Virus record (IMG/VR): IMGVR_UViG_3300045988_177154
Span: 160,001 to 224,000 of that record
Strand: one strand, 5' to 3'
Source: a virus
Length of the DNA: 64,000 nucleotides
How positions within the stretch are numbered: position 1 is the stretch's first letter; the number at the start of each line of letters is the position of its first letter. Below the pieces are notes generated by a model, which made no database searches, was not told the origin of the DNA, and saw nothing but the letters and a program-made list of their open reading frames with translations. Made by a program: the position numbers and the translations under genes. Positions 1 to 64,000 of this stretch are shown in pieces.

Positions 1-1
1 A

Positions 2-292
2 GATTTATTTACTGGAAAGATTAAACCAATGTGGACTTCACGAGCAAAAAATAAAAAAATCAATGAACTTGTTGAAGAATATAATATTGATTTAGAAAAT
101 AGCTTTGCTTATGGAGATACAAACGGAGATACTTTAATGCTTTCTAAAGTTGGAAATCCTATTGCTATCAATCCTAATAAAGAATTGCTTGCTAATATTA
201 TGAAATTGAAAGATAATAGTCATTATAAAATTATTGTTGAACGTAAAGACTCAATTTACAATTTAACACCAGATATGCTAAAAGATATTTAA
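2..292 (+). CDS. HAD-IB (SerB-like) hydrolase, C-terminal fragment; 5' end lies outside the window
   Basis: The frame is open from the window edge. FAYGDTNGDTLML..GNPIAINP resembles the HAD motif IV region. Confidence 0.55.
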   Translation, partial: DLFTGKIKPMWTSRAKNKKINELVEEYNIDLENSFAYGDTNGDTLMLSKVGNPIAINPNKELLANIMKLKDNSHYKIIVERKDSIYNLTPDMLKDI

Positions 293-318
293 TTTAAAAA
301 CTATAAGGAGCTAATCTT

Positions 319-657
319 ATGACTCAATCATTTGACATGAAACATTTTGTACAAGATGTTTTTACTTATATAACAGGCAATCCTAAAATTCTTTCAATTC
401 TTATCTCACTTGTTTTCTTGTTTATCTTGTATGTGATTATTAAGAAATTTATTAGGAAGCTTTCATCTGCTGTAAAATATTACTTTTATAGCTCAATTGG
501 GCTATCATCTGTCAATATTTTAACTACAATCCTATCTTACTTTACAATTACATTACCATTTGGAATTAGTAGCATTTTACTTAACTCTGGTAGTTTAATT
601 ACTCTATTGATTGGATTATGGAAAATGAAAAAGGAGCTTGAACAACTTGGCATTTAA
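319..657 (+). CDS. hypothetical multi-pass membrane protein
   Basis: AAGGAG RBS upstream of the ATG; several hydrophobic segments; no family recognised. Confidence 0.5.
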   Translation: MTQSFDMKHFVQDVFTYITGNPKILSILISLVFLFILYVIIKKFIRKLSSAVKYYFYSSIGLSSVNILTTILSYFTITLPFGISSILLNSGSLITLLIGLWKMKKELEQLGI

Positions 658-1252
658 TCTTGACTTATTCTATGAAGAAATACTAAATAAAGAGTCAGTT
701 AACTTTTATATTTATGTAGAAGATATGAAGTCAGGTATTAACTTAACAAAATCAATGCCGACTCTTACTGCCCTCTTAAATTGGGATTACAATTGTATTC
801 TTGATTTACAAAACGATTATCAATCTGGCTTGTATGAAGATAATAGAGTTTTTGAAATGGTTCATAATGAAGTCTTTGAAATTGTCAATTTTGATGAAAT
901 TGAAGAAAATAGAGCTATTATTAACAATTTAACTCAAGAAGATTATGAGAATGGTTATTCTTGGATTGATGAAAATAATATTATCTTATTAGCAAGTTCT
1001 AAATGTGAAGATAATGAACTAGATTTTAAAGAATATGCTAAAGATAGAAGAAAGGAATTGAGCATAGCTATTTATACTTTAATTACTATATTTGTAGCTG
1101 TTTCAATTATTTATGGTGTGTTTGTTTTTAATCTAGGAAGTCTATCTTCAATGATTATTTTTGGCTTAATTTATTTAATCATTTCTTACTTTGTGTTTTT
1201 AAAAATAAAAGAGCCAATTGATTTAAAAAAGAAATTAAAAAATGGATTATAG
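638..1252 (+). CDS. hypothetical protein with C-terminal TM segments
   Basis: Translationally coupled ORF. The in-frame TTG at 647 has better spacing to the AAGGAG at 631-636, so the start is uncertain. Confidence 0.5.
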   Translation: MNNLAFNLDLFYEEILNKESVNFYIYVEDMKSGINLTKSMPTLTALLNWDYNCILDLQNDYQSGLYEDNRVFEMVHNEVFEIVNFDEIEENRAIINNLTQEDYENGYSWIDENNIILLASSKCEDNELDFKEYAKDRRKELSIAIYTLITIFVAVSIIYGVFVFNLGSLSSMIIFGLIYLIISYFVFLKIKEPIDLKKKLKNGL

Positions 1253-1349
1253 AAAAGAACTTAATCTAAAAATAATAACTTTGTATTGAAAACAATTTAA
1301 AAATTTGTTATAATAGTAAAAATGAACTCAATAGAAAGGAGATGAAAAT

Positions 1350-1559
1350 ATGAACTTCGATTTTGCAAAACCAAATCTTGATGATAAAGTACTTAAATAT
1401 GTTTCCATGGCAGAATCTATTGCCAAAATGGGTAAAAACTATGACAAAGACTCTATCATTAAGGAACTAAAGGATACTAAGGACTATAAGAATAATACTC
1501 TTACAGACTTGGATATTGAAAAAATTGTAGAAATTCTAAAAGATAGAAAAATCTTTTAA
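1350..1559 (+). CDS. hypothetical small protein
   Basis: AAGGAG RBS; followed by a hairpin terminator. Confidence 0.45.
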   Translation: MNFDFAKPNLDDKVLKYVSMAESIAKMGKNYDKDSIIKELKDTKDYKNNTLTDLDIEKIVEILKDRKIF

Positions 1560-1569
1560 TAGCCTAAAT

Positions 1570-1600
1570 AAAAGAACTAAATTTTAGTTCTTTTATTTTT
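1570..1600 (+). terminator. rho-independent terminator
   Basis: Stem aaagaactaa/ttagttcttt followed by a T-run. Confidence 0.7.
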
Positions 1601-1657
1601 TATCCTACCGGTTTGATATAACTTCTTAAATAAAACAATAAAGGATAGGATAGATAA

Positions 1658-2320
1658 ATGAGTAAAAAATACCACATTTCAAAAAATGGAATACCTGCAG
1701 TGTGTCATGCTCAACCGGGTAAATGCCCTATAGGTGGTAATGATGTTCACTTTGATTCTGTTGAAAAAGCTCAAGAATATGCAGATTATCAAAATCATTT
1801 CGAAGCACTGACTGAAAATCTTAATGCGACAGATACCCCGTCTGACCCTATGTATGACATTGTTAGGACAGATAGAGCACAATTAAATCTAAATATGAAA
1901 GGCTCTCAAGTTTATGTTGATACTGTTGATAATGTATTAAGTACAACTTCTGAACCAGATGGCGGAAGTACTTATAATCCTTATGTAAAAACTTCTCCAC
2001 AAGTTGGCTTCTGTTATTCACCTTATCCAGAGCGTTCAGTAGAATTTAGTTCTGTTGATGATTTGACATTAAGCACTTATGACGAATATTGTGAGCAAAA
2101 CAAAGACTTACTTAGTAAAGATAATCATTATGTAGGAACATGGCATGACCCAGCTACAGGTAAAATTTATCTTGATGTATCTATAAATACTATGGATGCT
2201 AAAGAAGCAAGAAAACAATGTGAAGATAATGACCAAATCGCTTACTTTGATTTACAAGATTTTACTTCTGTAACAGTTAATCAAAACGCTACAAGTGGTC
2301 AATCACCTCAAAAAGAATAA
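1658..2320 (+). CDS. HCCH-module family protein 1 (N-terminal YH..G....C......CP.....HF motif; unknown C-terminal domain)
   Basis: The N-terminus KKYHISKNGIPAVCHAQPGKCPIGGNDVHFDSVEKAQEYAD is shared with five other ORFs in the window. Confidence 0.7.
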   Translation: MSKKYHISKNGIPAVCHAQPGKCPIGGNDVHFDSVEKAQEYADYQNHFEALTENLNATDTPSDPMYDIVRTDRAQLNLNMKGSQVYVDTVDNVLSTTSEPDGGSTYNPYVKTSPQVGFCYSPYPERSVEFSSVDDLTLSTYDEYCEQNKDLLSKDNHYVGTWHDPATGKIYLDVSINTMDAKEARKQCEDNDQIAYFDLQDFTSVTVNQNATSGQSPQKE

Positions 2321-2399
2321 ACTTTTCTATTGACAAGTATTATTTCTTGTTGTATAATATAACTATAAAAACAATAAAGAAGAAAAGAGAATAATAGAT

Positions 2400-2648
2400 A
2401 TGAAACAAGAAATCCAAACACAATTACTTAATTTGTCAGAAGAAAAACAAAAAGAACTATATGAACTTACTGTTGCTGTAAGAACTCAATTGGCAAAAGA
2501 AAACAAAAATAAAAAATTGAGCTTAACTTATATGAATCTAAAAAACAAACGTAATGAGTTCATTAGAATCAATATGCCTAATATTGAACGAATTGACCGT
2601 GTGGTAGTTGGAACAATTTGGGCTACACTTTACAATAAATTTTATTAA
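2400..2648 (+). CDS. hypothetical small protein
   Basis: ORF downstream of a TTGACA-N17-TGtTATAAT promoter; terminator follows. Confidence 0.45.
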   Translation: MKQEIQTQLLNLSEEKQKELYELTVAVRTQLAKENKNKKLSLTYMNLKNKRNEFIRINMPNIERIDRVVVGTIWATLYNKFY

Positions 2649-2702
2649 AAAAGCTTTTTAACACAAAGCTTTTTTATTTTAAATAAAAAGGAGTAATATT
2701 AT

Positions 2703-3554
2703 ATGACTTTGCTAGACGGGAAAGCAGTTGCTAAAAAAATTCAAGAAGAATTAAAAGAAAAAATTAAAAATGAACCACGTAAACCAATCTTAACAGTTAT
2801 TATGGTTGAATCTGAAAAATCAGGCCCTAGTCAAATCTATGTAAGAAATAAAATCAAAGCTGCTGAAGAAGTAGGAATTGATGTTAGCGTTATTAACATT
2901 CCTAAAACAGTTGAAGAAGATGATTTGATTAAATTTATCGGTGCGTATAATGAACGTTTATATTTAACAGATGGGCTTATTGTTCAATTACCATTACCCG
3001 ACCATATTAACGAACATAAAGTTTTAAATTCTATTAGTCCTCGTTTAGATGTAGATGGCTTTCATGCCCAAAATGCTGGATTAACTCTTGCTGGTAAAGA
3101 TTGTATGAAACCTTGTACTGCTTATGGAATTATGCGATTATTAGAAGCTTATAACATTGATGTTACTGGAAAGAAAGTAAAAATTATTAACAGAAGTATG
3201 ATTGTTGGAAAACCACTTGCTTCATTGATGTTAAATAAAAATGCAACTGTTACTGTACTTCATAGTAAAAGTCTAAATATTAAAAAAGAATGTAGAACTG
3301 CTGACATTATTGTTACTGGAGTTGGTATTCCAAACTTTATTAAAGAAGATTACATTAAAAAGGGAGCAATTGTTGTTGATGTTTCAATCAATCGTGTTTA
3401 TGATGGCTTTGTTTCTAAAATTTGTGGTGATGTAGATTTTGAAAATGTAGCTCCTAAAACTTCATATATTACACCTGTACCTGGTGGAGTTGGCCCAATG
3501 ACTATTGCTATGCTCATGGAGCAAACTTACCAAGCTTATCTCAATAATAAATAA
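2703..3554 (+). CDS. folD: bifunctional methylenetetrahydrofolate dehydrogenase/cyclohydrolase
   Basis: Full-length FolD pattern: LDGK..A, YVRNK, VQLPLP, DVDGF, PCTAYG, VINRS.IVGKP, TPVPGGVGPMT. Confidence 0.9.
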   Translation: MTLLDGKAVAKKIQEELKEKIKNEPRKPILTVIMVESEKSGPSQIYVRNKIKAAEEVGIDVSVINIPKTVEEDDLIKFIGAYNERLYLTDGLIVQLPLPDHINEHKVLNSISPRLDVDGFHAQNAGLTLAGKDCMKPCTAYGIMRLLEAYNIDVTGKKVKIINRSMIVGKPLASLMLNKNATVTVLHSKSLNIKKECRTADIIVTGVGIPNFIKEDYIKKGAIVVDVSINRVYDGFVSKICGDVDFENVAPKTSYITPVPGGVGPMTIAMLMEQTYQAYLNNK

Positions 3555-3580
3555 GAAATGCTTTAATTAGCATTTCTTAT

Positions 3581-3692
3581 TTTAAGCGATTTTAAGCAGT
3601 TTTTCTTTAAAGTCGATACATTTATCGAAATCACGATTTTAGGATTTTACTGTATTACTAATGACGATATAACAACCCTCAAAATCAGTTTT
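3581..3692 (+). repeat. dispersed intergenic repeat, copy R1
   Basis: Blocks taagcgattttaagc, TCGATACATTTATCGA (3613-3628), tgacgatataac (3662-3673) and aaaatcagtt are shared with copies at 11.8, 26.6, 33.4, 39.5 and 51.2 kb. Confidence 0.85.
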
Positions 3693-3779
3693 ATAAAAAA
3701 TATTTTTAACATTTTTATTGACATTAGTCTAGTTATATAATATAATAGACACAAATATAAAAAAGAAAGTAGGACTACT

Positions 3780-4943
3780 ATGAATACTAAAGAGAAAGAA
3801 ACATTAGCATCGAATACAGAACTTGCTAAAGAAGTATTAGCAACTCAAATGCTAAATACAAACGTAGAAGAGCTTGATTATTCATTAGCGGCACTTAAAG
3901 AACAAGACCGTGTTAAAGCTGTTCAAATTATGAAAGACCTTGATGAAAATAATTACTCATCATTGGATAATTTTGGGCAAGATGTTTATGATAAAGTAAA
4001 CGTTAATGCTAACAATGTTCTTTCAAATGTTAGAGGTAAAGATATTTCCAACTTAGGTTTAGACCTAGACACATTGCTTGAGAAAGTTAACAGTATCTCA
4101 CCTAAAGATATTAACAAAGCTGACCCTAGCAAAGCATTGTTCAAAGATATTTTTGGTTTTGCTCGCCGACACTTGTATCGCCTGAAAAATCATTATAGCT
4201 CATTGGATAGTCAAGTAGATACAATTGCAGAAAGCTTAGAATTATCTGTTGCAGAATTGCAAAATGACAATCGTACTTATGAAGCTCTTAAAGAACAAGC
4301 AAAACAAACATTTGAAGAATTGAATGCTTATATTGCAGCTGGAGAAGCTAAAGTCCTTGAATTAGGTCATACAATTGATGAAACCAATAAATCTATTGAA
4401 AATGATAACACTTCTAATAAGATGAGTTTGACTACACAAACGACTTCTCTTGTAAATTATCAAACACGACTACGCAAAAAGACTCAAGATATGCGTAACT
4501 TACAATTCTATCTTGCGTTTATTCAATACCCATCAATCAGCCAATTGCAATCTGATAATGAATTGGTAATCAATAATATTCGTGATACAATTCAAAACGG
4601 ATTACCTATCTACAAAACTAACTTGACAACAATTCTTGGAGCACTACGTACTCGTAAAGCTATTGAACAAACAAAAGCTGTTCGTGAAGTTATCAATAAA
4701 CAAATTTCTCTTGCTGTAGATATGGTTCAAAAGAACGCCGAAGATATTTCAAAATCTGCTATGGAAACAACTATTGATACACAAGTAATTATTGACGCTG
4801 CTCGTAAAATGCAAGAAACTCATGAAAAACTATCTGCTGTTCGTAATGAAGCAGTCAAGGCATTTGATGAACAATCTAAGGCTTTGGAAGAAGCAACAAA
4901 TAAAATTAACAATCATTTGAAAATCGTTGGAGGAGCTAAATAA
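3780..4943 (+). CDS. TelA/YaaN-family toxic anion resistance-like protein
   Basis: Collinear with the B. subtilis YaaN/TelA pattern, e.g. LNAYIAAGEAKVLEL versus LNVYIAAGELKLEEL. Confidence 0.8.
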   Translation: MNTKEKETLASNTELAKEVLATQMLNTNVEELDYSLAALKEQDRVKAVQIMKDLDENNYSSLDNFGQDVYDKVNVNANNVLSNVRGKDISNLGLDLDTLLEKVNSISPKDINKADPSKALFKDIFGFARRHLYRLKNHYSSLDSQVDTIAESLELSVAELQNDNRTYEALKEQAKQTFEELNAYIAAGEAKVLELGHTIDETNKSIENDNTSNKMSLTTQTTSLVNYQTRLRKKTQDMRNLQFYLAFIQYPSISQLQSDNELVINNIRDTIQNGLPIYKTNLTTILGALRTRKAIEQTKAVREVINKQISLAVDMVQKNAEDISKSAMETTIDTQVIIDAARKMQETHEKLSAVRNEAVKAFDEQSKALEEATNKINNHLKIVGGAK

Positions 4944-4945
4944 AA

Positions 4946-5812
4946 ATGGGAATGAATGATGTATTGACTTTGAATCTTGAAAATAAGAAGTATTATTGTT
5001 TTTATTGGAATAACCATCTTTATCAGATGAAAGATTTGAAGTCAATCTTCGGCCCCCAATTAACAACTTCTATTTTCTATGATTTAATTAACAATGATAA
5101 TGAAGAGGCTGCAGTAATTGTAGAAGAAGATACTATCAATTACTCAGTTCTTGACATTGAATCGTCTATTTTAGATTTCTTACCTAATGGAAAACAAACT
5201 TTAATTTACGAAGCTATGGCTAATGATGAATTAGAAGATTATGACAAACAACTAATCTATACTAATCATTTTAAATGTTTCAACTCCTTTGATTTGATTA
5301 AAGCAATGGTGGAAGTAAATGATAGTTATTTTAATTTCATGCTTGATGATTATATTAACAATCATGGAGCTTTCTTCCCTATTGAAATTTACTTCAATAA
5401 TGATAATAAAGAAATAACAATTAAAAATCCATTTCAAATTAACTCTTCAATTGAAGAAACTTTAAAACTAAAAGAAGATTTGAGTAATTTCTATATTGAA
5501 GAAAATCATCTTGGTAAAGAAATTGACGAATACCAAAAATATAAATCAACACAATTGCCTAATAAAGGTATTATCCAATTAACTGAATTTGTCTTAAATA
5601 CAGAAAAAGAAAACTCTGTTTTTGATTATGAAAATCTATTCTATAAACAATTGCCGTCATTGGTGTTGCTAAGAAGTCGTGATTCTTTAGAAACAAATAT
5701 TACTGCTTATCAAGCTGAAACAAAAATTTGCTTGGAATTTGCTAAAAAAATTTATGAAAGCATTTCAAGAGAACTAAAATATATTAAACTTATTCAAGAG
5801 AGGTATTTGTGA
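4946..5812 (+). CDS. hypothetical protein (operon with the telA-like gene)
   Basis: Starts 3 nt after the telA-like stop, with a GGAGG RBS inside the upstream gene. Confidence 0.55.
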   Translation: MGMNDVLTLNLENKKYYCFYWNNHLYQMKDLKSIFGPQLTTSIFYDLINNDNEEAAVIVEEDTINYSVLDIESSILDFLPNGKQTLIYEAMANDELEDYDKQLIYTNHFKCFNSFDLIKAMVEVNDSYFNFMLDDYINNHGAFFPIEIYFNNDNKEITIKNPFQINSSIEETLKLKEDLSNFYIEENHLGKEIDEYQKYKSTQLPNKGIIQLTEFVLNTEKENSVFDYENLFYKQLPSLVLLRSRDSLETNITAYQAETKICLEFAKKIYESISRELKYIKLIQERYL

Positions 5813-6156
5813 TGTTTGAATTTTTCTCAGCGCTTTTTTCTCAAAGAAATACAATCAAGGAAGATAAGCAAACTAATAAAGAATTTGTTAAAAGAAAAAG
5901 AGAAGTATTATCTATTCTAAAGGATTTAGATGATATTGATTTGAATTTTGCTTCAAGAGCACGATTAGATATAGAAAAACTAGAAAAAATTCTAAAAGAT
6001 AATGAAGCTATAATTGAACTATCATTTGGAAATTTATTAGAAGAAGCTCTAACAACTTTAGATTTGATTGAAAATAAAGCTATTGAAATTAAAACTACTA
6101 ATAAAACAATGACAGATGATTATGTAATTCAAAGAGCTATTCAAAATTTAAAATAA
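5812..6156 (+). CDS. hypothetical protein
   Basis: The ATG overlaps the upstream TGA (TGATG). The ORF track start at 5809 is a GTG. Confidence 0.5.
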   Translation: MFEFFSALFSQRNTIKEDKQTNKEFVKRKREVLSILKDLDDIDLNFASRARLDIEKLEKILKDNEAIIELSFGNLLEEALTTLDLIENKAIEIKTTNKTMTDDYVIQRAIQNLK

Positions 6157-6189
6157 AAATGAGTGAACTGATAAAGTTCACTATTTTTT

Positions 6190-6210
6190 TGGAATAATAT
6201 AACTATAAGG
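6190..6210 (+). promoter_or_regulatory. conserved promoter-like motif TGGAATAATATAACTATAAGG
   Basis: Identical 21-mer on the minus strand at 43588-43608. Near-identical copies at 14400, 59347, 33295(-), 40790(-) and 55077. Confidence 0.6.
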
Positions 6211-6252
6211 ATTGATATTCCTATCAAATCTATAAAAAGAGGTTATATAATC

Positions 6253-6633
6253 ATGTTTAAAAAAGGTTTAATTTTAGCCACTGTATTAGGTGGTGTTGTT
6301 GCTGTAACTACTGCTAAATATCTTAAAGAGAAATTTGAAGAAGCAGAGGCAGAAAAAGAAACTATTATTGGTTACAGATTTTCAGTAGAAAGCAAATCAG
6401 AAAATTCTATTGCTTATAAAGAAGTTGAGTCTTATGATGTAGATTCTTTATACAAAGCAGTAGAAGAAGCTGTCGCAGAGGGTTACATTTCTGAATTTGA
6501 ATTTATTACTGAATCTGGTTCTTATGATAACGTTGATTCTATTTTGGTTTATGATAATGAAGATACACCATCTCATTTACATTTCTACCAAGATGGTGAA
6601 GATTTAGTTATCGAAGCTCATATTAGAGCCTAA
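6253..6633 (+). CDS. hypothetical protein with N-terminal TM or signal anchor
   Basis: AGAGG RBS; hydrophobic N-terminus; acidic remainder. Confidence 0.5.
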   Translation: MFKKGLILATVLGGVVAVTTAKYLKEKFEEAEAEKETIIGYRFSVESKSENSIAYKEVESYDVDSLYKAVEEAVAEGYISEFEFITESGSYDNVDSILVYDNEDTPSHLHFYQDGEDLVIEAHIRA

Positions 6634-6697
6634 TCTATAAAGAGTACTTTTACGGTACTCTTATTTTAATCTAAAAATAAAGGAGTAAAATTAAAAT

Positions 6698-6931
6698 ATG
6701 GCTATCACTGTATATGGAAAACAAAATTGTAAACAATGTGAATTTACTAAGAAATTTCTTGATTCAAAACACGCAAGCTTCGTTTATGAAGATTTAACTA
6801 ATGACATTGACAAACAAATTGCTTTGAAAGAAAAGTACAATGTTGAGAAAATGTCTTTACCATTTGTTGTTACTGACACTGCTACTTGGTCAGGTTTCCA
6901 ACCAGACAAATTAGCAAAAGCAATTAAATAA
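6698..6931 (+). CDS. nrdH: NrdH-like glutaredoxin-like protein
   Basis: 77 aa with a CKQC redox motif at residues 11-14 and a WSGF.PDKL C-terminal motif typical of NrdH. Confidence 0.8.
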   Translation: MAITVYGKQNCKQCEFTKKFLDSKHASFVYEDLTNDIDKQIALKEKYNVEKMSLPFVVTDTATWSGFQPDKLAKAIK

Positions 6932-6937
6932 AAAATA

Positions 6938-6975
6938 AAAGTACAACTTGTCTAGTATAAGTTGTACTTTTTTAT
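6938..6975 (+). terminator. rho-independent terminator
   Basis: 12-bp stem aaagtacaactt/aagttgtacttt plus a T-run. Confidence 0.8.
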
Positions 6976-7047
6976 TGACTTTGGCTCTATTTTATTATAT
7001 AATCTATTTGTAATTGAAAAAAGATTATTTAAGAAAGGAAAAATAAT

Positions 7048-7260
7048 ATGACACGTGGTATGGTTATTAAATGGAGTGATGATGAAATCGAGTTCGGAGA
7101 ATGGACTCAGGAAAACAATTTGGAAACCTTTGTTGCTGAAACAGAATTGGGGACTTTGAGAGTTCCGATTGACCCAAGTACTGAATATTATGATGATGAA
7201 ACTGGTCGAACTTACTTTGAAGCAACTGGGAAAGAATATAAAACAGTCGTATTGTTTTAG
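7048..7260 (+). CDS. hypothetical small acidic protein
   Basis: AAAGGA RBS downstream of a TTGACT-N17-TATAAT promoter. Confidence 0.4.
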   Translation: MTRGMVIKWSDDEIEFGEWTQENNLETFVAETELGTLRVPIDPSTEYYDDETGRTYFEATGKEYKTVVLF

Positions 7261-7270
7261 GTATTAGAAT

Positions 7271-7516
7271 GTGAGAAAAATTTCAGATTTTACAGGCATT
7301 ATTATTGGAAAGTTGAAGGTGATTGCTAAAACTAAAGAGAAAGATAAATACGGTTATTTTCTTTATGATTGTGAATGTGAATGTGGCAAAGTAGTTCAAC
7401 GAAATGCTCGCTCAATTGCTCAATCAATTAAAAAACAAACCCATGCAAGTTGCCCCGATTGTAAAAATCAAAGACAATCAGATTTACTTGTAGAAAGACA
7501 CAAAAAACAAAAGTGA
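7271..7516 (+). CDS. small zinc-ribbon protein (F.G.I.GKL.VI ... CECECG ... CPDC)
   Basis: Two Cys pairs, a pattern common in phage- and plasmid-borne small proteins. GTG start with a weak RBS. Confidence 0.4.
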   Translation: MRKISDFTGIIIGKLKVIAKTKEKDKYGYFLYDCECECGKVVQRNARSIAQSIKKQTHASCPDCKNQRQSDLLVERHKKQK

Positions 7517-7557
7517 TATACTACACTAATATAATATAATAAGGAGGTTTTTGAATC

Positions 7558-7770
7558 ATGAAAAAATCAAAAACTAACAGAAAACTTGACGGCGTATTGG
7601 GTGGTATTGCTGAATATTGTAACGTTGACCCAACACTATTACGTTTAGGCTATTTCGTATTCGGTTGTTTCTACCCTGGATTAGCACTTATAATGTATGT
7701 TGGAGCAAGTATTATCATGTCTAACGCCGATAATAATTCTGAAACAGATAATACTGAAAATAAAGAATAG
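7558..7770 (+). CDS. PspC-domain membrane protein
   Basis: KLDGVLGGIAEYCNVDPTLLRLGYFVF followed by a TM segment matches the PspC domain pattern. Confidence 0.8.
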   Translation: MKKSKTNRKLDGVLGGIAEYCNVDPTLLRLGYFVFGCFYPGLALIMYVGASIIMSNADNNSETDNTENKE

Positions 7771-7782
7771 AAAGAAGAAACT

Positions 7783-8874
7783 ATGACAACAATTTATAAT
7801 ATTGATTATTTGAACACTCTTTCAAAGCTAGAACTTTGGAATTTAGCCAAAAAAAATTCTAAATTTAAAGTATCAAGCATGGAAAGCTCATTGCAAATGC
7901 CACATAATACTGCTAGAGTTGCAACAACGAAATTTGAAACATCAAAGTATGACGAAAAAATCAAGAAATATCTTATTGATTTTTTATCTACTCAAACTGA
8001 TTCAGATTTGAATTTAGAAGAACTTTTTAAAGAAGCTAATAAATATCAAAAAATCACAAACAAACAAATTGCTGAAGAATTGGGTTGTGATGTAACTACT
8101 GTTTCTGCTTCTAAAACGGGTAAATCAAAAGGAAAAAATGCTTATCTGATTAAAGAATATTTAGAAAATATTATCAATCAATACAAATTATTAGATGAAG
8201 CAATCCAACAAGATTCAATTCAAGAAAAGGAACAAGAAACTATGACTGAAGAAACACTTACTGATACTAAAGAAATGAAAACTTATGATGAATTTCTAAA
8301 CTTTATCAACACTCAAAAAGAACTTCCTATTGTTAAGAAAGCTTTAGATGAAACTCTTTCTACGAACCAAAACCTTGAGAAAATCTTGGCTAAAGAAGAA
8401 TTTATTACTATCAAAACTGCTCAAGAACTTAATGAAAAAATCTTTGCTAATGAATATACAGAAGCAGAAATCCTTGATTTTGAAAATCAATATTACGGAG
8501 CTGCTAATGGCGATTCATTGAAAGATAAAATTAAATCTTTTGTAGAAAAACATAATCTATCTCTTGAAACCGCTCTTAAATTGCTACAAATTTCAGAAGA
8601 AGATTATAAGAGGATGCTAGAAGGTGCTGATAAAGTTTCTAACAAAGCTGCTGACAAAATCTATAAAGCAATCACTGCTTTTGAAGAAGTTTATAAATCA
8701 GAAAAAACTCAAGATACTATCAACAATACAAAGAATACTTTTGTAACAGGTTTCGCTATTGCTTCAGCAAAAAGTCAAACATTCCTTAATAAAGGATTAA
8801 ATAAATTTGCTGACTTCTTGAATAAGAGCGCTGATAAAATCAAAAATTCAAATTCTGAAAATAAGGAAGATTGA
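7783..8874 (+). CDS. hypothetical protein with HTH-like segments
   Basis: ITNKQIAEELGCDVTTVSASKTG resembles a helix-turn-helix; otherwise unrecognised. Confidence 0.5.
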   Translation: MTTIYNIDYLNTLSKLELWNLAKKNSKFKVSSMESSLQMPHNTARVATTKFETSKYDEKIKKYLIDFLSTQTDSDLNLEELFKEANKYQKITNKQIAEELGCDVTTVSASKTGKSKGKNAYLIKEYLENIINQYKLLDEAIQQDSIQEKEQETMTEETLTDTKEMKTYDEFLNFINTQKELPIVKKALDETLSTNQNLEKILAKEEFITIKTAQELNEKIFANEYTEAEILDFENQYYGAANGDSLKDKIKSFVEKHNLSLETALKLLQISEEDYKRMLEGADKVSNKAADKIYKAITAFEEVYKSEKTQDTINNTKNTFVTGFAIASAKSQTFLNKGLNKFADFLNKSADKIKNSNSENKED

Positions 8875-8880
8875 TTTATA

Positions 8881-8994
8881 ATGAAAAAACTTATACCCGT
8901 TGTGTTACTTGTATTACTTCTTTCTGGGTGCACGGCTAAAACTTATAAAATCGCCCCAGGGGATAAATACGAAACACACTTAGCTAAAGAATAA
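8881..8994 (+). CDS. small lipoprotein (37 aa), absent from the ORF track
   Basis: MKKLIPVVLLVLLLSGC has a lipobox (LSGC). AAGGAAG lies upstream and a strong terminator at about 9024-9058 lies downstream. Confidence 0.45.
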   Translation: MKKLIPVVLLVLLLSGCTAKTYKIAPGDKYETHLAKE

Positions 8995-9146
8995 TACAAT
9001 CATTTTTTGACTTAAATAAAGAAAAAGTGAAAATTTATTAAAAATTTTCACTTTTTTGTTGACAAAAAATAATTTATATGTTACCATGAAAATAAATTAT
9101 TAGAAAAATTACGAAAATTACAGAAAAAGAAAGGTAAATCTAATAT

Positions 9147-11762
9147 ATGAAAAAACAAACTATTATTGCCGGAGCTGCTATTCTGGCCTCAACTACTGGA
9201 ACAACTGCATTCGCAGAGGAAGTTAACCCAACTACTCCTCCTACTGAAATTGTAGCCACAACTACAACTGATACAGTAACAACAACTAATAATGTAGCTA
9301 AACCTGTTGAAACAACAGAAGCTACTACTACAACAGAAAATGCTACTCCTATCGAGAAAGCAGAAAAACAAGTAGGAGAAACTGGCAAAGCAGTTACTGA
9401 CGCTGAAAATTCTGCTAAAGAAACTTTCGAAAAAGAAACTCAAGATAAATCTGCTTATGACAAAGCAACAAATGAAGCAAAAAAAGCTCAAGGTGATGTT
9501 GATAAAACAAAAGAAGATTTAACTAATTCTAAAAATAAATTAGCAGAAGATGAATCAAAAGCTCCTCAATTAGAGAAAAAACTTGCTAATGCTAATAAAT
9601 CTGTAACAGATACAGAAAAAGAAATTTCTGATACAAAAAATGATTTGGCAGCTGCTAAAGAAAATCAATCTAATGAAGAAGCTAAAATCCAACCACAAGT
9701 TAATGCTTTGAAGAAAGCTACTACTGACAAAAAGAATGCTCAAGATAAAGTAGATACTATCAAACAAGATTTGAAAACTAATCAAGCAAATGAAGCTACT
9801 TTAACTGGCGAAATCAATGATTTAACTGCTGCTAAAGAAGTTGCTAACAAAGAAGTAACTTCTACAGGCAATGCTTTGGAAAATGCTAAAAAAGCTGACC
9901 AAACTCGTGCTAATAATATTGCTTCACAAAAAACAATTGTAGCACAAGATACAACAGACAAAAATAATTCTATCGCAACAGAAAAAGCAAAAACTGCTGA
10001 AAAAGAAAAATTAGCTACTGATTTGGATTCTGCTAAGAAAGCATTAGCAGACAATTTGGAAATTCCATTAACAGATGCTTATATTTCTGCTCTTAAAGCT
10101 TATAAACAAAACAAAACAACTGCTAACAGTGACGCTGTAAATAAAATTGCTCAAGAAATTCTAAAATCAAAACAAGTTAAAGCTGCAATGGAATTGCTTA
10201 AAGAAAGTGATACACGTGCTGTTGACCCATCTAATCTTACAACTGAACAATTAAAAGAATTGAATATCCGTATGGCTCAATTTATTGAAGATGTACGTAC
10301 TAAATTCGGTACATTCTCTCCAACTATGGTTCGTGTAAGTGAAGAATCAGTAAACCTATCTAAACTTATCGGTGAAACATATAAAAATGCTATTCGTAAA
10401 GCTGCTGGTAATACAAATCCTACTGTATGGAACGCAGCTGAATTAGGCCACTTGAAGAGTAGCGAAACTGTTGGTGCTAACTTAACAAAAGCTGGTTATA
10501 ACACTACAGCTGCTCCAATTCGTATGGAAACACTTGCTTATTCACCTGAAACAGATATGACAACAATGGGTGAACTAAAAGCTGAAGTTTACAACAGCAT
10601 GATTCGTTGGTTGTATGATGATGAATTGAGTGATTGGGGCCATGCTCTTATCCAATCTGGTTTAGTTTGGAACTACAAGAAAACTGAATTACAAACTTTC
10701 GTAGTTCAAGACGGAAGCTACGTGTTGATTGGTGCTGATGAAACAAGCTTGAAAGAGCAAGATAGCAAATTGAAAACTAAAGAGTATGACATTCCAACAA
10801 CAGATTTCAATGCAGCTAACGCTCGTGTAACTACTCTTGAAAAACAAATCGAAACAAACAAAGCTGAATTGGCTCAAGCTACTAAGAATGTAAAAGCTAC
10901 AACTCAAAAACTTGAAGATTCAACAAATGAATTGAAACGTTTAGAAGCAGTTGAGATTCTTACACCAAAAGCTCAAGAAGCTTATGACAATGCAGTTGCT
11001 AAACATACTGATTTATCTAACCAATTAACAGACAAGAAAAATACTCTTGCTACTGTTCAAGCTAAGATTAAAGAATTAAACATTGCTCTTCCACAAGCTG
11101 AAACTGCTTTAGAAAATGCTACAAAAGTTTACGATAATGCTAAATCTGAATATGATAAAGTAAGTGCTGATGTAGAAAAAGCAAAAGCAGAAGTGAAGCG
11201 TATTGAAAATCAATTAGAAACACTTAATGCTAAATTAAAAGACAACAAAGCAAATGTTGCTTCTACTCAAGAAGAAATTGCTAACAACAACAAAGAAATT
11301 GAAACACTAACAAATTCAATTAAAGAACTTGAAAAACAACTTAAAGAGCAAGAAAAAACACTTGAAGAAAAAGTTAAAGTTCAAAAAGAAAAAGAAGCAA
11401 TTTACTTGAAAGCTAAAGAAGCTGCTGATAAAGAACGTGCTAAAATTGCTGAACTTAAAGCAAAACACGAAGAAGCGGTTTCTAAATTAGAAGCATTGAA
11501 AGAAGAACAAGCTCGTAAAGAACAAGAAAAGGCTCGTGAAGAACAACGACAAAGAGAGCTTGAAGATTACAACCGTGCTATTGATGAAGTATTGTATGGA
11601 ACAAATGCTACAACAAATACAACAACTCCTAACAAATCTAAAAACACATTGCCGGTAACTAACACTTCTAATGAATCAATCTATATTGTTTTTGGGGCTG
11701 CTATTCTTGCCTTCCTTGCTGGACTTGGTTTATACTTCAAAAAGAAAAACAAAAAAGACTAA
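9147..11762 (+). CDS. coiled-coil surface protein, PrgA/Sec10 surface-exclusion-like, with a non-canonical LPVTN sorting-like signal
   Basis: Signal peptide and long coiled coils flanking a globular core (LTTEQLKELN..FIEDVR..WNAAELGHL..SDWGHAL). The C-terminus is LPVTN, then a hydrophobic stretch, then KKKNKKD. Confidence 0.55.
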   Translation: MKKQTIIAGAAILASTTGTTAFAEEVNPTTPPTEIVATTTTDTVTTTNNVAKPVETTEATTTTENATPIEKAEKQVGETGKAVTDAENSAKETFEKETQDKSAYDKATNEAKKAQGDVDKTKEDLTNSKNKLAEDESKAPQLEKKLANANKSVTDTEKEISDTKNDLAAAKENQSNEEAKIQPQVNALKKATTDKKNAQDKVDTIKQDLKTNQANEATLTGEINDLTAAKEVANKEVTSTGNALENAKKADQTRANNIASQKTIVAQDTTDKNNSIATEKAKTAEKEKLATDLDSAKKALADNLEIPLTDAYISALKAYKQNKTTANSDAVNKIAQEILKSKQVKAAMELLKESDTRAVDPSNLTTEQLKELNIRMAQFIEDVRTKFGTFSPTMVRVSEESVNLSKLIGETYKNAIRKAAGNTNPTVWNAAELGHLKSSETVGANLTKAGYNTTAAPIRMETLAYSPETDMTTMGELKAEVYNSMIRWLYDDELSDWGHALIQSGLVWNYKKTELQTFVVQDGSYVLIGADETSLKEQDSKLKTKEYDIPTTDFNAANARVTTLEKQIETNKAELAQATKNVKATTQKLEDSTNELKRLEAVEILTPKAQEAYDNAVAKHTDLSNQLTDKKNTLATVQAKIKELNIALPQAETALENATKVYDNAKSEYDKVSADVEKAKAEVKRIENQLETLNAKLKDNKANVASTQEEIANNNKEIETLTNSIKELEKQLKEQEKTLEEKVKVQKEKEAIYLKAKEAADKERAKIAELKAKHEEAVSKLEALKEEQARKEQEKAREEQRQRELEDYNRAIDEVLYGTNATTNTTTPNKSKNTLPVTNTSNESIYIVFGAAILAFLAGLGLYFKKKNKKD

Positions 11763-11764
11763 CA

Positions 11765-11798
11765 AAAAGAGCTATCTAAGATAGCTCTTTTCTTTTTG
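11765..11798 (+). terminator. rho-independent terminator
   Basis: Stem aagagctatc/gatagctctt plus a T-run. Similar to the terminators at 39.44 and 51.31 kb. Confidence 0.8.
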
Positions 11799-11799
11799 T

Positions 11800-11920
11800 T
11801 TTAAGCGATTTTAAGCGACTCTAAGCTGTTTTTATTATAAGTCGATACATTTATCGAAAATCAGTTTTTACAGTCATAGCGTTTCACTAGTGACGATATA
11901 ACGATATTCAAAATCAGTTT
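11800..11920 (+). repeat. dispersed intergenic repeat, copy R2
   Basis: Contains TCGATACATTTATCGA (11842-11857), tgacgatataac and aaaatcagtt. Confidence 0.85.
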
Positions 11921-12021
11921 GAGAACATTATTCCAACCGAAAGTTTTTAATTCTATTCTTATTTGACAAATCTCTAAAAATATTATACAATAGTAATATA
12001 AAGCGAAAGGTGATTAAATAT

Positions 12022-12651
12022 ATGACTTTAAAAGATTTAACTAGGCAAGAACTTTTACAAATTTACTATAATGAAGCTTTAGAATTGCTATTCAATCAAG
12101 AAAAGATAACAAAAGAATGGCTTACAAAAATAAAAGAAAAATTCAAATTAGAAAGTTTTCGATTAGGAGTTTGCTTCGACAAGGACAATCCCACAATCAT
12201 TGAAGAAATTTCTGTTATTGATAGCATTACTCATAAATCACGTTATTTTTGGAGCTCTTATAATGAATTAGGGCATTATGAAGATGTTCATTGTTCAGAA
12301 TATACGGGTAATGATAGAGTAGTTATTAAAAAGATTATAGAACTTTCTAAAGCGAACAAAATTTATACAATGAATTGCTATGATGAAGATTATTTGTTAA
12401 ATTCAGAAACGTATAAGAAATTAAGTAGTCATTTCTTTAAAAACTTGGATTATCGTTTATGGCAACATAATAGAGATAATTACAAAATAGAAAATTTAAA
12501 AGATTTACATAAACTAAAAGATTATACTGTTCTTATTACTGATGGGTTAATCTCTTTAAAACACAAAACAGACGATTTTAAAATTGAAATTATTACAGTT
12601 TCTAAACCTGTTGATTACAAGGAAGAGTGGAAAGAAGAAAGAGAATACTGA
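12022..12651 (+). CDS. hypothetical protein
   Basis: The ATG at 12022 is better spaced from the GAAAGG RBS than the GTG at 12010 given in the track. Confidence 0.5.
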   Translation: MTLKDLTRQELLQIYYNEALELLFNQEKITKEWLTKIKEKFKLESFRLGVCFDKDNPTIIEEISVIDSITHKSRYFWSSYNELGHYEDVHCSEYTGNDRVVIKKIIELSKANKIYTMNCYDEDYLLNSETYKKLSSHFFKNLDYRLWQHNRDNYKIENLKDLHKLKDYTVLITDGLISLKHKTDDFKIEIITVSKPVDYKEEWKEEREY

Positions 12652-13292
12652 TGAAACAAGAAAAATATTTAACTGAAACATTAGCAAAATTTTGGGAAAA
12701 GCTTTCCTTACCAAGTTCTATCATTACAAGTTATTCTGAAATTGAAATACCCTTTAATTGGGGGAGTTTCTATTATAGAGCTAATACTGGGGAAACTAGA
12801 ATCCATTACAAAAAGAAAATCAATAAATGGAGTTATAGTGGATTACAAAATTCAAATCTTTGTAATATGATTATTTATAACAGCGAATACAAAAGATTGC
12901 CTAATAGAGTAGTAAAAGAACTAACAGAAGCGATGAACAATAACTTAGAAGAGCTGTTAATTGATTCTGCTTTTAAAAATAAAAATATGCTATCATTTGT
13001 AACTCACCCTCTTATCCTAGAATTTAATAAAATTAGTCAGAAGCTTATTGCACTTAATCAAGATGAAAAAGTCATTTGGCTTGATAAATACAATTTTGCT
13101 ATGATTAAGAATTTAGATGATGAATATAAAATTTACTATAAGAGCTTAACTTTCACTTTTTATATTTCAATTCCAAAAGATGAAAGACAAAGACCTCATA
13201 TTGAAGAATTTACTTATGATGAAAATAAAATGATTTATCCTACTGTTAAAGAATACATGAAACGACTAAGTGCTGAATTGGATAAAAAATAA
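12651..13292 (+). CDS. hypothetical protein
   Basis: The ATG overlaps the upstream TGA (TGATG coupling). The track start at 12627 is in frame upstream. Confidence 0.5.
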   Translation: MKQEKYLTETLAKFWEKLSLPSSIITSYSEIEIPFNWGSFYYRANTGETRIHYKKKINKWSYSGLQNSNLCNMIIYNSEYKRLPNRVVKELTEAMNNNLEELLIDSAFKNKNMLSFVTHPLILEFNKISQKLIALNQDEKVIWLDKYNFAMIKNLDDEYKIYYKSLTFTFYISIPKDERQRPHIEEFTYDENKMIYPTVKEYMKRLSAELDKK

Positions 13293-13320
13293 AAGAGAGT
13301 GAAAAATCACTCTCTTTTTT
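13291..13320. terminator. bidirectional terminator between convergent genes
   Basis: Stem aaagagagtga/tcactctcttt flanked by A- and T-runs. Confidence 0.75.
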
Positions 13321-14164
13321 AAGTCCTAATTGTTAAACGAATGCTATCGCCTCTATCATTAAATTTAGAGAACTCATCGTATCTACCTGCATCTTTAAGA
13401 GCTTTTGTATCTACAATATTTTTCGTATATTCTGGCACATATGAAAGTGTTGCAGTACCAACTTTAATTTCATCAACACCTGCTTCTTTCATGTTTTCCA
13501 TAATTTCATTTCGCATTTGTTTTTCTAATTCTTTAGTTTGTTTTAAAGTATCTTCAAATTGTTTTAATTGGCGTAGAGCTTCTCTAGTTTCGTCATTGAT
13601 TTGAGCATTACCATCTTCATCAACACTTAAATTAAAGTTAATTGACTCACCTGATGGCATAACCATACGTTCCTCAAAGCGAATAGCTCTAGCATCTTTT
13701 TCAACATCTAATGAAGTATGCTCTCTCACATTTACTTCTTTTGAATATTGTTCATAAAGACCACTTTCTTTTAATCTTTCTGTATCTACACCAAGAACAG
13801 GTTTACCCTCAATAAATGAGATGCTTCCCACTTCATCTTTGATAGATTTCACATTTAACTCTTTCATAGAGTTAAGGATTTGATTTCTAGCGTTTTCTTT
13901 AATATTATCTAAACGCTTCATAACAATACGCAAGTTATTAAGTTTAACAACTGCTAATTCTGTTTCTTTATCAACTTGAACCCAATTACCACTTCTTGCA
14001 ATTCCAAATGATTGAGCACTTTGTAATTGTTCGTTTAAATCATCAGCAATCGCCATGCCTTCATCAATTGTATTGAAATGGTCAGAAATTGCTCCGTAAG
14101 GGCATGCTTTAGTAGCTCTACATCGCTTTGGTGTTCCGTCTTTTCCAATATGATACTTAGCCAT
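13319..14164 (-). CDS. HCCH-module family protein 2, with an internally duplicated C-terminal domain
   Basis: N-terminus AKYHIGKDGTPKRCRATKACPYGAISDHFNT. Two repeats of about 80 aa (RNQILNSMKE..VDTERLKESGLYEQYSK and RNEIMENMKE..VDTKALKDAGRYDEFSK). Confidence 0.7.
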   Translation of the reverse strand: MAKYHIGKDGTPKRCRATKACPYGAISDHFNTIDEGMAIADDLNEQLQSAQSFGIARSGNWVQVDKETELAVVKLNNLRIVMKRLDNIKENARNQILNSMKELNVKSIKDEVGSISFIEGKPVLGVDTERLKESGLYEQYSKEVNVREHTSLDVEKDARAIRFEERMVMPSGESINFNLSVDEDGNAQINDETREALRQLKQFEDTLKQTKELEKQMRNEIMENMKEAGVDEIKVGTATLSYVPEYTKNIVDTKALKDAGRYDEFSKFNDRGDSIRLTIRT

Positions 14165-14349
14165 TATTCCACCTCATCTTCGTCTAAGTCAATAACTAAA
14201 TCGTCAATAACTAACCTTTTAAGATTATTAGCTTTCATGAAGAAAATTAGTTTTTCTCTTAATACAATCATACTTTCTGCTTGTTTATCTAATTTAGCTT
14301 GGTTATTTTCTAACTTCTCTAAATTAGAGTTAATTTCTGCTTTATTCAT
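14164..14349 (-). CDS. small coiled-coil protein
   Basis: Its stop overlaps the ATG of the downstream gene (TAATG); AGGAG RBS. Confidence 0.45.
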   Translation of the reverse strand: MNKAEINSNLEKLENNQAKLDKQAESMIVLREKLIFFMKANNLKRLVIDDLVIDLDEDEVE

Positions 14350-14399
14350 TAGGCTTACTCCTTTTTTATTTTCTATATCACTTAGTTGTTGCTAGAAAA

Positions 14400-14418
14400 G
14401 GAATAATATAACTATAAG
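14400..14418 (+). promoter_or_regulatory. conserved promoter-like motif GGAATAATATAACTATAAG
   Basis: Same motif as 6190-6210, about 25 nt upstream of the ATG at 14443. Confidence 0.6.
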
Positions 14419-14442
14419 AAGATTTTTAAAAAGAGGTTCAAG

Positions 14443-14922
14443 ATGAACAAAAAATACTATGAAATTCAAGATTTTAGTATCTTTAATAAAGACAAAATCA
14501 AAGAAGTTATTTTTGAAGTAGCAGGTATTAAAATTGAAACTTCATTTAGTCGTGATGAAATTGAAAATATTTATGCTCAAGGATATGTATGTAAACAAGG
14601 CTTTGAAGATTTAGACATTGTATTAGAGCCTGAATATAGAATAGTCGATTTAATTTTTGTAGCTAGAAAAGATTTCTCAATGATACCAAATGAGGAATTA
14701 GAATGGATGGTTACTAAATTTGAAGCTAATGAAGATTATCTAATGACTGTTAAGTTAATAAATGATGAAGTTTACACTTTCCAAATCAGCACTCCACAAA
14801 TGAAGAGTATTAAATCTTTACATTGTATTACTCTCACTGATACAAGTGGTGGGAAACGATTTGTAGCTGAAGCTCGAAAGGGTAATTATGATACTTCACA
14901 AATGGAAGTTAAATTTGTTTAA
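14443..14922 (+). CDS. hypothetical protein
   Basis: AGAGG RBS; terminator follows. Confidence 0.5.
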   Translation: MNKKYYEIQDFSIFNKDKIKEVIFEVAGIKIETSFSRDEIENIYAQGYVCKQGFEDLDIVLEPEYRIVDLIFVARKDFSMIPNEELEWMVTKFEANEDYLMTVKLINDEVYTFQISTPQMKSIKSLHCITLTDTSGGKRFVAEARKGNYDTSQMEVKFV

Positions 14923-14990
14923 AAAGGAGTTGTTAAAACTCCTTTTTTGTTGTATAATATGACTATCACAAAAAAGAAAAGAGAAAATTT

Positions 14991-15275
14991 ATGAAGCGAG
15001 TATGGAAATCAAATATCCAACCATGCCCATGGAGTCCTACCGGAACAATTGATGTGGGCCAAAAAGTTAATATTGAAGTAGAAGAAGTAAAACGTGTAGT
15101 TCTAACTGAAAATGATTTACACTTTTATCCAACACAAGAGCAATTGAAAACTATTGAATTTGTTGCTCCTAAAGAAGTTTATGATAAATTATTCCACGCT
15201 TATTACAATTTGCGTGAAATCACAAAAAGTGGAAGAGTTAAAGATAGCAAGCTAATGCTTAAATGCTTAGATTAG
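14991..15275 (+). CDS. hypothetical protein
   Basis: ORF downstream of a TGtTGTATAAT-type promoter. Confidence 0.45.
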   Translation: MKRVWKSNIQPCPWSPTGTIDVGQKVNIEVEEVKRVVLTENDLHFYPTQEQLKTIEFVAPKEVYDKLFHAYYNLREITKSGRVKDSKLMLKCLD

Positions 15276-15285
15276 GAGTAGAAGA

Positions 15286-16092
15286 ATGGAAAACTATTCA
15301 AGTAACAAAGATATATACATTAAAAGAATGAATCAAACGGCTAAATCTAAATTTGCTGTTGTTGAGCCTTATTTATCAAAAGGTATGAAAATTCTTGATT
15401 TTGGCTCAGGTATTTCACCTGAATTTATTTCAGATGTAGACTCATCTGGTGCTGAATATTATGCTTATGATATTTCTAAAACAGTTCAAACAGAATTGGC
15501 AAGTATGGGTGTAAATGTTATCACACAAGAAGATTTAACTAATAAAAAAGTAAAATTTGATGTTATTTATCTATCTAGTGTATTCCATGAAATCATCAGT
15601 TATCTAAATCGTCAAGAACGAACAGAAACAATTGCTATGATTATTAACAATTTAAAATCTGGCGGTTATCTAGTAATTCGTGACTGGGCTAATCCCAATA
15701 ATGACAGCAACTTCAAAATTCAAACTGTTTCTAAACAGGCTGAAGAAGAAATGAATATTTGGATTAAAGAGCTCAAAAAAAATTCTATCATTGATAACGA
15801 TTGTCATAAGCTTGTGGATGGCTCAATTTTAACAAGTTGTACAAATGCTTATGAAATCATTTTCCATACTGTATGGGGCTTAAAATCATTAAGCCGTGAA
15901 TCAAAAGAACAATATAATGTTGAAGAAAGCATTGAGAAATGGATTTATAACCCTTGGGAAAAAGAGTTAAAGCTCCAAACTGTTTATTATGAAACTGATG
16001 AAACTTATTTACCTCATTTACAAAAATACTTTAAATCAGATGAAGTTCCATTTGAAACTAAATCAATTCATATTTTCCAAAAAAATAAATAA
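15286..16092 (+). CDS. class I SAM-dependent methyltransferase
   Basis: Motif I ILDFGSGIS, DVIYLSSVFHEI, and LKSGGYLVIRD. Confidence 0.65.
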   Translation: MENYSSNKDIYIKRMNQTAKSKFAVVEPYLSKGMKILDFGSGISPEFISDVDSSGAEYYAYDISKTVQTELASMGVNVITQEDLTNKKVKFDVIYLSSVFHEIISYLNRQERTETIAMIINNLKSGGYLVIRDWANPNNDSNFKIQTVSKQAEEEMNIWIKELKKNSIIDNDCHKLVDGSILTSCTNAYEIIFHTVWGLKSLSRESKEQYNVEESIEKWIYNPWEKELKLQTVYYETDETYLPHLQKYFKSDEVPFETKSIHIFQKNK

Positions 16093-16098
16093 AATCTA

Positions 16099-16127
16099 TT
16101 GACTTTAATTTTTGATTATGATAGAAT
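16099..16127 (+). promoter_or_regulatory. sigma-A type promoter of the first tRNA transcription unit
   Basis: TTGACT, 17 nt, TAGAAT. Confidence 0.65.
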
Positions 16128-16379
16128 AACTATTGTAAGATAGTTTAAGCATTTGTCAGAACAAGACTTCAAATCCGTACTTGCACCACTACGTACAAAG
16201 CAATCATAAGACCAGTTCATAAGAGTGGATATGAACTACTAAAAGACAGAATGTTAGTTCGATTCTGACAAAAGACTTGTTAATATTTCTTATCATTTGG
16301 CTTAAAGAAGTTTTACAAGGTGACGATGGTTTGGTTCTGAAAAGGCAAAAGGGTTACAATGCCGTTTCTTTTTATTTTT

Positions 16380-16453
16380 GGACCATTAGCTCAATTGGTC
16401 AGAGCACCCGGCTCATAACCGGATGGTTGCAGGTTCGAACCCTGCATGGTCCA
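16380..16453 (+). tRNA. tRNA with CAT anticodon (Ile2/lysidine-type or Met)
   Basis: Cloverleaf GGACCAT..GCTC-AATTGGTCA-GAGC..loop CTCATAA..GCAGG-TTCGAAC-CCTGC..ATGGTCC-A. Closely resembles B. subtilis tRNA-Ile(CAU). CCA is not encoded. Confidence 0.85.
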
Positions 16454-16588
16454 TTCCTAGTTTGGCATATAGTCGACTATGCTAATATTGGTAGGGCCCG
16501 TTAGTGACCCCATATTGAGTTCTAAATCCAGTAACGTAACGGACGATAGTTCTGAATATGAATGTAGGTTCGATTCCTATCTAGGAAA
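16454..16588 (+). ncRNA. 135-nt non-canonical tRNA-like element
   Basis: Perfect 7-bp acceptor-type stem TTCCTAG/CTAGGAA and canonical T-arm GTAGG-TTCGATT-CCTAT. It has a D-arm-like CTA-ATATTGG-TAG but about 60 nt of excess sequence, and I can fold no canonical anticodon arm. Confidence 0.45.
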
Positions 16589-16617
16589 TAAAAATTTAAA
16601 TTTTTTAAATTTTTCTA

Positions 16618-16645
16618 TTGACTTTGCTTAAAATTGTGATATAAT
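16618..16645 (+). promoter_or_regulatory. sigma-A type promoter (extended -10) of the second tRNA unit
   Basis: TTGACT, 16 nt, (TG)aTATAAT. Confidence 0.65.
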
Positions 16646-16693
16646 AATATTATCGGATATGACAAAAGCATCTAAATGATGCTCCTTTCTTAT

Positions 16694-16767
16694 GGCCTGC
16701 TAGCTCAATTGGATAGAGCACACGCCTTCTAAGCGTGCGGTTATAGGTTCGAATCCTATGTGGGCCA
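16694..16767 (+). tRNA. tRNA-Arg (TCT)
   Basis: GGCCTGC..GCTC-AATTGGATA-GAGC..CACGC-CTTCTAA-GCGTG..ATAGG-TTCGAAT-CCTAT..GTGGGCC-A. Confidence 0.9.
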
Positions 16768-17144
16768 TTACTTAGACTCGGACAGCTATCTCATTTAATA
16801 TAGGAAAAATACATTAAAGATACAGTCACCAATTTTTTAAAACAATTTTAAAACGAATTTACGAGTCTAGAATTTAGGAACGAACAGCAATCCTTTTCTA
16901 AACAACTATTAAAGCTAAATAATAATTTGAAATGAAAAAGAGAGTTCCTAGTTTGATTTAAGGGGTTTCTTGTGAAGTTAAATTAGTTCAAAACTAATAA
17001 CTCCTATAAAGCGGGGCCTTTGATTTCCCCCGCTTGAAAATCACTAAAAATAAATGCTCCTAAGAATTTATTTTTTGTTTTTTTCGTTTCTTTTCATTTC
17101 ATTCCGCTTGGGTAATACTTCCTCCTGTTACCCAAGTACATTAT

Positions 17145-17215
17145 TACGGGTTAGTGAAAAGGTATCACATAGGGCTCATTACCCTAAATTGGGGGTTCGA
17201 ATCCCTCGCCCGCAA
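17145..17215 (+). tRNA. tRNA with CAT anticodon and an initiator-like anticodon stem
   Basis: TACGGGT-TA-GTGA-AAAGGTA-TCAC-A-TAGGG-CTCATTA-CCCTA-AATT-GGGGG-TTCGAAT-CCCTC-GCCCGCA-A. It has three G:C pairs at 29-31:39-41, an A-C mismatch at 2:71, and a 4-nt variable loop. Confidence 0.6.
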
Positions 17216-17237
17216 TTTCCATTGGCTACCACCGACA

Positions 17238-17294
17238 AAAAGCTCACTAATTCCAATCATAAAGATTGAAAATTAGTGAGCTTGGTGTTTTTTA
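17238..17294 (+). terminator. terminator of the tRNA unit
   Basis: Long stem agctcactaatt/aattagtgagct plus a T-run. Confidence 0.7.
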
Positions 17295-17317
17295 TAAACA
17301 TGAAAGAAGGTTAATAA

Positions 17318-18424
17318 ATGAAATATAGTTACTCATACTATAATGAAGAAGATTTTGATACTTATGTTAAACAATTTGATAATTATTCTTTGCTTCAAAG
17401 TAGAGAATGGGGTGCAGTAAAAAGCCCTATATGGAAAAATAAAAAAGTTTTATTCTATGAAAATGAAAAAGTAGTAGGAACTGCCCTAATTCTTATTAGA
17501 GAAATTGCTTTTCATAAAAACTTTATCTACATTCCTTATGGGCCGCTTTTTGATTATTCTAATAAAGAATTATTTAACTTTGTAACAGAAAGCTTAAAGA
17601 AAATTGCTAAAGAAAATAAAGCAATTTTTGTAAAAGTAGTTCCACCTGTATTTGATGATAATTCTATTAGTGTCGATTTCAAAATTAACGGTTGGGTAGA
17701 AAATGTTACTGAAAAATCTTTTGATTCTATTCAACCAAAATTAAATGCTGTAATTAAAGATTTCAAAATGAGTAAAAGAATGAAACAAGAAAGACGAACA
17801 ACAGAAAATAAAAATGTACATTCTGTTTATTCTATTGACACTGAAGCTTCTTTTGAAACATTATTACATGATTTTTATTCTTTGACTAAATTAACTGAAA
17901 AAAGACAAGGTATTAAATTAAGAAATAAAGATTATTTCAGACAATTACTATATAGATACCCAAATTCATTCATTACTGTTTCTTATATTGATAAGGAAAA
18001 ACAAATTGCTAAATTAAATGAAGAATATAATAAATCAAATAGTGAAAAAGCTAAACAAGAATTAGAAAAACTTAAACATAATCAAGCTAAAAACATTCCG
18101 ATTTCAGGCACTCTTACTGTAATTTATGGAGATACGGCAGAATTACTCTATGCGGGATTTGACGATAATTTCAAATCATATAATTCTGCTTCTTATTCTT
18201 GGAGTAATTCTATTATGAAAGCTTTTGAGCTTAATCCTAATCTTAAATATGTAAATTTAGGTGGAGTAGAAAATGATGGGCACTTGCTAAACTTTAAAAA
18301 GAAATTCCACCCAGAGATTAGAACTTCTTGTAATGAATTTGATTTACCAATTAGTCCTTTATACTATTTATTCAAATTTGCTCTAAAACATAAGAAACTT
18401 ATTCTCAAATTTATCAAAAAATAA
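17318..18424 (+). CDS. FemAB/MurM-family aminoacyl-tRNA-dependent peptidoglycan branch peptide transferase
   Basis: N-terminal pattern F..YV.....LLQSREWGAVKS..W......Y.....VG.ALILIR.......IYIPYGP..DY, plus a central coiled-coil insert, as in FemX/MurM. Confidence 0.75.
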   Translation: MKYSYSYYNEEDFDTYVKQFDNYSLLQSREWGAVKSPIWKNKKVLFYENEKVVGTALILIREIAFHKNFIYIPYGPLFDYSNKELFNFVTESLKKIAKENKAIFVKVVPPVFDDNSISVDFKINGWVENVTEKSFDSIQPKLNAVIKDFKMSKRMKQERRTTENKNVHSVYSIDTEASFETLLHDFYSLTKLTEKRQGIKLRNKDYFRQLLYRYPNSFITVSYIDKEKQIAKLNEEYNKSNSEKAKQELEKLKHNQAKNIPISGTLTVIYGDTAELLYAGFDDNFKSYNSASYSWSNSIMKAFELNPNLKYVNLGGVENDGHLLNFKKKFHPEIRTSCNEFDLPISPLYYLFKFALKHKKLILKFIKK

Positions 18425-18563
18425 AATTACTTGATATAATATATAAAGAGGGGTTAACTACTACTCTTCTTTATATATTGATTGTCAATAAATTTAATCT
18501 TAATGGTTGCAAAATAAATTTATTTTTGATACAATATTTAAAATGATATTTTATAAACTTTTT

Positions 18564-18652
18564 GGAGAGGTACTCAAGTCTGGTTAAGAGGACGGTTTGC
18601 TAAGCCGTTAGGTCGTTAATTCGGCGCGTGGGTTCGAATCCCATCCTCTCCA
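18564..18652 (+). tRNA. tRNA-Ser (GCT), class II with a long variable arm
   Basis: GGAGAGG..anticodon loop TTGCTAA..variable arm..GTGGG-TTCGAAT-CCCAT..CCTCTCC-A. A TTGCAA-N17-TACAAT promoter lies upstream. Confidence 0.9.
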
Positions 18653-18696
18653 TATTTTATACATTAAAAAACTTTCAATAAGAAAGGAGCATAACT

Positions 18697-20611
<1,915 letters not shown>

Positions 20612-20644
20612 GAAAGCAGATTTATTGCTTTCCTTTCTTTGCAT

Positions 20645-20745
20645 AAAACGCAGTTTAGGACAGCTAGAGAACAGCTAATAAAATCATATACAAACTAACA
20701 TAAGTATTGCTCAAACAGCTTAGGAACAAACTACTGCTGTCTGAG
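20645..20745 (-). repeat. degenerate copy (R3) of the ctaagctgttt-containing repeat
   Basis: Its reverse complement contains cctaagctgtttgagcaata..., matching the left part of the dispersed repeat and R4. Confidence 0.5.
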
Positions 20746-20771
20746 TGCAAAATAGAAAGGGTTTTTAACTT

Positions 20772-21812
20772 ATGAATGAAGTAATTATACCAATCACACC
20801 AATTATGAAATTAAAAGCTTTTAATCAAGCAACTTTTATGAAAAATAGAAGTGGTAATAAAATCCAACAATACGGAAAAGATTATAGTAATTCAAGTGAG
20901 GAACAATCTTTTAATAATACCATTGTTGGTGAATTAGGAGAATTAGCTTTTAGAGAATATTTGAAAGATAATAATTTATATTACACTGATGATGAAAGAG
21001 AGTTAATTAACAAAGGGCATGATTACAATTCCCCTACCAAAAAATCTGATATGGGTGATTTCTTTTGTAGTAAAACTCAAGAAAGCATAGATTTAAAAAC
21101 AAACCATCTTTCATCAGGTAAGAATATTCTGATTAAGAAATGGGTACATGAATGGCGACCTATTGATTTCTATGTAAGTCTTTCAATTTATCCATTAAAT
21201 AGCTGTAAGTCAGAGTTTGATTTAAACAAAGTTACTCATGCAGTAATTCATGGTTATGTTTCAGGTGAGGAGTTTATGAAGAATGGGACTCAAATTACTG
21301 CTAAAGGATTTGGCTATCCTAGATATAAATTAAGACCTTTTTCAGAGTTATTCCCTAGATTTTATAAAACAAATGAATTACCAGTAACAAAAGAACAAAA
21401 GACTATTACTTTAGATGAATATAAAGAGCTTAACAAGCAAGAAAATATTGTAAATATATTCTTTACAGATAGTGTTCAATCTATTACTCATTGGGATATG
21501 AAATATGTATTAGACGAGCAACAAAGATTAGAAATTACTGTTTATAAGAATATAAAGCATTATGATAGGCACAAAAAGATAAAAATAAACAATAGAAATA
21601 TTTTTTGTACTATTATAAATAAAGATAATACTATTGATGTACAAATGTTAATTAGAGCTTTGCGAAGAACTTCTGCTATGGCTGAATTAAACGGGTACAA
21701 ATTAGTTATTCCTTGGTACAAATTAAAAGAAATTGTAGACCCTTATGACTTAGAATTAGTCGATTATTACTTGAAAGATTTTTCATGGATAAAGGTTGAT
21801 ATAGAGAACTAA
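20772..21812 (+). CDS. hypothetical protein, possible PD-(D/E)XK-like nuclease N-terminal domain
   Basis: GELGELAFREYL ... DMGDFF ... ESIDLKT resembles G.xGE...D...(D/E)xK. Weak, motif-level evidence only. Confidence 0.35.
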   Translation: MNEVIIPITPIMKLKAFNQATFMKNRSGNKIQQYGKDYSNSSEEQSFNNTIVGELGELAFREYLKDNNLYYTDDERELINKGHDYNSPTKKSDMGDFFCSKTQESIDLKTNHLSSGKNILIKKWVHEWRPIDFYVSLSIYPLNSCKSEFDLNKVTHAVIHGYVSGEEFMKNGTQITAKGFGYPRYKLRPFSELFPRFYKTNELPVTKEQKTITLDEYKELNKQENIVNIFFTDSVQSITHWDMKYVLDEQQRLEITVYKNIKHYDRHKKIKINNRNIFCTIINKDNTIDVQMLIRALRRTSAMAELNGYKLVIPWYKLKEIVDPYDLELVDYYLKDFSWIKVDIEN

Positions 21813-21825
21813 AAAGGAGTAAACA

Positions 21826-22635
21826 ATGGCTTATCATGTATCATCTAAAGGAATTTTGACTGTATGTAAAGCCCAACCAGGTAAATGCCCATTGGGTGGT
21901 AAACATTTTGAAAATGAATCCGCGGGAATGGAATACTTAGACAATCTAAATAACAAAGAAAGCTTAATCGAAAAATTCAAAAATGCTCCAACACCAGGTG
22001 CTAGAATAAGATTAAGAAAAGAAATTAGATTATTAAATCAAGCATTAGGCTTAGAAGATGATGCCGATATTCCAGCTCCTCAACCGTCAAAAGAACAACT
22101 AGAAAGAGAAAGACGAATTAAGGAAAGAGAAATAGAAGAAGCTAAAAAAGAAAAAGAAATGGCCGAGAACTTAAAAGAATTTGAAAATAAAGAGTTCTTA
22201 TCTATTCCAAAAAATATAGAAAATTTAAGAAGTAATTATTTATTTAAAGAAAATTATTTCTCTCGTCAAGCTATGTATAAATCAACTTATAGGGGCGAAC
22301 AGAGTAGAGAAAATAGAGACCATAATACAGGTACTGCTATGTATGGCCAAGGAAGATACTCTACTACAAATAGAAAATACGCTTCAAAATTTGGAGAAGT
22401 CAGAACCGTTGATTATGAAGAAATGCCATCTAAACCTCTATCATTCAAAAATGCGACTGCTTTTGAAATGTTTGAACAAGAACTTGCAAGAGAACATAAC
22501 ATAGATAAAAGGCATATGTACCGTAATCAAGATTTATCAGAAATTATTAAAAAGATGGGCTATAATGGAGTAACAATTGGGCCTAAATCGGATATGGTTA
22601 TTGTTTCTTATGAGACTAAAATGAAAAATACTTAA
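21826..22635 (+). CDS. HCCH-module family protein 3, with a possible ADP-ribosyltransferase-like C-terminal domain
   Basis: N-terminus AYHVSSKGILTVCKAQPGKCPLGGKHFEN. The C-terminus has YRG ... YSTT ... EQE in the order and spacing of an R-S-E ART triad. Motif-level evidence only. Confidence 0.6.
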   Translation: MAYHVSSKGILTVCKAQPGKCPLGGKHFENESAGMEYLDNLNNKESLIEKFKNAPTPGARIRLRKEIRLLNQALGLEDDADIPAPQPSKEQLERERRIKEREIEEAKKEKEMAENLKEFENKEFLSIPKNIENLRSNYLFKENYFSRQAMYKSTYRGEQSRENRDHNTGTAMYGQGRYSTTNRKYASKFGEVRTVDYEEMPSKPLSFKNATAFEMFEQELAREHNIDKRHMYRNQDLSEIIKKMGYNGVTIGPKSDMVIVSYETKMKNT

Positions 22636-22692
22636 ATATAAATTAAAAGTTATTTAGCTTATCCTAAATAACTTTTTTATATTTAGAAAGGA

Positions 22693-22775
22693 GTCTAAGC
22701 TGTTTTATATATAGGCAATAAAAACTATCATATATTACCGTAAACTGTCTTAGCTGCTGTTTTAACAACAGCTAA
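22693..22775 (+). repeat. degenerate copy (R4) of the ctaagctgttt-containing repeat
   Basis: gtctaagctgttttatatataggcaataa...; inverted relative to R3. Confidence 0.5.
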
Positions 22776-22890
22776 TATGATTTTAAAGTAACACCTTATC
22801 TTTATTAAATATTGATAGTTTAACTATAATATAAAAACCTAAAATAAAAGAATAATATAAATAAAAGAAGAAATTTAAAAGGAGTACAAA

Positions 22891-23835
22891 TTGGATAATA
22901 AATATGATGTAATTATTATTGGTGGTGGCCCTGCTGGATTAAGTGCGGCTTTATACACTTCTAGAGCTAATTTAAAAGTTCTTGTTATTGAAAAGAATAT
23001 AATTGCTTCTCAATTGTACGAAACAGAACATATTGATAATTACTTAGGTAGTGTTTCCACAAAAGCGGCCGAATTAGCAGACAAAATGAGAGAAGATGGT
23101 GCTAAATTCGGAGCAGAATTAAAAGAATTTGAAAATGTAACTAAAATTAGTAAAGAAAATAATTTATATAAAGTAGAAACAACTGAAACTTATGACGAAA
23201 GTGTTCAAAACACTTATTATGCAAAAGCTGTTCTATTAGCAACAGGTACAGAACATAATCATTTAATTCTTGAGCAACATGATGAGTTATTAGGCATGGG
23301 AATTAGTTATTGTGCTACTTGTGATGGTGCTTTCTATGCTGGTAAGAATACAGCAGTAATTGGTGGCGGAGATAGTGCAATGGAATCAGCATTATTACTA
23401 TCTGAATTTGCTAATAAAGTTTATCTTTTAATTAGAGATAAAGTTAGAGCAAAATCACATTTACTTAAAATGGTTGAAGAAACAGAAAATATTGAAATTA
23501 TATATAATGAAGTAACAGAGCTTATTAGTGAAAACAATACTTTAAAAGCTGTTAAACTAAAAGATAATACGATTCTTGAAGTATCAGGTTTATTCCCTGC
23601 AATTGGAGCAAGCCCTAATACTAATTATATTGATTCTCTATATTTAAACAATGTTGAGAAATTCAATGATTATCTATTACCTGTTACCACCCATAACTTA
23701 TTAACGTATCATAATGGTAATGGATTGTTTATTGCTGGAGACTTGAAAAATCCAAAATATAGACAAGTTGCTATTGCAGTAGGAGAGGGGGCTTATGCAG
23801 CTTTAGAAATCTATGATTATCTAAAAGGAGTATAA
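22891..23835 (+). CDS. trxB: thioredoxin-disulfide reductase
   Basis: GGGPAGLSAALY, redox-active CATCDG, GGGDSAMESA. TTG start 6 nt after AAGGAG. Confidence 0.9.
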   Translation: MDNKYDVIIIGGGPAGLSAALYTSRANLKVLVIEKNIIASQLYETEHIDNYLGSVSTKAAELADKMREDGAKFGAELKEFENVTKISKENNLYKVETTETYDESVQNTYYAKAVLLATGTEHNHLILEQHDELLGMGISYCATCDGAFYAGKNTAVIGGGDSAMESALLLSEFANKVYLLIRDKVRAKSHLLKMVEETENIEIIYNEVTELISENNTLKAVKLKDNTILEVSGLFPAIGASPNTNYIDSLYLNNVEKFNDYLLPVTTHNLLTYHNGNGLFIAGDLKNPKYRQVAIAVGEGAYAALEIYDYLKGV

Positions 23836-23840
23836 GCTTC

Positions 23841-24323
23841 ATGAATGGAATTGTTAAAAATGAATATACTGAAATTCAAAAGTATTTTGATGATTACTAT
23901 AAAGAACAATTAGAAAAATATGAAGAGTTGAAGTATTATGATAATTACTTATTTACGAACATTGAGGACGAACCAATTTATTGGGGATTTGGTATTATTG
24001 TTCTAATATTAGTTAGTATAATAGCTGACAAGTCTCAATATGAATTTTGGAACTATGTGTTTTTTGCAGTTTTAGGAATTTTTATTTTATTCACAATTTT
24101 AATATTCTTCAAAGCTGTATTTTGGAATTATGAGTTTAAAAAATCTAAAAAGACTTTCTTTAAACATTATTATAAATCTAAAAATATTAGAACAGTAACA
24201 AGATATTTAGGTGTTAATAAATCAGATTTGCTTTTTAATGAAGATTATATTATAATCGGTCTTAATATTAAAGATGAAAAACAACTAAATAAACTAGAAA
24301 GAGAACTTAAAAATGGAAAATAA
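23841..24323 (+). CDS. tandem-paralog 2-TM protein, member 1 of 5
   Basis: Same architecture as the next four ORFs: conserved N-terminal segment of about 35 aa, two TM segments, and a conserved C-terminal segment. Confidence 0.6.
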   Translation: MNGIVKNEYTEIQKYFDDYYKEQLEKYEELKYYDNYLFTNIEDEPIYWGFGIIVLILVSIIADKSQYEFWNYVFFAVLGIFILFTILIFFKAVFWNYEFKKSKKTFFKHYYKSKNIRTVTRYLGVNKSDLLFNEDYIIIGLNIKDEKQLNKLERELKNGK

Positions 24324-24873
24324 TTTAGTAGAACTTAAATACGATAAAGTAAATGAATATTTTGAGAATTTCAAGAAGAAATATACAAGTAATTATGAAG
24401 AAAACAAAACAAAAGGCTATCGTACTGTAATTCCTTATCGTATGTTAATCAGTCCCACTATTATGAGTGTAATTAGTATCGTTGTTGCTTATGTAACAAA
24501 TACTATATTATCAGATTTACCAAAAATAAACTCGAATGATACAGCTGGGGCAATATATAGTATATATGAAGTTTTAGTATCATGGATATTTCCAGTAATG
24601 ATTCTTACTTCATTATCTCACCTTTTAGTAACTTTTGTTAGAATGGGGTTCAATTCTTATGACGTACCTATTTCTTACAAAAAAATAGACTACTATAATA
24701 AAATCAAAACAAGAATGTTAAATGAGATACAAACAGATTTAAACACTCCAATTACAGAGAATATGCTTATTTTAGATGCAAATGGGTTGATTGTTGCTCC
24801 TAATCTAAGTAATAATGAAAACAAAAAGATTTTTGGAGAAATAGAAAGGAATCTTAAAACAAGTGAAAAATGA
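24313..24873 (+). CDS. tandem-paralog 2-TM protein, member 2 of 5
   Basis: MENNLVELKYDKVNEYF...ITENMLILDANGLIVAPNLSNNENKKIFGEIERNL; overlaps both neighbours. Confidence 0.65.
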   Translation: MENNLVELKYDKVNEYFENFKKKYTSNYEENKTKGYRTVIPYRMLISPTIMSVISIVVAYVTNTILSDLPKINSNDTAGAIYSIYEVLVSWIFPVMILTSLSHLLVTFVRMGFNSYDVPISYKKIDYYNKIKTRMLNEIQTDLNTPITENMLILDANGLIVAPNLSNNENKKIFGEIERNLKTSEK

Positions 24874-25432
24874 TTTAGTAGAACTAAAACTTGATAGAAT
24901 TGACCGCTATTTTGAAAAATTTAAAACAAAATATAAACTTCATTATGAACTTAATAAAACAAATAAGACACATTTGGTATTACCTTATCAGAAGTTAATA
25001 ATGCCTGTAATATTTATTTTTATTGGTATTATTACTTTTCTTATGACTCGTGTTATATATTGGCAAATAAGCAATTTTTCATCTAGCATGACATTATCAA
25101 GTTTTAATGAAGCTGCAATGTTGCTCATAAATATTTTATCTATTGTTTTATTGGGTGTACTCTCACTTTTGATTGTGACTCATCTTATTGACTTTTTTAA
25201 AAATATTCATAAAGAAACTATTGAATATACGAAAAAAGAATACTACAACAAAATTAAATCTATTATGATTGAGCAAATCCAATCAGAATTAAGTAATCTA
25301 ATTACTGAAGATATGCTTACATTTGATTTAGATGGGTTAATTATAGCTCCAAACTTAAATACTAATGAAAATATAAAGTTATTTAAAGAAATAGAAAGGG
25401 ATTTAAAGTTAAATGAGCAACAATCTCATTGA
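24863..25432 (+). CDS. tandem-paralog 2-TM protein, member 3 of 5
   Basis: MKNDLVELKLDRIDRYF...ITEDMLTFDLDGLIIAPNLNTNENIKLFKEIERDL. Confidence 0.65.
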   Translation: MKNDLVELKLDRIDRYFEKFKTKYKLHYELNKTNKTHLVLPYQKLIMPVIFIFIGIITFLMTRVIYWQISNFSSSMTLSSFNEAAMLLINILSIVLLGVLSLLIVTHLIDFFKNIHKETIEYTKKEYYNKIKSIMIEQIQSELSNLITEDMLTFDLDGLIIAPNLNTNENIKLFKEIERDLKLNEQQSH

Positions 25433-25997
25433 GCTCAAATATGATAGAGTCAAAGGATTCTTTGATGAAATGATAGCTAAATATGAAGTTGAGTATCAAA
25501 ATAATAAAACAACAACTGAAAAAATATATGTTAGTAATGTTAGAAGAGTATTAGAGTCTATCCTAATTATTTTTATTATGATTGCTTTTTGTGGGGGGCT
25601 AATTTGGTTCATAAAGAGTGGCTCCAATTACACTAAGACTGAATTTACAGATAAATTTATTAAGGTAATAGATGAAGATGTAATTCCATTATTAGCACCA
25701 TTTGTTGGTATTATTTTTGTTGGTTTGATAAATATTAAACTAATGAAAGTCATTCTTGGAATAAGGCCTAACAATGAAACAAGAACAATAACAAAAACTC
25801 TATCAAAAAAGAAATATTTCACCAAAATCAAAGCAGATATGCTCTATTACGTTAGATACAATTTAAGTTATTCCATTACAGAAAATATGCTTATCTTTGA
25901 TAAATATGGTATGATAATTGGGCCCGACTTAAGTACTAATGAAAACAAGAAAATATTTGGCGAAGTAGAGCATAAATTGGAGCAAAAGAATGAATAA
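25413..25997 (+). CDS. tandem-paralog 2-TM protein, member 4 of 5
   Basis: MSNNLIELKYDRVKGFF...ITENMLIFDKYGMIIGPDLSTNENKKIFGEVEHKL. Confidence 0.65.
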   Translation: MSNNLIELKYDRVKGFFDEMIAKYEVEYQNNKTTTEKIYVSNVRRVLESILIIFIMIAFCGGLIWFIKSGSNYTKTEFTDKFIKVIDEDVIPLLAPFVGIIFVGLINIKLMKVILGIRPNNETRTITKTLSKKKYFTKIKADMLYYVRYNLSYSITENMLIFDKYGMIIGPDLSTNENKKIFGEVEHKLEQKNE

Positions 25998-26508
25998 TAT
26001 AGTAGAATTTGGTTACCCTAATTTAGATAACTACTTTAAGGATTTGTTAGAAATCCAAAAGAAAAAATATGAAGTAAAAAAAGAGAAATGGCAAAATCAT
26101 TTTAAGGAATTTTTCTCTAAAGCTATTCCAGTTGTAATAAGCATGATTATTGTTTCAATCTTAAATCATTTAATAACTTTAGATTATCCTAATGCTGTTA
26201 AATTGATTCTTGTTATAGGTGATGTTATATCAGCTATTTATGTTTTTGTGAATGGTTTTGTTTTCCTATTTCATCTTCCATTATTCTTTATTTCTTCATA
26301 TGTTGTATTTAAAGAGATAGCAAATTACAAAAGCTATAACGAACGAGAAACACTTAGAACAATTAAAGATGATTTAGATGTTTATTTAAATAGCTCAAAC
26401 GTTATTATCAATTCTAAGGGCTTCATAACCGATTTAAAACGTGATGATAAAGAGCTCTGTCAAAAAATAGAAGAACATTTAAAAACAAACAAAAAAGAAG
26501 TTATTTAG
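25990..26508 (+). CDS. tandem-paralog 2-TM protein, member 5 of 5 (divergent)
   Basis: MNNIVEFGYPNLDNYF...INSKGFITDLKRDDKELCQKIEEHL. Confidence 0.6.
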   Translation: MNNIVEFGYPNLDNYFKDLLEIQKKKYEVKKEKWQNHFKEFFSKAIPVVISMIIVSILNHLITLDYPNAVKLILVIGDVISAIYVFVNGFVFLFHLPLFFISSYVVFKEIANYKSYNERETLRTIKDDLDVYLNSSNVIINSKGFITDLKRDDKELCQKIEEHLKTNKKEVI

Positions 26509-26532
26509 CTTTTGCTAAATGACTTTTTTAAT

Positions 26533-26646
26533 AACGCTTACTGCTGTTTTAAGCTGTTTTTATGAAGAGTCGATATATTTATCAAAAATAGATTTTTACT
26601 GTTTTAGCGTCTTACTAGTGACGATATAACATATACTAAAATGAAT
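26533..26646 (+). repeat. dispersed intergenic repeat, copy R5
   Basis: gctgttttaagctgtttt, TCGATATATTTATCAA (26570-26585), actgttttagcg, tgacgatataac. Confidence 0.8.
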
Positions 26647-26673
26647 TAGAGCAAATTAAAAGAGAGGTATAAA

Positions 26674-27024
26674 ATGCCATTGCCAAAAAGAAATCCAAAA
26701 TTACCTGATTTAGAAGAAATGAATCAAGGTGAAATCAATATTAGAGAAACTGAACGCTGGAAAAAATTATATATGAGATTGATTGATTCCAAAAAAGCAA
26801 TGAGAGGCTCTGCTAAAGATAAAGAAGAAACGTATAAACAGATGATTGATAAATTATATGGTGAACCACCTGTAGAGCAAAGTAATATTATGGGTGGAGT
26901 TCATTCATTTATGAATCCTAACTTCAAATATACTAATGATGATGAGGACCCCGAAACTCAACGTTTAATTGCAGAAGCAAGAGCAAAACGAATTGAAAGA
27001 GAAATAGCAGAAGGCTTACGATAA
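26674..27024 (+). CDS. hypothetical small protein, paralogous to 33497-33739
   Basis: Shared W-K-x-L-Y ... Y-K-Q-x-I-D-x-L-Y-G-E ... M-G pattern. Confidence 0.5.
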   Translation: MPLPKRNPKLPDLEEMNQGEINIRETERWKKLYMRLIDSKKAMRGSAKDKEETYKQMIDKLYGEPPVEQSNIMGGVHSFMNPNFKYTNDDEDPETQRLIAEARAKRIEREIAEGLR

Positions 27025-27039
27025 TAGGAGAGATTACAA

Positions 27040-27831
27040 ATGACTAAAACAAATATTTTATCTATGGAAACTCCTAGTGATGTAAATGCTAAACTAATGG
27101 AAGTAACAGAAAATTTCCTAAAGAATGATAGGCATTACTTTGGAATAGCAGCTGCTTCATTACAGAATCAATTAGACGACCCGAAATACAAACAATTCAA
27201 TCCAAATATTAAACTTATCAATGCTGGTATTGATGGTGAAAAGAAAACTTCACAAATACTTAGAGAATGGATTGCAGATAAACCTGATTGTATTTTGATT
27301 GATAGCATTTCTTTACCAATTGAAGAAAAAATGGAGCCAGAAATTGATGGTGAAGAGGGACAACTAGACTTAGGTGATACAGACCATTTACTTATTATTG
27401 GCTCAACACTTGTTATCATTGACTCAAAGAACTGGAAATCAAAAGCTTCTTATAAGTTCAATGATGATGGTTCAATCCTACGCTCAGGAAAAGAGTTCCC
27501 TGGTAATAGACCAAGAATAAATCAAGCTCGTTACTTATGGGAAAAATATTATAGTAATACAACAATTGCAGATATTGAAGCTTTTGTTTGTATCTCGGCT
27601 GACGGAAATACATTCATTCAACGAGACCGAAATTGGTGGAAATTTGGGTATAAATTAGTAAATCAAGAAACACTGATTTACTTCTTAGATAAGTTATATT
27701 CTCAAATTTCAGATAAAGGATATGTAAGACCTGAATTAGTAGCAAAAGCTCTAAAAGGATTAACTAAACCTTATAATAAATATAAAGAGAAATTCGGTAA
27801 TGTGTACAACTTAGCAACTGCTAAAAAATAA
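27040..27831 (+). CDS. NERD-domain (nuclease-related) protein
   Basis: GEKKTSQILREW....DCILIDSISLP.....DHLLIIGSTLVIIDSKNWKS matches the NERD pattern. Confidence 0.6.
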   Translation: MTKTNILSMETPSDVNAKLMEVTENFLKNDRHYFGIAAASLQNQLDDPKYKQFNPNIKLINAGIDGEKKTSQILREWIADKPDCILIDSISLPIEEKMEPEIDGEEGQLDLGDTDHLLIIGSTLVIIDSKNWKSKASYKFNDDGSILRSGKEFPGNRPRINQARYLWEKYYSNTTIADIEAFVCISADGNTFIQRDRNWWKFGYKLVNQETLIYFLDKLYSQISDKGYVRPELVAKALKGLTKPYNKYKEKFGNVYNLATAKK

Positions 27832-27846
27832 GAATAGTCAAATTGA

Positions 27847-28236
27847 CTATTCTTTTTCTTTTTCTTGAGTTTTCTTAATGAAATCAATAGCATGATAGAG
27901 AATTTCCATAGGTGAGCCACATAAAGCCCCTAGATTATAGACAATTCCATTTTCAAAGCAATAATCTTCATCAATGACTTCCCTTAATTCAATAAGCAAA
28001 TTCTCAAATTCTTTACTTTTAAATTCTGAGGGAATATCTTCTCGAGCACTGTACAAAAATTCTTTTTCCTCAATAGGATAAACTCTATCACCGTTAATTT
28101 CTAAAAGATTTGCTTTTGTATCTGGGTAAAAGCCAATTAAAAACGTACCATCTTTTGTTTCTTTTATAACAGCACCTTCAATAGCAACACGTTGTCCTTT
28201 TTTAAGATTTTTCTTGTAAATATAAGGATATACCAT
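27847..28236 (-). CDS. hypothetical protein
   Basis: Co-oriented with 28254-29063; the terminator overlaps the stop. Confidence 0.45.
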   Translation of the reverse strand: MVYPYIYKKNLKKGQRVAIEGAVIKETKDGTFLIGFYPDTKANLLEINGDRVYPIEEKEFLYSAREDIPSEFKSKEFENLLIELREVIDEDYCFENGIVYNLGALCGSPMEILYHAIDFIKKTQEKEKE

Positions 28237-28253
28237 AAATTACCTCAAATTTT

Positions 28254-29063
28254 CTATTTTGATAACAAATATTCCAAGCCACCTTTAAGTTGATTCAATT
28301 TAAGTTTTTTACTTAATTTAGTAACAACTAATTCACGAGTAGCATTTCGTCCGAATGAAAAGATTTTATTTTTATTGTAAAATACGTTATCATCTTCAAT
28401 ATAATAATCTTTATCTTTTTCTGCTTTTACTTGATAATCAGATAGAATTTTGTTAAGTTCTGAAGCACTAGGATTCTTTTTGTTATCCCAAATAATAGTT
28501 TCATCACTGAACCAAAAGATAAAATCACCTACAGAAACAGAGTTAATAGCATACCTCCCCAATATGATTGTACCTTCTTCCTTTTGAAGTCGATTTAACA
28601 AAATGTATCTAGCCACTATTCCATTCATAACTTCTTCAATTAAACAAGTGCCAAAGTTCATATTAAGATTTTCTAATTTTTCATAATTCCAATGAGCAGT
28701 AAAATCATCATAACAATTTGAATAAGTAAAGATTCTTAAATGACTCTCTATATCGTCTTTCATGAATTTTTTATAGCCTTTATTTTCTTTATTAAAGTAT
28801 CTAATTCCAATATTTGCTATTTCTGCCAAATCTTTAATAGGCGACACTTCGTATTTTTCAACTAATTCAGACAACCAATCAGTTTGTTTGAAATGGTAGT
28901 CCCAATAACCATAATCTCTATTAGTCATTCTGATAAGTGTTTTAAAATCTTCATTCTTTTGAGTGATTTCTCTATATTCAATTGCTTTCTTAGCTTCTTC
29001 TTCTGATTTGTAGTATCGCCCAGCAACTTTATACACTACTTCTTTTTCGATTTTATAATCCAT
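28254..29063 (-). CDS. hypothetical protein
   Basis: Long unambiguous ORF; no family recognised. Confidence 0.5.
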   Translation of the reverse strand: MDYKIEKEVVYKVAGRYYKSEEEAKKAIEYREITQKNEDFKTLIRMTNRDYGYWDYHFKQTDWLSELVEKYEVSPIKDLAEIANIGIRYFNKENKGYKKFMKDDIESHLRIFTYSNCYDDFTAHWNYEKLENLNMNFGTCLIEEVMNGIVARYILLNRLQKEEGTIILGRYAINSVSVGDFIFWFSDETIIWDNKKNPSASELNKILSDYQVKAEKDKDYYIEDDNVFYNKNKIFSFGRNATRELVVTKLSKKLKLNQLKGGLEYLLSK

Positions 29064-29195
29064 ATTTAAAACTCTCTTTCATTTTTTGGTTATTCTATTT
29101 TACAAAAAAAATTCTATTTTGTCAACAAAAAGTTAAAAAACAGTTAATTTTGATATGAAAAACAAATAAACAATACTATTTAAAGGAGTTATTAG

Positions 29196-30899
29196 ATGAA
29201 TTTACTTATTCAGTCTATTCTTCTAATTCTGCTTTATTTCATCTCAGTCCCATTCAGTTTTTGGTTTAAAGACTGGATTGCTTATCAAATTAGAAAGAAA
29301 AGAAGAAATAATAGGCAGAATAAACAACCTACTGAAGAATTAACTTATAAACAAAAAATTAAACGTGAAAAGAAATTCGCTTTAAAAGAAGCCAGTAATA
29401 AGAATGTAATTAGACTAATCTATGTATTAACTATTCTTATCGGCCCAATTGTTGCTATAAAAACACTCCTTTGGGGAGCTGTTTTATCATTTTTTATCCC
29501 GTATGTATTTATTGGAATTGTTCATAATATGATAAGTGCAGAATTAGCTGCTAGAGATAAACTTATATCTCGTATGCTTGATTTCAAACGTTCTAAAATG
29601 GGCTTAATTGACAACAAAGCAAATATAATGGATTATACTGAAGAATTTATTATTTTAGAAAATGACCCAGAAGATAAGAAACCATCTAAAATTAGATTGT
29701 TTTTACCAGTTAACTTCGACCCGTTACAAGCTAATACTTTTCTATCAGATTTTTCTACACAATTCGGTAGAGGTCGTCCATTTGAAATTGATTACGAAGA
29801 TAAAGAATACCCAGGTTGGGATACGGATAAAGGTGTAGCAACTATCTCATTACAAGCTCCACTTCCTACTATGGCTAAATGGGATAAACATTATTTAGAA
29901 GACCCAATAGTTCAATGGAGTTTTATTCCACTAGGATTATCTTCTAGGGGTGGACTTCCAATTAAAAATCCCGAAACTGGTGAAATTGAACACGTTGTAG
30001 GATTTGACTTAGACGGAACTCAAAAGAAATATTGTGATAAAAATGGTATTCATATTGGTGCCGATATTATCGCTTCACCCATGACTCTTATTGCAGGTGT
30101 TACAGGTGGTGGAAAATCTGTTGCTCAATGGAATATTATGAACTCATGTTTAGCTAGACCAGATAAATGGTTGTTATTTGGTATAGATATGAAGAAAGTG
30201 GAACTTAGCCAACTTAGACAATATGGTGTTGCTGTTGGAACTACTATGGAAGATGCTTGCGACATTTCTTGCTTCGTTCAAAAAGTCATGATGGATAGAT
30301 ATGAACTTATGGAAAGACTCGGTATCAATAACTGGGAAGATATTCCGAAAGAATATGACGGCCCAGCAATTCTATTGCTTGTTGACGAGGCTGGGGAACT
30401 ACTTGCTGAAATCAAAGGTAAAGATGAAATTTCAAAAGCTAATCAAGAATACCAAGATAAAATTAGAGCCGCTTTTGAAAGTATTGCTCGTCTTGGTCGT
30501 GCAGCTCGTGTATTCTTAGTTTGTGCAGCACAAAGACCATCATCAGATGTTATCCCTATGCAAGTTCGACAAAATATGAGTAATAAATTAGCTGCAGGTT
30601 CATTACCAGCAACTATTTCTCAAATGTTGTTTGAAAATAACGAAGGCCAAAAAGTTAAAGGTAATCCTAAAGGTAGAATTGGATTAAAAGTTCACTCAAG
30701 TGATGTTATTCATGCTCAAGGATTTTACTCTCCAACTGATTGGATTGACGGTTATATTAAAGAAAAAGGCTGGCCTAAGAAACTTTATGAAAACTCATCA
30801 TTTGTCAATGAGTTAAATGAAAGTAAAGAAGCTAATGCTTCTAATGCTGAAGAAGCTATGTCAGAAGAAGATTTTGACTTATTAGAGTCAGTTAAATAA
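29196..30899 (+). CDS. membrane-anchored FtsK/SpoIIIE-family DNA translocase-like ATPase
   Basis: N-terminal TM segments, Walker A GVTGGGKSV, Walker B LLLVDEAGEL, and AAQRPS motif. Confidence 0.8.
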   Translation: MNLLIQSILLILLYFISVPFSFWFKDWIAYQIRKKRRNNRQNKQPTEELTYKQKIKREKKFALKEASNKNVIRLIYVLTILIGPIVAIKTLLWGAVLSFFIPYVFIGIVHNMISAELAARDKLISRMLDFKRSKMGLIDNKANIMDYTEEFIILENDPEDKKPSKIRLFLPVNFDPLQANTFLSDFSTQFGRGRPFEIDYEDKEYPGWDTDKGVATISLQAPLPTMAKWDKHYLEDPIVQWSFIPLGLSSRGGLPIKNPETGEIEHVVGFDLDGTQKKYCDKNGIHIGADIIASPMTLIAGVTGGGKSVAQWNIMNSCLARPDKWLLFGIDMKKVELSQLRQYGVAVGTTMEDACDISCFVQKVMMDRYELMERLGINNWEDIPKEYDGPAILLLVDEAGELLAEIKGKDEISKANQEYQDKIRAAFESIARLGRAARVFLVCAAQRPSSDVIPMQVRQNMSNKLAAGSLPATISQMLFENNEGQKVKGNPKGRIGLKVHSSDVIHAQGFYSPTDWIDGYIKEKGWPKKLYENSSFVNELNESKEANASNAEEAMSEEDFDLLESVK

Positions 30900-30905
30900 A
30901 AAAAA

Positions 30906-30937
30906 GAAAGTTGCTATTTAAAATAGCAACTTTTTTA
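30906..30937. terminator. bidirectional terminator
   Basis: Stem aagttgctattt/aaatagcaactt flanked by A- and T-runs. Confidence 0.8.
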
Positions 30938-31342
30938 AAGCATTTGTTCCAATTGAGCTAATCTTGATTTTAACTCTTTGATTGTGTTGTTTATATCTCT
31001 TTTTAGAGACTTGTTATATGTTTCATAACTTCTATAAGTAGTATCTTTGTATAAAATTCTGATTTCGGGTAATGAATTTACTTCTGTTGAAAAATTCAAA
31101 CTTTCTCTAGGATTAAGCGGGGAAAATCTAAATTTAAATTCTGTATAAGAATTAAGTATCTCATCTTGAATATAAAAGTTTATTGAAACAAACTTTCCAT
31201 TCAAGAAGCTACTTGAAAAACCAGATTTATCAATCTTTTTAGAGTAATTATCAAATATTCTTTGAATTTTTGTTCTATTAAGCTTTGATTTTGATTGCCA
31301 AAATTTTTCAGATGTTAATTTTTCAATTGTTTTTAAATCCAT
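30935..31342 (-). CDS. hypothetical protein
   Basis: Immediately follows 31344-32108 on the minus strand. Confidence 0.45.
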   Translation of the reverse strand: MDLKTIEKLTSEKFWQSKSKLNRTKIQRIFDNYSKKIDKSGFSSSFLNGKFVSINFYIQDEILNSYTEFKFRFSPLNPRESLNFSTEVNSLPEIRILYKDTTYRSYETYNKSLKRDINNTIKELKSRLAQLEQML

Positions 31343-31343
31343 T

Positions 31344-32108
31344 TTAAAACCCCTTAATCATTTTAAGCATTCTTTCTGAATCAGATAATCCTAAAAGAAA
31401 CACAGAATATTTATATTTTTCTGCTTCTTCTAATGAGTCCCATAATTCAGAATTTGTAAAACTAATCTTGTTTAGAGTTAAATCTATGAAATTTTTATCC
31501 TCTTTGCTAGCTCCAGCACCAAAAGAATACATTAAATCTAAATCATATTTTCCAGTTAAATATTTCAAAGCATTTTCTTTTGTTACAAATTTAGGAACTA
31601 CATAAAGTTTGTTATCTTGTACAAAACAATTCCAATCTTTATATAAAAACGGTTTCAGCAATCTCAATACCATTATTTCTTGGTGTTCTTTTACTTCAGC
31701 ATAGTAATAGTACCCTTTTAATTCAAAATCAGATTTGAATAATGACGAGCAATTGTATAACAATGATTCAACATCTGATAAATCTATTTTATCAAATTCT
31801 TTTTGAATTATCGCTTGCCAATTTCCATCCTCAACAAGTCCTTTATGTAGAATTGCTAATCCATTAGATAAAATAGCATGTTCAAACATCGAATAAAAAG
31901 TAATTCGTTTGAACTCTTCTAAAGACCTAGAAGTAATTGGAATGATTGTAATTACTTCATTTAGCGATTTTAAATAATCAAGCGATTGCTTTGTCATATA
32001 AGATAATTCTTTATTATCTTTATATTCTACTGCAATTACATCTTCATCTTTAACAAAACCTCTTGAAAAAATAAGTGTATTGTCTAAAGCGGTTGCAAAT
32101 ATAGGCAT
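31344..32108 (-). CDS. HAD-IIB (Cof)-like fold protein with degenerate catalytic motifs
   Basis: Motif I is ALDNT (expected DxDxT), motif II is TSR, and motif IV is GAGASKED (expected GDxxND). Confidence 0.4.
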   Translation of the reverse strand: MPIFATALDNTLIFSRGFVKDEDVIAVEYKDNKELSYMTKQSLDYLKSLNEVITIIPITSRSLEEFKRITFYSMFEHAILSNGLAILHKGLVEDGNWQAIIQKEFDKIDLSDVESLLYNCSSLFKSDFELKGYYYYAEVKEHQEIMVLRLLKPFLYKDWNCFVQDNKLYVVPKFVTKENALKYLTGKYDLDLMYSFGAGASKEDKNFIDLTLNKISFTNSELWDSLEEAEKYKYSVFLLGLSDSERMLKMIKGF

Positions 32109-32183
32109 TTACTAACCTCCTATTTTATTGATAAAAGAGCATAAAATATGCTCTTTTTCTATATTTATATTCTATCATAAAAG

Positions 32184-33284
32184 TTAGACTAAGTCAATGT
32201 TTATAACGTTTTCATAAGAAATTTTTGAACTGTTGAAATTCGGTAAATTAAGGACTTTATTATTCAAATGAATTGGTTTTCTATCGTATTCTGAGTCATT
32301 AAAATTATAGGCTGCATTAAGAGCCATTCCTCTGTATTTTATAATTATTTCCTTAGCAACTTCGGTAGAAAAATATTTTTTAATGATAAGAGCTAATTCT
32401 TTTAGCTCTTTTGGTTCTTTATATCTAACTTCAAATTCATCTGACTTAATTTCATCTAAGGGAATTTCATCATAGTCATAATAAGTAATGTCTTTTGTCT
32501 TGTTATAAGCTTCAATCGTCCAATCATAATACTTAAACTTTTGAATTTCTTCATCAGTCATTTCTGAAATAAACTTATTATAGCTTTTCGGCCCAACACC
32601 TTTTACTCCAGCAATATTATCAGATTTATCCCCTCTAATCATCTTGAATAAAAGAATGCTATTATAAGGAACTTGTACTTCTTTTGTCATTCCAATTGTT
32701 TTGAAATAAGCTTCATAGTTGTCTTTGCTAATCATTTCATAATTATAAATATACGGATGTGGCTCAGAATGAGAAGTGTTATTTCTTGGACTTCTTCTGT
32801 ATAGAGTTACTTCATCATCAATTAAAGGTGCTAAATCAAAATCATTAGTTAAAATATAAATATGATTGTATTTTTTACTTTTCTTAGCGACTCTAACAGC
32901 TTCTTTAATTAAATCATCTGCTTCGTAGTTAAATTTTTTAATTGCTGGTTGTTTATATTGTTTTAATAATTGACTAATTGATTCTTTTAGTAATTTAAGT
33001 TCATCATTTCTTTTATGTCTATTATCTTTATATCCATTAGGGAAATGCTCTTCAAAGTATTTATTACGAGAAATTAGTTTACTATCTTCAAATATAAGCA
33101 CTTGCCCTAAATTAGTTATTTTATCAATAAAAGAAAAAATCTTTTTATATATTCCGTCCTCTAAAATTTTAAACTGATTATCTTTGTATTCATAATCAAT
33201 TCCCTCTTTAAATCCGATTGTATAATAGTATCTGTAAATTACATGGCTCAAATCAATTAGAAATAAATTCTGTTTATCTGTCAT
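32184..33284 (-). CDS. 5'-3' exonuclease / flap endonuclease (PIN-like plus H3TH)
   Basis: LFLIDLSHVIYRYYY, LTNDFDLAPL, GDKSDNIAGVKGVGPKS. Confidence 0.8.
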   Translation of the reverse strand: MTDKQNLFLIDLSHVIYRYYYTIGFKEGIDYEYKDNQFKILEDGIYKKIFSFIDKITNLGQVLIFEDSKLISRNKYFEEHFPNGYKDNRHKRNDELKLLKESISQLLKQYKQPAIKKFNYEADDLIKEAVRVAKKSKKYNHIYILTNDFDLAPLIDDEVTLYRRSPRNNTSHSEPHPYIYNYEMISKDNYEAYFKTIGMTKEVQVPYNSILLFKMIRGDKSDNIAGVKGVGPKSYNKFISEMTDEEIQKFKYYDWTIEAYNKTKDITYYDYDEIPLDEIKSDEFEVRYKEPKELKELALIIKKYFSTEVAKEIIIKYRGMALNAAYNFNDSEYDRKPIHLNNKVLNLPNFNSSKISYENVINIDLV

Positions 33285-33294
33285 TTTTATTTAC

Positions 33295-33314
33295 CTCTTA
33301 GTTATATTATTCCA
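33295..33314 (-). promoter_or_regulatory. conserved promoter-like motif (reverse complement TGGAATAATATAACTAAGAG)
   Basis: Directly upstream of the FEN gene start at 33284. Confidence 0.55.
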
Positions 33315-33326
33315 AAATTCACCTCA

Positions 33327-33439
33327 CGCTCATTGCTGTTCTAAGCTGTTTTTCTTGATTGTTGATAGTTTTATCGAAAATCAGTTTTAACTGTTTTAGC
33401 GTTTCACTAATGACGATATAACGACCATTAAAATCAGTT
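33327..33439 (+). repeat. dispersed intergenic repeat, copy R6
   Basis: gctgttctaagctgtttt, TTGATAGTTTTATCGA (33362-33377), aactgttttagcgtttcac, tgacgatataac, aaaatcagtt. Confidence 0.8.
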
Positions 33440-33496
33440 CTGCAATAAAAAAGAAACACTATTTTTCATAGTGTTTCTTTTAATCATTTATTTTGG

Positions 33497-33739
33497 TTAT
33501 TTTTTGTTTTTAAATTTAGCAAAGCTACCCATCAAATCTTTATTGTCTACTCTCTCACCTGTATAAAGTTCATCAATTAACTGTTTATATTGTTCAACAG
33601 TCATTAGCTCGCCTTTAAATATTTTATTATCCTTATATAACTCTTTCCATTTTTTAGTTAATCTAATATTTTCTTTTTTAGTAGTTTTTGTAGTAGTACT
33701 TTTCTTGCGAGTAGTAGCTTTTCTTTTTCTTCTTGCCAT
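33497..33739 (-). CDS. hypothetical small basic protein, paralogous to 26674-27024
   Basis: KKWKELY...YKQLIDELYTGE...LMG. Confidence 0.5.
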   Translation of the reverse strand: MARRKRKATTRKKSTTTKTTKKENIRLTKKWKELYKDNKIFKGELMTVEQYKQLIDELYTGERVDNKDLMGSFAKFKNKK

Positions 33740-33777
33740 AGAAAAACTCCTTTATTTTATTATCTTTTTATATCATT

Positions 33778-34452
33778 TTAATCAAAGAGTGAGAAAAGTC
33801 TATCAAGACCAGCTTTCCAATCTTCTTCATCTTCTTCAGTTTCAGTAGAACTTTCATTTAGAGAAATTGCTTCATGAAAGTACCTAGCATTTGCTGTTAG
33901 AAGTTCTTCAAATCTATTTTTTGTTTCATCTTCAGCGTCTTGATTATCTTTTTCTTTCGGTTTGATATAGATTCTTACTTTTTCATAAGGTTCACAAGTA
34001 ATAAATTTATTTTTCAATTCAGTATCACTTAGAATTTCTGCGCCAATTTCTTTTAATTTATTCAAGAATGCTTCAAAAGCAAATTCCTTATCATAAGAAC
34101 TTACTAAAATATTATAAATTGATTCTATTTCACTATATTTTCTATAAACATACCAATAATTATTTGAATATTTACAACCTTTTTTAACCATATGTTTTGC
34201 TGAATCTAAAGCTTGATTATAAGGTTTAGGATTCTGCCAAGATATTTGAGTAACTTTATGTTTGTTATAAGACTTAGAATGTACCTCGTTTCCTAAAAAC
34301 ACTAACTTATGTGTGTCTCGCTTGTCAAAATACCTATAAATATATTCCTCTGGTAAAAACCAATCAATATCTTTATATTGTTGTTTTACTTCCTCTAAAA
34401 ACGAAGCCATATCTTCTTTGCTAACTATATAAATTCCACTTCCATAAAGCAT
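33778..34452 (-). CDS. hypothetical protein with an acidic C-terminus
   Basis: Long ORF; no family recognised. Confidence 0.5.
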   Translation of the reverse strand: MLYGSGIYIVSKEDMASFLEEVKQQYKDIDWFLPEEYIYRYFDKRDTHKLVFLGNEVHSKSYNKHKVTQISWQNPKPYNQALDSAKHMVKKGCKYSNNYWYVYRKYSEIESIYNILVSSYDKEFAFEAFLNKLKEIGAEILSDTELKNKFITCEPYEKVRIYIKPKEKDNQDAEDETKNRFEELLTANARYFHEAISLNESSTETEEDEEDWKAGLDRLFSLFD

Positions 34453-34549
34453 GATTTCACTCTCTTTCTACCGTAGTTAATTTTCATCACCATTTTATCA
34501 TAATGCTAAAAAAAGTTCAACCAAACGATTGAACTTTTTATTTTATGTT

Positions 34550-36873
34550 TTATTGTTCTTTTCTTTTTCTGATAAAGAGTGCAGATACAGAAGCAATAAG
34601 AGCACCTAACATTGTTAATGTAGTAGAATTTTCAGTACCAGTTTTAGGTAATTGTTTTTCTACTTTAGGAGCTTCTTTTTTAGGTTCTTCCTTAGTTACA
34701 GTAGTTTTATGAGCAGTTGTTTTTACATCTTCAATAACTGGTTTGTCAGTAGAGATTACAATGTTTTCAACTTCTACAGTAATTGGTTCTGGTTCTTTTG
34801 GTTTTTCAATTTCTTTAACTGATTGAGCAATAGTAGGTGTTAATTTGTCTGTTTTTTCATCTTTTACTGATGATAAATCTTTAGAGCTTGCAGTAACATT
34901 ATCACCTGAAACTGATTCTTTACTATTTACAATAAATGAACCTTTTACTGTTCCAGCATTATTGTTGATTGCAGTAAAATCATATTCAACAGTATAATCA
35001 CCTTTTTCAGTTAAATCTACTTCTGCTTTAACAGAATTATTTTCGATTTTTAATTCTTGTTTCTTTCCACTTGGCGAAACCAATTTAGCAGAAGTCAATT
35101 TTGTATTTTTGTCAGCAATAATATTCACAATACCTTTAGAAGTAATTTTCTTCTTAGAAGTGAATGTTTCAACAGCAGTATTTTTAAATTGTTCTAAAAT
35201 TTCTTTCATAACAACTTCTTTATCTTTACCTGTTGAATCATAAATATTAGGGTGACCATATTGTTGCATTGACTTGATTGAAAATTCGCCATTATTATCT
35301 TCAGCAGATACTTGGTTTCTATTGATTACTGACATGAAAGTTTTAGCGTTTTTCTTAGCCCAAGCTGCGAATGTTGGGTCCATTTCTTCTCTATCACCCC
35401 AGCCGTCAGTAAATTGAATTACAGAAACAGTTTGGTTTTTTGATGATTGTGAAGTATATACTTCTTCAAATGGAATTTTCTTAACAGATGCTGTACCATC
35501 TACTTCATCTGTCTTATATCCTAAATCACCCATTGCTTTTGCAACAGAGTTGAAGTATTCAGAATAATTTGCAGCTCCATTAGGAGTGTTTGGTGGATTT
35601 ATAGCAAGCCATTTATCAATAATAGATAATGCTTCTTCTTTGGTAACAAGTTTTGTTGAGAAACCTGTTTCCCAATCAGAATTGCTAAGTTTTGAAAAAT
35701 CTAATTGAGCTCCATGAGCCGCATAAGATGCTTCTTTATTATAAATATAACCTTGAAGCATAACTTTATCACCGGTATTTAAATTCTTTTCGATTAAAGT
35801 TTTTAATTGTCTAAGTGCTTCAGGTCGTTTTGCTTGTAATGAAGAACTAAAGTCAACAATAGCAATTAAATCCATAGGCTTTCTTTGAACTGTTTCAGAT
35901 GAAGATTCATCTAGCAATGATTTACCTTTAAGGATTTGATGATAAACGCCATTATTGTTTTTTGCAGTAGATTCAGAAGTTAATTTTGCTTTTATATCCT
36001 TATTCTTTGCTACAATAATTTTATTCTGAGCATTATTATCATTCCAAGATTTCAATGCTTCTTTATAAGCAGTTTGTTTTTCTTTTTGTTGTTGAATTGC
36101 TTTGTTGATTTTTTCAAGCTCTTTCTTGATTGCTTCATCTGAATCTTTAAGAGAAACAACTTTATCACCTTTTACAGTAACTTTAACATTTTCCTTTTGA
36201 GCAATTGTAATAGCGTCAGTTAATGATTTTGAAAGTCCTGCTTGTTTAGAAATAGAATCTTTTAAATTCTGTTCAACTTTTTCTACTTCTTTTTTGAACT
36301 CATCTTCTTTACCTGGTGTTAGAGTTAACTTAATCTCTTTATCTAATTTAACACCAGCTTTAGATGCTTCAGAAACAACTTTAGATAAACGCTCATTAGC
36401 ATTTGATACTAATTCTGTAAGACTGTTAATAGTCTTAATCTGATTTTCAATGTCAGTCTTTGCTTCATTTGCAGTTTTATAATTGACATCTTTAGTTAAC
36501 TCAACAATAACATGATTTTCTTTTGCTTTCTTAATTGCTTCTAACAATTTAGCATTTGAATCATCTTTTGTTGTTTCAGTATTTGTCTTTGTTTAGTAAC
36601 TTGCTCTGTTTTAACTTCTGTTTTTGCAGTAGTTTCTTGTGCTGATACAACACCAGTACCTAACAATAGAGTTGTTCCTAAAACAATACAACTAGAAAGA
36701 CCATATGCTTTTGATTTACGGAAATATCCGTGACCTTTTTTAATAATCAAAATAGTACACTCCTGTTTTTTAATTTTAATAAAACTAATATCAAATGTTT
36801 TCTTTGATTTTTTAGAAAAATAAAGATATATATAATAAATATTGGCTATAAAATGATAGTCAATAAAAAACAA
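34550..36873 (-). pseudogene. LPXTG-anchored vWA-domain adhesin split by a frameshift between signal peptide and mature protein
   Basis: ORF 36541-36873 encodes only an FRKSKAYG-type signal peptide (..VVSAQE). ORF 34550-36547 encodes a MIDAS motif DFSSS, LPKTG, a TM segment and RKRKEQ. The two frames overlap at 36544-36592. Confidence 0.6.
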
Positions 36874-36887
36874 ATAGGAGTATGCTT

Positions 36888-37298
36888 ATGCTAGAACAAA
36901 CTTTTTTTATTATTAAGCCAGACGCTTTAGAAAGAGGCTTAGTTGGCGAAATTTTCTCTCGTATTGAGAAAAAAGGATTGAAAATTACTAAATTAGAATT
37001 AGTAAAATTAAATCCCAACAAATTAAAAGCTCATTACAATCATATTGTTAATGAATCATTTTACCCAGAATTAGAAGAATACATGACAAAAGGAAATTCT
37101 ATTATTGGTATCTTGACTGGAGATAATGCTATCTCAACTTGGAGAAAGATGATGGGTGCAACTAATCCTAGAGAAGCAGATTTAGGTTCTATTAGAGGTG
37201 ACTTGGGAACAATAACAACTAATGGAGTAATGAAAAACCTTGTACACGGCTCTGATAGTGTAAGCTCTGCAACTAATGAAATCAATATTTGGTTTTAA
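36888..37298 (+). CDS. ndk: nucleoside diphosphate kinase
   Basis: MLEQTFFIIKPD...NLVHGSDS. The start at 36888 matches the streptococcal Ndk N-terminus and RBS spacing. Confidence 0.9.
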   Translation: MLEQTFFIIKPDALERGLVGEIFSRIEKKGLKITKLELVKLNPNKLKAHYNHIVNESFYPELEEYMTKGNSIIGILTGDNAISTWRKMMGATNPREADLGSIRGDLGTITTNGVMKNLVHGSDSVSSATNEINIWF

Positions 37299-37439
37299 TG
37301 TTACATAGAGCTTAATGCTACTCTTTTATGACTCTATATAAAAAGCTGACTTAATATATAGTAAAATACTGAAAAATAACCATTTTACGATATTATTTCT
37401 ATCTTTATTAAATAAATAAAAATTTAGGAGAAAATTTAA

Positions 37440-38291
37440 ATGAATAAATTTAAAAAAATTAGTATGGCTGCTTTCGGTATGTTAGCAACTGTTGCTCCAG
37501 CAACCGCTGTTTTCGCTGACGAAACTCCTACTACAGACAATAGCACTACTGAAACTAAACCTGCTGAAAACGTTGGGCGTGTTAATTACGTTTATAAAGT
37601 AAAAGGCACTGATACTGAAATTGGTAAAGGTTATAAAGAAGGTGTTATTGGGGAAGATTATGTAATTAACCCAGAAGTACTTGAAAATTACAAATATTCT
37701 GGTGCAGAAGGTGAAACAACAGGTAAATTCAGTAATGAAACACCTACAATCACATTCTATTACGAATCAACAGCAGAAACTCCAGCTACTACTGAACAAC
37801 CAAAAGAAACTGAAAAACCTGCTGAAGATAAAAAAGATAACACTGACAAGAAAAAAGATGATGTTGAACCAAGTACTACTACTTCAACAACAACTTCAAC
37901 AGAGAAGAAAGATGATGTAACTACTACAACACCTTCTACTACTGAAAAGCCTAAAGAAGAAAAACCAAAAGAAGAAGAAAAACCTGTTGAAGTAAAACCT
38001 ACAATCGAAAAACCAGTTGAAACAAATACTGGGGATAAAATTGTTGGTGCTACTGATAAAGGACAAGTAATTGTTGCTAACGATAAAGGTGAAACTACTG
38101 TTGTTGCACCCGAAAAAGTTGGTGGAGAAGTTAAATCTGATGGTTCAATTCAAGTAAAAGATAAATCTGGTAAACTTGTTAAAATTCCTACAACTGGTGT
38201 AGAAGCTGCATTGGTATCAATCATGCTTGCTGGTGGTTCAGCTTCAACTGCTGGTATCGCAACATTCCTACGTTCTAAACGTAACAAATAA
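37440..38291 (+). CDS. surface protein with a MucBP-like domain and an IPTTG sorting-like signal
   Basis: Signal peptide, VNYVYK...G.GYKEG.IGEDY...TFYY, a Thr/Pro/Lys-rich stalk, then IPTTG, hydrophobic stretch and RSKRNK. Confidence 0.6.
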   Translation: MNKFKKISMAAFGMLATVAPATAVFADETPTTDNSTTETKPAENVGRVNYVYKVKGTDTEIGKGYKEGVIGEDYVINPEVLENYKYSGAEGETTGKFSNETPTITFYYESTAETPATTEQPKETEKPAEDKKDNTDKKKDDVEPSTTTSTTTSTEKKDDVTTTTPSTTEKPKEEKPKEEEKPVEVKPTIEKPVETNTGDKIVGATDKGQVIVANDKGETTVVAPEKVGGEVKSDGSIQVKDKSGKLVKIPTTGVEAALVSIMLAGGSASTAGIATFLRSKRNK

Positions 38292-38313
38292 AAACTTAAT
38301 TAAAAGTTAATTT

Positions 38314-38345
38314 AAAAGAGTAGCAGAAATGCTACTCTTTTTTAT
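38314..38345 (+). terminator. rho-independent terminator
   Basis: Stem aaagagtagc/gctactcttt plus a T-run. Confidence 0.8.
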
Positions 38346-38466
38346 TTCAGATTTATTACTTATTCATTAAATTTGTTTTATTTGACTTTTTAAAGCTTTT
38401 ATTATAGAATAATATTACTATACGGTCGTAAAAGACTATAATTAAGAAAAGAGGTATATAATACTT

Positions 38467-39432
38467 ATGAAAATGAATAAAAAAATTGCTGTAGCTTGTG
38501 CTACGTTGTTATCAATCGTAACATTTGCAGCTTGTGCTCATAAATCAGATGTGCTTGTTTCTATGAAAACAGGCGACATTACAAGTGAGAAATTTTTTGC
38601 ACAAATTAAATCAAATCCAACAGTTCAGACTTTACTTTCAAATGAAGTTATCTCTACTGCTTTAGAAGATAAATATAAAGACAAAGTAACTTCTGATGAT
38701 GTAGAAAAAGAATACGAAAAAATGAAAGAGCAATATGGCGACCAATTCCAATCTGCACTTGTTGCTGCTGGATTAACAGAAAACACTTATAAAGCTCAAT
38801 TACGTTCCACTCTATTACTTGATTATGCTGTTAAAACTGCAGCTGAACAAGAATTAAAAGACGCTGACTATGAAGAAGCTTTTAAATCTTACACTCCAAC
38901 TATGACAGTTAAATTCGTTAAAACAAAAACAAAAGATGAAGCAAAAACTGTTGTAGATGAACTCAAAAAAGAAACAGCCGTTGATACACTTGTTGCTAAA
39001 TATGGCACATTATCAAAAGCTGACCAAAAAACTGGTGAATTAACTTTTGACTCAACTACTAAAGATGTAGAACCTGAATTACTTGCTCAAATTACTCCAA
39101 TGGAAGTTAATAAAGTATCAGAACCAATTGCAATCACTGACCGTAAAACTTATGAAACTGTTTATTACGTTGTGAAAGTAACTAAAAAAGATGCTAAAAA
39201 AGAAACTTGGAAAGATTATGAAACAATCTTAAAAGATTACATTATCAATAAAAAAGCTTCTGATAAGAATTATGCTAAACAAGTTGTATCAGAATTACTT
39301 AAAGAGTACAAAGTAGAAGTCAAAGACGAAGCATTTAAAAATGTTATTGAACAATACTTAAATCATAAAAATACTGAAACAACTGAAGCAACAGAAACTT
39401 CTGAAACAACTTCTACTACAGAAGCAAAATAA
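38467..39432 (+). CDS. prsA: foldase lipoprotein PrsA/PpmA-like
   Basis: Lipobox FAAC. Collinear with streptococcal PpmA/PrsA (SMK.GDIT...F..IKSNP..Q.LL; YTP..T; ITFDS). Confidence 0.85.
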   Translation: MKMNKKIAVACATLLSIVTFAACAHKSDVLVSMKTGDITSEKFFAQIKSNPTVQTLLSNEVISTALEDKYKDKVTSDDVEKEYEKMKEQYGDQFQSALVAAGLTENTYKAQLRSTLLLDYAVKTAAEQELKDADYEEAFKSYTPTMTVKFVKTKTKDEAKTVVDELKKETAVDTLVAKYGTLSKADQKTGELTFDSTTKDVEPELLAQITPMEVNKVSEPIAITDRKTYETVYYVVKVTKKDAKKETWKDYETILKDYIINKKASDKNYAKQVVSELLKEYKVEVKDEAFKNVIEQYLNHKNTETTEATETSETTSTTEAK

Positions 39433-39437
39433 ACACA

Positions 39438-39595
39438 AAAAAGAGCTATAAAATATAGCTCTTTTTCTTTTTATTTCAAACTGTAAAATAAGCGACTTTA
39501 AGCTGTTTTACTGGATAGTCGATACATTTATCGAAATCCAGTTTAAACTGTTTTAGCGTTCGCTATATGACGATATAACAACCCTCAAAAGCAGT
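39438..39595 (+). repeat. dispersed intergenic repeat, copy R7, including the prsA terminator
   Basis: Terminator aaagagctataaaatatagctcttt, then ctgtaaaataagcgactttaagctgtttt, TCGATACATTTATCGA (39519-39534) and tgacgatataacaaccctc. Inverted partner at 51190-51340. Confidence 0.85.
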
Positions 39596-39620
39596 ACTAG
39601 AAAAAAGAGTAAATGAAAAT

Positions 39621-39911
39621 TTACTCTTTTTCTAATTTTTTCTCATAATTGAATAACGAGGTTGCCACAACGACTGAAAATAGAGTTGTACTAACAGAAG
39701 TGATAATAAAATATTTTTTACTTTCATTAGCTAATCTTTCTTCTTTGTTTTTTAAGTTCTCTGGTTCATCATTGATTAAAAGCTTTACTTCTTCTAATCT
39801 ATCTCTTACTCCACTTAATTGTAAATTTGTGTCAATCATAATCCAAAATGAAGTAACTGAAGTTGCTAATAAAGCAAGTGAAATAATAATTGTTGCAATT
39901 GTCTTTTTCAT
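39621..39911 (-). CDS. hypothetical 2-TM protein
   Basis: The minus-strand frame is preferred over the mirror ORF at 39649-39939 (+) because it sits 2 nt downstream of the co-oriented gene at 39913-40767. Confidence 0.4.
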   Translation of the reverse strand: MKKTIATIIISLALLATSVTSFWIMIDTNLQLSGVRDRLEEVKLLINDEPENLKNKEERLANESKKYFIITSVSTTLFSVVVATSLFNYEKKLEKE

Positions 39912-39912
39912 A

Positions 39913-40767
39913 TTAAATAAAATTCCTATAATAACTTGATAACTTTAATCCAGTTGAATATTTGTTAGGCTTTAATCTTAACTTACGATTCTTAATTTTT
40001 CTCCAATGTGTAAGAGTTAAATCAATATCCGGATTTTCTAAATTCTTTTCATGAGTACTTTCTCTTGGTTCAAAATCACTAATGTTAATATCTGGGAAAT
40101 ACTCATATCCATTATAAAGTGTTTCTTCTTTGATAAAGAATAAATCAGTAACTCTAGTGTAATATGTTTCAAATAATTCTAATCCACCAATAATAAAGAT
40201 TTCTTTTTCTGTATCATTTTTTAGCGCTGATAATGGGTTAGGATAAACATTTACATTTCTATAATTTTGAGGATTAACTTCTGCTCTTCTTACATTACCA
40301 ATAATTCTGTATTCTGTCTTTTTATATTTCTTCGGTAATGCTAAATAAGTTTCTTTATCAAGTATTACTATATTATCTTTGAGTAATTTTTCAAAAATAT
40401 TATAAACAACTTCATTATATGTTCCGTATTTGTCAACACTATCTAAACAAAAGATTTCATCAATACGAGCTAAGAAGTTAATTCTTTCTTTTTTGTTTTT
40501 AATTGATTTGTTATAAGCTCTGTTAATGGCTTTATCAATTCGCTCAGGTATATCTTTATTTTTTGTTTCACCTGTTTGAGTTCGTTTATAGAGACTATAA
40601 ATGGATTTGAAAACAATTTCTTTGAAGTCAACATCATTTGAAGCTAGGATTTGTTCTATTTTTGATTTTGAAATAAAATCGCCAAAGATATTCCAAGCTT
40701 CTTTTTCTTCATACAAAATGCCTTCTGCATCATAAATAGGCTCAAATTTAAAGTTAATTTTTGTCAT
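39913..40767 (-). CDS. protein with a dihydrofolate reductase-like C-terminal domain and an extra N-terminal region
   Basis: VILDKETYLALP....YRIIGN and EIFIIGGLELFETYY.....LFFIKEE......YFPD....DFE parallel the DHFR motifs VIMGR.TWESI..LPGR.NI.LS and IMVIGGG.VY..FL.....LYLT.I......FPD. Confidence 0.45.
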   Translation of the reverse strand: MTKINFKFEPIYDAEGILYEEKEAWNIFGDFISKSKIEQILASNDVDFKEIVFKSIYSLYKRTQTGETKNKDIPERIDKAINRAYNKSIKNKKERINFLARIDEIFCLDSVDKYGTYNEVVYNIFEKLLKDNIVILDKETYLALPKKYKKTEYRIIGNVRRAEVNPQNYRNVNVYPNPLSALKNDTEKEIFIIGGLELFETYYTRVTDLFFIKEETLYNGYEYFPDINISDFEPRESTHEKNLENPDIDLTLTHWRKIKNRKLRLKPNKYSTGLKLSSYYRNFI

Positions 40768-40789
40768 AATTCAATCTTCCTATTTTGTT

Positions 40790-40808
40790 CTTATAGTTTT
40801 ATTATTCC
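40790..40808 (-). promoter_or_regulatory. conserved promoter-like motif variant (reverse complement GGAATAATAAAACTATAAG)
   Basis: Upstream of 40767 on the minus strand. Confidence 0.5.
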
Positions 40809-40855
40809 TTTCTAGCTAAAAAAGTCAAGTAGTTAATACTACCTGACTTTTCATT

Positions 40856-41887
40856 TTATCTATGTCCTTTAACATAAGAGAATTGGCTTGCTGAAGCAGC
40901 ATCGAATACTCTATATGATACAACTCCTAAACCTTGGAAATTAGATTCAGAAATTAAGATAGAACCATCAGGTCTTACATCTTCAACGAAAGCAACGTGG
41001 CCGTAAAAATCAATAGCACCTGCTTGACCTGGTGCGAATGACAAAGCATCACCAATTTCTGGTTTGTTTGATACAGTATAACCAGGTTTTAATCTCCAGT
41101 CCCCACCGTTCCCCATATATGGGCCGAATGAAATTCCGAATTGTGCAGCTCTGTTATATACGTACCAAGTACATTGACCCCAAGGGTATGTTGCTGAGGT
41201 ATAACCAGATGTATCAATAGCTTTGCTTAATTTAAAACCATTTGGAACTGAACTTGATGTTGTTCCACCTGATACATATGAAATTCTAGCATAATATTGA
41301 GAAGCTTCTTGTTTTGCATCTTCTACTGCTTTATTATACTCTTTTTCAATTTTATCTACTTCTTGTTTCTTGTCTTTTTCTTTAGCAACAGCTTCATATA
41401 AACGAGCTTTTGCTTTATCAACTTCTGTTGTAGATTTATCTAAATTAGCTTTTGCCTTAGCAGCTTCTAATTTATAGTTAACTACTGTTGAATCTTCATT
41501 ACCTAAAAGATTGCCAGTATTTGTATTTTCAAACAATTTACCGGTATCTTTGTTAATTTCTTCTTCTGACAATCCAATAGCTTTCAACTTTTCTTGTTCA
41601 ATCTTTGTTTTGTCATGTGCGTTTTTAACTGAATCTTTTGTTTGTTCAGAATCAGTATTAAGTTTGTCATAGGCTTCTTGAAGTGATTTAGATTCTTTAG
41701 TTAATTTATCTAAATCAGACTTTGCTGAAGTCAATTGAGATTTCAATTGGGTTAAATAATTCGCTGTTACTTCAGAAACTTCAACTTCGCCAATTGTAGC
41801 TTCGTTAGCAAATGCTGGACTTACACTCATAAGAGATGTGAACATTGCCAACATTACTACGCTCTTAAAAAGTTTGTTTTTCTTCAT
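40856..41887 (-). CDS. secreted coiled-coil plus CHAP-domain peptidoglycan hydrolase (PcsB-like)
   Basis: Signal peptide, long coiled coil, and a CHAP domain with GQCTWYVYNRA (Cys) and GHVAFVE (His). Confidence 0.85.
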   Translation of the reverse strand: MKKNKLFKSVVMLAMFTSLMSVSPAFANEATIGEVEVSEVTANYLTQLKSQLTSAKSDLDKLTKESKSLQEAYDKLNTDSEQTKDSVKNAHDKTKIEQEKLKAIGLSEEEINKDTGKLFENTNTGNLLGNEDSTVVNYKLEAAKAKANLDKSTTEVDKAKARLYEAVAKEKDKKQEVDKIEKEYNKAVEDAKQEASQYYARISYVSGGTTSSSVPNGFKLSKAIDTSGYTSATYPWGQCTWYVYNRAAQFGISFGPYMGNGGDWRLKPGYTVSNKPEIGDALSFAPGQAGAIDFYGHVAFVEDVRPDGSILISESNFQGLGVVSYRVFDAASASQFSYVKGHR

Positions 41888-42027
41888 TTGAGCTCCTTTA
41901 TTAAAAATTTTTATAGTAAACTATATCAATAAAAATCGAATATTTTTCTTTATTTTTTCTTCTTTTTGTTAATAAAAAGAAAAGATAGGAATTAGAATAA
42001 CCCCTATCTTTGTTATTAGCTTAATGT

Positions 42028-42198
42028 TTAAGCAGTTTTGGGTAAGTGTGTTACTGGATAATTTGCTTTATAGAATAAGTTACCAGCATTCATATGATGC
42101 TTAAACTCTTTTTCATCAATCCAAAAATTATGTCCTAATGTACGAACTTCATATTTGGTTCCAGTTTCGGTTTGTTTTGTTTTTCGTGTAAAAATCAT
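42028..42198 (-). CDS. small hypothetical protein (56 aa), absent from the ORF track
   Basis: GAAAGGA RBS, ATG at 42198-42196, and a strong minus-strand terminator (aagatagggg..cctatctttt) just downstream. Confidence 0.35.
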   Translation of the reverse strand: MIFTRKTKQTETGTKYEVRTLGHNFWIDEKEFKHHMNAGNLFYKANYPVTHLPKTA

Positions 42199-42215
42199 TT
42201 TATTTATATTCCTTT

Positions 42216-42461
42216 CTATTTTTTAAGAATTTTACGAGCTTGACGGTAAGCTTTGTCTTCAACACGTTCTAAATCTTTTTCAAGTTTAATGCCGTGTTTC
42301 TTTGAATAAGCAACAATAGCTTTATTTTCTGAAATAAAACCTTGTCCGTCATTAGTGTCTAGTACATCACCATCTTTACTTACAACTACATAACGTTTTT
42401 CGCTATGTTGTTTAGTTAAATGGTCACTTACAATAGCTTTAAAATCTTTCATAAGATTCAC
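42216..42461 (-). CDS. hypothetical small protein
   Basis: AAAGGTG RBS; no family recognised. Confidence 0.45.
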   Translation of the reverse strand: MNLMKDFKAIVSDHLTKQHSEKRYVVVSKDGDVLDTNDGQGFISENKAIVAYSKKHGIKLEKDLERVEDKAYRQARKILKK

Positions 42462-42491
42462 CTTTTCTATTTTATTTTTATAGTTATTTTA

Positions 42492-43187
42492 TCAAATTTT
42501 TACCTTTCTGTCAATCGTTTTCTTAATTTCAGAAAGAATTAAATCATTATCTGATAAAACATCTTCAGTAAGAATTAAATCGAAATCTTTATATTCTAAA
42601 TAGCTTGTTTCACTTGGGTGATTAAATGCTTCTTTATTTGGTAATATACCATCTCGATTTAAAAGATTTTCAATTTGCTTCTCTTTTGAAATATCCAATT
42701 GAATAGTAATTCCATTAAGTTCAGAAACACCTTTTAATTCATTAGGGAAACGACCATCTGTTATAAGAGCTACATTTCCTAATTTATTTATTTCTAAAAT
42801 TTTATTAACTGTTTTCTGAACCCAATAATTTTCATTATTCTTTCTTCTTACATCAGTACCCCAATATTGAAGCATAAAACGTATAGTTGAATTTTTCTTT
42901 TTAACAGTTAACTCATTTATATCTTTAAAAGCAATCATTGCTATATATAATGGTTTTATTTCATCTTTTGATACGTTCATTTCATAAGCAATATGTTCTA
43001 AACTTGAATTGTTTCTAATTAAATTGATAATATGTTCAACTTCTTCTTTTAAAGCATCAGCAAATGAAATTTTCTCTATATTGGAGAAGCTGTTTTTAAT
43101 TAAATTACCAACATAATCCTTTCCATAACCCATTTTACCAGCAATAACAATTGCTGGTACGAATTTTGAATCAATTTTATTTTCCAT
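42492..43187 (-). CDS. P-loop deoxynucleoside monophosphate kinase-like protein
   Basis: The P-loop-like GKMGYGKD and the ITDGRFPNE motif resemble phage-type dNMP kinases (D.RFPNE). Confidence 0.5.
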   Translation of the reverse strand: MENKIDSKFVPAIVIAGKMGYGKDYVGNLIKNSFSNIEKISFADALKEEVEHIINLIRNNSSLEHIAYEMNVSKDEIKPLYIAMIAFKDINELTVKKKNSTIRFMLQYWGTDVRRKNNENYWVQKTVNKILEINKLGNVALITDGRFPNELKGVSELNGITIQLDISKEKQIENLLNRDGILPNKEAFNHPSETSYLEYKDFDLILTEDVLSDNDLILSEIKKTIDRKVKI

Positions 43188-43527
43188 TTTGTGTTTTTAA
43201 CCTTTTTGAAATCTTGTAAGCAAGAATTGTATCTTGATGAGCTAAAACTAAAGTTTTAATAAAACGAATATTCATGAGATATTCAGCATCAATAACTTCA
43301 AATGTTCTATTTTCTTCAACTAATAATTCAATTGCTTCATTTCTGTTGCATAATTCACTAGGGTTAATTGATTCTGTAAAAGTACCACGTGGGCTTTCTT
43401 TTACTTTTGTAGTATATTCCTTTAGGATATTTTTAGCTGTTTTATATTTGTCGCTTAAGTTATCAGCAATCTTATCTAACTGCTCTACTTGTGCCATAAT
43501 TAGTTCAATGTATTCAGTATTTTCCAT
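43177..43527 (-). CDS. hypothetical protein
   Basis: First gene downstream of the conserved motif at 43588-43608; overlaps the next gene by 11 nt. Confidence 0.45.
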   Translation of the reverse strand: MENTEYIELIMAQVEQLDKIADNLSDKYKTAKNILKEYTTKVKESPRGTFTESINPSELCNRNEAIELLVEENRTFEVIDAEYLMNIRFIKTLVLAHQDTILAYKISKRLKTQNGK

Positions 43528-43587
43528 AAATCCTTTCCTTGTATTTTCTTTTTAGGTTGGTACAGAACTTATAACAATAAGTTCATG

Positions 43588-43608
43588 CCTTATAGTTATA
43601 TTATTCCA
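43588..43608 (-). promoter_or_regulatory. conserved promoter-like motif (reverse complement TGGAATAATATAACTATAAGG)
   Basis: Exact reverse-complement match to 6190-6210. Confidence 0.6.
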
Positions 43609-43764
43609 TTTTAGCCAATTGCTTGAAACTTTTTCATAAAATATTTATTTTTATCACATTTTATTAACTTTTTTAACATTGCTCAAATATTGCTATAATA
43701 ACGATAGCTCCGTTTTTGATATACGCTTTTGATTTATAAATTTTTTTACAAAAGGAGAATAACA

Positions 43765-46395
43765 TTGAGCAAAAAATTTCTATTATCTCAATCTGCAACT
43801 ACAAAAGTTGCAATAGGACTTGCTACAATTGGTGGGATTGGAGCAGTTGGTCATCATGTTATCAATCAAGCGATTGATGCTCAAGCAGAAGCAAAAGAAC
43901 AATCTGCTAACAAAGATGTAACAGAATTAAATACTTTTTCAGAAGTTTTGTTACCCAAAAAGGTCTCAAGCATTTTAGATTCACCTATTGGGCCAGTTGA
44001 TTCTAATATTTTTGAGTCTGATAAAAAAGTAGAACTAAGTTCTTTAAACTTAGAAAATTCTACAAGAGTAGAAAATGAAACTATACCTTTTGAAACAGAA
44101 ATTAAATATAATGATGATAAACCATCTAATTATGTAAATCTAATTCAAGAGGGGAGTAACGGTGCACGTACTACTACTTTCATTGATTCATTTGATGAAA
44201 ATGGTAAACTTATCCAATCTGTAAAAACACTTGAAGAAAATGAAGAACCAAGAAAACAGATTATTGAGATTGGTACAAAAAATGTCGAGCAATCAGATGA
44301 AGTTAATACTCCAACAGAAATAATTTCTAATGGAACTAATTCTAATATAGAATTAGACTCTAAAACAATCATTGAAACTATCCCTAAAGAAACAATCTAT
44401 ACTATTGATGAAAATTTAAGTAAAGATGAATCTTATACCATCAAGGGTGAAGATGGATTAAAAGAAGTAAGTACTAATACTGTATCTGTTAATGGTGTTG
44501 ATGTTCACAAAGAAGTCACTCATGAAGAAGTAATCAATCCAGCAATTCATGATGTTACTTATATTTCAGAAGAAGCTTATAATAAGAAAATTGCTTCAGA
44601 AGATTTAAAAGAAATCAAAGTAGAAGAAACTACTGAAACAACGACAAAAAATACTACCACCGAAGAAGTAACAGAGAATACTACTGAAGCAATAACAGAA
44701 AATACAACGACAACAGAAAGCATTACTGAACCTACTACTGAAAATACTACCGAAACGACAACAGAAAGCACCATTGAAACAACAACAGAAAACACTATTC
44801 AAGAAAGAAAAGTAACAAAAGAAGAAAGAAATACTACTTCTAAAATATTACAATTCCAAACTACAGTTATTGAAGATGAAAACTTATCAGAGGGTCAAGT
44901 TGTTGTTGAGCAATTAGGAATGAACGGGTCAGAATATGATGTTTACCAAGATACTTTTGTTGATGGTAATCTCGTATCTTCTACCATTGTTAGAACTGTA
45001 ACGACTGAGCCTGTAAATCAAATAGAAAGACATGGCACAAAGAAAGATGAAACAAAAGGACCTGGCCCAAGTGATGAAGTTAGAGAAACTTTACATGAAG
45101 ATAAAAGAGGAATACCTGGTGCAGAGTCAGTCCAAAAAGTAGTTAAAGAAACAACTACTAAAGACTTGAGAATAGAAGTTGTTTATGATGAAACAATGCC
45201 AGATGGTACTGAGGAAGTAATAGAAGAAGGTAAACCAGAAACTACTGAAATTACTTATAAAATTACATCTGTTAATGATGAAGTTATTTCTAAAGAAAAA
45301 ATGAATGAAGAAGTAACACAACAAGCTATTACTCGTGTTGTAAAAAGAGGTACTGGTAAAACTACTAAATCTTATGACAATACTATAACAAAAATTCCAT
45401 TTGAAACAGAAACTATTCAAGATGATACTTTATTACCAGAAGAAAGTTATACTAAACAAGAAGGCTTGCCAGGTTCAGAAGTAACAGAATATGAATTAAC
45501 ATATATGAATGGCAATCTTGTTTCAAAAGAAGTAACTTCTACTCATAGAATTAAAGAACCAACAAAAGAAATTAAAGTTGTTGGAACTAAAGTTATTCAA
45601 AATAATTCTAATAATAATTATCAATCAGGTGCAGTTAAGAATGGAAATGTGGTTGATTTAGGAAAAACTAGAGACATTACATTGAAACAAGGTTTAGATG
45701 ATTACGATTCGCTACCTAATGGAATTACTGTACAATACTTTACTATAACTGATGATACTCCATTAGAAAAAATTGTAACTCTATCCGAAGATGAACGTTA
45801 TCAAAAATCAGACAAAGAATATTACAATAGTATGGTTGTAAGTCATGACGGATTAAATATTGAGTCTGGTATTCCATTATCTCAAGGTGGAGCAGATTAC
45901 ATTAACGAACATTTAGATAGTAATCTCCTTGCTATGTATATGGAACAATACATCAATGAGTTAAGAGCTTCATTAGGTAAAAAACCATTACGATACAAAG
46001 CTGAACTTCAACAAGGAACTCAACAACGTGCTGATGAACAAGCAAATATTGGTTCATTAAGAAGTAATGGAAGAGCTCATACTAGACCAGATGGAACAGA
46101 ATTTAGAACTGCGTTCACTTATTTAAACAAGAATGGATTAAAAGATAAAGAACAAGAATTAGGCGAAAATACTGCTCAATTTTCTTCAAACAATCCATAC
46201 ACATTAACTTCTGAAAAGAAAATTGCTGAAACATTGTTTAATCATTGGAAAAACTCCCCAGGCCATTATGCTAATATGATTTCAGACAATTATAAATATT
46301 TCTCATTTGCAGCTTCTGTTGGAAGAACAAGTGCAAACATGGAAGAATATTCAGAACTTTATCCAGTAATTGTGGGTGTACAAATATTTCAATAA
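43765..46395 (+). CDS. secreted or anchored protein with multiple G5 domains and a C-terminal SCP/CAP (YkwD-like) domain
   Basis: TTG start 7 nt after AAAGGAG. Repeated G5-like units (..E.G..G......Y.....NG........T.....P...I...GT). The C-terminus NHWKNSPGHYANM is CAP/SCP-like. Confidence 0.65.
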   Translation: MSKKFLLSQSATTKVAIGLATIGGIGAVGHHVINQAIDAQAEAKEQSANKDVTELNTFSEVLLPKKVSSILDSPIGPVDSNIFESDKKVELSSLNLENSTRVENETIPFETEIKYNDDKPSNYVNLIQEGSNGARTTTFIDSFDENGKLIQSVKTLEENEEPRKQIIEIGTKNVEQSDEVNTPTEIISNGTNSNIELDSKTIIETIPKETIYTIDENLSKDESYTIKGEDGLKEVSTNTVSVNGVDVHKEVTHEEVINPAIHDVTYISEEAYNKKIASEDLKEIKVEETTETTTKNTTTEEVTENTTEAITENTTTTESITEPTTENTTETTTESTIETTTENTIQERKVTKEERNTTSKILQFQTTVIEDENLSEGQVVVEQLGMNGSEYDVYQDTFVDGNLVSSTIVRTVTTEPVNQIERHGTKKDETKGPGPSDEVRETLHEDKRGIPGAESVQKVVKETTTKDLRIEVVYDETMPDGTEEVIEEGKPETTEITYKITSVNDEVISKEKMNEEVTQQAITRVVKRGTGKTTKSYDNTITKIPFETETIQDDTLLPEESYTKQEGLPGSEVTEYELTYMNGNLVSKEVTSTHRIKEPTKEIKVVGTKVIQNNSNNNYQSGAVKNGNVVDLGKTRDITLKQGLDDYDSLPNGITVQYFTITDDTPLEKIVTLSEDERYQKSDKEYYNSMVVSHDGLNIESGIPLSQGGADYINEHLDSNLLAMYMEQYINELRASLGKKPLRYKAELQQGTQQRADEQANIGSLRSNGRAHTRPDGTEFRTAFTYLNKNGLKDKEQELGENTAQFSSNNPYTLTSEKKIAETLFNHWKNSPGHYANMISDNYKYFSFAASVGRTSANMEEYSELYPVIVGVQIFQ

Positions 46396-46399
46396 AAAA

Positions 46400-46433
46400 T
46401 AAAAAGTACTAGATTTCTCTAGTACTTTTTTAT
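46400..46433. terminator. bidirectional terminator
   Basis: Stem aaaagtactag/ctagtactttt. Confidence 0.8.
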
Positions 46434-46675
46434 TCATCTTCTTCTAAGTAATCTTCAAGTGGTAATTGATTTAACAATTCTTTTAGAGCAATCAATTCTT
46501 GAGCAGAAAATGTCATACCTTTACCTGCTTTTTCATAATCTTCACTCCATGTACGAATGTCGAATTTAGGTGAGTAAACACCCCAACTTGTGAGTGTTAA
46601 TTGCTTTTTAGAAAAGTCTTGGTCTTCGCCAAGGAAACCAAATACTTGTTTTACTTCTTTTACAATTTTAGCCAT
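46430..46675 (-). CDS. PC4/YdbC-like single-stranded DNA-binding protein
   Basis: LTLTSWGVYSPKFDIRTWSEDYEKAGKGMTFSAQELIALKELL matches the bacterial YdbC/PC4-like pattern (SWNG..PKYDIR.W.......GKGITL...E...L). Confidence 0.6.
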   Translation of the reverse strand: MAKIVKEVKQVFGFLGEDQDFSKKQLTLTSWGVYSPKFDIRTWSEDYEKAGKGMTFSAQELIALKELLNQLPLEDYLEEDE

Positions 46676-46768
46676 ATGTAAGCTCCTTATTAGTTTTTAT
46701 ATTTATATTATACAATAAATTGCTAGAAAAAACAAGAATAATCAATATTACTCTTGTTTTTCTTTAGT

Positions 46769-47041
46769 TTAATTTAATGAATTTTTAACTGAAGATGAAA
46801 CCTTGAATTTCAAAGTACGTGACTCTGGAATTTCGATTGCTTTACCAGTTTGTGGATTATGTCCTTTACGAGCAGGTCTTACTACTTGTTCAAAATACCC
46901 AAAAGGTACTTTTACTTTATTATCTTTCGAGTGTTCCAATACTAAACCGAACACATCTTCAATTGTTTCTAAAGCTTCTTTTTGAGTAATCTCACGTTTC
47001 TCAGCAAGAGCTTTTGCTAAATCTTTAACACTAATTGTCAT
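46769..47041 (-). CDS. hup: HU/IHF-family DNA-binding protein
   Basis: 90 aa with K.LA..LAEK...T...A......VF......F.....R.AR.G.NPQTG..I.I....L.FK. Confidence 0.85.
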   Translation of the reverse strand: MTISVKDLAKALAEKREITQKEALETIEDVFGLVLEHSKDNKVKVPFGYFEQVVRPARKGHNPQTGKAIEIPESRTLKFKVSSSVKNSLN

Positions 47042-47168
47042 AATTTATCTTCTCCATTTAGGGTGTATATATTTTTATTTTTGTATTTTAAAAATCTGTA
47101 TTTTCTAAGCCACCCTTGCTTAATTTTCAGAAAATACAGATTTTATTAGTTTTTATATCAGAATAAGT

Positions 47169-47633
47169 CTAAAATAGGTCTAAGTAAGTAATGTTTTCAA
47201 GTTTTTTGTAGAATGAATGGAGCGTTCCGTTAATTAAAATCAAATCAAGAATTTCCGGTGCTAAACTATCTTCCACATAAGTTTCCACTTCAAATTTATA
47301 TTTTAACAATACAGATTCTAATTCTTCTTCAGTTAGATTTACTGTAGCCAATCCTTTAAAGAATTTTTCCTTATTTGTTAATGAATGAATTAGTTTATCA
47401 ACTTCTTCTTGTTCAAGAATTTCGTTAATATGTACAACTTCATCTTTTGGTACAATAAATTCACTTGTAATCTTTAATTCGCCATCTTGATAATAAGCTG
47501 CATTTGAAATTAAAGAATATTCTGGGTATTCAGTTATTCCTAACACTAAAAATAATTTATGTAGCTCAACCACATTATCAAAGTAAACTCCTAAATCACC
47601 TAACTGAAATTTAATCAAATTTTTATTCATCAT
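47169..47633 (-). CDS. hypothetical protein
   Basis: AAAGGAG RBS; no family recognised. Confidence 0.5.
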   Translation of the reverse strand: MMNKNLIKFQLGDLGVYFDNVVELHKLFLVLGITEYPEYSLISNAAYYQDGELKITSEFIVPKDEVVHINEILEQEEVDKLIHSLTNKEKFFKGLATVNLTEEELESVLLKYKFEVETYVEDSLAPEILDLILINGTLHSFYKKLENITYLDLF

Positions 47634-47684
47634 TTTTGCTCTCCTTTATTTCTAAAAATATTATACAACAATTTTTTAAATTTG

Positions 47685-48491
47685 TCAAATACTTTTATTC
47701 TTTAATATTTTTATTTTCTTTTTAAGCTTTTTGTCAGTTAAGTTATCTTCATTTACTTTCTTGAATGAAACTAAAATCGAAGCATCTGTATAATCCCAAA
47801 TATTTTCAGTTTCATCATTTGTTACAATATAAGCTCTGGGATTATGGTCAGAAATTCTAACTAGAAAATTATCTCCTTTAGCTTCATTTATATCCGGTCT
47901 TATTCTATATTCATAACCATTTCTATCTAAGTAATCAACAGTATCTTTCAATGAGGATTTATCGAATAAGAAATAAGAACTTGCTGAAGCTCTTGAAAAA
48001 GATTTGTCTGTAATATTCTTTTCATTGTGGAAATAAAGTTTAGAAGCTTGCTCTCTATATTCAATAATGTTATTGAACTCCTCTTGGAGTTTTTTAGATT
48101 TTTCTCTTTCTGCTTTGTAAAAGTTATCATGTTCTTTGAAGTTTGCAATAAATTCTTCTTTAGTAGGACATTTTCGTTTATTTCTTTTCATAACTTTTTG
48201 GAGTTTTTCATATTGAGAATTAGCTTGTTCTAGTAATAATTCTTCTCTATATTTTGCTTTATTTAAACGAACTTCCATATTTTGCGTATCAACTATTTCT
48301 TCAATTTTACAATGTTTATACAAAGTAACTTCTGTTGTTATATTTCTAGCAATAAAATCATTCAAATTATCTGAATATAATTGAGCTTTCTCTACTGTAT
48401 CAAAATGAGGTGAAATACTTTCATAAGGACAGTTACCTTTCTTAGCTTTACAAATACTTGGTTTACCATTTGGCCCAACATGATAAGTCAT
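47685..48491 (-). CDS. HCCH-module family protein 4
   Basis: N-terminus TYHVGPNGKPSICKAKKGNCPYESISPHFDTVEKAQLYSD. Confidence 0.7.
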   Translation of the reverse strand: MTYHVGPNGKPSICKAKKGNCPYESISPHFDTVEKAQLYSDNLNDFIARNITTEVTLYKHCKIEEIVDTQNMEVRLNKAKYREELLLEQANSQYEKLQKVMKRNKRKCPTKEEFIANFKEHDNFYKAEREKSKKLQEEFNNIIEYREQASKLYFHNEKNITDKSFSRASASSYFLFDKSSLKDTVDYLDRNGYEYRIRPDINEAKGDNFLVRISDHNPRAYIVTNDETENIWDYTDASILVSFKKVNEDNLTDKKLKKKIKILKNKSI

Positions 48492-48494
48492 TAT

Positions 48495-48737
48495 CTATTC
48501 CTCTTGATGATTTTTTAAATATGTTTCAAAAGGTAAAATATAATTTTTATATTCATTTGGATATTTTTCTTTGATTTGTTCTAGTTCATAAACATACGGT
48601 GTATATTTCACAACTAATCTTTTGCTAAGATAATTTGTTGCTAATGAAACGTATCTTTTACCAGAATCTTCATCAAGATTTGCTTTATGAATCGTATAAA
48701 TTACACCTTCTAAAACAGCATTATATTTTTTATTCAT
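48495..48737 (-). CDS. hypothetical small protein
   Basis: Directly upstream of 47685-48491 with a 3-nt gap; AAGGAG RBS. Confidence 0.5.
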   Translation of the reverse strand: MNKKYNAVLEGVIYTIHKANLDEDSGKRYVSLATNYLSKRLVVKYTPYVYELEQIKEKYPNEYKNYILPFETYLKNHQEE

Positions 48738-48813
48738 TTGCTTTCTCCTTATTTATTTTTTAAAAATATCATTCTTTTCTTGATATAAAAATTAAAAAAG
48801 AGGTTATCAAGCA

Positions 48814-48993
48814 ATGCTATATTTTTATGTATTAGGTGCAGTAGCTTTGCTCATTATATTGATTTCCATATTTAAATTTTTATGGAGAGTTGAGATATTT
48901 TTCGCAAAATTAAGCTTAGCTTGGCAGATTATTTCTTGGCTTGGTTTAATCGTAGCTTTTGTTATTGCCGTGTGGTTTATATACTTCAATTAA
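48814..48993 (+). CDS. small 2-TM membrane protein (59 aa), absent from the ORF track
   Basis: AAGAGG RBS. MLYFYVLGAVALLIILISIF...WLGLIVAFVIAVWFIYFN; hairpin downstream. Confidence 0.35.
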   Translation: MLYFYVLGAVALLIILISIFKFLWRVEIFFAKLSLAWQIISWLGLIVAFVIAVWFIYFN

Positions 48994-49053
48994 GTTGTAG
49001 CTCTTTGCTACAACTTTTTCTTTGATATGCTACTAAAAAAGGAGCATTTATAA

Positions 49054-50193
49054 ATGTATCATATTAACCATGAGGGAGAAGTTAAAAAATGTAGAGCATT
49101 TATTCGTCCTTGCCCTTACTCTAAAGATAAACATTTCAGAACACAATTTGAAGCTATGCAAGAAGCTGCTGAATTAAGAACTGCTTATGAATTTAAAATT
49201 AAATCTATTCTACAAGAACTAAAAATGCTTGATAAGTATTATGAAGAAGCAGAAAGAGATTATCAAGATTTAAATATTGTAAAAGAAGAAGTTAAAAATA
49301 TAGTTGGTAATAAACCAGGTATGAATAGACATTATAGAGAAGTTGTATGTAATTTACTTGGTGATGAAATTGGTAATCCAATTAGCACATCAAAAGGAAT
49401 AGTAAAATACTTCAAAGATAATAATAGGTCTTTTCTTTTAAATAATTTTGACGAAGTAGAAGCAGAAGCTATTTCAGATGTTAGTAGAATTATGGATAGT
49501 ACAGAATCTTTCAGAGACCCTAGCAAAAAATACTCTGTTTATTATGATGAAGTGCAAAGAAGAATGAGAAATACTAAAGAAATGATTGAAGCATGCCATG
49601 AATTAGGTATTAGTATTGATACATATAACTTTGAATATGTTGTTGGTGATGACCACCCATTTGATTTTTTTAACTCTGTTACTGTTGATGAAAATGGTGA
49701 AATCAATAATTTGTATTATTTGGGATTGGAAGGCCAAAATTTCCATGCTGAGCCATCTAAAGTAACAAAAATTGAAAACAATTTATTATATACAGAAAAT
49801 CACCCAGAAGGTTTATTCTTACCATTAACTTATCAAGAGAAAAATAGACCTGTTAAAGATACTGCAAGAGCTATTTTCTTTAGAGATAAAAATGCTAAAG
49901 GAACTCATGTAGATTTTGCTAATAATAAGTTTTGGAATACTAATCCTATTGAATGGGATTCAGAAGTTGATGATACAGATTCAGATTTAAAATGGGGAAT
50001 TGATAAGAACTATGATTATCATGACTCAAATCAATTGAAAGATTTCTCAACTATCATGAAAAGAAAAGATATGCAAGGAAAAGATAGTTTTACATTCACT
50101 AAATCTGCTGTTTTACCAAAAATGACTAAAGCTGAAGCTATTGAAGATGCTAATAGAAGATTAAAAGAAGCTCGTGAAGAATGGCCATTTTAA
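49054..50193 (+). CDS. HCCH-module family protein 5 (divergent)
   Basis: N-terminus MYHINHEGEVKKCRAFIRPCPYSKDKHFRTQFEAMQEAAE. Confidence 0.65.
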   Translation: MYHINHEGEVKKCRAFIRPCPYSKDKHFRTQFEAMQEAAELRTAYEFKIKSILQELKMLDKYYEEAERDYQDLNIVKEEVKNIVGNKPGMNRHYREVVCNLLGDEIGNPISTSKGIVKYFKDNNRSFLLNNFDEVEAEAISDVSRIMDSTESFRDPSKKYSVYYDEVQRRMRNTKEMIEACHELGISIDTYNFEYVVGDDHPFDFFNSVTVDENGEINNLYYLGLEGQNFHAEPSKVTKIENNLLYTENHPEGLFLPLTYQEKNRPVKDTARAIFFRDKNAKGTHVDFANNKFWNTNPIEWDSEVDDTDSDLKWGIDKNYDYHDSNQLKDFSTIMKRKDMQGKDSFTFTKSAVLPKMTKAEAIEDANRRLKEAREEWPF

Positions 50194-50356
50194 AAAACAA
50201 AAAAGCTAACAATATGTTAGCTTTCTTTTTTATAACCTCTATTTAATTAAAAATATTTCCAAAAATGGATAGTAAATCAAATCCTATTAGGCTATATTTG
50301 AAAAGTTATATCATGAGTTTTGGAATAATAAAAATAAAAAGAAAGGTTTTGCTAAT

Positions 50357-50812
50357 ATGAAATTTTACTATCACAACTTTAAAGATTTAAGAGGAAACCA
50401 CATTAAATATTTTGCTAATGGAGATGATTTTAAAGTAGAAGAAGTTTTTACTACTATCTCACACAAAAACGTTTTAAGAGGTTTTCATACATCAAGCAAA
50501 CAAGAAAAACTTATCAAAGTATTAAATGGTTCATTACATCTAATTACTGTAAATGAAGAAACAAAAGAAATTACTCATTATGACATGAATGTTGATTCTG
50601 AGCCAATCTTTATTCCATTGAATACTTGGGTGGGCTATGTTATCAAAGAAAACAATACAATTGTTAATTATATTTGCTCTGGTAAATTCTCACCTGAAAC
50701 AGATTTAACTTGCTCTCCTAAATCATTCGCAAATGAATGGCTATGGCCTATTCCTTATTCAGATATTATCATTTCTGAAAAAGACGACCAGGCAGAAATC
50801 AGAACTTTATAA
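50357..50812 (+). CDS. RmlC-like cupin (dTDP-sugar epimerase/isomerase-like)
   Basis: F.DLRG......F........SHKNVLRGFH......KLI.V..G.......; 151 aa, shorter than canonical RmlC. Confidence 0.5.
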   Translation: MKFYYHNFKDLRGNHIKYFANGDDFKVEEVFTTISHKNVLRGFHTSSKQEKLIKVLNGSLHLITVNEETKEITHYDMNVDSEPIFIPLNTWVGYVIKENNTIVNYICSGKFSPETDLTCSPKSFANEWLWPIPYSDIIISEKDDQAEIRTL

Positions 50813-50849
50813 AAGAAAAGGATTTTTTAATCCTTTTCTTTTTTTGAGC

Positions 50850-51095
50850 AAAAAAGCCTAAAAATACTCAAAATCACCGGTAAAATACTCAATTTCAGCC
50901 CCAAAATACTCAAAAAGAGCCATAAAATACTGATAAAAAAGGGTAAAATACTGTTTTTTAACATTACGCCATTTTACGGCTGCTGTAAGCCGTTGAGCAA
51001 GAACAGTTAAAGCGATTTGCAAAACAGCGCTTTTTCAGCTAATAACTATAAATAACTAAAAAATAACAAAATAAATAACTCAATAAATAACCAGC
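50850..51095 (+). repeat. left arm of an inverted repeat pair of about 250 bp
   Basis: Reverse-complement match by eye (roughly 85-90 percent) to 54676-54925, including the iterons and an ATAAC-phased AT-rich block. Confidence 0.85.
50861..50965 (+). repeat. iteron array: five AAAATACT(C/G)(A/T)-type cores on an exact 21-bp register
   Basis: Cores start at 50861, 50882, 50903, 50924 and 50945. Confidence 0.85.
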
Positions 51096-51189
51096 TTCGT
51101 AAGCTCTTACGAGCATCACTCGCTGAATTAAGTAAGTAAAATGCTTTAAGGAGTATTTTTTATTTTAGAGAAATGCTCTAATTAAATAT

Positions 51190-51340
51190 GAGGGTTGTTA
51201 TATCGTCATATAGTTAATGCTAAAACAGTAAAATCATAATTTCGATAAATGTATCGACTTTTAACAAAAACAGCTTAGAGTCGCTTATTTTACAGTTTAA
51301 AACAAAAAGAAAAAGAGCTATAAAATATAGCTCTTTTTAT
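51190..51340 (-). repeat. dispersed intergenic repeat, copy R8 (inverted), including the ligA terminator
   Basis: Reverse complement of the R7 unit: gagggttgttatatcgtca, TCGATAAATGTATCGA (51242-51257), cagcttagagtcgcttattttacag, and terminator aaagagctataaaatatagctcttt. Confidence 0.85.
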
Positions 51341-53265
51341 AATTTATCCTTTGAAAATTCTTCAAAATTCATAATTGGAATATTTAATGAAATTGCTTTT
51401 TTCAATTTGCTTGACATTTTCGTTTTATCTTCAGTTAATAAAACATTAGTATCTTTATTGATTGATTTAGTAAAAATCCAACCTTGTTTTTCAAGTTCTG
51501 AAATCAATTCATCTCTATTCTTAAAGTTTTGAGGAACTTTGCCTGTATGACAATAATAACCTTTAACAGTAATATTATCAGATTTATTCATAACACAACC
51601 AATATTATTTAATTCATTGAATGTTGCTTTTGCAATTTCAAAATATTCTTCAAAACTCTTAACAAAAGCATTACCTAAACCGTTAATTGATTTAATTTTT
51701 TCAATAGATTTATTTTTATCAGAGAATAGCTCTTCAAGTGAATTAAATTCTTTGAGGATTTTCTTGGCAGTAACACTTCCAAGTGTTGGAATACCGAAAG
51801 ATAATAACCAACGATAAGGTTGAGTATCATTTTTAGCTTTTTGAATGTTATCATAAATAAGTTTAGCTCTTGTTTTACCGAGAGAAACACCACTTGAATC
51901 AAATTTAACTTCTTCTAATTCTTTCAAATCTAAGTTCATTAAATCAACTACAGATTCTAATTTCAATGCTTTAAGAACTTCACCTGATAATCCGTCAATA
52001 TCTAAACATTGTTTAGAAACAATATTGGTCATCATATAACTTTTTCTTGATTCACAATTAGGATTCAAACAGAATAAATCTTTACTTTCTTGACCTTGTT
52101 CATTATATTTATAATCAAGTGCATTGTTACAATAAGGACAAACTTTAGGAATTTCAAGTTCTTCATCTGATTCTTTAGTTGTCATAACAATAGCTGGAAT
52201 AACATCATTAGCACGTTTAACAAGAACTTCTGCACCTTTAGAGATTTTCTTTTCTTGTAACCATTTGAAATTGTTTCCAGTAATGTTAGTAATTGTTACA
52301 CCATCAATTGTAATGGGGGAAATCTTAACTCTAGGAGTAATTTTCCCAGTATTACCGATTGTGAATGAAATATCTTCTACTTTTGTTACTTTTTGTTCCC
52401 CTGGGTATTTAAAGGCAATATACTCTTTAGGGTGGTGACTTGTTTCACCAATTTTGATTTGCTCATTTGGTTTAATTACGATACCATCTGTTGGAGCAGA
52501 GCATTCCATTCGCCAAATTTTAGCTTGTTCAATATTTTCAGCTAATTCTTCAAAAGTTGAAGCACTATTTTTAGGGAATAAATCTTTAGCAGAAAATACA
52601 TTAGTAGGAATTTCTATAAATTCATCATTTTGGTCAACTGCAAAATATGTAGCAAAAGATAATTTAGCATTGAAATCTAAGCCTAATTTTCCTTTTGATA
52701 CAATTCCAGCAACTGCACTTCGTTCATTTGAATATTTATCATTAACTTTATTTTGATTGTTAATAATTAAATCAGATTTACTGCTATATAATTCGCCACG
52801 TAATTCTTTAATATTTGCATTAGGTTGTTGTAGTGGTAAATTCTCAATAGTAAGTTTGTCTGACTCAATAAGATAAGTTACGTTCTCACCAACTTCTCCA
52901 TTTCCACGAGTTGATAAGATAACTTCATTATCAGAAATATAATGAACTGACAAGGCCAAACCGTCTAATTTTGGTTCAATTGAATAAGTTTTAGCTCCAT
53001 GAGATTTAGTTTCATCATAGTATTTATTTACTTCTTGGATTGAATTAGCTTTTTTCAATGATTTCATTGGTTTAGCATGGTGAACTTCATTATTAACATC
53101 AATTTCAATACCATCATTGATTTCTGTATCTTGGATTAGCCATCCATTTTCTTCGGCTAATTGTGTCAATGAATCATATTCTTCATCAGTTAAAAGTAAT
53201 TCTTGGTTATTGTAATAAGCTTCAGAAGCATTTTTTAATAATTCTAGCAATTCTTCTTTTTGCAT
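51337..53265 (-). CDS. ligA: NAD-dependent DNA ligase
   Basis: Adenylation motif EPKLDGLA, OB fold, Cys4 zinc finger (CPYC...CLNPNC), HhH region and a BRCT-like C-terminus. Confidence 0.9.
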   Translation of the reverse strand: MQKEELLELLKNASEAYYNNQELLLTDEEYDSLTQLAEENGWLIQDTEINDGIEIDVNNEVHHAKPMKSLKKANSIQEVNKYYDETKSHGAKTYSIEPKLDGLALSVHYISDNEVILSTRGNGEVGENVTYLIESDKLTIENLPLQQPNANIKELRGELYSSKSDLIINNQNKVNDKYSNERSAVAGIVSKGKLGLDFNAKLSFATYFAVDQNDEFIEIPTNVFSAKDLFPKNSASTFEELAENIEQAKIWRMECSAPTDGIVIKPNEQIKIGETSHHPKEYIAFKYPGEQKVTKVEDISFTIGNTGKITPRVKISPITIDGVTITNITGNNFKWLQEKKISKGAEVLVKRANDVIPAIVMTTKESDEELEIPKVCPYCNNALDYKYNEQGQESKDLFCLNPNCESRKSYMMTNIVSKQCLDIDGLSGEVLKALKLESVVDLMNLDLKELEEVKFDSSGVSLGKTRAKLIYDNIQKAKNDTQPYRWLLSFGIPTLGSVTAKKILKEFNSLEELFSDKNKSIEKIKSINGLGNAFVKSFEEYFEIAKATFNELNNIGCVMNKSDNITVKGYYCHTGKVPQNFKNRDELISELEKQGWIFTKSINKDTNVLLTEDKTKMSSKLKKAISLNIPIMNFEEFSKDKL

Positions 53266-53342
53266 ATATTTTCCCCTTTCTTCAATAATTTTATTATAAC
53301 AAAAAATATAATAAAAGTCAAAAAAGATAACAACAAAAGTTG

Positions 53343-54533
53343 CTATTTGTTGTTATCTTCGAAGTGTATAGTTTTTAAACCACCCCACGGTTGTAGAGTT
53401 TCATCATTTCTTTCTATTTCTAAGAAAGTATAATTGTCATGTAAATCAGCTCTTTTTTCAGAATTTCTTGTAGTTAAAGATTTTCTAAATCCAGCATAAT
53501 CAATGACATCAACTTTTTCACCAGCAGAGAATCCAACAACTTTATAAAGCTTATTATCATCTGCCATTAAATAAACATTATCAATTTCATTATTTTTCAT
53601 TTTTGGATTAAGTTTTAAATCATAATCGCCAGTTGATGGCAAATCTGTTGAATTGATACGTTTAACAAATTTTGGTTCTTCATCAATATATTTAGAGAAG
53701 TTATTTCTGATAGCCATTTCTCTATTTAATTTAGCAAGAATTTCTTTTCTAGTATTATTAGACTCTTTCAATTCAATTTTATTAGCACGTTTTAATTGAA
53801 CTGTTGGTTTAGCTGTTTGTTTCAACATTTCAAATCTTGCTTTAGCTTGTTGTTCTAAATGATTGTTGAGTTCTTCATCAGTAATAGTTGCTAATTTATA
53901 TTTTTCTACGTTTTTATCAATTTCTTTTTTATAAATAGCTACAGCTTCTTTAAAATTTTGTGCATATCTTGAAGTTAGAACTTTATTATAAAATCTATCA
54001 TGTAAATGAGCTCTATTATTTAAATCTATTTGATTATTTTCATCAAGGAAGTACTCATCACAAAAGAGCTTTGCTATTTTATTATTAGTAATATTTTCAA
54101 TTAAACCTTTTGGTACATTATTTTTCCACGGACGAAAATCAAAAGTCTTTCTTGCATTAACTACTTCACTTATATAAGATTGATTTTCTGCTATTATTTC
54201 ATTTTGAGCTCTTTCATATAATTCTTGTAATTCTTCTTGTGATAAAGCTTCATTAACAGGTTTTTGATTACTTTCAATAGCATTATGCTCTTTATTCAAT
54301 TCATCTAAAACAATTCTTCTATAAATTCTTAATTCTTTGTTACTTAAATTTTCATATGGATGATATTCCATAGCTTTATTTAGGTCTATTTCTACTTGCA
54401 TTTTAAAATCAGACATATATTGTGCTGATTCAAAACTATCCAAATGTTCATCTTCTGAAGCAAAAGGGCAACGACCTGATTTAGCCATACATTCACTAGG
54501 AACACCATTATTGTTTATATGGTATTTAGTCAT
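53343..54533 (-). CDS. HCCH-module family protein 6
   Basis: N-terminus TKYHINNNGVPSECMAKSGRCPFASEDEHLDSFESAQYMSD. Confidence 0.7.
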   Translation of the reverse strand: MTKYHINNNGVPSECMAKSGRCPFASEDEHLDSFESAQYMSDFKMQVEIDLNKAMEYHPYENLSNKELRIYRRIVLDELNKEHNAIESNQKPVNEALSQEELQELYERAQNEIIAENQSYISEVVNARKTFDFRPWKNNVPKGLIENITNNKIAKLFCDEYFLDENNQIDLNNRAHLHDRFYNKVLTSRYAQNFKEAVAIYKKEIDKNVEKYKLATITDEELNNHLEQQAKARFEMLKQTAKPTVQLKRANKIELKESNNTRKEILAKLNREMAIRNNFSKYIDEEPKFVKRINSTDLPSTGDYDLKLNPKMKNNEIDNVYLMADDNKLYKVVGFSAGEKVDVIDYAGFRKSLTTRNSEKRADLHDNYTFLEIERNDETLQPWGGLKTIHFEDNNK

Positions 54534-54675
54534 AGTTTAACCTCTATTTATTTTTAGTTTTTATATCGTGCTATATTATAAAGAGTATATAATATAGTTT
54601 ATAACCCAACAATTCCTCTTATAGACTATATTTCTGTGAAGTTGGCTATACAAGGCGCTAGGCTTGTTGCCAACG

Positions 54676-54925
54676 AGCAGGTTATCTATTAAGTTATTTA
54701 TTTTGTTTTTTAGTAGTTGTTTATAGTTATTAACTGAAAAAGCGCTGTTTCAATAATCGTTTTAACTGTTGTTACTCAACGGTTTACAGCAACTGCAAAA
54801 CAGCGTAATGTTAAAAAACAGTATTTTACCCCTTTTTATCAGTATTTTATGGCTCTTTTTGAGTATTTTTGGTCCGAATTTGAGTATTTTATCGGTTATT
54901 TTGAGTATTTTTGGGTATTTTTTAA
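54676..54925 (-). repeat. right arm of the inverted repeat pair of about 250 bp
   Basis: Reverse complement of 50850-51095. Confidence 0.85.
54807..54911 (-). repeat. iteron array (inverted): five AGTATTTT cores on an exact 21-bp register
   Basis: Cores at 54820, 54841, 54862, 54883 and 54904. Confidence 0.85.
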
Positions 54926-55009
54926 AAAATAAAAACCCTAGACTTTAGTCTAGGGCGAACTTGGAAGGTACAATGAGATAAACGGTTTGGAGCATTTTTC
55001 TCATGTACG
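54924..55009 (-). ncRNA. candidate small RNA of about 85 nt, defined by an orphan promoter and terminator
   Basis: Minus-strand TTGACA (55044-55039), 17 nt, TAAAAT (55021-16). Hairpin CCCTAGAC/GTCTAGGG (54936-54955) followed by a T-run on the minus strand. No credible ORF. Confidence 0.3.
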
Positions 55010-55076
55010 ATTTATATTTTATAATAAAAATTTCAGCTTGTCAAGAAAAAATTTTAATTTTTTTAACAAAAATAAA

Positions 55077-55094
55077 TGGAATAATAAAACTAAG
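55077..55094 (+). promoter_or_regulatory. conserved promoter-like motif variant TGGAATAATAAAACTAAG
   Basis: Upstream of the Rep-like gene. Confidence 0.5.
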
Positions 55095-55158
55095 AAAATC
55101 TAAAAATAAAAAAGGAGTAATCCCTCTTAAAAGAAATAGTGGGAAGTGAATAATTTTT

Positions 55159-57777
55159 ATGAGCAAAATTAAGAATTTGGAAGAAATTGCTTTAAATGAT
55201 ACATTATTAGTTGGAGTTAAATTTTCTACGTTAATCAATTCTTACTTTACAAATGAAGAAGCTATGCTTTACTACGCTTTGATGTCATATTTTAATGATG
55301 TTGATGAAATAGATTGCAATGATGGCCGAGATATTTTGGTTCAAAGTCTTTTAGATAGAGCATATTGTAAAGACATTAAAATTTTAAAAGAAAATAGAAA
55401 TAATGTTAATAATATGATTAACAAGCTTAAAAATAATCTTTATAATGCTGTAACTGGAGATAAAGTTACTCTTTTTGACGAGCTTGAAGTAGTTTGGAAT
55501 CGTCCATTAAGAGAAAGTTATCTTAAAGTTAGAGTTAATGAAGAAGCTGCAAGAGAATACTTGCATTATGAAGATTCACAATATATTAAAGTAAGATTAG
55601 CACCATTAAGAGATTTAAAATCAGTTACTTACAAAAGAGCATTTATTCTTTTTAGCCAATGGACAGATTACACTGGCTCAGAAAAATTCTTTTTCGTAAA
55701 TAATGCTAATTTTATTGAATCTATTTATGGTGATAAAAAATTAAGTGGCTTAACTTATAAGAAATATAAAACTCATTACTTAGACAAAATGATTCAAGCT
55801 CTAGGATTATGTTTCCCTAATGTTGAATTTAGATTAGATAATAAAGATAACATTTTGTACAAGAATGTTATGAAATTCAAAGTTAGAGCTAGAGATAAAG
55901 AGTTCTTTGATAAATATGCTCTATATAAACGATTAGAGTTAATGAAAAATAGAGATTTAGAATTTTTAGAAGGCTCTTATAATTTTGAAGATGAATTAAA
56001 AGAATTTAAATTCTATAATATGACACCAGAAGAAATTATTGCTGAATCAGCAGTTGCTTTCCAACAAACAAGTGAAGAACCATTTGCTGAAATTTCAGAA
56101 GAAGATTTCTATAATACAGAAGAAGTTGAATACGAAACAGAATCAATTGAAGAAGCTATTGAAGAATTAGAAACATTTAGAGATAAGAAAGAAGCTATTA
56201 CTTCAGATGAAAATATTCTTAAATCAGAAGAATTGCTTAATCAAGTAGAAAATGATAACTATGTTATTGATACATTAAGAAAAGAATTAGTAGATAATCT
56301 TGCTTTAAAATCAGAATTAGCTCAATACGACTTAGATGAAAAATTCACAAATGTTGTAGATAATTTGCTTGAAGAAATGGAAAGTTATCCTAATAAAGAA
56401 AATTATGAATTTTCAACTGGTGTAATTTCAACTAATCCTAAATTAGTAAATGACATGGATTTCCCTGAAGAAGATGCAACAACATTAAATATTAAATACG
56501 GTGATAGTAGAAGTTTCACTTTAGATGAAATTAAAGCTATCGATGGCGAAAACAAATATTATAAATTGTTTAAAGCTTTCGCACTAGTCGGCCTTTTAAA
56601 AGAAGCAGTATTTAATGGGAAAGAATTATCTAAACAATATGAATATGCTAAAGAATCTAATTCTACTTTATTTGATGTATTAGCAACTCTCCATTTTGAT
56701 TTAGCAGAAACGCTAGAAAGTCATGATTTTAATTTGTTTGATGCTCTTTTTGAAATATTTACTATTAAATTAGGATATGGAGCAAATGAAGCTTTATTCA
56801 AAATTGTTAATATTGTTAAGAATATGAATTATGCTTTAGCATTATATGAAGAATTAAAACTTGAAACAGAATCTATTGAAGAAACAGAAGTGACTGATTC
56901 AAATGGTTATGGAAGTGATTTATTCAATATGAAAAAAGAATCTGCTAAAGAAGAACCAAAAGAAGAAGTTATTAAGGAAGAAATAAAAACTGAAGCAAAG
57001 AATGGAGCTCTTATGGGAATGTTAAGTAAAGAAAAACAAAAAGCTATTGCAAATGAAGTTACTAATGAAATAGAAAAAGATTATAGCTTTTTAAAACAAC
57101 CTAATTTAGATGTTAATGAAATTTTAAATGAAAATAAATTAGAATTAAATAATTATAAAGATAACTATAAAGACTTAAGATATGGATTTGAAGATGAAAC
57201 TGTTGAAAGTAGTAAAGCACTTGTTCCACAATTAGAAAACAGAAGTCTTAATAATCTAAAATACTTCATTCAAAATAAAGTTGTTGATAATTATAGCGAA
57301 TGGTCAAGCTCTACTAAAGAAACTGCATTAGAAGTTATCAAACGTTTTGAAGATGAAAATAATTTCTCAGTGCTAAAAATGTTTAATCAATTTATTTCTA
57401 ATTCAGAAAGAGTAGACATTAAAAATAGATTAGATAAAATGTGGCTAGAAACTGAAAAGATTTACAAAGCTGAACATGATAGATTATTAAATCAAAGAGC
57501 AGAAATTGCTACAACTATTCCTAATTTCTATGAGGAAATTTTACCAAATGCTATTAACAATGAAGATTCTTATAGAATTATGTGTGAATGGAGTGCTTAT
57601 GGACATTTAGCTAAAAAAGTTTCTAATAAAAAGAAATCTATCTTGTTATTTATTGAAACTCTAATTGCTACTTGTCAAGAAAATATTGATAAATGTGGGC
57701 AACTTGAGGGTGTTTACAATGAAAATGTCATTAAAAAAATCCAAACAATAGCAAATTTGAAAAAAAATTTAAAATAA
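55159..57777 (+). CDS. large protein with a RepB/Rep_3-like (winged-helix) initiator N-terminal region and an acidic C-terminal extension
   Basis: Residues about 150-250 (LRDLKSVTYKRAFILFSQW.....FFV....F.ESIYG....Y..YK..YLDKMI..L.......F.....K.....V.KFKV) follow the Rep_3 pattern. The gene lies next to iterons. Confidence 0.5.
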   Translation: MSKIKNLEEIALNDTLLVGVKFSTLINSYFTNEEAMLYYALMSYFNDVDEIDCNDGRDILVQSLLDRAYCKDIKILKENRNNVNNMINKLKNNLYNAVTGDKVTLFDELEVVWNRPLRESYLKVRVNEEAAREYLHYEDSQYIKVRLAPLRDLKSVTYKRAFILFSQWTDYTGSEKFFFVNNANFIESIYGDKKLSGLTYKKYKTHYLDKMIQALGLCFPNVEFRLDNKDNILYKNVMKFKVRARDKEFFDKYALYKRLELMKNRDLEFLEGSYNFEDELKEFKFYNMTPEEIIAESAVAFQQTSEEPFAEISEEDFYNTEEVEYETESIEEAIEELETFRDKKEAITSDENILKSEELLNQVENDNYVIDTLRKELVDNLALKSELAQYDLDEKFTNVVDNLLEEMESYPNKENYEFSTGVISTNPKLVNDMDFPEEDATTLNIKYGDSRSFTLDEIKAIDGENKYYKLFKAFALVGLLKEAVFNGKELSKQYEYAKESNSTLFDVLATLHFDLAETLESHDFNLFDALFEIFTIKLGYGANEALFKIVNIVKNMNYALALYEELKLETESIEETEVTDSNGYGSDLFNMKKESAKEEPKEEVIKEEIKTEAKNGALMGMLSKEKQKAIANEVTNEIEKDYSFLKQPNLDVNEILNENKLELNNYKDNYKDLRYGFEDETVESSKALVPQLENRSLNNLKYFIQNKVVDNYSEWSSSTKETALEVIKRFEDENNFSVLKMFNQFISNSERVDIKNRLDKMWLETEKIYKAEHDRLLNQRAEIATTIPNFYEEILPNAINNEDSYRIMCEWSAYGHLAKKVSNKKKSILLFIETLIATCQENIDKCGQLEGVYNENVIKKIQTIANLKKNLK

Positions 57778-57849
57778 TGGTTGACAAGTTATTGATATTG
57801 TGTTAGTATTTGTTTAACAACATTAAAAATAAAGGAAAAGGTGACTAAA

Positions 57850-59304
57850 ATGTCTTTTATGGATAATCTTAAAAACGAAAACAGAAAAACTGTTACAACA
57901 AATGGTGATTTAGCATATAGTACTACTCTAAATGCAAACCTAGACTTCTTTGGTGGTGCTGGTTCTATTCCAGTAAGTAAGAAATATACTTCTGATGAAT
58001 TTATGAACTTATTTAAATATGCTTACGAAGAAGATTCAGAAACTGCGCTTAAAAACGCTCTTTACTACCGTGATATTCGTGGTGGTTTGGGCCGCCGTGA
58101 AGGTTTCCGTCAAATCTTGACTTACCTTGCTAACAAAAATGTTGAAGATTTCAAACGCTTAGTAGTTCTTACTGCTATGTATGGTCGTTATGATGATTTG
58201 ACTATGATTGTTTGGGATTTACCAAACGAAGCACAAGCATTTGTTGTAGAATTTATTTCTGCTGTATTTAATGAAGATATGGATAACTTGAAATCAGGTA
58301 ATATTACATTGCTTGGTAAATGGTTACCATCTGCTAATACAAAAATTGCTAACACTCGTAAGTTAGGTCTTTTCTGGGCTTCTCGTTTAGGTTTAACTGA
58401 ACGTAACTACCGTAAAGCTCTATCACAATTACGTGCTCAAATCAACATTATTGAAACTAAATTGACTAACCGTGATTATAGTTTTGATTACTCTAAGATT
58501 CCTAGCCGTGCTATGATGAAATATACACAAGCATTCATTCGTAATGATGAAGCTCGTTATAATGAGTTCAAAGAACAAATCACTGTTAACCCATCAGTTG
58601 TTGCTAAGAAAGTTGCTCAACTTTATCCATACGAAATTATTCGTAAGTTAAATAGCGACAAGCAAATGGCTGAAGCTCTTTGGAAAGCTTATCCACAAAA
58701 CCAATTTGACGGTAACATTATTGTTGTCCGTGACGGAAGTGGAAGTATGTACGGGGGTTGGGGTCTTGAAGTAAAACCAATTGAAATTGCTGATTCTATG
58801 GCAATTTACACATCTGAACGTTTGACTGGTAAATTCAAAGACCATTTCATTACATTCAGTCGCCGTCCACAACTTGTTGATTTATCAAAGGTTAAAACTT
58901 TGAAAGAAAAACTTGATGTGTTATACCGTAACGGTGAAGTTGCTAATACAAACATGGACGCTACTATGAAGTTAATCTATGATTCATCATTAGGTTTACC
59001 AGTAGAAGAACAGCTTGATACAATCTTAATCATTTCAGATATGCAATTCGACTCTGGAGTAGACAATTGCTCTAAATCAGTAATGGATTCATGGAAAGAT
59101 AAGTTTGGTGACGCTGGATTGAAGTGGCCAGAAATTGTGTATTGGAATGTTAACCAATCAAAAGTTACATTCCCAACTTCTAAGTATGACAATGTGAAAC
59201 TTGTTTCAGGTTTCTCAAAAGCTGTACTAGAAGATGTCATGTCAAATGAAACAACTTCTGCTACTGAATACATGATGAAAGTATTATCTCGTTATAATCC
59301 TTAA
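57850..59304 (+). CDS. DUF2828/TROVE-like protein with a vWA (MIDAS) domain
   Basis: N-terminus TTNGDLAYSTTLNANLDFFGGAGS and MIDAS motif VVRDGSGSM. The ATG at 57850 is better spaced from the RBS than the GTG at 57841. Confidence 0.55.
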   Translation: MSFMDNLKNENRKTVTTNGDLAYSTTLNANLDFFGGAGSIPVSKKYTSDEFMNLFKYAYEEDSETALKNALYYRDIRGGLGRREGFRQILTYLANKNVEDFKRLVVLTAMYGRYDDLTMIVWDLPNEAQAFVVEFISAVFNEDMDNLKSGNITLLGKWLPSANTKIANTRKLGLFWASRLGLTERNYRKALSQLRAQINIIETKLTNRDYSFDYSKIPSRAMMKYTQAFIRNDEARYNEFKEQITVNPSVVAKKVAQLYPYEIIRKLNSDKQMAEALWKAYPQNQFDGNIIVVRDGSGSMYGGWGLEVKPIEIADSMAIYTSERLTGKFKDHFITFSRRPQLVDLSKVKTLKEKLDVLYRNGEVANTNMDATMKLIYDSSLGLPVEEQLDTILIISDMQFDSGVDNCSKSVMDSWKDKFGDAGLKWPEIVYWNVNQSKVTFPTSKYDNVKLVSGFSKAVLEDVMSNETTSATEYMMKVLSRYNP

Positions 59305-59346
59305 AATCACTAAAAACTGACCCTTAATTGGGTCTTTTTTTAGTTT

Positions 59347-59367
59347 TGGAATAATATAACTATGAAG
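59347..59367 (+). promoter_or_regulatory. conserved promoter-like motif TGGAATAATATAACTATGAAG, overlapping the start codon
   Basis: The ATG of 59362-59964 lies inside the motif. Confidence 0.5.
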
Positions 59368-59964
59368 AACTTTAATATTTTTGAAGTATTGAATATTTCT
59401 CATTTAGAGATTAAACATTCAGACGTATTGGCTTATTTATTTAATAATAAGGAAAGTCATAATTTAAAAGATACTTTCTTAAAGGAATTTATTTATGAAG
59501 TTGAAGCTGCTTCAAATATTGATTTAAACTTAACTTTAGATGATAGTTATAGTATTAAAAGAGAATATGCTATTCCAAAAGGCTTTGTTGATTTATTGCT
59601 CATATCCTACAAACATAGGACGATTATAGTAATAGAAAACAAAATCCAATCTAAAGAAAGAGATAATCAATTAAAAAAATATAAGGAACATTTCAAAGAT
59701 AAAGGTGCTGGATATAAATTAGTATTTATTTATCTTACTATGAATGACGAAAAAGCTTCTGATGATGAATATATTTCCGTTAACTATACAACTGTAATTA
59801 AAGCTTTAGATAGAATATTACGATATAAGAATTACTCAGAAAAGATTGAATATTTTTTAGAAGATTATTTATCAGTCTTGCTTAAAAAATATAAATTGAA
59901 ATCTTCTGCTGACTTAATTAACTTTAGAAAAACAATAAATATAGAAAGAGGTAAAAATGGCTAA
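59362..59964 (+). CDS. PD-(D/E)XK nuclease superfamily protein
   Basis: FNIFEVL..SHLEIKHSDVLAYLFN ... FVDLLL.....IIVIENKI.S.E.DNQLKKY is typical of the PDDEXK_4-like family. Confidence 0.6.
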   Translation: MKNFNIFEVLNISHLEIKHSDVLAYLFNNKESHNLKDTFLKEFIYEVEAASNIDLNLTLDDSYSIKREYAIPKGFVDLLLISYKHRTIIVIENKIQSKERDNQLKKYKEHFKDKGAGYKLVFIYLTMNDEKASDDEYISVNYTTVIKALDRILRYKNYSEKIEYFLEDYLSVLLKKYKLKSSADLINFRKTINIERGKNG

Positions 59965-62074
59965 TAAAGAAACTTACTCAGCTAAACATATTACAGCTTT
60001 ATCTCCACGTAACCACTTGATTAAGAGAATTAACTTGACATTCTCACAAGAGCTAGGTGATGAAAGCTACCCATTCTCAAGTCAAAAATCCGTAGCTATT
60101 CGTGAATATTTGGATAACTCTGTAGGTGAGTTAATCCGTAAATTCGGTGACCGTATGAGAATCCACTTCTATAAAGATGGTGCTATTTCTGTTCAAGATA
60201 ACGGTCGTGGATTACCAACCGATACTACTAAAAATGCACACGGGGAAGAAGTTAGTGGATTTATCATTACATTGGGAACTTTACAATCTGGTGAACAATT
60301 AGGTAAATCAGATGATGATAGTAAAACAACTTCTACTAACGGATTAGGAGCGGCTGCTTCTACAATGTTAAGTAAACGTGTTGACATTACTGTTTATAAA
60401 AATAAAAAGAAATATTCTTTATCATTTAAAGATGGTGACCCTGGTTATTTTGATGGCGAAGGTGTAGATGCTAACTTTACAGAGTTAAAAGATTTAACTT
60501 ATATTAAAGAAGAAAAAGACGATAGACCTGCTGATGAAAAGAAATTATTTGCTCAAGGAACAACTGTAAAATCTTGGCTAAATAATGAAGTCTTTTCTTC
60601 ACCATATCCAGTTGATGTTGATGATTTAATTCTTCGTATGAAAGGTGTAGCATTCCTATTACCTGGTGTTACTATTGAAATTATAAACGAACATAGAGTT
60701 ATGGAAGACGGCTCTTATCAACATGAAGTTTTCCACTTTGAAGATGGTATTCCTCAATTAGTAGAATACAATCAAAAAGGAACTCCAATTACTCCTATCT
60801 ATAAATTTGAAACTAAAGGAAGCTATGTTGAAAAGAACGTGGCAACTCAAGACCCTAAAACTAAAAAAATGGTTTCAAAAGATGTAGAAAGAACTGCTGA
60901 CATTGAATTAGCATTTGGTTACGATAATGACTATGACTATTCTATTGATTCATATGTGAATACAATTAGAACTCGTTTAGGTGGGGTTCACGTTGAAGCA
61001 TTTGAAGAAGCAATTACTGCAGCCTTTAATGAGAAACTTTCTTCTATGAAAGGTATGTTAACTGCTAAAGACCCAGTACCTACGATTGATGATTATAAAG
61101 AAGGCTTAACTGCTGTACTTTCTCTATATATTTCAGAACCACAATATACTTCACAAATTAAAGAAGAATTGGGTGGTCGTGTAGTAAAACGTGCTATTAA
61201 ACAAGCTCTATATGAAGCAATCAAAGATTTTGTAGAAGATAAGAAAAATGTTGATGTAGTAAAACGTATTGGTGAAAAAGTTATTGCAGCTGCTAAAGCT
61301 CGTCAGTCAAGAAAAGAACAATTAGAATTAAAACGTGAAAAACAAAAACTTACAAGCAACACTTCTTTACCAATTAAATTAGTGGATTGTGAATATGTAT
61401 ATGAAGCAGATTCAGAACTAATTATTGTAGAGGGTGACTCTGCCCTATCTGGTGTTAAAGAAGCTCGTGACTCACGATTCCAAGCATTATTACCAATTAG
61501 AGGTAAGATTGTTAATACTTCTAAAGAAAATATTAAAAAAGTTTTAGCAAATCAAGAAGTACAAGATATTGCCAAATGTTTAAATGCTGGTATTGGTGAT
61601 GATTTTGATTTAGATAGTGCTCGTTATCAAAGAGTTATTATTGCTGCTGATGCTGACCCAGACGGTGGGCAAATCGCTTCATTACTCGTATTGTTATTCT
61701 ATAACTTATTCCCTGACTTAATTCGTCAAGGTAGATTGTATAAGATGAATACTCCTTTATATATTTATAGAGAAGGTAAAGGTAAGAAAGCAATTGACCA
61801 TTATGCTTTTAATGACAATGACGCTACTGAAATCGCTAATGATTTGAAGAGTCGAAATAAAACTTACCAACTAATTCGTGTTAAAGGTTTGGGTGAAGCT
61901 GGTTCTGATGCTCTTAGAGCAACAGGTTTAGACCCAGAAACTCGTGTATTAACTCAAATCACTATTGGAGACGAAGAATCTGCTAAACATTGGCTTGATG
62001 TCGCAATGGGTAAAGATGTAGCACCACGTAAGAAGTGGATTGAAGATAACCCAATTGATTATGTTGAAGATTAA
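59957..62074 (+). CDS. type IIA DNA topoisomerase, B (ATPase plus TOPRIM) subunit, divergent
   Basis: DNGRGLPTD, NGLGAAAS, TOPRIM ELIIVEGDSALSG, LLPIRGKIVN and IIAADADPDGGQIASLL. Confidence 0.85.
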   Translation: MANKETYSAKHITALSPRNHLIKRINLTFSQELGDESYPFSSQKSVAIREYLDNSVGELIRKFGDRMRIHFYKDGAISVQDNGRGLPTDTTKNAHGEEVSGFIITLGTLQSGEQLGKSDDDSKTTSTNGLGAAASTMLSKRVDITVYKNKKKYSLSFKDGDPGYFDGEGVDANFTELKDLTYIKEEKDDRPADEKKLFAQGTTVKSWLNNEVFSSPYPVDVDDLILRMKGVAFLLPGVTIEIINEHRVMEDGSYQHEVFHFEDGIPQLVEYNQKGTPITPIYKFETKGSYVEKNVATQDPKTKKMVSKDVERTADIELAFGYDNDYDYSIDSYVNTIRTRLGGVHVEAFEEAITAAFNEKLSSMKGMLTAKDPVPTIDDYKEGLTAVLSLYISEPQYTSQIKEELGGRVVKRAIKQALYEAIKDFVEDKKNVDVVKRIGEKVIAAAKARQSRKEQLELKREKQKLTSNTSLPIKLVDCEYVYEADSELIIVEGDSALSGVKEARDSRFQALLPIRGKIVNTSKENIKKVLANQEVQDIAKCLNAGIGDDFDLDSARYQRVIIAADADPDGGQIASLLVLLFYNLFPDLIRQGRLYKMNTPLYIYREGKGKKAIDHYAFNDNDATEIANDLKSRNKTYQLIRVKGLGEAGSDALRATGLDPETRVLTQITIGDEESAKHWLDVAMGKDVAPRKKWIEDNPIDYVED

Positions 62075-62325
62075 AAGAAAAAGGTAGCGAAAGCTATCTT
62101 TTTTATTTTTATAAATATAGAGAGAAATTGATAATCTTTAATTCTTAAGCACATAAAAATAAAATTTTTCATAAATAAAATCTCTGAATAAAGGAGTATT
62201 TGTGGTATTTCTGATATAAATAAATATGAATTTTAAAAATAGTGAAAATCATGAAAATTTGTGAAAAATAAGAACTATTTTTAGAATAATATTACTATAG
62301 AAATTTTTAATTAAAGGAGCAAAAA

Positions 62326-64000
62326 ATGCCTAACAAAAACGAAACTAAAAGTTACGGTTCAATCCGTAAATTCAAAAGTTATGGAGCATGTGGAGTAATT
62401 ATTGGTATGGCTGCATTGTCATTATCAATGAATGCTGGTGTGGCACATGCTGACGAAAAGGTTAATCCAAATCCTGCTACAAATGCGATTCCATTGCAAG
62501 ACAATCCAACAGCAAATGCTAAAGATAGTCAAGCTAAGACTGGAACTGAAAAAGGTTCATTGGATGTAGCTGTTAATAACGATACATTAAAGAACGAAGT
62601 TAACAAAGCTAAAGAGGCTGGGGTAGAAGTTGTTGAAGCAAAACCTAAAGAAGTAACAGTTGCTTCTGATAAAGTTGATGAAGCAAAAGCTGCTATTGAA
62701 AAAGATTATCAAACACAAGCTACTAAAGTTAAAGAAGCTACAGATAAGTATAAAGAAGATTTAGCTAATCGTAATAAACAAGTTACAATTGTTGAAAAGA
62801 AAAACGAAGAAGCTGAAGCTAAATATAAAGCAAAATTAGCTGAAATCCAAAAACAAGAAGAAGCTCTTAAAGCAAAAGGTGTATTTGTTGACAATGACCA
62901 AGTTACTGTTTATGGTAAATTAGATGAAACTAAAAGAGGTTCTCTTGATTACTATTCAGACTTAACAGTTGTGTTTAAAAATAAAGAAAACAACCTTGAA
63001 ACTGTAAAAGGCGGTCTTGGAGCAACAGCAGAAACAACTTTAGAATTAGTAGATAAGATTAAAGTTGATACTGCCCGAGAAAATCTTTTATTAGGAAAAC
63101 TTCAATCTGCTAGTGGTAGTTCTACTGGTGGTCATATTCTAACTGGCATTGAGAAAGGTTCTACTTTCATCTTACATAATGTAGGAAAAACTAATAGTGG
63201 AAAAACTATCTCTGCAAAATTAACTTCAAGAAGCACTCCAACTCCTCATTTCCCATTAGGAAATGTAAATAGAGGAAGTAATACAAGCCTTTGGGTTTGG
63301 TGGGATAAAGATAAAATCCAAAAAGAAGGTAAGAGTGAAGTTGGATTTAATCCATATAACTATTTAAATGTTGAATGGGATATTGAATATTTTGACGAAG
63401 CAACTAAAAAACCTTTAAACCTTGGTACTGTATCTATCTATGCCGATGTTGACTGGGGACAAACTCTTAGACACACATACAACAACGAAAATAATGCTGG
63501 TACTGTTATCAATCCACCAGGTTCTCAAGTTGTAGAAATCCAAAAAAATGGAAAAACTTTTTGGAAAGGTGATAAAAGAAATGGAGTTTGGGAATATGAC
63601 GACCCAACAGGTTTAAACCAATATAGAGCAGGTGACTCTGCATATGGAAACGTACAAGATGTTGCAGCTACACCAGAGGGTACTATTGTAAGTATTGGTT
63701 CAGGAACAAAACATGGCATAAATTATAATGCTAGTGAATATGCAAGAAGTTATTCTGATTCTGAAATGGCAGCTTATCGTGCTTATTATGACAGAGAAAG
63801 AGACTCTAAAGGACAACCACGTTATAGTGATGAAGAACTATACAGAGCAGATTATGCCTTCCAATTATGGGGTGGAAAATCAGTAATTAACACTATTGTA
63901 GTTCCACCAAAACCAGAATACGATGCAATCCCTGGTAAAGTAGACCCTCCTAAAGTTAATGTTCAATATACAAACCTTAAAACAAATGTAAAAATTGAAA
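62326..64000 (+). CDS. YSIRK-signal surface adhesin, AgI/II or PrgB-like (coiled-coil region plus lectin-like V/GbpC-type domain); 3' end lies outside the window
   Basis: AAAGGAG RBS. The N-terminus MPNKNETKSYGSIRKFKSYGACGVIIG...AHADE is a YSIRK-type signal. The frame stays open to the window end. It is not in the ORF track. Confidence 0.7.
   Translation, partial: MPNKNETKSYGSIRKFKSYGACGVIIGMAALSLSMNAGVAHADEKVNPNPATNAIPLQDNPTANAKDSQAKTGTEKGSLDVAVNNDTLKNEVNKAKEAGVEVVEAKPKEVTVASDKVDEAKAAIEKDYQTQATKVKEATDKYKEDLANRNKQVTIVEKKNEEAEAKYKAKLAEIQKQEEALKAKGVFVDNDQVTVYGKLDETKRGSLDYYSDLTVVFKNKENNLETVKGGLGATAETTLELVDKIKVDTARENLLLGKLQSASGSSTGGHILTGIEKGSTFILHNVGKTNSGKTISAKLTSRSTPTPHFPLGNVNRGSNTSLWVWWDKDKIQKEGKSEVGFNPYNYLNVEWDIEYFDEATKKPLNLGTVSIYADVDWGQTLRHTYNNENNAGTVINPPGSQVVEIQKNGKTFWKGDKRNGVWEYDDPTGLNQYRAGDSAYGNVQDVAATPEGTIVSIGSGTKHGINYNASEYARSYSDSEMAAYRAYYDRERDSKGQPRYSDEELYRADYAFQLWGGKSVINTIVVPPKPEYDAIPGKVDPPKVNVQYTNLKTNVKIE

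Follow-up and report, generated by a model that had tools for sequence, protein, structure and literature searches.

A recurrent N-terminal His-Cys-Cys-His module precedes many unrelated cargo domains in giant, low-GC extrachromosomal elements

The LXG effectors of type VII secretion systems (T7SS) and the XVIPCD effectors of the Xanthomonas type IV secretion system (T4SS) each join one constant terminal domain to many cargoes. Several paralogues are present per genome, and the secretion or transfer system is encoded on the same element. Polyvalent proteins are described as early-phase effectors that are delivered with DNA. They occur in phages and conjugative elements and link 2–15 effector domains into one giant protein, which often also contains a processing metallopeptidase; effector sets delivered with incoming DNA are an established theme (Iyer et al., 2017, PMC5512222). 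DUF2188 (PF09954), a small β-α domain, has been linked to conflict systems (bioRxiv 10.1101/2022.04.27.489752, citing Burroughs & Aravind, 2020). In addition, giant extrachromosomal elements of oral streptococci, the Inocles, have been described (Kiguchi et al., 2025, PMC12340149). Here, we report a protein family that can be compared with all of these and whose N-terminal module we tentatively interpret as a docking handle.

The window, i.e., the whole stretch of 64 kb that was analysed, contains six ORFs starting with Y-H-[IV]…C-x-A…C-P…H-[FL]. The coordinates given for them in an earlier note were confirmed in the ORF list and the N-termini agree with the translations (Table 1). The six N-termini were turned into an HMM, which was searched against all 1,095 stop-to-stop segments from the six reading frames of the window; it matched only these six ORFs (70.9–85.7 bits, E 1e-21 to 1e-25), while the next-best segment scored 2.9 bits, which bears out the presence of a genuine, strongly conserved N-terminal domain. 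Pairwise BLASTP among all 74 window ORFs linked the six through their first ~45–60 residues (E 3.5e-13 to 7e-4). Common to all six are Y, H, G, C, A, C, P and H, in line with the consensus first proposed, but the Pro after the Gly proved to be variable (L in member 3, V in member 5) and the gap from CP to H is x4–x6 and not x5–7. The C-terminal parts had been thought to lack mutual similarity. This holds overall, except that two pairs (members 4/6 and 2/5) display a weak likeness of ~31% identity up to residue ~110; given this additional likeness in the helical linker, the C-terminal parts are not wholly dissimilar. The DNA upstream of the six genes has no common sequence, which places the repeat at the level of protein rather than of a DNA cassette.

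Table 1. Module proteins of the window, their modules and adjoining ORFs.
Feature	Position (nt)	Strand	Size or residues	Remarks
Member 1	1658..2320	+	220 aa	HMM 85.7 bits
Member 1 module	1658-1795	+	residues 1-46	canonical H-x9-C-x6-C-x7-H
Member 2	13319..14164	-	281 aa	HMM 76.3 bits
Member 2 module	14030-14164	-	residues 1-45	C-x5-C variant
61-aa ORF	14164..14349	-	61 aa	stop overlaps start codon of member 2
Member 3	21826..22635	+	269 aa	HMM 70.9 bits
Member 3 module	21826-21954	+	residues 1-43	HMM match
Member 4	47685..48491	-	268 aa	HMM 85.1 bits
Member 4 module	48357-48491	-	residues 1-45	HMM match
Member 5	49054..50193	+	379 aa	HMM 74.3 bits
Member 5 module	49054-49179	+	residues 1-42	most divergent of the six
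NAD-dependent DNA ligase gene	51337-53265			member 6 gene directly upstream
Member 6	53343..54533	-	396 aa	HMM 81.3 bits
Member 6 module	54396-54533	-	residues 1-46	HL replaces HF

An alignment of 87 sequences drawn from the strongest database matches shows no variation at H, C, A, C, P and H. These include the four putative ligands, whose spacing is H-x9-C-x6-C-x7-H in 133 of 144 representatives (92%); member 2 has a C-x5-C variant. The motif begins at residue 3–5 in 138 of the 144 (~96%), and in 85 of 93 module ORFs from the loci retrieved, the aligned module starts exactly at the nearest Met. Structure prediction, which had been suggested as a check, yielded a confident AlphaFold2 model (pLDDT 80.7) of a small β-hairpin/knuckle and a helix (hairpin 4–7/13–16, bridge at H-F, helix 35–57). 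The module is accordingly modelled as a domain of 45–50 residues, in which a two-stranded β-hairpin is accompanied by a C-P-x-G-G knuckle that is predicted to pack against a conserved, acidic amphipathic helix (E-E-A-Q-x-Y-A-D-K-x-N-E). We infer that the invariant H, C, C and H hold one structural Zn2+. Conserved charged and polar positions further comprise K/R at 3 (90%), Q38 (90%), D42 (95%) and N45 (75%), which at the sequence level suggest one common partner; the basic K8 and K/R16 in the knuckle half are conserved too. The mean net charge is +2.1 in the knuckle half and −2.7 in the helix half, so that the whole module is roughly neutral.

Classical zinc knuckles, ribbons and treble clefs likewise have four Cys/His ligands, a C-P-x-G turn and, after a β-hairpin, a helix. 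However, the module differs in its ligand order (H-C-C-H) and spacing (9/6/7), and neither sequence searches nor Foldseek gave a significant match to solved zinc-finger structures (best PDB E-value in Foldseek 1.5). A strand-helix motif of ~20 residues, F-x-[ST]-x-x-E-A-x-x-x-A, is common to module residues 27–47 and to DUF2188, DUF7336, SPOR and NDUFS4. Judging from the alignment, DUF2188 presumably also opens with an H-V…G hairpin. In contrast, DUF2188-type domains have no counterpart of the Cys/His knuckle half and single modules score far under the Pfam cut-off for them; hhalign of the module profile with six aligned, real DUF2188 proteins returned a probability of 35.7% over 20 columns only. 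Moreover, each of the six plasmid DUF2188 proteins inspected is a stand-alone protein of ~74 aa, whereas the module is fused to cargo.

An exhaustive profile search detected the module in 3,636 protein clusters at E ≤ 1e-3, 530 of them at E ≤ 1e-10. The earlier note could name no described family for it, and none accounts for it: Pfam, NCBIfam and PHROGs contain no model that covers it and the PDB holds no sequence match. Six copies are present in the window and 3–4 per 10–21 kb in the related loci L011, L014 and L028; related loci frequently have several module genes only a few kb apart. The arrangement of one constant module on many unrelated C-termini extends database-wide, with 129 C-terminal tails falling into 67 BLAST components, and any Pfam domain was found in only 4 of 116 full-length module matches. 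Cargo recognised in relatives includes a PolyA_pol/CCA enzyme, RNase_T (DEDD exonuclease), Zeta_toxin/AAA_33, Zn_ribbon_Top1 and an Sm-like domain.

In the window, the C-terminal domain of member 1 (~100–211) resembles phrog_17808 (E 3.5e-5; function unknown), and its C-terminal part is 39% identical to the database relative P0071. The C-terminus of member 2 matches phrog_6244 in two stretches (E 2.6e-27) and, more weakly, Gp157, Mu Gam and RecE-region families, with phrog_434 (E 7.7e-9), phrog_253 (Mu Gam-like, E 2.9e-5) and Sipho_Gp157 (E 2e-4, under the Pfam cut-off) among the matches. The adjoining 61-aa ORF is called as a gene in 4/4 related assemblies; that it belongs to the module system is uncertain. 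Member 3 is predicted to have long helices (31–121) followed by an α/β C-terminal domain (~125–262; AlphaFold2 pLDDT 85.1), in which R156, T180/T181 and E199 are invariant and E217-Q218 conserved. This domain gave no Pfam ART match and no PDB match; a Foldseek match in BFVD to a PolyVal ADP-ribosyltransferase (E 7.4e-3, probability 0.89) and a weak PARP match of the homologue P0329 (E 0.05) point weakly to an ART-PolyVal-like fold. The C-terminus of member 4 is common to the relatives P0024, P0064 and P0140, and homologues of the C-terminus of member 5 are confined to close relatives of the element. Together with the enzymes above, the ART-PolyVal-like domain and the Gp157/Gam-like repeats make the recognisable cargo of early-effector or nucleic-acid type. 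The label "effector family" may over-read this, since some cargo consists of ordinary enzymes such as a CCA-adding enzyme and a DEDD exonuclease.

Such cargo also bears on the most serious alternative, which we nevertheless consider doubtful: the module might be a small zinc knuckle that binds nucleic acid and tethers enzymes to DNA, tRNA or other RNA without any trafficking, or it might bind DNA as the head of regulators that are specific to the element and vary in their C-termini. Small Cys/His knuckles often bind nucleic acids, and bacterial one-component regulators are usually built from a DNA-binding N-terminal head and a variable C-terminus. In the module, the knuckle half is basic, K3, K8 and K/R16 are conserved, and the cargo that can be recognised works mostly on nucleic acids (CCA-adding enzyme, RNase_T, TopoI-type Zn ribbon, Sm-like, Gp157/Gam-like, zeta/PNK-like kinase). 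However, this bias rests on very few annotated cases because the cargo domains are mostly unknown, and the conserved helix is strongly acidic. Accessory Zn fingers that bind nucleic acid are in general rarely confined to residue 1, as the modules are here, and no likeness to known nucleic-acid-binding Zn fingers emerged from Pfam, PDB sequences or Foldseek.

The window is part of a recurrent element of 313–341 kb with 29% GC, a giant plasmid-like element probably of oral streptococci. Identical genes were found on contigs of this size in many samples, and module-gene orthologues with 83–94% identity occur in >100 assemblies. A T4SS coupling protein (TraG-D_C/TrwB) is encoded 7.4 kb past the window end, and the element carries tRNA, gyrase-like, exonuclease and NrdH-like genes and encodes streptococcal-type surface proteins (AgI/II, G5, MucBP). 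Inocles (Kiguchi et al., 2025, PMC12340149) agree with it in size, GC content, tRNA genes, VirD4-type coupling protein, the latter three gene types, surface proteins and absence from plasmid and phage collections. The element thus fits the Inocle description; the marker InoC (PF13814) is absent from the 64-kb window. The size and GC content reported there for Inocle-δ match a module-bearing group of ~244 kb and 25–26% GC. The sections of that study that were searched do not mention an HCCH module family; with only 45 residues in common, module proteins would probably not be grouped by the 50%-identity families of that study. Enrichment on phages or plasmids, as earlier envisaged, failed in curated collections: the module is absent from 50,697 GenBank phage records (tblastn) and from the cultured plasmid collections searched, and marks giant uncultured extrachromosomal elements instead. 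Other metagenomes, among them one MAG labelled Clostridiales, contain relatives, which encode AAA_10 (VirB4-like), FtsK and pilin-like proteins.

This context makes it improbable that the element is a jumbo phage and the module a capsid-targeting tag for proteins injected with the genome. Member 3 indeed has the same sequence (100% identity) as UniProt A0A8S5RW20, which is assigned to "Siphoviridae sp. ctHip2", related contigs of 71–315 kb are catalogued as viral genomes in IMG/VR, and N-terminal capsid-targeting sequences are generally known from T4-like and jumbo phages. An ART-PolyVal-like cargo would also suit injected proteins such as T4 Alt (PMC5512222). Nevertheless, no capsid, portal, terminase or tail family was detected among 65 window ORFs (PHROGs) or in precomputed Pfam tables for neighbouring genes, the nearby coupling protein is of conjugative type, and phage records lack the module. 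Inocles are reported to be 16-fold enriched in cell pellets versus 0.45 µm filtrates, and VirB4/VirD4 occur in all Inocle contigs (PMC12340149).

Very improbable, in our view, is a regulatory cap, i.e., a Cys/His switch sensing redox state or metals, or else a degradation/stability tag, by which many proteins would come under one post-translational control. The invariant Cys and His pairs could sense oxidants or metal availability, the strict N-terminal location would suit a degron, and redox genes abound in the window (thioredoxin reductase, glutaredoxin and TelA); Inocles are proposed to help oxidative-stress tolerance (PMC12340149). However, the motif has no matching precedent, no associated protease or adaptor was seen, and the conserved Q38, D42, N45 and K3 favour a binding interface over a mere switch. 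That the similarity arose from composition or chance, or reflects a repeated DNA cassette without functional meaning, is practically out of the question: AT-rich DNA (29% GC) generally inflates K/N/I-rich similarity, but the HMM score gap, the family of 3,636 clusters, Cys/His/Gly/Pro columns kept across thousands of proteins from elements of 25–40% GC, the dissimilar upstream DNA and the widespread orthologues refute it.

The best explanation, to which we assign a probability of about 0.45, regards the module as an N-terminal docking handle, stabilised by zinc, for polymorphic cargo. It builds on the observed family, strict N-terminal position, invariant ligands, cargo diversity and element context. 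A small, rigid, metal-stabilised domain would bind one conserved partner, the same for every cargo protein, and a flexible or coiled-coil linker would connect it to one of many unrelated cargo domains. Common docking would gather a changing enzyme set at one place. By inference only, the favoured partner would be the DNA-transfer/establishment pathway of the element, namely its coupling protein, relaxosome or the transferred DNA. Against this reading, the module genes of the window are dispersed among housekeeping-like genes and none adjoins the coupling-protein gene; moreover, some cargo of relatives, a CCA-adding enzyme and a DEDD exonuclease, would be useful to the resident cell without transfer. 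To our knowledge, the signals of known T4SSs are located C-terminally or internally, and a folded metal domain at the N-terminus is not among them.

LXG- or XVIPCD-tagged effectors of other secretion systems and polyvalent proteins would be functional parallels of such docked cargo. The module has no sequence or fold relationship to LXG or XVIPCD, differs from both in being Cys/His-based and only ~45 residues long, and is N-terminal where XVIPCD is C-terminal; T7SS genes were not seen. In contrast to polymorphic toxins, no obvious immunity-type partner genes were seen beside the module genes and most cargo is no recognisable toxin. The polyvalent repertoire overlaps the cargo in the ART-PolyVal-like fold, a zeta-toxin-type kinase and a Pol-β-type nucleotidyltransferase (PMC5512222). 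That paper contains neither "knuckle" nor "Zn-ribbon", and "zinc" only within zincin-type peptidases; unlike polyvalent proteins, module proteins place a single cargo domain behind a common handle. In summary, the family is large and so far undescribed, and giant, low-GC extrachromosomal elements that encode a T4SS bear it as a multi-copy signature; its cargo would serve these elements as early-phase effectors.

The six open reading frames (ORFs) proposed in the earlier note to share an N-terminal module of 40 residues were all found in the ORF list at exactly the coordinates claimed for them (members 1 to 6 in the table), and the N-termini quoted were identical to their translations. Aligned over their first ~55 residues, all six sequences have the same Y, H, G, C, A, C, P and H. 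The H/C/C/H pattern of the proposed consensus was thereby retained, but the Pro following the Gly is not invariant and the spacing between CP and H is x4-x6 instead of x5-7. An HMM made from the six N-termini was run unfiltered against 1,095 six-frame stop-to-stop segments of the window and scored the six members at 70.9-85.7 bits, the next-best segment reaching 2.9 bits. All-vs-all BLASTP of the 74 non-overlapping window ORFs likewise tied the six together over their first 45-60 residues (E 3.5e-13 to 7e-4). The C-terminal parts, here referred to as cargo, had been claimed to be mutually dissimilar, which is correct except for the pairs 47685/53343 and 13319/49054, where BLASTP detects a weak similarity (~31% identity) up to about residue 110 in a helical linker. 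A shared promoter or DNA cassette was ruled out, as the six genes share no sequence over the 150 nt that precede them; thus the repeat is a feature of the proteins and not a DNA cassette. The upstream setting of the genes also varies, with at least one overlapping the preceding ORF and others following intergenic regions.

An exhaustive search of 1.84 billion representative proteins with the module profile retrieved 3,636 clusters at E<=1e-3, of which 530 reach E<=1e-10. The full motif is present in 144 of the 145 best representatives analysed, starts at residue 3-5 in 138 of these 144 (96%) and has the exact spacing H-x9-C-x6-C-x7-H in 133; the best representatives are 46-487 aa long (median 234 aa). 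The suggested invariance of the HCCH residues is borne out by an alignment of 87 sequences, in which H, C, C and H are fixed, A and P are also invariant, and conservation exceeds 90% at G10, P12, G25, A37 and D42. Residues 1-29 are basic (mean net charge +2.1, with K/R at position 3 in 90%) and residues 30-49, bearing E35, E36, Q38, D42 and N45, are acidic (mean -2.7). As far as the libraries searched go, the module is undescribed at the level of sequence, in agreement with the earlier note: no model or sequence in Pfam-A 2025, NCBIfam 20.0, PHROGs v4 or the PDB sequences covers it. Architectures in which one terminal handle stays constant while the cargo varies are an already-known kind; the module domain itself is absent from the libraries searched. 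Against Pfam at E<=10, the 87 isolated modules yielded sub-threshold matches only (DUF7552, DUF2188 and DUF7336), to which SPOR and NDUFS4, also sub-threshold, were added when the same modules were joined into two strings to map the matches. DUF7552 aligns with module residues 18-42, and the other four match the strand-helix stretch H-F-x-[ST]-x-E-E-A-Q-x-Y-A-D-K at residues 27-47. DUF2188 (PF09954) reached a best single-module E of 0.0018, matching five of the 87 modules at profile positions 21-41 only of ~62, and membership in this family was rejected after hhalign against six real plasmid DUF2188 proteins gave 35.7% probability over 20 columns. DUF4379, a candidate from the literature, proved baseless. 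A His on β1 with a helix after it brought a His-Me/HNH-like ββα nuclease into consideration, a reading that was dropped since no HNH family occurred in the Pfam, PHROGs or Foldseek output. A word-indexed homologue search with module-only alignments returned just short fragments of the same proteins and seems biased to proteins of query length. Term searches of PMC12340149 and PMC5512222 gave no mention of the module.

The AlphaFold2 model of the module (40-sequence alignment, pLDDT 80.7) consists of a β-hairpin (4-7/13-16), a loop with a C-P-x-G-G knuckle, a β-bridge at H-F and a helix (35-57). The module has the four conserved Cys/His residues with fixed spacing that are generic to zinc fingers. 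The hairpin would set the H and the first C on one face, and knuckles typically have a turn like C-P-x-G-G; we therefore infer that the four HCCH residues may hold one structural Zn2+. Foldseek searches of the isolated module against the PDB gave no significant match (best E 1.5, a Kunitz-type inhibitor; Nop10-like at E>3) and no likeness of fold to any solved zinc-finger class.

The cargo is highly diverse. The 129 C-terminal regions of the family fall into 67 single-linkage BLAST components, and among the 116 full-length representatives only four carry a Pfam domain (Zn_ribbon_Top1, RNase_T, LysM and DUF7307) and PHROGs matches are few. A further 65 members from metagenome loci include two PolyA_pol/CCA-adding enzymes with HD domains, two RNase_T exonucleases, and one each of a Zeta_toxin/AAA_33 kinase, a TopoI-type Zn ribbon, a HEAT-repeat protein and an Sm-like domain. 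The module gives access to several thousand novel cargo domains, which probably take part in element-host interplay. In the window, member 1 carries a phrog_17808-like domain, two stretches of member 2 align with phrog_6244 (E 2.6e-27) and weaker matches connect it to the Gp157, Mu Gam and RecE-region families, and the cargo of members 4, 5 and 6 is orphan. For member 3, an R-S-E triad was first suspected from the sequence. Its model (14 homologues, pLDDT 85.1) shows the module, ~90 residues of long helices and an α/β domain, in which R156-G-E, N-T-G, Y-x-T180-T181, V-R193 and E199-x-P are invariant and E217-Q218 conserved among the 14 homologues. Foldseek against BFVD returned a 100% identical entry, followed by a "PolyVal ADP-ribosyltransferase" (E 7.4e-3, probability 0.89, TMq just 0.25) and an "ART-PolyVal-like" protein (E 0.29), and the homologous protein P0329 weakly matches PARP in Pfam (E 0.05). 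No ART family was matched by member 3 in Pfam at E<=10, and neither profile search nor Foldseek found a relative in the PDB. An ART-like fold is thus possible for the predicted C-terminal domain of member 3. In locus L002, two ORFs of 99 and 158 aa together make up the orthologue of member 3, which may be a pseudogene there.

Features of the window, of the adjoining sequence and of related loci. Coordinates without prefix refer to the window; L-numbers are fetched database loci, L076 being a copy of the element that runs past the window end.
Feature	Position	Strand	Remarks
Member 1	1658-2320	+
Member 2	13319-14164	-
Member 3	21826-22635	+
Member 4	47685-48491	-
Member 5	49054-50193	+
Member 6	53343-54533	-
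Two ~871-aa ORFs	9147-11762, 55159-57777	both +	no Pfam family; no mutual BLAST similarity
Four tRNA genes (Met-CAT, Arg-TCT, Met-CAT, Ser-GCT)	within 16379-18653	+	interleaved with FemAB-family gene 17318-18424
RmlA and RmlB	18697-20611
Three tandem paralogous ORFs (186/189/194 aa)	24313-25997 (flanked by 23841-24323 and 25990-26508)	+	32-43% identity
FtsK/SpoIIIE ATPase	29196-30899
RmlC	50357-50812		between members 5 and 6
Ro60/TROVE-like protein (DUF2828/DUF7788)	57841-59304	+	phrog_850 "RNA-binding protein", E 3e-102
PD-(D/E)XK nuclease, then GyrB-type topoisomerase II subunit	59362-59964, 59957-62074		directly downstream of Ro60/TROVE-like gene
Antigen I/II-family adhesin, start (1,277 aa; Adhesin_P1_N/AgI_II_C2/Antigen_C)	62326-64000	+	cut by window end
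DnaG-type primase and stand-alone, module-less RNase_T exonuclease	L076:16439-19420		precede coupling protein; start 2.4 kb past window end
VirD4-type coupling protein (754 aa; TrwB_AAD_bind/TraG-D_C)	L076:19453-21717 (~window 69409-71673)		starts 5.4 kb past window end; also placed at 7.4 kb past it
IS607-like and IS200/IS605-like insertions	L001:5837-7820, L017:10397-12185, L017:17843-19778, L015:5803-7277
Module-bearing CCA-adding enzyme	L014 (ERZ778524):4237-5763
Module loci of a MAG	L007-L011		DUQJ01, "Clostridiales bacterium AS08sgBPME_396"

The window has a GC content of 27-33% (29% overall) and is ~86% coding, and many independent assemblies contain 313-341 kb contigs with genes identical to its own. 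Annotated genes encode FolD, TelA, glutaredoxin, PspC, a methyltransferase, FemAB, RmlA/B/C, thioredoxin reductase, FtsK/SpoIIIE, a HAD phosphatase, a 5'-3' exonuclease, NDK, DHFR, CHAP, G5/CAP and MucBP surface proteins, HU, an NAD-dependent ligase, a Ro60/TROVE-like protein, a PD-(D/E)XK nuclease, a GyrB-type topoisomerase and an AgI/II adhesin. Capsid, portal, terminase and tail families were not found among the window ORFs in a PHROGs scan. The gene of a VirD4-type coupling protein follows shortly past the end of the window; a VirB4-like protein (AAA_10) came up in the metagenome relatives alone. Inocles, giant extrachromosomal elements of oral Streptococcus that were described only in 2025, are characterised in PMC12340149 as 245-395 kb long, with 24-32% GC, tRNAs, IS elements and, on every contig, VirB4/VirD4; they are reported there in about 74% of people and to be lost on liquid culture. 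The size (~245-395 kb), low GC and intracellular, plasmid-like gene content expected of an Inocle are all found in our element, and the window has no structural phage families, as would also be expected. Because size, GC, gene content and the absence from plasmid and phage collections match, the element is quite likely an Inocle of oral Streptococcus, with the marker gene InoC (~454 aa, N-terminal PF13814) absent from the window and the surroundings read, i.e., window positions ~3,300 to ~72,000. The streptococcal-type AgI/II adhesin supports a Streptococcus host. An enrichment of the module on phages or plasmids, for which the earlier note proposed a test, was not seen in two curated collections: tblastn with the consensus module gave no match in INPHARED phages or PLSDB plasmids, and a megablast search of both with the window's first 25 kb matched one rfbA-like gene and nothing else. 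Member 3 is 100% identical to UniProt A0A8S5RW20, filed as "Siphoviridae sp. ctHip2", and IMG/VR lists related contigs of 71-315 kb as viral genomes. Since the window is free of virion genes and a conjugative coupling protein adjoins it, these giant elements seem to have been filed wrongly as phages by public catalogues. UniProt A0A8S5RV53 was listed beside A0A8S5RW20 and the IMG/VR loci L013 and L083-L087 in this observation. Among the related IMG/VR contigs is a group of ~244 kb and 25-26% GC in which the module belongs to a YHVKKDG sub-family; its size and GC are those reported for Inocle-δ.

Relatives of the module were also detected in other genomes and metagenomes. A GTDB scan (one genome per species) found the common sub-family at six loci in two MAGs, a "Clostridiales bacterium" and a "Bacilli bacterium", a count that is a lower bound owing to the narrow patterns used (HINK[HN]GVP and APC[KR]A[KT]xGNC). 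The Clostridiales MAG has at least nine module copies on small contigs of ~30% GC, often side by side. In JGI metagenomes (including L018-L065), 58 module loci were found, mostly from one series of related samples, with neighbours such as NrdD/G, Pol III α, LigA, MetK, RtcB, thymidylate kinase, FtsK, AAA_10 (VirB4-like), a T2SSE ATPase, four pilin-like proteins and DUF285. This Inocle-like gene repertoire occurs in samples other than those bearing the window's own element, with two to four module genes per locus and at most four within 13-21 kb (L014, L028), and in L014 a CCA-adding enzyme itself bears the module. These data suggest that this class of giant elements reaches beyond the window's own element and habitat. 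IS607-like (serine resolvase and OrfB/TnpB) and IS200/IS605-like insertions vary between otherwise syntenic copies of the element.

Apart from the module family, the three tandem paralogues listed in the table are a second, local paralogue family of the element; they sit in a run of five ORFs of similar size and have no Pfam family on record. No Y-RNA-like Rfam family exceeded the threshold in the window, which encodes the Ro60/TROVE-like protein. The dTDP-rhamnose genes are split, RmlC being located apart from RmlA and RmlB, and RmlD was not seen in the window. The first of the two ~871-aa ORFs weakly matches the coiled coils of JetC/MukB-like and LmuB models (E 9e-10), which probably reflects just an SMC-like coiled coil.

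For the family as a whole, a strictly N-terminal conserved domain with four invariant Cys/His, a linker, diverse cargo, many copies and residence on giant T4SS-encoding elements are established. The comparison with polymorphic effectors made in the earlier note holds for the constant N-terminus, the variable unrelated C-termini and the several paralogues per genome. As to toxin cargo, only weak cases came up, an ART-like one in member 3 and a zeta-toxin one in a metagenome member. PADLOC defence models gave no significant match to the six members. The cargo (ART-like, Gam/Gp157-like, zeta-type kinase, nucleotidyltransferase, exonuclease) parallels that of polyvalent proteins (PMC5512222); however, the latter carry at least two effector domains per polypeptide, whereas module proteins have at most one recognisable cargo region and are 46-508 aa long. 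Downstream of the members, where polymorphic toxins would have a cognate immunity gene, the window has genes of housekeeping type (thioredoxin reductase, RmlC, LigA) or small unannotated ORFs, no member adjoins the coupling protein or the FtsK/SpoIIIE ATPase, and T7SS components were not seen.

The module may serve as a docking handle, and a single conserved partner is suggested by the conservation of the charged or polar positions K3, K8, K/R16, Q38, D42 and N45. By analogy, its strict N-terminal place on polymorphic cargo would recall trafficking or recruitment domains. Given the type of element and the effector-like cargo paralleling polyvalent proteins (PMC5512222), we lean slightly towards a partner in the transfer/establishment pathway, which could be the coupling protein, the relaxosome or the transferred DNA. 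A nucleic-acid-binding knuckle is nearly as likely as such a partner. Less likely, in falling order, are a tag for packaging into phage particles, a cap for redox or stability control, and an artefact. It is tempting to speculate that the module is the N-terminal, zinc-folded recognition tag of a so far undescribed route of protein delivery, loading a large and fast-changing set of effectors onto the Gram-positive T4SS of giant conjugative elements, to which we assign a probability of roughly 15%. Potentially, ART-like, nuclease-inhibitor-like, tRNA-repair and kinase cargo would then be injected together with the DNA into the recipient and secure establishment of the element.

We know of no earlier N-terminal folded signal of such kind for a Gram-positive T4SS, and if the handle is a transfer signal it would, to our knowledge, be the first. 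If the module is indeed such a delivery tag, its profile would be a search key for a hidden class of these elements across habitats. With six of the 74 window ORFs, the module family may be among the larger paralogous groups of Inocle-type elements, and clustering at 50% identity would probably miss it, since just ~45 residues are common to its members. Most genes of giant extrachromosomal elements are without annotation. The module is compact and easily modelled, and finding the partner of one small domain could replace the study of hundreds of orphan proteins. As a sensitive marker, it has already recovered relatives from other metagenomes, a MAG and contigs mislabelled as siphoviruses, and it offers a way into the biology of such giant elements.

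What the first reader, a model, noticed from the sequence alone, without database searches (positions are those of the whole stretch)
3581..51340. Dispersed composite intergenic repeat of about 115 bp, usually placed just 3' of terminators
There are six clear copies: 3581-3692, 11800-11920, 26533-26646, 33327-33439, 39438-39595 and 51190-51340 (inverted). They share ordered blocks: taagcg/ctaagctgtttt; a 16-bp palindrome TCGATA-CATT-TATCGA; cagtttt(a)actgttttagcg; tgacgatataac; and aaaatcagtt. Five of the six sit immediately downstream of the terminator of a co-oriented gene (folD, the PrgA-like gene, the paralog array, prsA and ligA). In three copies the terminator hairpin itself (aaagagctat..atagctcttt) is part of the repeat. 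No ORF is associated. The placement at operon 3' ends resembles cassette-boundary, REP/BIME or attC-like elements. The internal palindrome resembles a dimeric protein-binding site such as a parS-like centromere, an operator or a nucleoid-organising site.
Basis: seen in the sequence. Interest (0 to 1): 0.66.

Follow-up and report, generated by a model that had tools for sequence, protein, structure and literature searches.

The report
Conserved intergenic repeat of giant plasmid
A roughly 116-base non-coding DNA module occurs 20-27 times between genes on a family of about 300-kb plasmid-like elements from human-associated metagenomes; its short motifs and their exact spacing are kept by selection, so it probably serves as a docking site for proteins rather than being junk or an RNA gene.

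Summary
The window holds exactly six intact copies (79-103 bits; the next hit scores 5.6), plus one decayed copy at 22.69 kb.

The window is part of a 325-kb metagenomic contig that matches the published description of Inocles, the giant extrachromosomal elements of oral Streptococcus. The repeat was found only in this lineage: 122 copies in 15 IMG/VR contigs. It was absent from 185,579 GTDB species genomes, PLSDB, INPHARED, Rfam and the Inocle paper.

Family-wide, orientation relative to genes is random: 32 sense, 53 antisense and 24 convergent. No copy lies between divergent genes or inside an ORF. About two thirds of the loci follow a terminator.

Between orthologous copies the motif blocks diverge 0-7%, fourfold-degenerate sites of neighbouring genes about 17%, and two internal spacers 25-36%. 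Spacer lengths never change (36 nt in 103/103 copies).

There is no covariation, no stable RNA or ssDNA fold, no conserved sigma-70 promoter and no empty site.

Best reading: a selection-maintained composite DNA site for one or more unidentified proteins, placed at transcription-unit boundaries. Its distribution is REP/BIME-like. It is not attC-like, and it is not clustered as parS sites are. The palindrome is not the most conserved part; CGATATAAC is.

The parts
3583..3692 (+). Copy 1 (core module), between folD (2703-3554) and the telA-like operon (3780-). It follows a hairpin-plus-T-run terminator found in its orthologue. The canonical promoter of the next gene lies outside the repeat.
   Evidence: 83.4 bits
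11811..11923 (+). Copy 2 (core module), downstream of the 871-aa LPXTG protein gene. It carries three phased TAAGC-N5 units at its left end.
   Evidence: 100.0 bits
11764..11792 (+). Terminator hairpin AAAAGAGCTAT..ATAGCTCTTTT, part of the long form of the module shared by copies 2, 5 and 6.
   Evidence: (family D8)
22690..22790 (+). Decayed seventh copy. Block CTAAGCTGTTTT is intact and a remnant of ACTGTCTTAGC remains, but the palindrome and the CGATATAAC core are lost. It is preceded by a terminator 85% identical to the one before copy 3.
   Evidence: (D17)
26541..26652 (+). Copy 3 (core module), after the array of five tandem paralogous ORFs. The next ORF starts only 27 nt after the repeat.
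   Evidence: 79.1 bits
33334..33439 (+). Copy 4 (core module), antisense to both neighbours. It lies between the terminator of the 80-aa gene (33497-33739, -) and the start of the 5'-3' exonuclease gene (32184-33284, -).
   Evidence: 92.1 bits
39488..39600 (+). Copy 5 (core module), between the convergent prsA-like gene and a minus-strand gene. Sub-blocks: TAAGC units 39489-39493 and 39499-39503; block B 39498-39509; palindrome 39519-39534; block D 39548-39560; core TGACGATATAAC 39568-39579; block F 39586-39595. It is the only window copy whose spacers extend the palindrome into a stable hairpin.
   Evidence: (102.6 bits)
39438..39466 (+). Bidirectional terminator hairpin of the long form, upstream of copy 5.
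   Evidence: (D8)
51176..51288 (-). Copy 6 (core module, inverted), downstream of ligA (51337-53265, -). Its other side faces an iteron-like region.
   Evidence: (89.6 bits)
51310..51338 (-). Terminator hairpin of the long form, upstream of copy 6. Homology with a related contig that lacks ligA starts exactly here.
   Evidence: (D8)

Best explanation
What it is (well supported): a lineage-specific family of dispersed, non-coding modules of about 116 bp on a giant plasmid-like element that is probably an Inocle. Each module is built from 1-3 phased TAAGC-N5 units followed by two tandem half-units of the form CTGTTTT - variable patch - G(T/A)CGATA - AAAATCAG. It lies in the spacer DNA next to at least one gene 3' end, in either orientation.

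How it works (inferred): the resident copies are kept by purifying selection as double-stranded DNA sites that assemble one or more sequence-specific proteins. These would be a dimer on TCGATA-N4-TATCGA, further protomers on the third CGATA half-site in TGACGATATAAC exactly four helical turns away, and on the TAAGC units. The complex would mark boundaries between transcription units, acting as a roadblock or insulator, or as a supercoil- or nucleoid-organising site, in the way REP/BIME elements are thought to act in E. coli. The binding protein or proteins are unknown.

New copies arose by duplication of the module, sometimes together with the upstream terminator. Copies occasionally serve as substrates for recombination that reshuffles flanks.
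For: Specificity:
- The repeat was found only in related large contigs: 122 copies in 15 IMG/VR contigs, with 27, 20 and 20 in the 280-, 315- and 262-kb contigs.
- The scan of 185,579 GTDB species genomes gave only two isolated matches, in Pelosinus and Chlorobiaceae MAGs, which I take as chance.
- There was no hit in PLSDB or INPHARED, none above threshold in Rfam, and none for the motif strings in the literature library.

Selection, from pairwise differences between orthologous copies:
- Blocks that none of the search patterns required to match in every copy: 0.05 for the left 12 nt, 0.055 for CTAAGCTGTTTT and 0.06-0.07 for AAAATCAG..GAGC.
- Fourfold-degenerate sites in the flanking genes: about 0.17.
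- Spacers sp1 and sp3: 0.25-0.36.

Geometry:
- TATCGA to CGATATAAC is 36 nt in 103/103 copies.
- Block B to TCGATA is 9 nt in 86/89 copies.
- CGATATAAC to AAAAT is 7 nt in 93/93 copies.
- The spacers between these motifs vary freely in sequence.

Bimodal scores: intact copies score 79-103 bits against 5.6 or less for anything else in the window.

Not RNA or ssDNA:
- RNAalifold on 30 loci predicts only the 6-bp palindrome, with no compensatory change.
- A hand-built three-helix model shows 0 compensatory pairs and is no better than shuffles.
- Mutual-information analysis shows no pairing signal.
- Fold z-scores are +0.2 to -1.5 in 5 of 6 copies, as RNA and as DNA, on both strands.

Not a promoter: no sigma-70-like site is conserved inside the repeat, and the neighbours' promoters lie outside it.

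Placement: 0 divergent, 24 convergent, 85 tandem, none in an ORF. In the window, convergent spacers of 150 bp or more are 2/2 occupied and divergent ones 0/3.

Stability: all six window copies have orthologues at the same loci in a contig whose LigA and PrsA-like proteins are about 90% identical to the window's.
Against: - No binding protein is identified and there is no experimental or expression data.
- The palindrome is dispensable in one lineage. In contig 7663_73 it is disrupted (4 or more mismatches) in 10 of 20 copies, and at least four paralogues have independent small deletions that remove its left arm.
- At least one copy in the window has decayed, so not every copy is maintained.
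- Spacer haplotypes are shared between different loci. Gene conversion therefore operates and could contribute to block homogeneity.
- About a third of the loci are not behind a recognisable terminator, which weakens a pure 'boundary' role.
- Most copies were collected with exact-match patterns, so conservation of the palindrome and of the 12-mer is partly ascertained. The union of three different patterns reduces this bias but does not remove it.
- The same placement is expected for any harmless insertion.
Confidence: 0.45

Rival explanations
1. A MITE-like, non-autonomous selfish element. It spread by transposition or duplication into the least harmful sites (gene 3' ends), and its blocks are the sites a transposase needs. 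It has no function for the replicon.
For: - Size, A+T richness and a density of about 1 per 10-16 kb in the three large contigs, both orientations, strictly intergenic, never in divergent promoter regions.
- The two ends are imperfectly complementary (AAGCTGTTTT / AAAATCAGTT; 79% of cells pair).
- There are modular variants and long forms that carry a terminator.
- One decayed copy exists.
- The Inocle paper reports IS elements in all Inocles, and a TnpB insertion is polymorphic nearby.
Against: - Resident orthologous copies keep their blocks about 3 times better than synonymous sites, and keep spacer lengths exactly, while spacer sequence drifts. Neutral decay after insertion predicts uniform divergence and indels.
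- No empty site appeared among 517 flank-pair matches, though the sample is biased.
- All six window copies are retained at the same loci across contigs with about 90% LigA and PrsA identity.
- Paralogues are only about 70% identical, so there was no recent burst.
- End complementarity is broken, not compensated, when one end varies.
- Scans for left or right ends alone found no pair of ends flanking a gene.
- No similarity to the ends of the TnpB element.
Confidence: 0.25
2. Sites of a site-specific recombinase (attC-like, res-like or cassette-boundary sites) that shuffle gene blocks between and within elements. The variable 7-nt patches would be crossover or overlap regions flanked by inverted arms.
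For: - Blocks D and E form an imperfect 12-nt inverted repeat around the hypervariable patch sp3.
- Homology between contigs starts exactly at the left edge of the module at two loci: the ligA locus against contig 7663_73, and L018 against L019.
- The palindromic module is found flipped in some copies.
- Spacer haplotypes are exchanged among loci.
Against: - 146 of 156 orthologous pairs keep both flanks.
- Copies lie in both orientations round the whole replicon without the deletions and inversions that active sites would cause.
- No recombinase or integrase domain appears among the recorded Pfam hits for the called genes in and around the window.
- There are no RYYYAAC/GTTRRRY core sites and no ssDNA hairpin.
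- Breakpoints at dispersed repeats are also what ordinary homologous recombination gives.
- Loop flips are also what template switching at quasi-palindromes gives (established mutational mechanism; inference).
Confidence: 0.08
3. An RNA element, either a small RNA gene or a UTR motif acting on stability, termination or translation of neighbouring genes.
For: - About 10 of 30 loci lie inside apparent operons and must be transcribed.
- Copy 5 folds well (z -3.7 and -3.0).
- The central part looks like a degenerate terminator hairpin followed by TTTT, and at one locus it is replaced by a perfect terminator.
Against: - Orientation relative to transcription is random (32 sense, 53 antisense).
- About two thirds of the loci lie beyond a terminator.
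- There is no promoter inside the repeat.
- There are no compensatory changes in 30 loci, and folding energy is no better than shuffles in 5 of 6 copies.
- No Rfam family reaches its threshold.
Confidence: 0.05
4. Sites used in single-stranded form by an HUH-type or priming enzyme, such as nick, priming or ssi/sso-like sites for replication or conjugative transfer of a very long plasmid strand.
For: - The best conserved motif, CGATATAAC, and the G(T/A)CGATA / CTTGATA-like motifs loosely resemble rolling-circle nick sites (CTTGATA of the pC194/phiX174 group; TAATATTAC of circular ssDNA replicons). This is recalled from knowledge, not tested.
- TAGCGT, conserved in block D, matches the CS-6 hexamer of ssoA origins (recalled).
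- The published marker gene of Inocles has a replication-relaxation domain, and the elements carry VirB4/VirD4.
- Like-oriented copies cluster weakly.
Against: - Both orientations are about equally common on one replicon, whereas a strand-specific site should be polar.
- No stable ssDNA fold.
- The resemblances are to 6-9-mers only.
- Orientation does not follow gene strand or GC skew.
Confidence: 0.07

Closest known systems
REP/BIME (bacterial interspersed mosaic elements) of E. coli and relatives
   Same: Dispersed, extragenic and mosaic or modular. Found after gene 3' ends in tandem and convergent spacers but not in divergent promoter regions. Density is about one per 10-16 kb, against roughly one per 10 kb recalled for REP. 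REP/BIME are proposed to bind proteins (gyrase, IHF, Pol I) at operon ends.
   Different: REPs are 35-40-nt imperfect palindromes that fold, are transcribed into mRNA 3' ends, and are linked to RAYT transposases. This module is about 116 nt and not globally palindromic, shows no stable fold, and lies beyond a terminator at about two thirds of loci. It sits on a plasmid-like element whose proposed host is a Gram-positive bacterium. There is no sequence similarity.
BOX, RUP and SPRITE repeats of Streptococcus pneumoniae
   Same: Intergenic, modular (BOX: A-Bn-C), about 100-200 nt, in both orientations, with dozens to hundreds of copies, in the same host genus as proposed for Inocles.
   Different: BOX and RUP are chromosomal, fold into stable structures, and RUP has terminal inverted repeats mobilised by an IS630 transposase (recalled). 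Here no match was found in any GTDB species genome, there is no stable fold, the end complementarity is not maintained as the ends vary, and there is no sign of recent mobility.
Correia elements (Neisseria) and ERIC/IRU: MITE-type intergenic repeats
   Same: Size of 100-150 nt, intergenic, carrying functional signals (terminators, IHF sites), and sometimes found at rearrangement breakpoints.
   Different: Those have clear terminal inverted repeats, TA target duplications and insertion polymorphism. None of these was seen here.
attC sites / Vibrio cholerae repeats of integron cassette arrays
   Same: About 120 nt and located 3' of ORFs. Only short motifs are conserved, around a variable centre.
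   Different: attC sites need inverse-core and core sites, a folded bottom strand, a uniform orientation in tight arrays, and an IntI integrase. All of these were tested here and not met.
Dispersed chromosomal protein-binding sites (parS, Noc-binding sites, matS, SlmA sites)
   Same: A 16-bp palindrome suited to a dimer. Multiple copies per replicon are kept by selection and act as double-stranded DNA in either orientation.
   Different: Those are single sites of 13-16 bp, often inside genes, with region-specific distributions. This is a strictly intergenic composite of about 116 bp with five or more conserved blocks, and its palindrome is not the best-conserved part.

Membership tests
REP/BIME | Unit is a short imperfect palindrome that forms a stable hairpin | tested here: not met
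   Only a 6-bp palindrome is predicted in 30 loci. Fold z-scores are about 0 to -1.5 in 5 of 6 copies, as RNA and as DNA.
REP/BIME | Extragenic, at gene 3' ends (tandem or convergent spacers), absent from divergent promoter regions | tested here: met
   Of 109 copies, 85 are tandem, 24 convergent, 0 divergent and 0 in ORFs. In the window, convergent spacers are 2/2 occupied and divergent ones 0/3.
REP/BIME | Bound by gyrase, IHF or Pol I; associated RAYT (TnpA-REP) gene | not testable with these tools
   There are no binding data. No transposase domain appears among the recorded Pfam hits for the called genes of the window region, but the rest of the replicon was not read.
MITE (non-autonomous transposon) | Terminal inverted repeats | tested here: inconclusive
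   The ends AAGCTGTTTT and AAAATCAGTT are complementary with one bulge in the consensus (79% of cells pair). Variation breaks the pairs and there are 0 compensatory changes.
MITE (non-autonomous transposon) | Insertion polymorphism (empty sites) and target-site duplication | tested here: not met
   In 517 flank-pair matches the gap is always 90-149 nt, so no empty site was seen, though the sample is biased towards occupied sites. Three protein-anchored look-ups also found the copy present. No flanking direct repeats stood out by eye in the printed alignment; target-site duplications were not searched for systematically.
MITE (non-autonomous transposon) | Autonomous partner with the same ends flanking a transposase gene | tested here: not met
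   Scans for the left end alone and the right end alone returned only whole, truncated or internally deleted copies. The TnpB element in a related contig shares no similarity.
Integron attC / VCR | Inverse core RYYYAAC and core GTTRRRY at the ends, with paired L boxes; the bottom strand folds into a hairpin | tested here: not met
   The consensus ends are TAAGC... and ...CAGTTTGAGC. The ssDNA fold is no better than shuffles.
Integron attC / VCR | Tight one-gene cassette arrays in one orientation, next to intI | tested here: not met
   Copies lie 1-51 kb apart (mostly 4-25 kb), separated by multi-gene units, in both orientations. No integrase domain appears among the recorded Pfam hits for the called genes of the window region.
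parS-type centromere | Palindromic ParB site(s) clustered near parAB or the origin | tested here: not met
   A 16-bp palindrome is present, but copies are spread over the whole of three contigs of 260-315 kb. The palindrome is lost in 24 of 122 copies. No ParA or ParB domain appears among the recorded Pfam hits for the window region.
Any Rfam RNA family | Score at or above the family's gathering threshold | tested here: not met
   Only four tRNAs pass in the window. A permissive scan of copy 5 gives only sub-threshold hits, the best at 26 bits against a threshold of 56.
Inocle (giant extrachromosomal element of oral Streptococcus; host replicon of the repeat) | Circular element of 245-395 kb, GC 24-32%, InoC marker (replication-relaxation domain), gyrase/LPXTG/sortase gene content, absent from isolate genomes | tested here: inconclusive
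   Contig sizes are 183-325 kb, GC is 29%, GyrB-like, LigA, LPXTG and AgI/II adhesin genes are present, and the repeat is absent from GTDB. All of this fits the description in PMC12340149. InoC itself and circularity could not be checked because only parts of the contigs are held.

The most novel reading that the evidence does not exclude
The repeats are the cis-acting half of an element-specific system: 20-27 dispersed, geometry-constrained docking sites per replicon for an unknown protein or protein complex encoded by the giant element. The system would organise or insulate its transcription units, or its folding and segregation. That would be a private 'architectural code' of a giant plasmid with no described counterpart in Gram-positive plasmids.
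Probability: 0.3. Interest if true: 0.7.

Novelty: new variant of a known kind. Interest (0 to 1): 0.5.

Why it matters
Inocle-type elements were described only in 2025. According to that paper they are very common in human saliva, are lost in liquid culture, and most of their genes have no assigned function.

- **A cis-acting handle on their biology.** The consensus can be used directly as bait to find the protein that reads it.
- **A lineage marker.** It gives a specific 12-116-nt tag to recognise contigs of this lineage in metagenomes, including those filed as viral in IMG/VR.
- **A guide to assembly and rearrangement.** It marks places where assemblies and real genomes may break or recombine.
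- **A general case for study.** Constrained spacing combined with fast-changing spacers is a clean natural example for studying how multi-site DNA-protein assemblies evolve.

If the repeat proves to be only a domesticated or dead mobile element, it is still an unreported repeat family, but of ordinary interest.

Tried and rejected
- **Rfam:** a scan at gathering thresholds and a permissive scan both gave nothing.
- **Other collections:** the pattern scan of GTDB species genomes gave only two isolated hits, taken as chance. blastn against PLSDB and INPHARED found no match. Full-text search for four motif strings returned only unrelated primer hits.
- **RNA or ssDNA structure:** rejected.
- **Sigma-70 promoter inside the repeat:** rejected. 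I also compared block E by eye with ECF-type, ComX cin-box, cre, CIRCE and DnaA-box consensus sequences recalled from knowledge. None fits.
- **Polarity relative to replication (KOPS-, Chi- or Ter-like):** rejected. Orientation does not follow gene strand or GC skew, and only weak clustering of like orientations remains.
- **Relic of IS605/TnpB ends:** no similarity.
- **Empty-site search:** none found, but the sample is biased.
- **Distant relatives:** a contig whose LigA is 28% identical has no repeat after ligA or anywhere in the 14 kb read.
- **Mini-ORF:** RTG-ACG-ATA-TAA (Met-Thr-Ile-stop) in block E was noted, but there is no ribosome-binding site, so it was dropped.
- **Walking along the 325-kb contig:** not possible beyond 10 kb from the window, so no whole-replicon map relative to ori/ter was made for the window's own contig.

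Full report
**1. The observation**

Reading the six stated places shows the same ordered blocks in each copy:
- one to three TAAGC-N5 units ending in CTAAGCTGTTTT;
- the palindrome TCGATA-CATT-TATCGA;
- (C)AGTTTTAACTGTTTTAGCG;
- TGACGATATAAC;
- AAAATCAGTT.

The repeat finder groups the five + strand copies as one family of 118 nt (68-77% identity). All six align with 72% mean column identity. The 12-mer TGACGATATAAC occurs six times, once per copy, against 0.28 expected. The palindrome is present with 0-1 mismatch in all six.

A profile built from 30 distinct loci scores the six copies at 79-103 bits and nothing else in the window above 5.6 bits. So there are exactly six intact copies.

A decayed seventh copy lies at about 22690-22790. 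It keeps CTAAGCTGTTTT and a remnant of block D behind a terminator 85% identical to the one before copy 3. Another intact copy lies about 450 bp outside the left edge of the window.

The hairpin AAAGAGCTAT..ATAGCTCTTT upstream of copies 2, 5 and 6 is shared, and it scores as a bidirectional terminator.

**2. Where the window comes from**

- The exact LigA protein of the window is encoded on metagenomic contigs of 183-325 kb. The window is bases 223,888-287,887 of a 324,989-bp ENA contig, on the reverse strand.
- GC is 27-33% across the window, about 29% overall.
- The genes include FolD, TelA, LigA, a GyrB-like protein, FtsK/SpoIIIE, HU, a 5'-3' exonuclease, LPXTG and AgI/II surface proteins and four tRNAs, among many ORFs without a Pfam hit.
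- A strict repeat pattern gave only two isolated matches in 185,579 GTDB species genomes, which I take as chance. It gave 68 stretches in 15 IMG/VR 'viral' contigs of up to 315 kb.

This fits the published description of Inocles: giant circular plasmid-like elements of oral Streptococcus, 245-395 kb, GC 24-32%, with gyrase, LPXTG and sortase genes, and absent from isolate genomes because they are lost in culture (PMC12340149). I could not check the InoC marker or circularity, so 'Inocle' is probable, not shown. That paper does not mention intergenic repeats.

**3. Census and placement**

Two more scans, for the left end alone and for the right end alone, reduced the bias of the first pattern. 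Together with a profile search they gave 122 non-overlapping copies. The contigs of 280, 315 and 262 kb hold 27, 20 and 20 copies.

Of 109 copies with ORFs on both sides:

| Position | Copies |
|---|---|
| Between co-directional genes, same sense | 32 |
| Between co-directional genes, antisense | 53 |
| Between convergent genes | 24 |
| Between divergent genes | 0 |
| Overlapping an ORF | 0 |

Inside single contigs the picture is the same. In the 280-kb contig the counts are 11 sense, 8 antisense, 5 convergent and 0 divergent.

In the window, spacers of 150 bp or more are occupied in 4 of 15 tandem, 2 of 2 convergent and 0 of 3 divergent cases. A recognisable intrinsic terminator lies between the neighbouring stop codon and the repeat in about 20 of 30 distinct loci. 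In about 10 loci there is none, and the repeat sits between closely spaced genes.

The next gene's promoter, where visible, lies outside the repeat.

The real rule is 'next to at least one gene 3' end, in either orientation'.

Orientation does not follow gene strand or GC skew. Like orientations cluster only weakly along the contigs. My own runs tests on the orientation strings give z = -2.2, -1.3 and -1.35, and the contigs are not independent.

**4. Anatomy**

- The consensus is about 116 nt.
- Its left end is a 10-nt phased array (AAGC-N6) of one to three units.
- The rest is two tandem half-units that align with each other. Only 8 of 2000 shuffles score as high.
- The family is modular. A long form carries the upstream terminator at three loci. 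A second terminator type is shared by copy 3 and the decayed copy.
- At one locus only the right half is present, behind a perfect terminator hairpin whose tip resembles the palindrome.
- In some copies the centre of the palindrome, or the whole 24-bp palindromic module, is flipped between short inverted arms.

**5. Evidence for selection**

I grouped copies into about 30 loci by their flanks and compared orthologous copies from different contigs.

| Segment | Pairwise difference between orthologues |
|---|---|
| Left TAAGC region (not required in every copy by the search patterns) | 0.05 |
| CTAAGCTGTTTT (not required in every copy) | 0.055 |
| AAAATCAG..GAGC (not required in every copy) | 0.06-0.07 |
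| Palindrome block (partly ascertained) | 0.015-0.03 |
| 12-mer TGACGATATAAC (partly ascertained) | 0 |
| Fourfold-degenerate sites of flanking genes, same groups | 0.05-0.27, mean about 0.17 |
| 40-nt flanks | 0.07-0.12 |
| Spacers sp2 and sp4 | 0.14-0.20 |
| Spacer sp1 | 0.25-0.27 |
| Spacer sp3 | 0.36 |

Despite this, spacer lengths do not change:
- TATCGA to CGATATAAC is 36 nt in 103 of 103 copies. The half-sites are therefore 42 bp apart, which is four helical turns.
- Block B to TCGATA is 9 nt in 86 of 89 copies.
- CGATATAAC to AAAAT is 7 nt in 93 of 93 copies.

With the less biased census, CGATATAAC is exact in 112 of 122 copies and the 12-mer in 101. The palindrome block is exact in only 76 and destroyed in 24. 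Ten of those 24 are among the 20 copies of one contig. There, at least four paralogues have independent 8-10-nt deletions that removed the left arm.

Uniform neutral decay after insertion cannot give this pattern of fixed blocks, fixed spacing and free spacers. Gene conversion alone cannot either, because it would homogenise the spacers as well. Resident copies are therefore under purifying selection, most strongly on CGATATAAC.

Spacer haplotypes that differ at many positions between orthologues recur at other loci. This points to patchy conversion or templated mutation. Both fast spacers sit next to, or in the loop of, short inverted repeats, and flipped loops occur. I therefore infer template switching at quasi-palindromes, but I did not test it.

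**6. What it is not**

- **Not a known RNA:**
- **Not a structured RNA or ssDNA:**
  - RNAalifold on 30 loci keeps only the 6-bp palindrome, with no compensatory change.
  - My own three-helix model pairs 87% of cells because it was read off the consensus. It has 0 compensatory pairs and equals the shuffles, and where one side varies the pair breaks.
  - Mutual information shows only local linkage.
  - Folding energies equal those of shuffles in 5 of 6 copies on both strands, as RNA and as DNA. Copy 5 is the exception because its spacers happen to be complementary.
- **Not a promoter:**
- **Not attC-like:** there are no core sites, no fold, no arrays, and no integrase among the recorded Pfam hits.
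- **Not arranged as parS sites are:** copies are dispersed rather than clustered, and the palindrome is dispensable in one lineage.
- **Not recently mobile:**
  - Paralogues are about 70% identical.
  - All six window copies sit at the same loci in a contig whose LigA and PrsA-like proteins are about 90% identical to the window's.
  - No empty site was found, although the sample favours occupied sites.
  - No pair of ends flanks a gene.
  - There is no similarity to a nearby polymorphic TnpB element.

**7. Rearrangements**

Of 156 orthologous pairs, 146 keep both flanks. In two real exceptions, homology between contigs begins exactly at the left edge of the module:
- At the ligA locus, two contigs carry unrelated small genes instead of ligA. 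They share the terminator, the repeat and the iteron region beyond it.
- The second case is L018 against L019.

This is what homologous recombination between dispersed repeats produces. It does not require a dedicated recombinase.

**8. Best explanation and rivals**

The best-supported reading is a lineage-specific, selection-maintained composite DNA site read by one or more unidentified proteins at boundaries between transcription units. It would work like REP/BIME elements are thought to work, but it is not a member of that or any other described family.

- **Shown:** specificity to the lineage, placement, block and spacing constraint, absence of fold and covariation, and stability of loci.
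- **Inferred:** protein binding, the boundary or topological role, and the template-switch origin of spacer variability.

Rivals, in order of weight:
1. a MITE-like selfish element (its main problem is the selection on resident copies);
2. recombinase sites;
3. strand-specific nick or priming sites;
4. an RNA element.

**9. Novelty and score**

No trace of the family was found in Rfam, GTDB species genomes, PLSDB, INPHARED, the literature library searched or the Inocle paper. The kind of object, a dispersed intergenic repeat at gene 3' ends, is well known. The architecture differs from the known families: it is non-folding, has multiple blocks, has strictly fixed spacing around fast spacers, and sits on a giant plasmid-like element.

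I rate it a new variant of a known kind, with interest 0.5. It is useful and testable, but its function is unproven.

Noticed in passing
window 50850-50952 and 51040-51095: Next to copy 6 lie four to five 21-nt tandem units, each ending in AAAATACT, followed by five AAATAAC motifs about 10-11 nt apart. This looks like plasmid iterons or a replication-origin region. The segment is conserved (84-91% identity) beside the repeat even in contigs where the other flank (ligA) is replaced, and the number of 21-nt units varies.
   Followed up: partly
window 6191, 14400, 33301(-), 43595(-), 59348 and 8 near-matches: The 13-mer GGAATAATATAAC (usually preceded by T, giving TGG-AATAAT, an extended -10-like motif) occurs 13 times with 2 or fewer mismatches, against 4.5 expected. 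Twelve of the 13 lie 1-70 nt upstream of a co-oriented start codon. This is probably a shared promoter of the element's genes. At 59348 it abuts the ATG, which suggests a leaderless mRNA.
   Followed up: partly
window 23841-26508: An array of five tandem paralogous ORFs (160-194 aa, period about 550 nt, no Pfam hit) is bracketed by the decayed repeat copy and copy 3, each behind the same type of terminator.
   Followed up: no
window 16379-18653: A cluster of four tRNA genes (Met, Arg-TCT, Met, Ser-GCT) lies on a plasmid-like element, interrupted by a FemAB-family gene.
   Followed up: no
L080 8363-9625 (corresponds to window about 27847-29063): In a related contig an IS605-type TnpB gene (420 aa) replaces the two minus-strand ORFs found in the window between the NERD-like gene and the FtsK/SpoIIIE gene. 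This is an insertion or replacement polymorphism unrelated to the repeat.
   Followed up: partly
L103 7739, L106 518 and 9203, L113 160 (contig IMGVR_UViG_3300007663_000073): In this one element at least four paralogous copies have independent 8-10-nt deletions that remove the left arm of the palindrome, and the palindrome block is disrupted in 10 of its 20 copies. All other blocks and the remaining spacing stay intact. This may be lineage-specific loss of whatever reads the palindrome.
   Followed up: partly
L095 1036, L111 4993 (centre flipped); L104 6952, L118 1867 (24-bp module flipped): The asymmetric centre of the palindrome (CATT to AATG), or the whole palindromic module between the ACTGCAA/TTGCAGT arms, is inverted in some copies. 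This is the pattern expected from template switching or recombination at short inverted repeats.
   Followed up: partly
IMG/VR contigs 3300007339_000098, 3300007220_000167, 3300007663_000073: Neighbouring copies tend to share orientation, for example ++++++--+-+++++----- along 315 kb. This is weakly non-random, is not explained by gene strand or GC skew, and switches near the iteron region in two contigs.
   Followed up: partly
whole window and related contigs: These elements of 260-315 kb are filed as viral genomes in IMG/VR, although their gene content (LigA, GyrB-like protein, FolD, surface adhesins, FtsK-like protein) and the literature point to a giant plasmid-like element.
   Followed up: partly
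L086 (IMGVR_UViG_3300045988_148940, 247 kb): Another large contig with 29% GC encodes a LigA only 28% identical to the window's and has no copy of the repeat. It may be a different clade of giant element.
   Followed up: no

What the first reader, a model, noticed from the sequence alone, without database searches (positions are those of the whole stretch)
16099..18652. tRNA and tRNA-like genes wrapped around an aminoacyl-tRNA-dependent FemAB-family transferase
Two promoter-driven RNA units precede a FemAB/MurM-family gene (17318-18424). Their order is tRNA(CAT), a 135-nt tRNA-like element, tRNA-Arg(TCT), a non-coding stretch of about 375 nt, and tRNA(CAT). tRNA-Ser(GCT) follows directly at 18564-18652, and then rmlA-rmlB. 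FemXAB/MurM enzymes take their amino acids from aminoacyl-tRNAs. Staphylococci keep dedicated non-proteinogenic tRNA-Gly species for this, and MurM uses Ser- or Ala-tRNA. An accessory replicon that places its own tRNAs, including non-canonical ones, around such a transferase suggests a self-contained module for remodelling peptidoglycan cross-bridges. The alternative is simple codon supplementation.
Basis: partly seen in the sequence, partly recalled or inferred. Interest (0 to 1): 0.68.

Follow-up and report, generated by a model that had tools for sequence, protein, structure and literature searches.

The report
tRNA island beside plasmid MurM-like gene
A probable giant plasmid of mouth streptococci carries four transfer-RNA genes and several previously unannotated tRNA-shaped RNAs next to a cell-wall enzyme that uses charged tRNAs, but the evidence suggests the tRNAs mainly help translate the plasmid's AT-rich genes rather than feed that enzyme.

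Summary
ARAGORN and Rfam both find four tRNAs: CAT 16380-16453, Arg-TCT 16694-16767, CAT 17145-17215 and Ser-GCT 18564-18652. ORF 17318-18424 is a genuine FemAB-family gene of the MurM/FemX type. The 135-nt element (16454-16588) is a real structured tRNA-like RNA supported by covariation.

The window looks like an "Inocle", a giant extrachromosomal element of oral Streptococcus. Thirteen relatives keep the same array.

The idea of dedicated tRNAs for the Fem enzyme is not supported:
- tRNA-Ser is transcribed with rmlAB from its own conserved promoter.
- FemAB is bracketed by strong hairpins.
- The 66%-identical sister FemAB has no tRNA within 3 kb, and streptococcal murM homologues have none within 4 kb.
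- The other tRNAs look like Ile2 (AUA), Arg (AGA) and an aberrant initiator-like tRNA. AGA and AUA are about three times commoner here than in streptococcal chromosomes.

Most likely this is a translation-support and structured-RNA island beside an accessory cross-bridge transferase. The tRNA-like RNAs are new and their role is unexplained.

The parts
16099..16127 (+). Promoter 1 (TTGACT-17-TAGAAT, with TG extension)
   Evidence: Second-best sigma-70-like match in 15900-18800. A TTGAC-type -35 and a -10 box are kept at this position in relatives, with sequence variation.
16135..16379 (+). Element A, a ~240-nt structured leader RNA. It contains a hairpin at 16214-16237 and a T-arm-like hairpin GUUAG-UUCGAUU-CUGAC at 16253-16269. 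A long hairpin at 16276-16319 has an invariant AUUUGGCUUAA loop. A 3' hairpin plus U-run lies at 16340-16379. The 5' end is inferred from the promoter.
   Evidence: Conserved in 13 relatives. For the 3' two-thirds, 99.4% of cells are paired and 6 pairs change on both sides, against 0-1 in slid controls. No Rfam match.
16380..16453 (+). tRNA(CAT) no. 1, probably tRNA-Ile2 (lysidine type, reads AUA). No encoded CCA.
   Evidence: ARAGORN. Rfam 71.2 bits. C4-G69 and C5-G68 are read from the sequence. Its acceptor and anticodon stems match a Bacillus Ile2 sequence that I recalled from memory.
16454..16588 (+). Element B, a 135-nt tRNA-like RNA without an anticodon arm. It has a 7-bp acceptor stem (16454-16460 with 16581-16587) and a T-arm (16564-16580). 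Three extra hairpins and an invariant UUGGUAG segment complete it. It starts directly after the discriminator base of tRNA no. 1.
   Evidence: Covariation count: 94% paired and 8 covarying pairs. The single-sequence fold gives the same shape (z = -1.6). Not called by ARAGORN or Rfam.
16618..16645 (+). Promoter 2 (TTGACT-16-TATAAT, with TG extension)
   Evidence: Best sigma-70-like match in the region, 11 of 12. The hexamers are essentially conserved in all 13 relatives.
16667..16683 (+). Leader hairpin followed by a U-rich tract, 10 nt before tRNA-Arg
   Evidence: Flagged as terminator-like. The stem covaries: AGCAUC/GAUGCU in the window and GGAAUC/GAUUCC in relatives.
16694..16767 (+). tRNA-Arg(TCT), reads AGA. 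No encoded CCA.
   Evidence: ARAGORN. Rfam 66.4 bits. Almost invariant in relatives.
16768..17144 (+). Element E, a variable, partly structured spacer. A long-range stem pairs 16773-16780 with 16862-16869. A nested hairpin lies at 16962-17004 and a G+C hairpin at 17010-17034. A hairpin at 17106-17137 carries a UUCCUCCUG loop just before the next tRNA.
   Evidence: Alignment of 13 relatives shows compensatory changes in the 16962-17004 and 17106-17137 hairpins. The 17100-17144 fold has z = -5.8. Length varies from 201 to 726 nt among relatives, partly through an insert that resembles the sequence 3' of a TnpB gene.
17145..17215 (+). tRNA(CAT) no. 2, an aberrant initiator-like tRNA. It has three G-C pairs at the base of the anticodon stem and a CCCGCAA 3' end. 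It also has a U1-A72 pair, an A2xC71 mismatch, U37 and U11-A24.
   Evidence: ARAGORN. Rfam 48.9 bits, with the mismatch marked. The oddities are invariant in 13 relatives, and the variation that is seen keeps the cloverleaf. Compared with initiator sequences recalled from memory.
17240..17293 (+). Terminator-type hairpin (13-bp stem with an inner hairpin) plus a T-run, between tRNA no. 2 and FemAB
   Evidence: Fold of 17216-17317 gives -28.9 kcal/mol, z = -5.1. The stem arms are conserved and the loop varies in relatives. No promoter-like site lies between it and the start codon.
17318..18424 (+). FemAB-family aminoacyl-tRNA-dependent transferase of the MurM/FemX (first-position) type, 368 aa, with a shortened helical arm
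   Evidence: Pfam PF02388, E=7.9e-50. PDB 6SNR S. aureus FemX, E=1.8e-22. Foldseek top hits are FemX and FemA. It is 36% identical over full length to the first gene of a tandem fem pair in S. ferus, but only 24% locally to the second. F326-K327 is invariant.
18439..18478 (+). Hairpin after the FemAB stop codon (terminator-like)
   Evidence: Fold of 18425-18500 has z = -7.8. The stem covaries in relatives.
18507..18535 (+). Promoter 3 (TTGCAA-17-TACAAT, with TG extension), driving tRNA-Ser and rmlAB
   Evidence: Promoter scan. Conserved in all but one of the 12 aligned relatives.
18564..18652 (+). tRNA-Ser(GCT), canonical class II. No encoded CCA.
   Evidence: ARAGORN. Rfam 57.2 bits. The anticodon stem is fully compensated in L026 and L033.
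18697..20611 (+). rmlA (18697-19572) and rmlB (19553-20611)
   Evidence: NCBIfam TIGR01207 at 465 bits and TIGR01181 at 443 bits, both above cut-off.

Best explanation
The window comes from a ~300-kb, 29%-G+C extrachromosomal element of oral streptococci, most likely an "Inocle". Region 16099-18652 is an RNA-gene island made of three transcription units.

Unit 1 runs from promoter 1. It contains a structured leader RNA (Element A), a tRNA that is probably tRNA-Ile2 (reads AUA), and a 135-nt tRNA-like RNA (Element B) abutting its 3' end.

Unit 2 runs from promoter 2. It contains a leader hairpin, tRNA-Arg(UCU, reads AGA), a variable structured spacer, an aberrant initiator-like tRNA(CAU) and a strong terminator hairpin. 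A minority of transcripts read through that hairpin into the Fem gene.

Unit 3 runs from promoter 3. It contains tRNA-Ser(GCU) and rmlA-rmlB.

Inferred mechanism for the RNAs: host RNase P and RNase Z cut the precursors at the tRNA and tRNA-like acceptor stems, and the CCA-adding enzyme completes them, since none encodes CCA. The true tRNAs top up decoding of codons that the AT-rich element uses about 3 times more than its host does. The tRNA-like pieces are released as stable structured RNAs whose role is unknown.

Inferred mechanism for the protein: the Fem protein is an accessory MurM-type enzyme. It adds the first branch residue to the lysine of lipid II and takes aminoacyl-tRNA from the general pool. 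It probably changes the cross-bridge in the way the accessory Fem proteins ScrI, Zif and Lif do. Its position next to the tRNAs reflects shared synteny in one lineage, not a dedicated supply line.

What is shown: the genes, promoter and hairpin motifs, RNA structures, conserved order, codon counts and enzyme family.

What is inferred: processing, read-through, the role in translation, the acceptor substrate and the effect on the cell wall.
For: tRNAs and the Fem family assignment.

Nature of the element. Relatives are 288-342-kb contigs, and one record is labelled as a human oral metagenome. G+C is 29%. LPXTG, G5 and CHAP surface proteins and FtsK, ligase and topoisomerase genes are present. 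The published description of Inocles fits.

Transcription units. Hairpin z-scores are -5.1 and -7.8. Promoter 3 and both hairpins are conserved.

Codon use. AGA is 18.4 per 1000 codons here against 6.5 in streptococcal chromosomal genes. AUA is 9.9 against 3.2.

No tRNA next to related fem genes. The sister lineage with 66% identity has none within 3 kb. The four Streptococcus murM-type loci have none within 4 kb. The 38%-identity homologues sit on short contigs with none.

A TnpB insertion between FemAB and tRNA-Ser leaves both genes present and intact.

Structured tRNA-like RNAs: and for the relatives' extra module.

Precedent for lone accessory Fem genes that alter cross-bridges: bioRxiv 10.1101/2024.09.27.615381.
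Against: - AGY codons are not enriched (17.1 against 24.3 per 1000). An extra initiator-like tRNA is not explained by codon demand either. Supplementation therefore accounts for only two of the four tRNAs.
- Other strongly enriched codons (UUA, AAA, ACA) have no tRNA in this window.
- The host proxy was four non-salivarius Streptococcus species, about 9,500 codons in total.
- FemAB has no recognisable promoter of its own. Its expression seems tied to the tRNA unit, which is a real physical link.
- The invariant oddities of tRNA no. 2 and the conserved anticodon-less RNAs are left without a function.
- Assignment to the Inocle family rests on resemblance, not on a direct sequence match to a published Inocle.
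Confidence: 0.55

Rival explanations
1. One or more RNAs of the array are dedicated aminoacyl donors for the MurM-like enzyme and are kept away from the ribosome. Candidates are the aberrant initiator-like tRNA(CAU), tRNA-Ser(GCU) and the anticodon-less Element B. On this model the island is a self-contained cross-bridge remodelling module.
For: - tRNA no. 2 lies 102 nt upstream of FemAB, with only a terminator hairpin and no promoter between them.
- Its U1-A72 pair next to an A2xC71 mismatch, and its U37, are invariant in 13 relatives. By analogy with initiator tRNA they should weaken use in elongation.
- Ser is a known MurM substrate, and tRNA-Ser follows the gene.
- Element B has an intact acceptor/T minihelix.
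- The order is conserved in all 13 relatives.
Against: - All 13 relatives belong to one syntenic lineage, so the conserved order is not independent evidence.
- The sister-lineage FemAB (66% identity) has no tRNA within 3 kb, and streptococcal murM homologues have none within 4 kb.
- tRNA-Ser belongs to the rmlAB unit, and an insertion sequence can separate it from FemAB.
- tRNA no. 2 should be charged with Met, given its CAU anticodon and A73. No Fem enzyme is known to use Met.
- It lacks G3-U70, a long variable arm and Gly or Thr identity elements (read).
- All four tRNAs keep G18G19 and a standard T-loop, unlike the staphylococcal cell-wall tRNA-Gly species.
Confidence: 0.12
2. Counter-defence. 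The element's tRNAs are nuclease-insensitive spares, and the anticodon-less tRNA-like RNAs are decoys for tRNA-targeting toxins or defence nucleases. This follows the proposal made for phage tRNAs.
For: - The anticodon loop of tRNA no. 2 carries an invariant U37 next to the anticodon. Initiator tRNA is a known VapC target, and anticodon-loop changes in phage tRNAs are predicted to block cleavage (PMC10264068).
- tRNA-like RNAs that keep the acceptor, T-arm and elbow but lack an anticodon loop would be plausible decoys.
- AGY demand does not explain tRNA-Ser.
Against: - No tRNA nuclease or toxin was identified in the window or linked to the array.
- The anticodon loops of the Ile2-like, Arg and Ser tRNAs look ordinary.
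- Codon enrichment already explains two of the tRNAs.
- This is a plasmid-like resident element, not a lytic phage facing abortive infection.
Confidence: 0.15
3. The tRNA-like elements are decaying tRNA pseudogenes or insertion debris with no function. They persist only because the lineage is young.
For: - The array is highly plastic. A 142-nt module is missing from the window and L033. An extra tRNA-Arg occurs in L004/L005. A 330-nt insert resembling the sequence 3' of a TnpB gene occurs in L006/L014/L027.
- Mean column identity is 88-92%, so there are few substitutions to judge from.
Against: - The substitutions that do occur are compensatory far more often than in the controls. Covarying pairs number 8, 7 and 6, against 0-1 in slid controls.
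- Loop motifs such as UUGGUAG and AUUUGGCUUAA are invariant.
- Element B starts exactly one base after the tRNA discriminator in every relative.
Confidence: 0.1

Closest known systems
tRNA gene clusters of AT-rich phages and plasmids (codon supplementation). The phage T4 tRNA cluster, with its co-transcribed stable 'species 1 and 2' RNAs, is cited from memory.
   Same: A few tRNAs for A/U-ending codons that are rare in the host (AGA, AUA) sit on an AT-rich mobile element. They are transcribed as polycistronic precursors with little or no spacer, together with extra small structured RNAs of unknown function.
   Different: - The carrier is a ~300-kb plasmid-like element of Streptococcus rather than a phage.
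- The extra RNAs have no sequence match to any Rfam family.
- One tRNA is an aberrant initiator-like species.
Accessory Fem-type cross-bridge transferases that act as immunity or remodelling factors: ScrI of S. dysgalactiae, Zif of S. equi, Lif/Epr and FmhA/FmhC of staphylococci
   Same: A single extra Fem-family gene sits outside the housekeeping murMN/femXAB set, often on a mobile or regulated locus. It changes the residue at the cross-bridge. The protein here is of the first-position MurM/FemX type.
   Different: - No murein hydrolase gene lies next to it. The nearest CHAP-domain gene is 22 kb away.
- It is about 40 residues shorter in the helical arm.
- Its activity and amino-acid specificity are untested.
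- None of the known systems has flanking tRNA genes.
Non-proteinogenic tRNA-Gly isoacceptors of Staphylococcus aureus, used by FemXAB (PMC7826273, listed)
   Same: The concept is the same: tRNA species partitioned towards cell-wall synthesis. tRNA no. 2 has features expected to disfavour elongation.
   Different: - Those tRNAs carry the amino acid the Fem enzymes actually use. From memory, they differ in the D-loop GG and in T-stem pairs.
- The tRNAs here keep G18G19 and the T-loop.
- Their predicted amino acids (Ile, Arg, Met) are not Fem substrates.
- The linkage is not conserved outside one lineage.
YrlA-type bacterial Y RNAs (tRNA mimics bound by Ro60/Rsr; PMC4201824)
   Same: These are anticodon-less RNAs that keep a T-arm, a D-like element and an acceptor-like stem. 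The inner part of the 142-nt module in the relatives has the YrlA order: T-arm, acceptor-like hairpin, D-arm.
   Different: - No Ro-binding GNCGAAN0-1G motif.
- No Rfam Y RNA match.
- No TROVE-domain gene nearby.
- Elements A and B of the window have free acceptor-type ends or other architectures.
- The relatives' module is a tRNA-like fold nested inside a second tRNA-like fold. I could not find a description of that arrangement.

Membership tests
Canonical tRNA | Cloverleaf scoring above the Rfam RF00005 gathering threshold and called by ARAGORN | tested here: met
   Four genes score 48.9-71.2 bits against a threshold of 29. Element B and Element A are not called.
Canonical tRNA | Purine at position 37 and a fully paired acceptor stem | tested here: not met
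   This applies to tRNA(CAT) no. 2 only. It has U37 and an A2xC71 mismatch, both invariant in 13 relatives. The other three tRNAs meet the feature.
tRNA-Ile2 (lysidine-modified CAU) | CAU anticodon with C4-G69 and C5-G68 in the acceptor stem. These are the TilS determinants as I recall them from the literature. | tested here: met
   tRNA no. 1 reads GGACCAU...AUGGUCC-A. It resembles a Bacillus Ile2 sequence recalled from memory. The lysidine modification itself cannot be tested here.
Bacterial initiator tRNA | Three consecutive G-C pairs (29-41, 30-40, 31-39) in the anticodon stem | tested here: met
   tRNA no. 2 reads UAGGG-CUCAUUA-CCCUA.
Bacterial initiator tRNA | 1x72 mismatch, A11-U24 and A37 | tested here: not met
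   It has a U1-A72 pair with the mismatch shifted to 2x71, U11-A24 and U37. It is therefore initiator-like but cannot be filed as a standard initiator.
FemABX / MurM aminoacyl-tRNA transferases | FemAB Pfam domain and a tandem GNAT-like fold | tested here: met
   PF02388, E=7.9e-50. The AlphaFold model has pLDDT 73. Its top Foldseek hits are FemX 6SNR (E=5e-17), Weissella FemX and FemA.
FemABX / MurM aminoacyl-tRNA transferases | Catalytic Phe-Lys motif (F304-K305 of Weissella FemX, numbering from memory) | tested here: met
   F326-K327 aligns with the VFK of FemX and is invariant in 8 homologues down to 38% identity.
FemABX / MurM aminoacyl-tRNA transferases | Long coiled-coil arm of the FemA/MurM subgroup | tested here: inconclusive
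   Only a short helical hairpin is present, at residues 226-253. About 40 residues are missing relative to a streptococcal MurM-type protein. Weissella FemX lacks the arm altogether, so it is not essential to the family.
FemABX / MurM aminoacyl-tRNA transferases | Transfer of an amino acid from aminoacyl-tRNA to lipid II or UDP-MurNAc-pentapeptide | not testable with these tools
   This needs an enzyme assay and muropeptide analysis.
Fem-dedicated (non-proteinogenic) tRNA | Loss of D-loop G18G19 and altered T-stem, as in S. aureus cell-wall tRNA-Gly (features from memory), and a charged amino acid that the Fem enzyme uses | tested here: not met
   GG and UUCGAAU/UUCGAAC T-loops are kept in all four tRNAs. 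The predicted identities are Ile, Arg, Met and Ser, and only Ser is a known Fem or MurM substrate.
Fem-dedicated (non-proteinogenic) tRNA | Linkage with the fem gene kept across independent lineages | tested here: not met
   There is no tRNA within 3 kb of the 66%-identity FemAB (L028, L029; L008 is a short contig). There is none within 4 kb of the four Streptococcus murM-type genes.
YrlA / Y RNA | Ro-binding helix with the GNCGAAN0-1G motif, and a neighbouring Ro60/TROVE gene | tested here: not met
   The motif is absent from 16093-17317 on both strands. There is no Rfam Y RNA match. The only candidate RNA-binding protein (DUF2828/DUF7788, 57841-59304) is 40 kb away and has no detectable PDB sequence relative.
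Inocle (giant extrachromosomal element of oral Streptococcus) | A ~245-395-kb plasmid-like element from saliva, with G+C of 24-32%, rich in cell-wall and LPXTG genes and insertion sequences | tested here: inconclusive
   Relatives are 288-342 kb, and one record is labelled as a human oral metagenome. G+C is 29%. LPXTG genes and TnpB elements are present. The description in PMC12340149 fits. No published Inocle sequence was available for direct comparison.

The most novel reading that the evidence does not exclude
The anticodon-less Element B, the aberrant initiator-like tRNA, or both, are dedicated ribosome-excluded aminoacyl carriers for the plasmid's MurM-like enzyme. A giant plasmid would then bring both a cross-bridge transferase and its own private donor RNA. 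If the donor is the CAU tRNA, this could introduce an unprecedented residue such as Met or formyl-Met into streptococcal peptidoglycan.

A weaker reading has about 0.5 probability. Elements A and B, and the nested tRNA-in-tRNA module of the relatives, would be new functional classes of tRNA-mimic RNA carried by giant plasmids, whatever their role.
Probability: 0.07. Interest if true: 0.85.

Novelty: new variant of a known kind. Interest (0 to 1): 0.5.

Why it matters
Inocles were described only in 2025. The paper held here reports only that the number of tRNAs differs between Inocle groups and does not mention FemAB. This locus adds three points.

1. These elements carry a small, promoter-driven RNA island. 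It tops up decoding of AGA and AUA. It also encodes an unusual initiator-like tRNA that is invariant in its oddities.

2. The island holds at least two structured tRNA-mimic RNAs supported by covariation, and a third in the relatives with a tRNA-like fold nested inside another. None is in Rfam. Standard tRNA finders either miss them or split them into pseudo-tRNAs.

3. The element carries its own MurM-type branch transferase. Inocles are also reported to encode a PBP, a sortase and LPXTG proteins. Together these could let the element rewrite the host cross-bridge, which is the anchoring site for surface proteins and the target of fratricins and lysins.

If the tRNA link were real, it would be the first mobile "enzyme plus private donor tRNA" cell-wall module. 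The present evidence makes that unlikely.

Tried and rejected
1. Nucleotide searches of 16000-18750 against phage and plasmid collections matched only the tRNAs. The element has no close relative there.

2. Rfam at a permissive threshold found nothing besides the tRNAs in the window. In relatives it found nothing else except weak tRNA-model hits on the halves of the 142-nt module. tmRNA, Y RNA, T-box and csRNA explanations were dropped.

3. A simple "two adjacent pseudo-tRNAs" model for the relatives' 142-nt module fails. Its acceptor stems are only 66% paired with no covariation. The nested model fits, with 98.5% paired.

4. Exact-pattern scans of IMG/VR for tRNA no. 2 and Element B returned only the two Inocle-like contigs already known. 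The Element A pattern gave eight further hits. All proved to be chance matches inside phage coding regions.

5. I considered whether Element A's 5' AACAAG pairs with CUUGUU. That pairing is broken in L001 and L004, whereas the downstream partner ACAAG covaries, so I rejected it.

6. Small ORFs overlapping the array (16277-16504, 16479-16631, 17054-17269) lie across tRNAs and across indel-rich segments. I did not treat them as genes.

7. The mini-ORF reading of 16962-17004 (SD + GTG/ATG + 3 codons) was rejected because the stop codon is not conserved.

8. I looked for a promoter for FemAB between the terminator and the start codon and found none.

9. The DUF2828/DUF7788 protein was tested as a possible Ro60-like partner. 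It has no PDB sequence match and no TROVE Pfam hit, so this was left open.

10. I considered that FemAB might be part of the rml sugar pathway. This is not supported: the two are separate transcription units, and the sister-lineage FemAB has no rml genes beside it.

Full report
**What is in the sequence**

ARAGORN and the Rfam tRNA model agree on four tRNA genes on the plus strand:
- CAT at 16380-16453, 71.2 bits.
- Arg-TCT at 16694-16767, 66.4 bits.
- CAT at 17145-17215, 48.9 bits.
- Ser-GCT at 18564-18652, 57.2 bits.

The two best sigma-70-like promoter matches in 15900-18800 are TTGACT-17-TAGAAT at 16099-16127 and TTGACT-16-TATAAT at 16618-16645.

ORF 17318-18424 matches Pfam FemAB with E=7.9e-50. 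It is followed by rmlA and rmlB, which pass the NCBIfam equivalog cut-offs.

No ORF of 80 aa or more lies in 16093-17317 on either strand. The shorter ORFs there overlap tRNAs.

**What replicon this is**

The window is 29% G+C throughout. It encodes:
- LPXTG-anchored proteins, a G5/CAP protein, a CHAP-domain protein, an FtsK-like protein, an NAD-dependent ligase, a type II topoisomerase subunit and a 5'-3' exonuclease;
- FolD, TelA, a DHFR-like protein, a dNMP kinase and an RmlC-like protein.

Nothing in the phage or plasmid collections resembles it beyond the tRNAs.

Proteins 75-95% identical to the Fem protein lie on contigs of 288-342 kb. One record is labelled as a human oral metagenome, and two contigs are filed in IMG/VR. 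The closest cellular homologues are chromosomal genes of Streptococcus species.

This matches the published description of Inocles: giant plasmid-like elements of oral Streptococcus, 245-395 kb, 24-32% G+C, rich in cell-wall genes and insertion sequences. For tRNAs that paper notes only that their number differs between taxa, and it does not mention FemAB (PMC12340149). I could not compare directly with a published Inocle sequence, so the assignment is probable rather than shown.

**Anatomy of the array**

Thirteen distinct relatives carry the same array. Aligning them resolves the following modules.

It contains:
- a hairpin at 16214-16237;
- a T-arm-like hairpin with a UUCGAUU loop at 16253-16269;
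- a long hairpin at 16276-16319 whose loop AUUUGGCUUAA is invariant;
- a 3' hairpin with a U-run at 16340-16379.

On 11 sequences, 99.4% of cells in these helices are paired. Six pairs change on both sides, against 0-1 when the partners are slid.

Next comes tRNA(CAT) no. 1. Element B (16454-16588) starts at the very next base after its discriminator. It has:
- a 7-bp acceptor stem;
- a 6-bp hairpin;
- an invariant UUGGUAG single-stranded segment that looks like a D-loop;
- a 3-bp hairpin with an 11-nt loop;
- a long arm in the position of a class II variable arm;
- a canonical T-arm.

On 9 sequences, 94% of cells are paired and 8 pairs covary, against 0-1 in slid controls. It has no anticodon arm, and neither tRNA finder calls it.

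Promoter 2 follows. After it come a covarying leader hairpin (16667-16683) and tRNA-Arg. Then comes a variable spacer, Element E, which contains several covarying hairpins. One of them, at 17106-17137, has a UUCCUCCUG loop (z = -5.8).

tRNA(CAT) no. 2 follows the spacer. A 13-bp terminator-type hairpin with a T-run lies at 17240-17293 (z = -5.1). FemAB starts 24 nt after that.

After the FemAB stop codon there is another strong hairpin (z = -7.8). A conserved promoter, TTGCAA-17-TACAAT, lies at 18507-18535. tRNA-Ser follows, and rmlA starts 44 nt after it.

None of the tRNAs encodes CCA (for the first three, for tRNA-Ser).

**Identity of the tRNAs**

tRNA no. 1 has C4-G69 and C5-G68. As I recall from the literature, these are the acceptor-stem determinants of lysidine synthetase. 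Its acceptor and anticodon stems match a Bacillus tRNA-Ile2 sequence that I recalled from memory. It is therefore probably the AUA-reading tRNA-Ile2. The assignment rests partly on memory, and an isotype-specific model should confirm it.

tRNA no. 2 has several initiator hallmarks. It has three G-C pairs at the base of the anticodon stem. Its 3' acceptor strand CCCGCAA is identical to that of bacterial initiators. It departs from them in other respects:
- U1-A72 is paired and the mismatch is shifted to A2xC71;
- it has U11-A24;
- it has a pyrimidine, U37, next to the anticodon.

These oddities are invariant in all 13 relatives. The substitutions seen elsewhere in the molecule keep the cloverleaf. 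It is therefore a selected, non-standard tRNA.

tRNA-Arg(UCU) and tRNA-Ser(GCU) look canonical. The anticodon stem of tRNA-Ser is fully compensated in two relatives.

**The Fem protein**

The best solved relative by sequence is S. aureus FemX (6SNR, E=1.8e-22). An AlphaFold model (pLDDT 73) finds FemX and FemA as its top structural matches. The Phe-Lys motif that aligns with the catalytic residues of Weissella FemX is invariant down to 38% identity.

The protein is 36% identical over its full length (E=8e-74) to the first gene of a tandem pair of ~410-aa fem-type genes in S. ferus. I take this pair to be murM-murN-like. It is only 24% identical, locally, to the second gene. It is therefore a first-position (MurM/FemX-type) enzyme.

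It lacks about 40 residues of the helical arm. From memory of the literature, that region governs MurM's amino-acid choice.

**Does the enzyme have private tRNAs?**

Several results argue against this.

- tRNA-Ser is the only tRNA whose amino acid is a known MurM substrate. It belongs to a separate unit with its own conserved promoter and rmlAB, and a strong hairpin lies between it and FemAB. In L009 and L010 a TnpB element sits between FemAB and tRNA-Ser, and both genes are still intact.
- The 66%-identical FemAB of a sister lineage lies on contigs of up to 150 kb. It has no tRNA within 3 kb. Its neighbours are a TnpB gene upstream and an RNA 2'-phosphotransferase (Tpt1/KptA) gene downstream.
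- The four Streptococcus murM-type loci have no tRNA within 4 kb.
- The 38%-identity homologues lie on short contigs (1.5-2.9 kb) without tRNAs.
- The predicted identities of the other three tRNAs (Ile, Arg, Met) are not Fem substrates. tRNA no. 2 lacks the identity elements for Ala, Ser, Gly or Thr (read).
- All four tRNAs keep the D-loop GG and a standard T-loop.
- Among 54 ORFs of the window, AGA makes up 18.4 per 1000 codons and AUA 9.9. In 28 ORFs from four streptococcal chromosomes the figures are 6.5 and 3.2.

It is not met for AGY (17.1 against 24.3 per 1000). Other enriched codons such as UUA have no tRNA here. Codon supplementation is therefore only a partial explanation.

One real link remains. 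FemAB has no recognisable promoter of its own. It seems to depend on read-through of the terminator that follows tRNA no. 2.

**What the Fem gene most likely does**

A lone extra Fem gene outside the housekeeping set has good precedent. ScrI of S. dysgalactiae puts Thr in place of Ala in the cross-bridge and so protects against the fratricin ScrM. Zif, Lif/Epr and FmhA/FmhC work similarly (bioRxiv 10.1101/2024.09.27.615381).

Inocles are reported to encode a bifunctional PBP, sortase A and LPXTG proteins. This window has two LPXTG proteins and a CHAP-domain protein.

The best-supported reading is that the element alters the first cross-bridge residue of its host's lipid II, using aminoacyl-tRNA from the general pool. 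The acceptor substrate, the amino acid and the phenotype are all inferred.

**The tRNA-like RNAs**

These are the part that no explanation fully accounts for. Eleven of the 13 relatives carry an extra 142-nt module between Element B and promoter 2. The window and L033 lack it.

Rfam scores its two halves as weak tRNAs, at 36 bits each in L004 and 28-31 bits in L014. A model of two separate cloverleaves fails, with acceptor stems only 66% paired and no covariation. A nested model fits, with 98.5% of cells paired and 7 covarying pairs. In the nested model:
- the 5' strand of the first half pairs with the 3' strand of the second;
- the two "anticodon" regions pair with each other;
- the inner T-arm, hairpin and D-arm form a closed, permuted tRNA-like fold.

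The inner fold has the same order of elements as YrlA Y RNAs (PMC4201824). However, there is no Ro-binding motif, no Rfam Y RNA match and no TROVE gene nearby.

Possible roles for Elements A and B and for this module include:
- processing punctuation for RNase P and RNase Z;
- decoys or scaffolds for tRNA-binding proteins;
- nuclease-insensitive mimics in the sense proposed for phage tRNAs (PMC10264068).

None of these could be tested here.

The array is also a hotspot for rearrangement. Relatives show an extra tRNA-Arg, TnpB insertions, and a 330-nt insert resembling the sequence 3' of a TnpB gene.

**Verdict**

The accessory replicon, the genuine Fem transferase and the genuine non-canonical tRNA-like RNAs all hold up. 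The proposed functional coupling between the tRNAs and the transferase has no comparative support and several results against it.

The locus is best described as a translation-support and structured-RNA island lying next to an accessory MurM-type gene on an Inocle-like element. It is a new variant of known kinds. It contains unannotated RNA structures that deserve experimental follow-up.

Noticed in passing
L004:5302-5443 (also L001, L006, L009, L014, L024-L027, L030, L034; absent from the window between 16588 and 16618): A 142-nt module in which one tRNA-like fold (T-arm, closed acceptor-like hairpin, D-arm) is nested inside a second tRNA-like fold. The nested model is 98.5% paired with 7 covarying pairs, whereas the model of two separate cloverleaves fails. 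Rfam scores the halves as weak tRNAs.
   Followed up: yes
L028:3001-4660 (also L008:252-1911 and L029): In a sister lineage the 66%-identical FemAB gene is followed, after 10 nt, by an RNA 2'-phosphotransferase (Tpt1/KptA) gene. This pairs two tRNA-acting enzymes, and there is no tRNA gene within 3 kb.
   Followed up: partly
L009:7251-8744, L014:2150-3583, L028:1227-2639; L006 about 5300-5780: TnpB (IS605-type) genes are inserted at different points around the array. A 330-nt promoter-bearing insert in L006/L014/L027 resembles the sequence just 3' of the L028 TnpB gene, so it may be omega-RNA-like. The array is an insertion hotspot.
   Followed up: partly
window:57841-59304: A 487-aa protein with DUF2828 and DUF7788 domains, which PHROGs labels 'RNA-binding protein'. 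It sits beside a PD-(D/E)XK nuclease (59362-59964) and a topoisomerase II subunit. I wondered whether it is a Ro60-like partner for the tRNA-like RNAs. It has no PDB sequence match and no TROVE hit.
   Followed up: partly
window:17106-17137: The hairpin just 5' of the initiator-like tRNA has a conserved C-rich loop, UUCCUCCUG, complementary to Shine-Dalgarno sequences. The stem covaries in L033. It may be a regulatory or processing element.
   Followed up: no
L004:4885-4956 and L005:4550-4621: Two relatives carry a second, different tRNA-Arg(TCT) plus about 130 nt of extra sequence between Element A and the first CAT tRNA.
   Followed up: no
window:2703-3554, 39913-40767, 42492-43187, 50357-50812: FolD, a DHFR-like protein, a dNMP kinase and an RmlC/FdtA-like epimerase are scattered through the window. 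FolD and DHFR supply formyl-tetrahydrofolate, the donor for initiator tRNA formylation. That is a curious companion to an extra initiator-like tRNA. The RmlC-like gene lies 30 kb from rmlAB.
   Followed up: no
window:9147-11762, 34550-36547, 40856-41887, 43729-46395: Two LPXTG-anchored proteins, a CHAP-domain protein and a G5+CAP protein. This is surface and cell-wall cargo that would be affected by a change in the cross-bridge.
   Followed up: no
window:20772-22635: Two conserved ORFs (346 and 269 aa) directly after rmlB have no family assignment in Pfam or NCBIfam. They are syntenic in most of the relatives whose fetched loci reach that far, and may act on the dTDP-4-keto-6-deoxyglucose made by RmlAB.
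   Followed up: no
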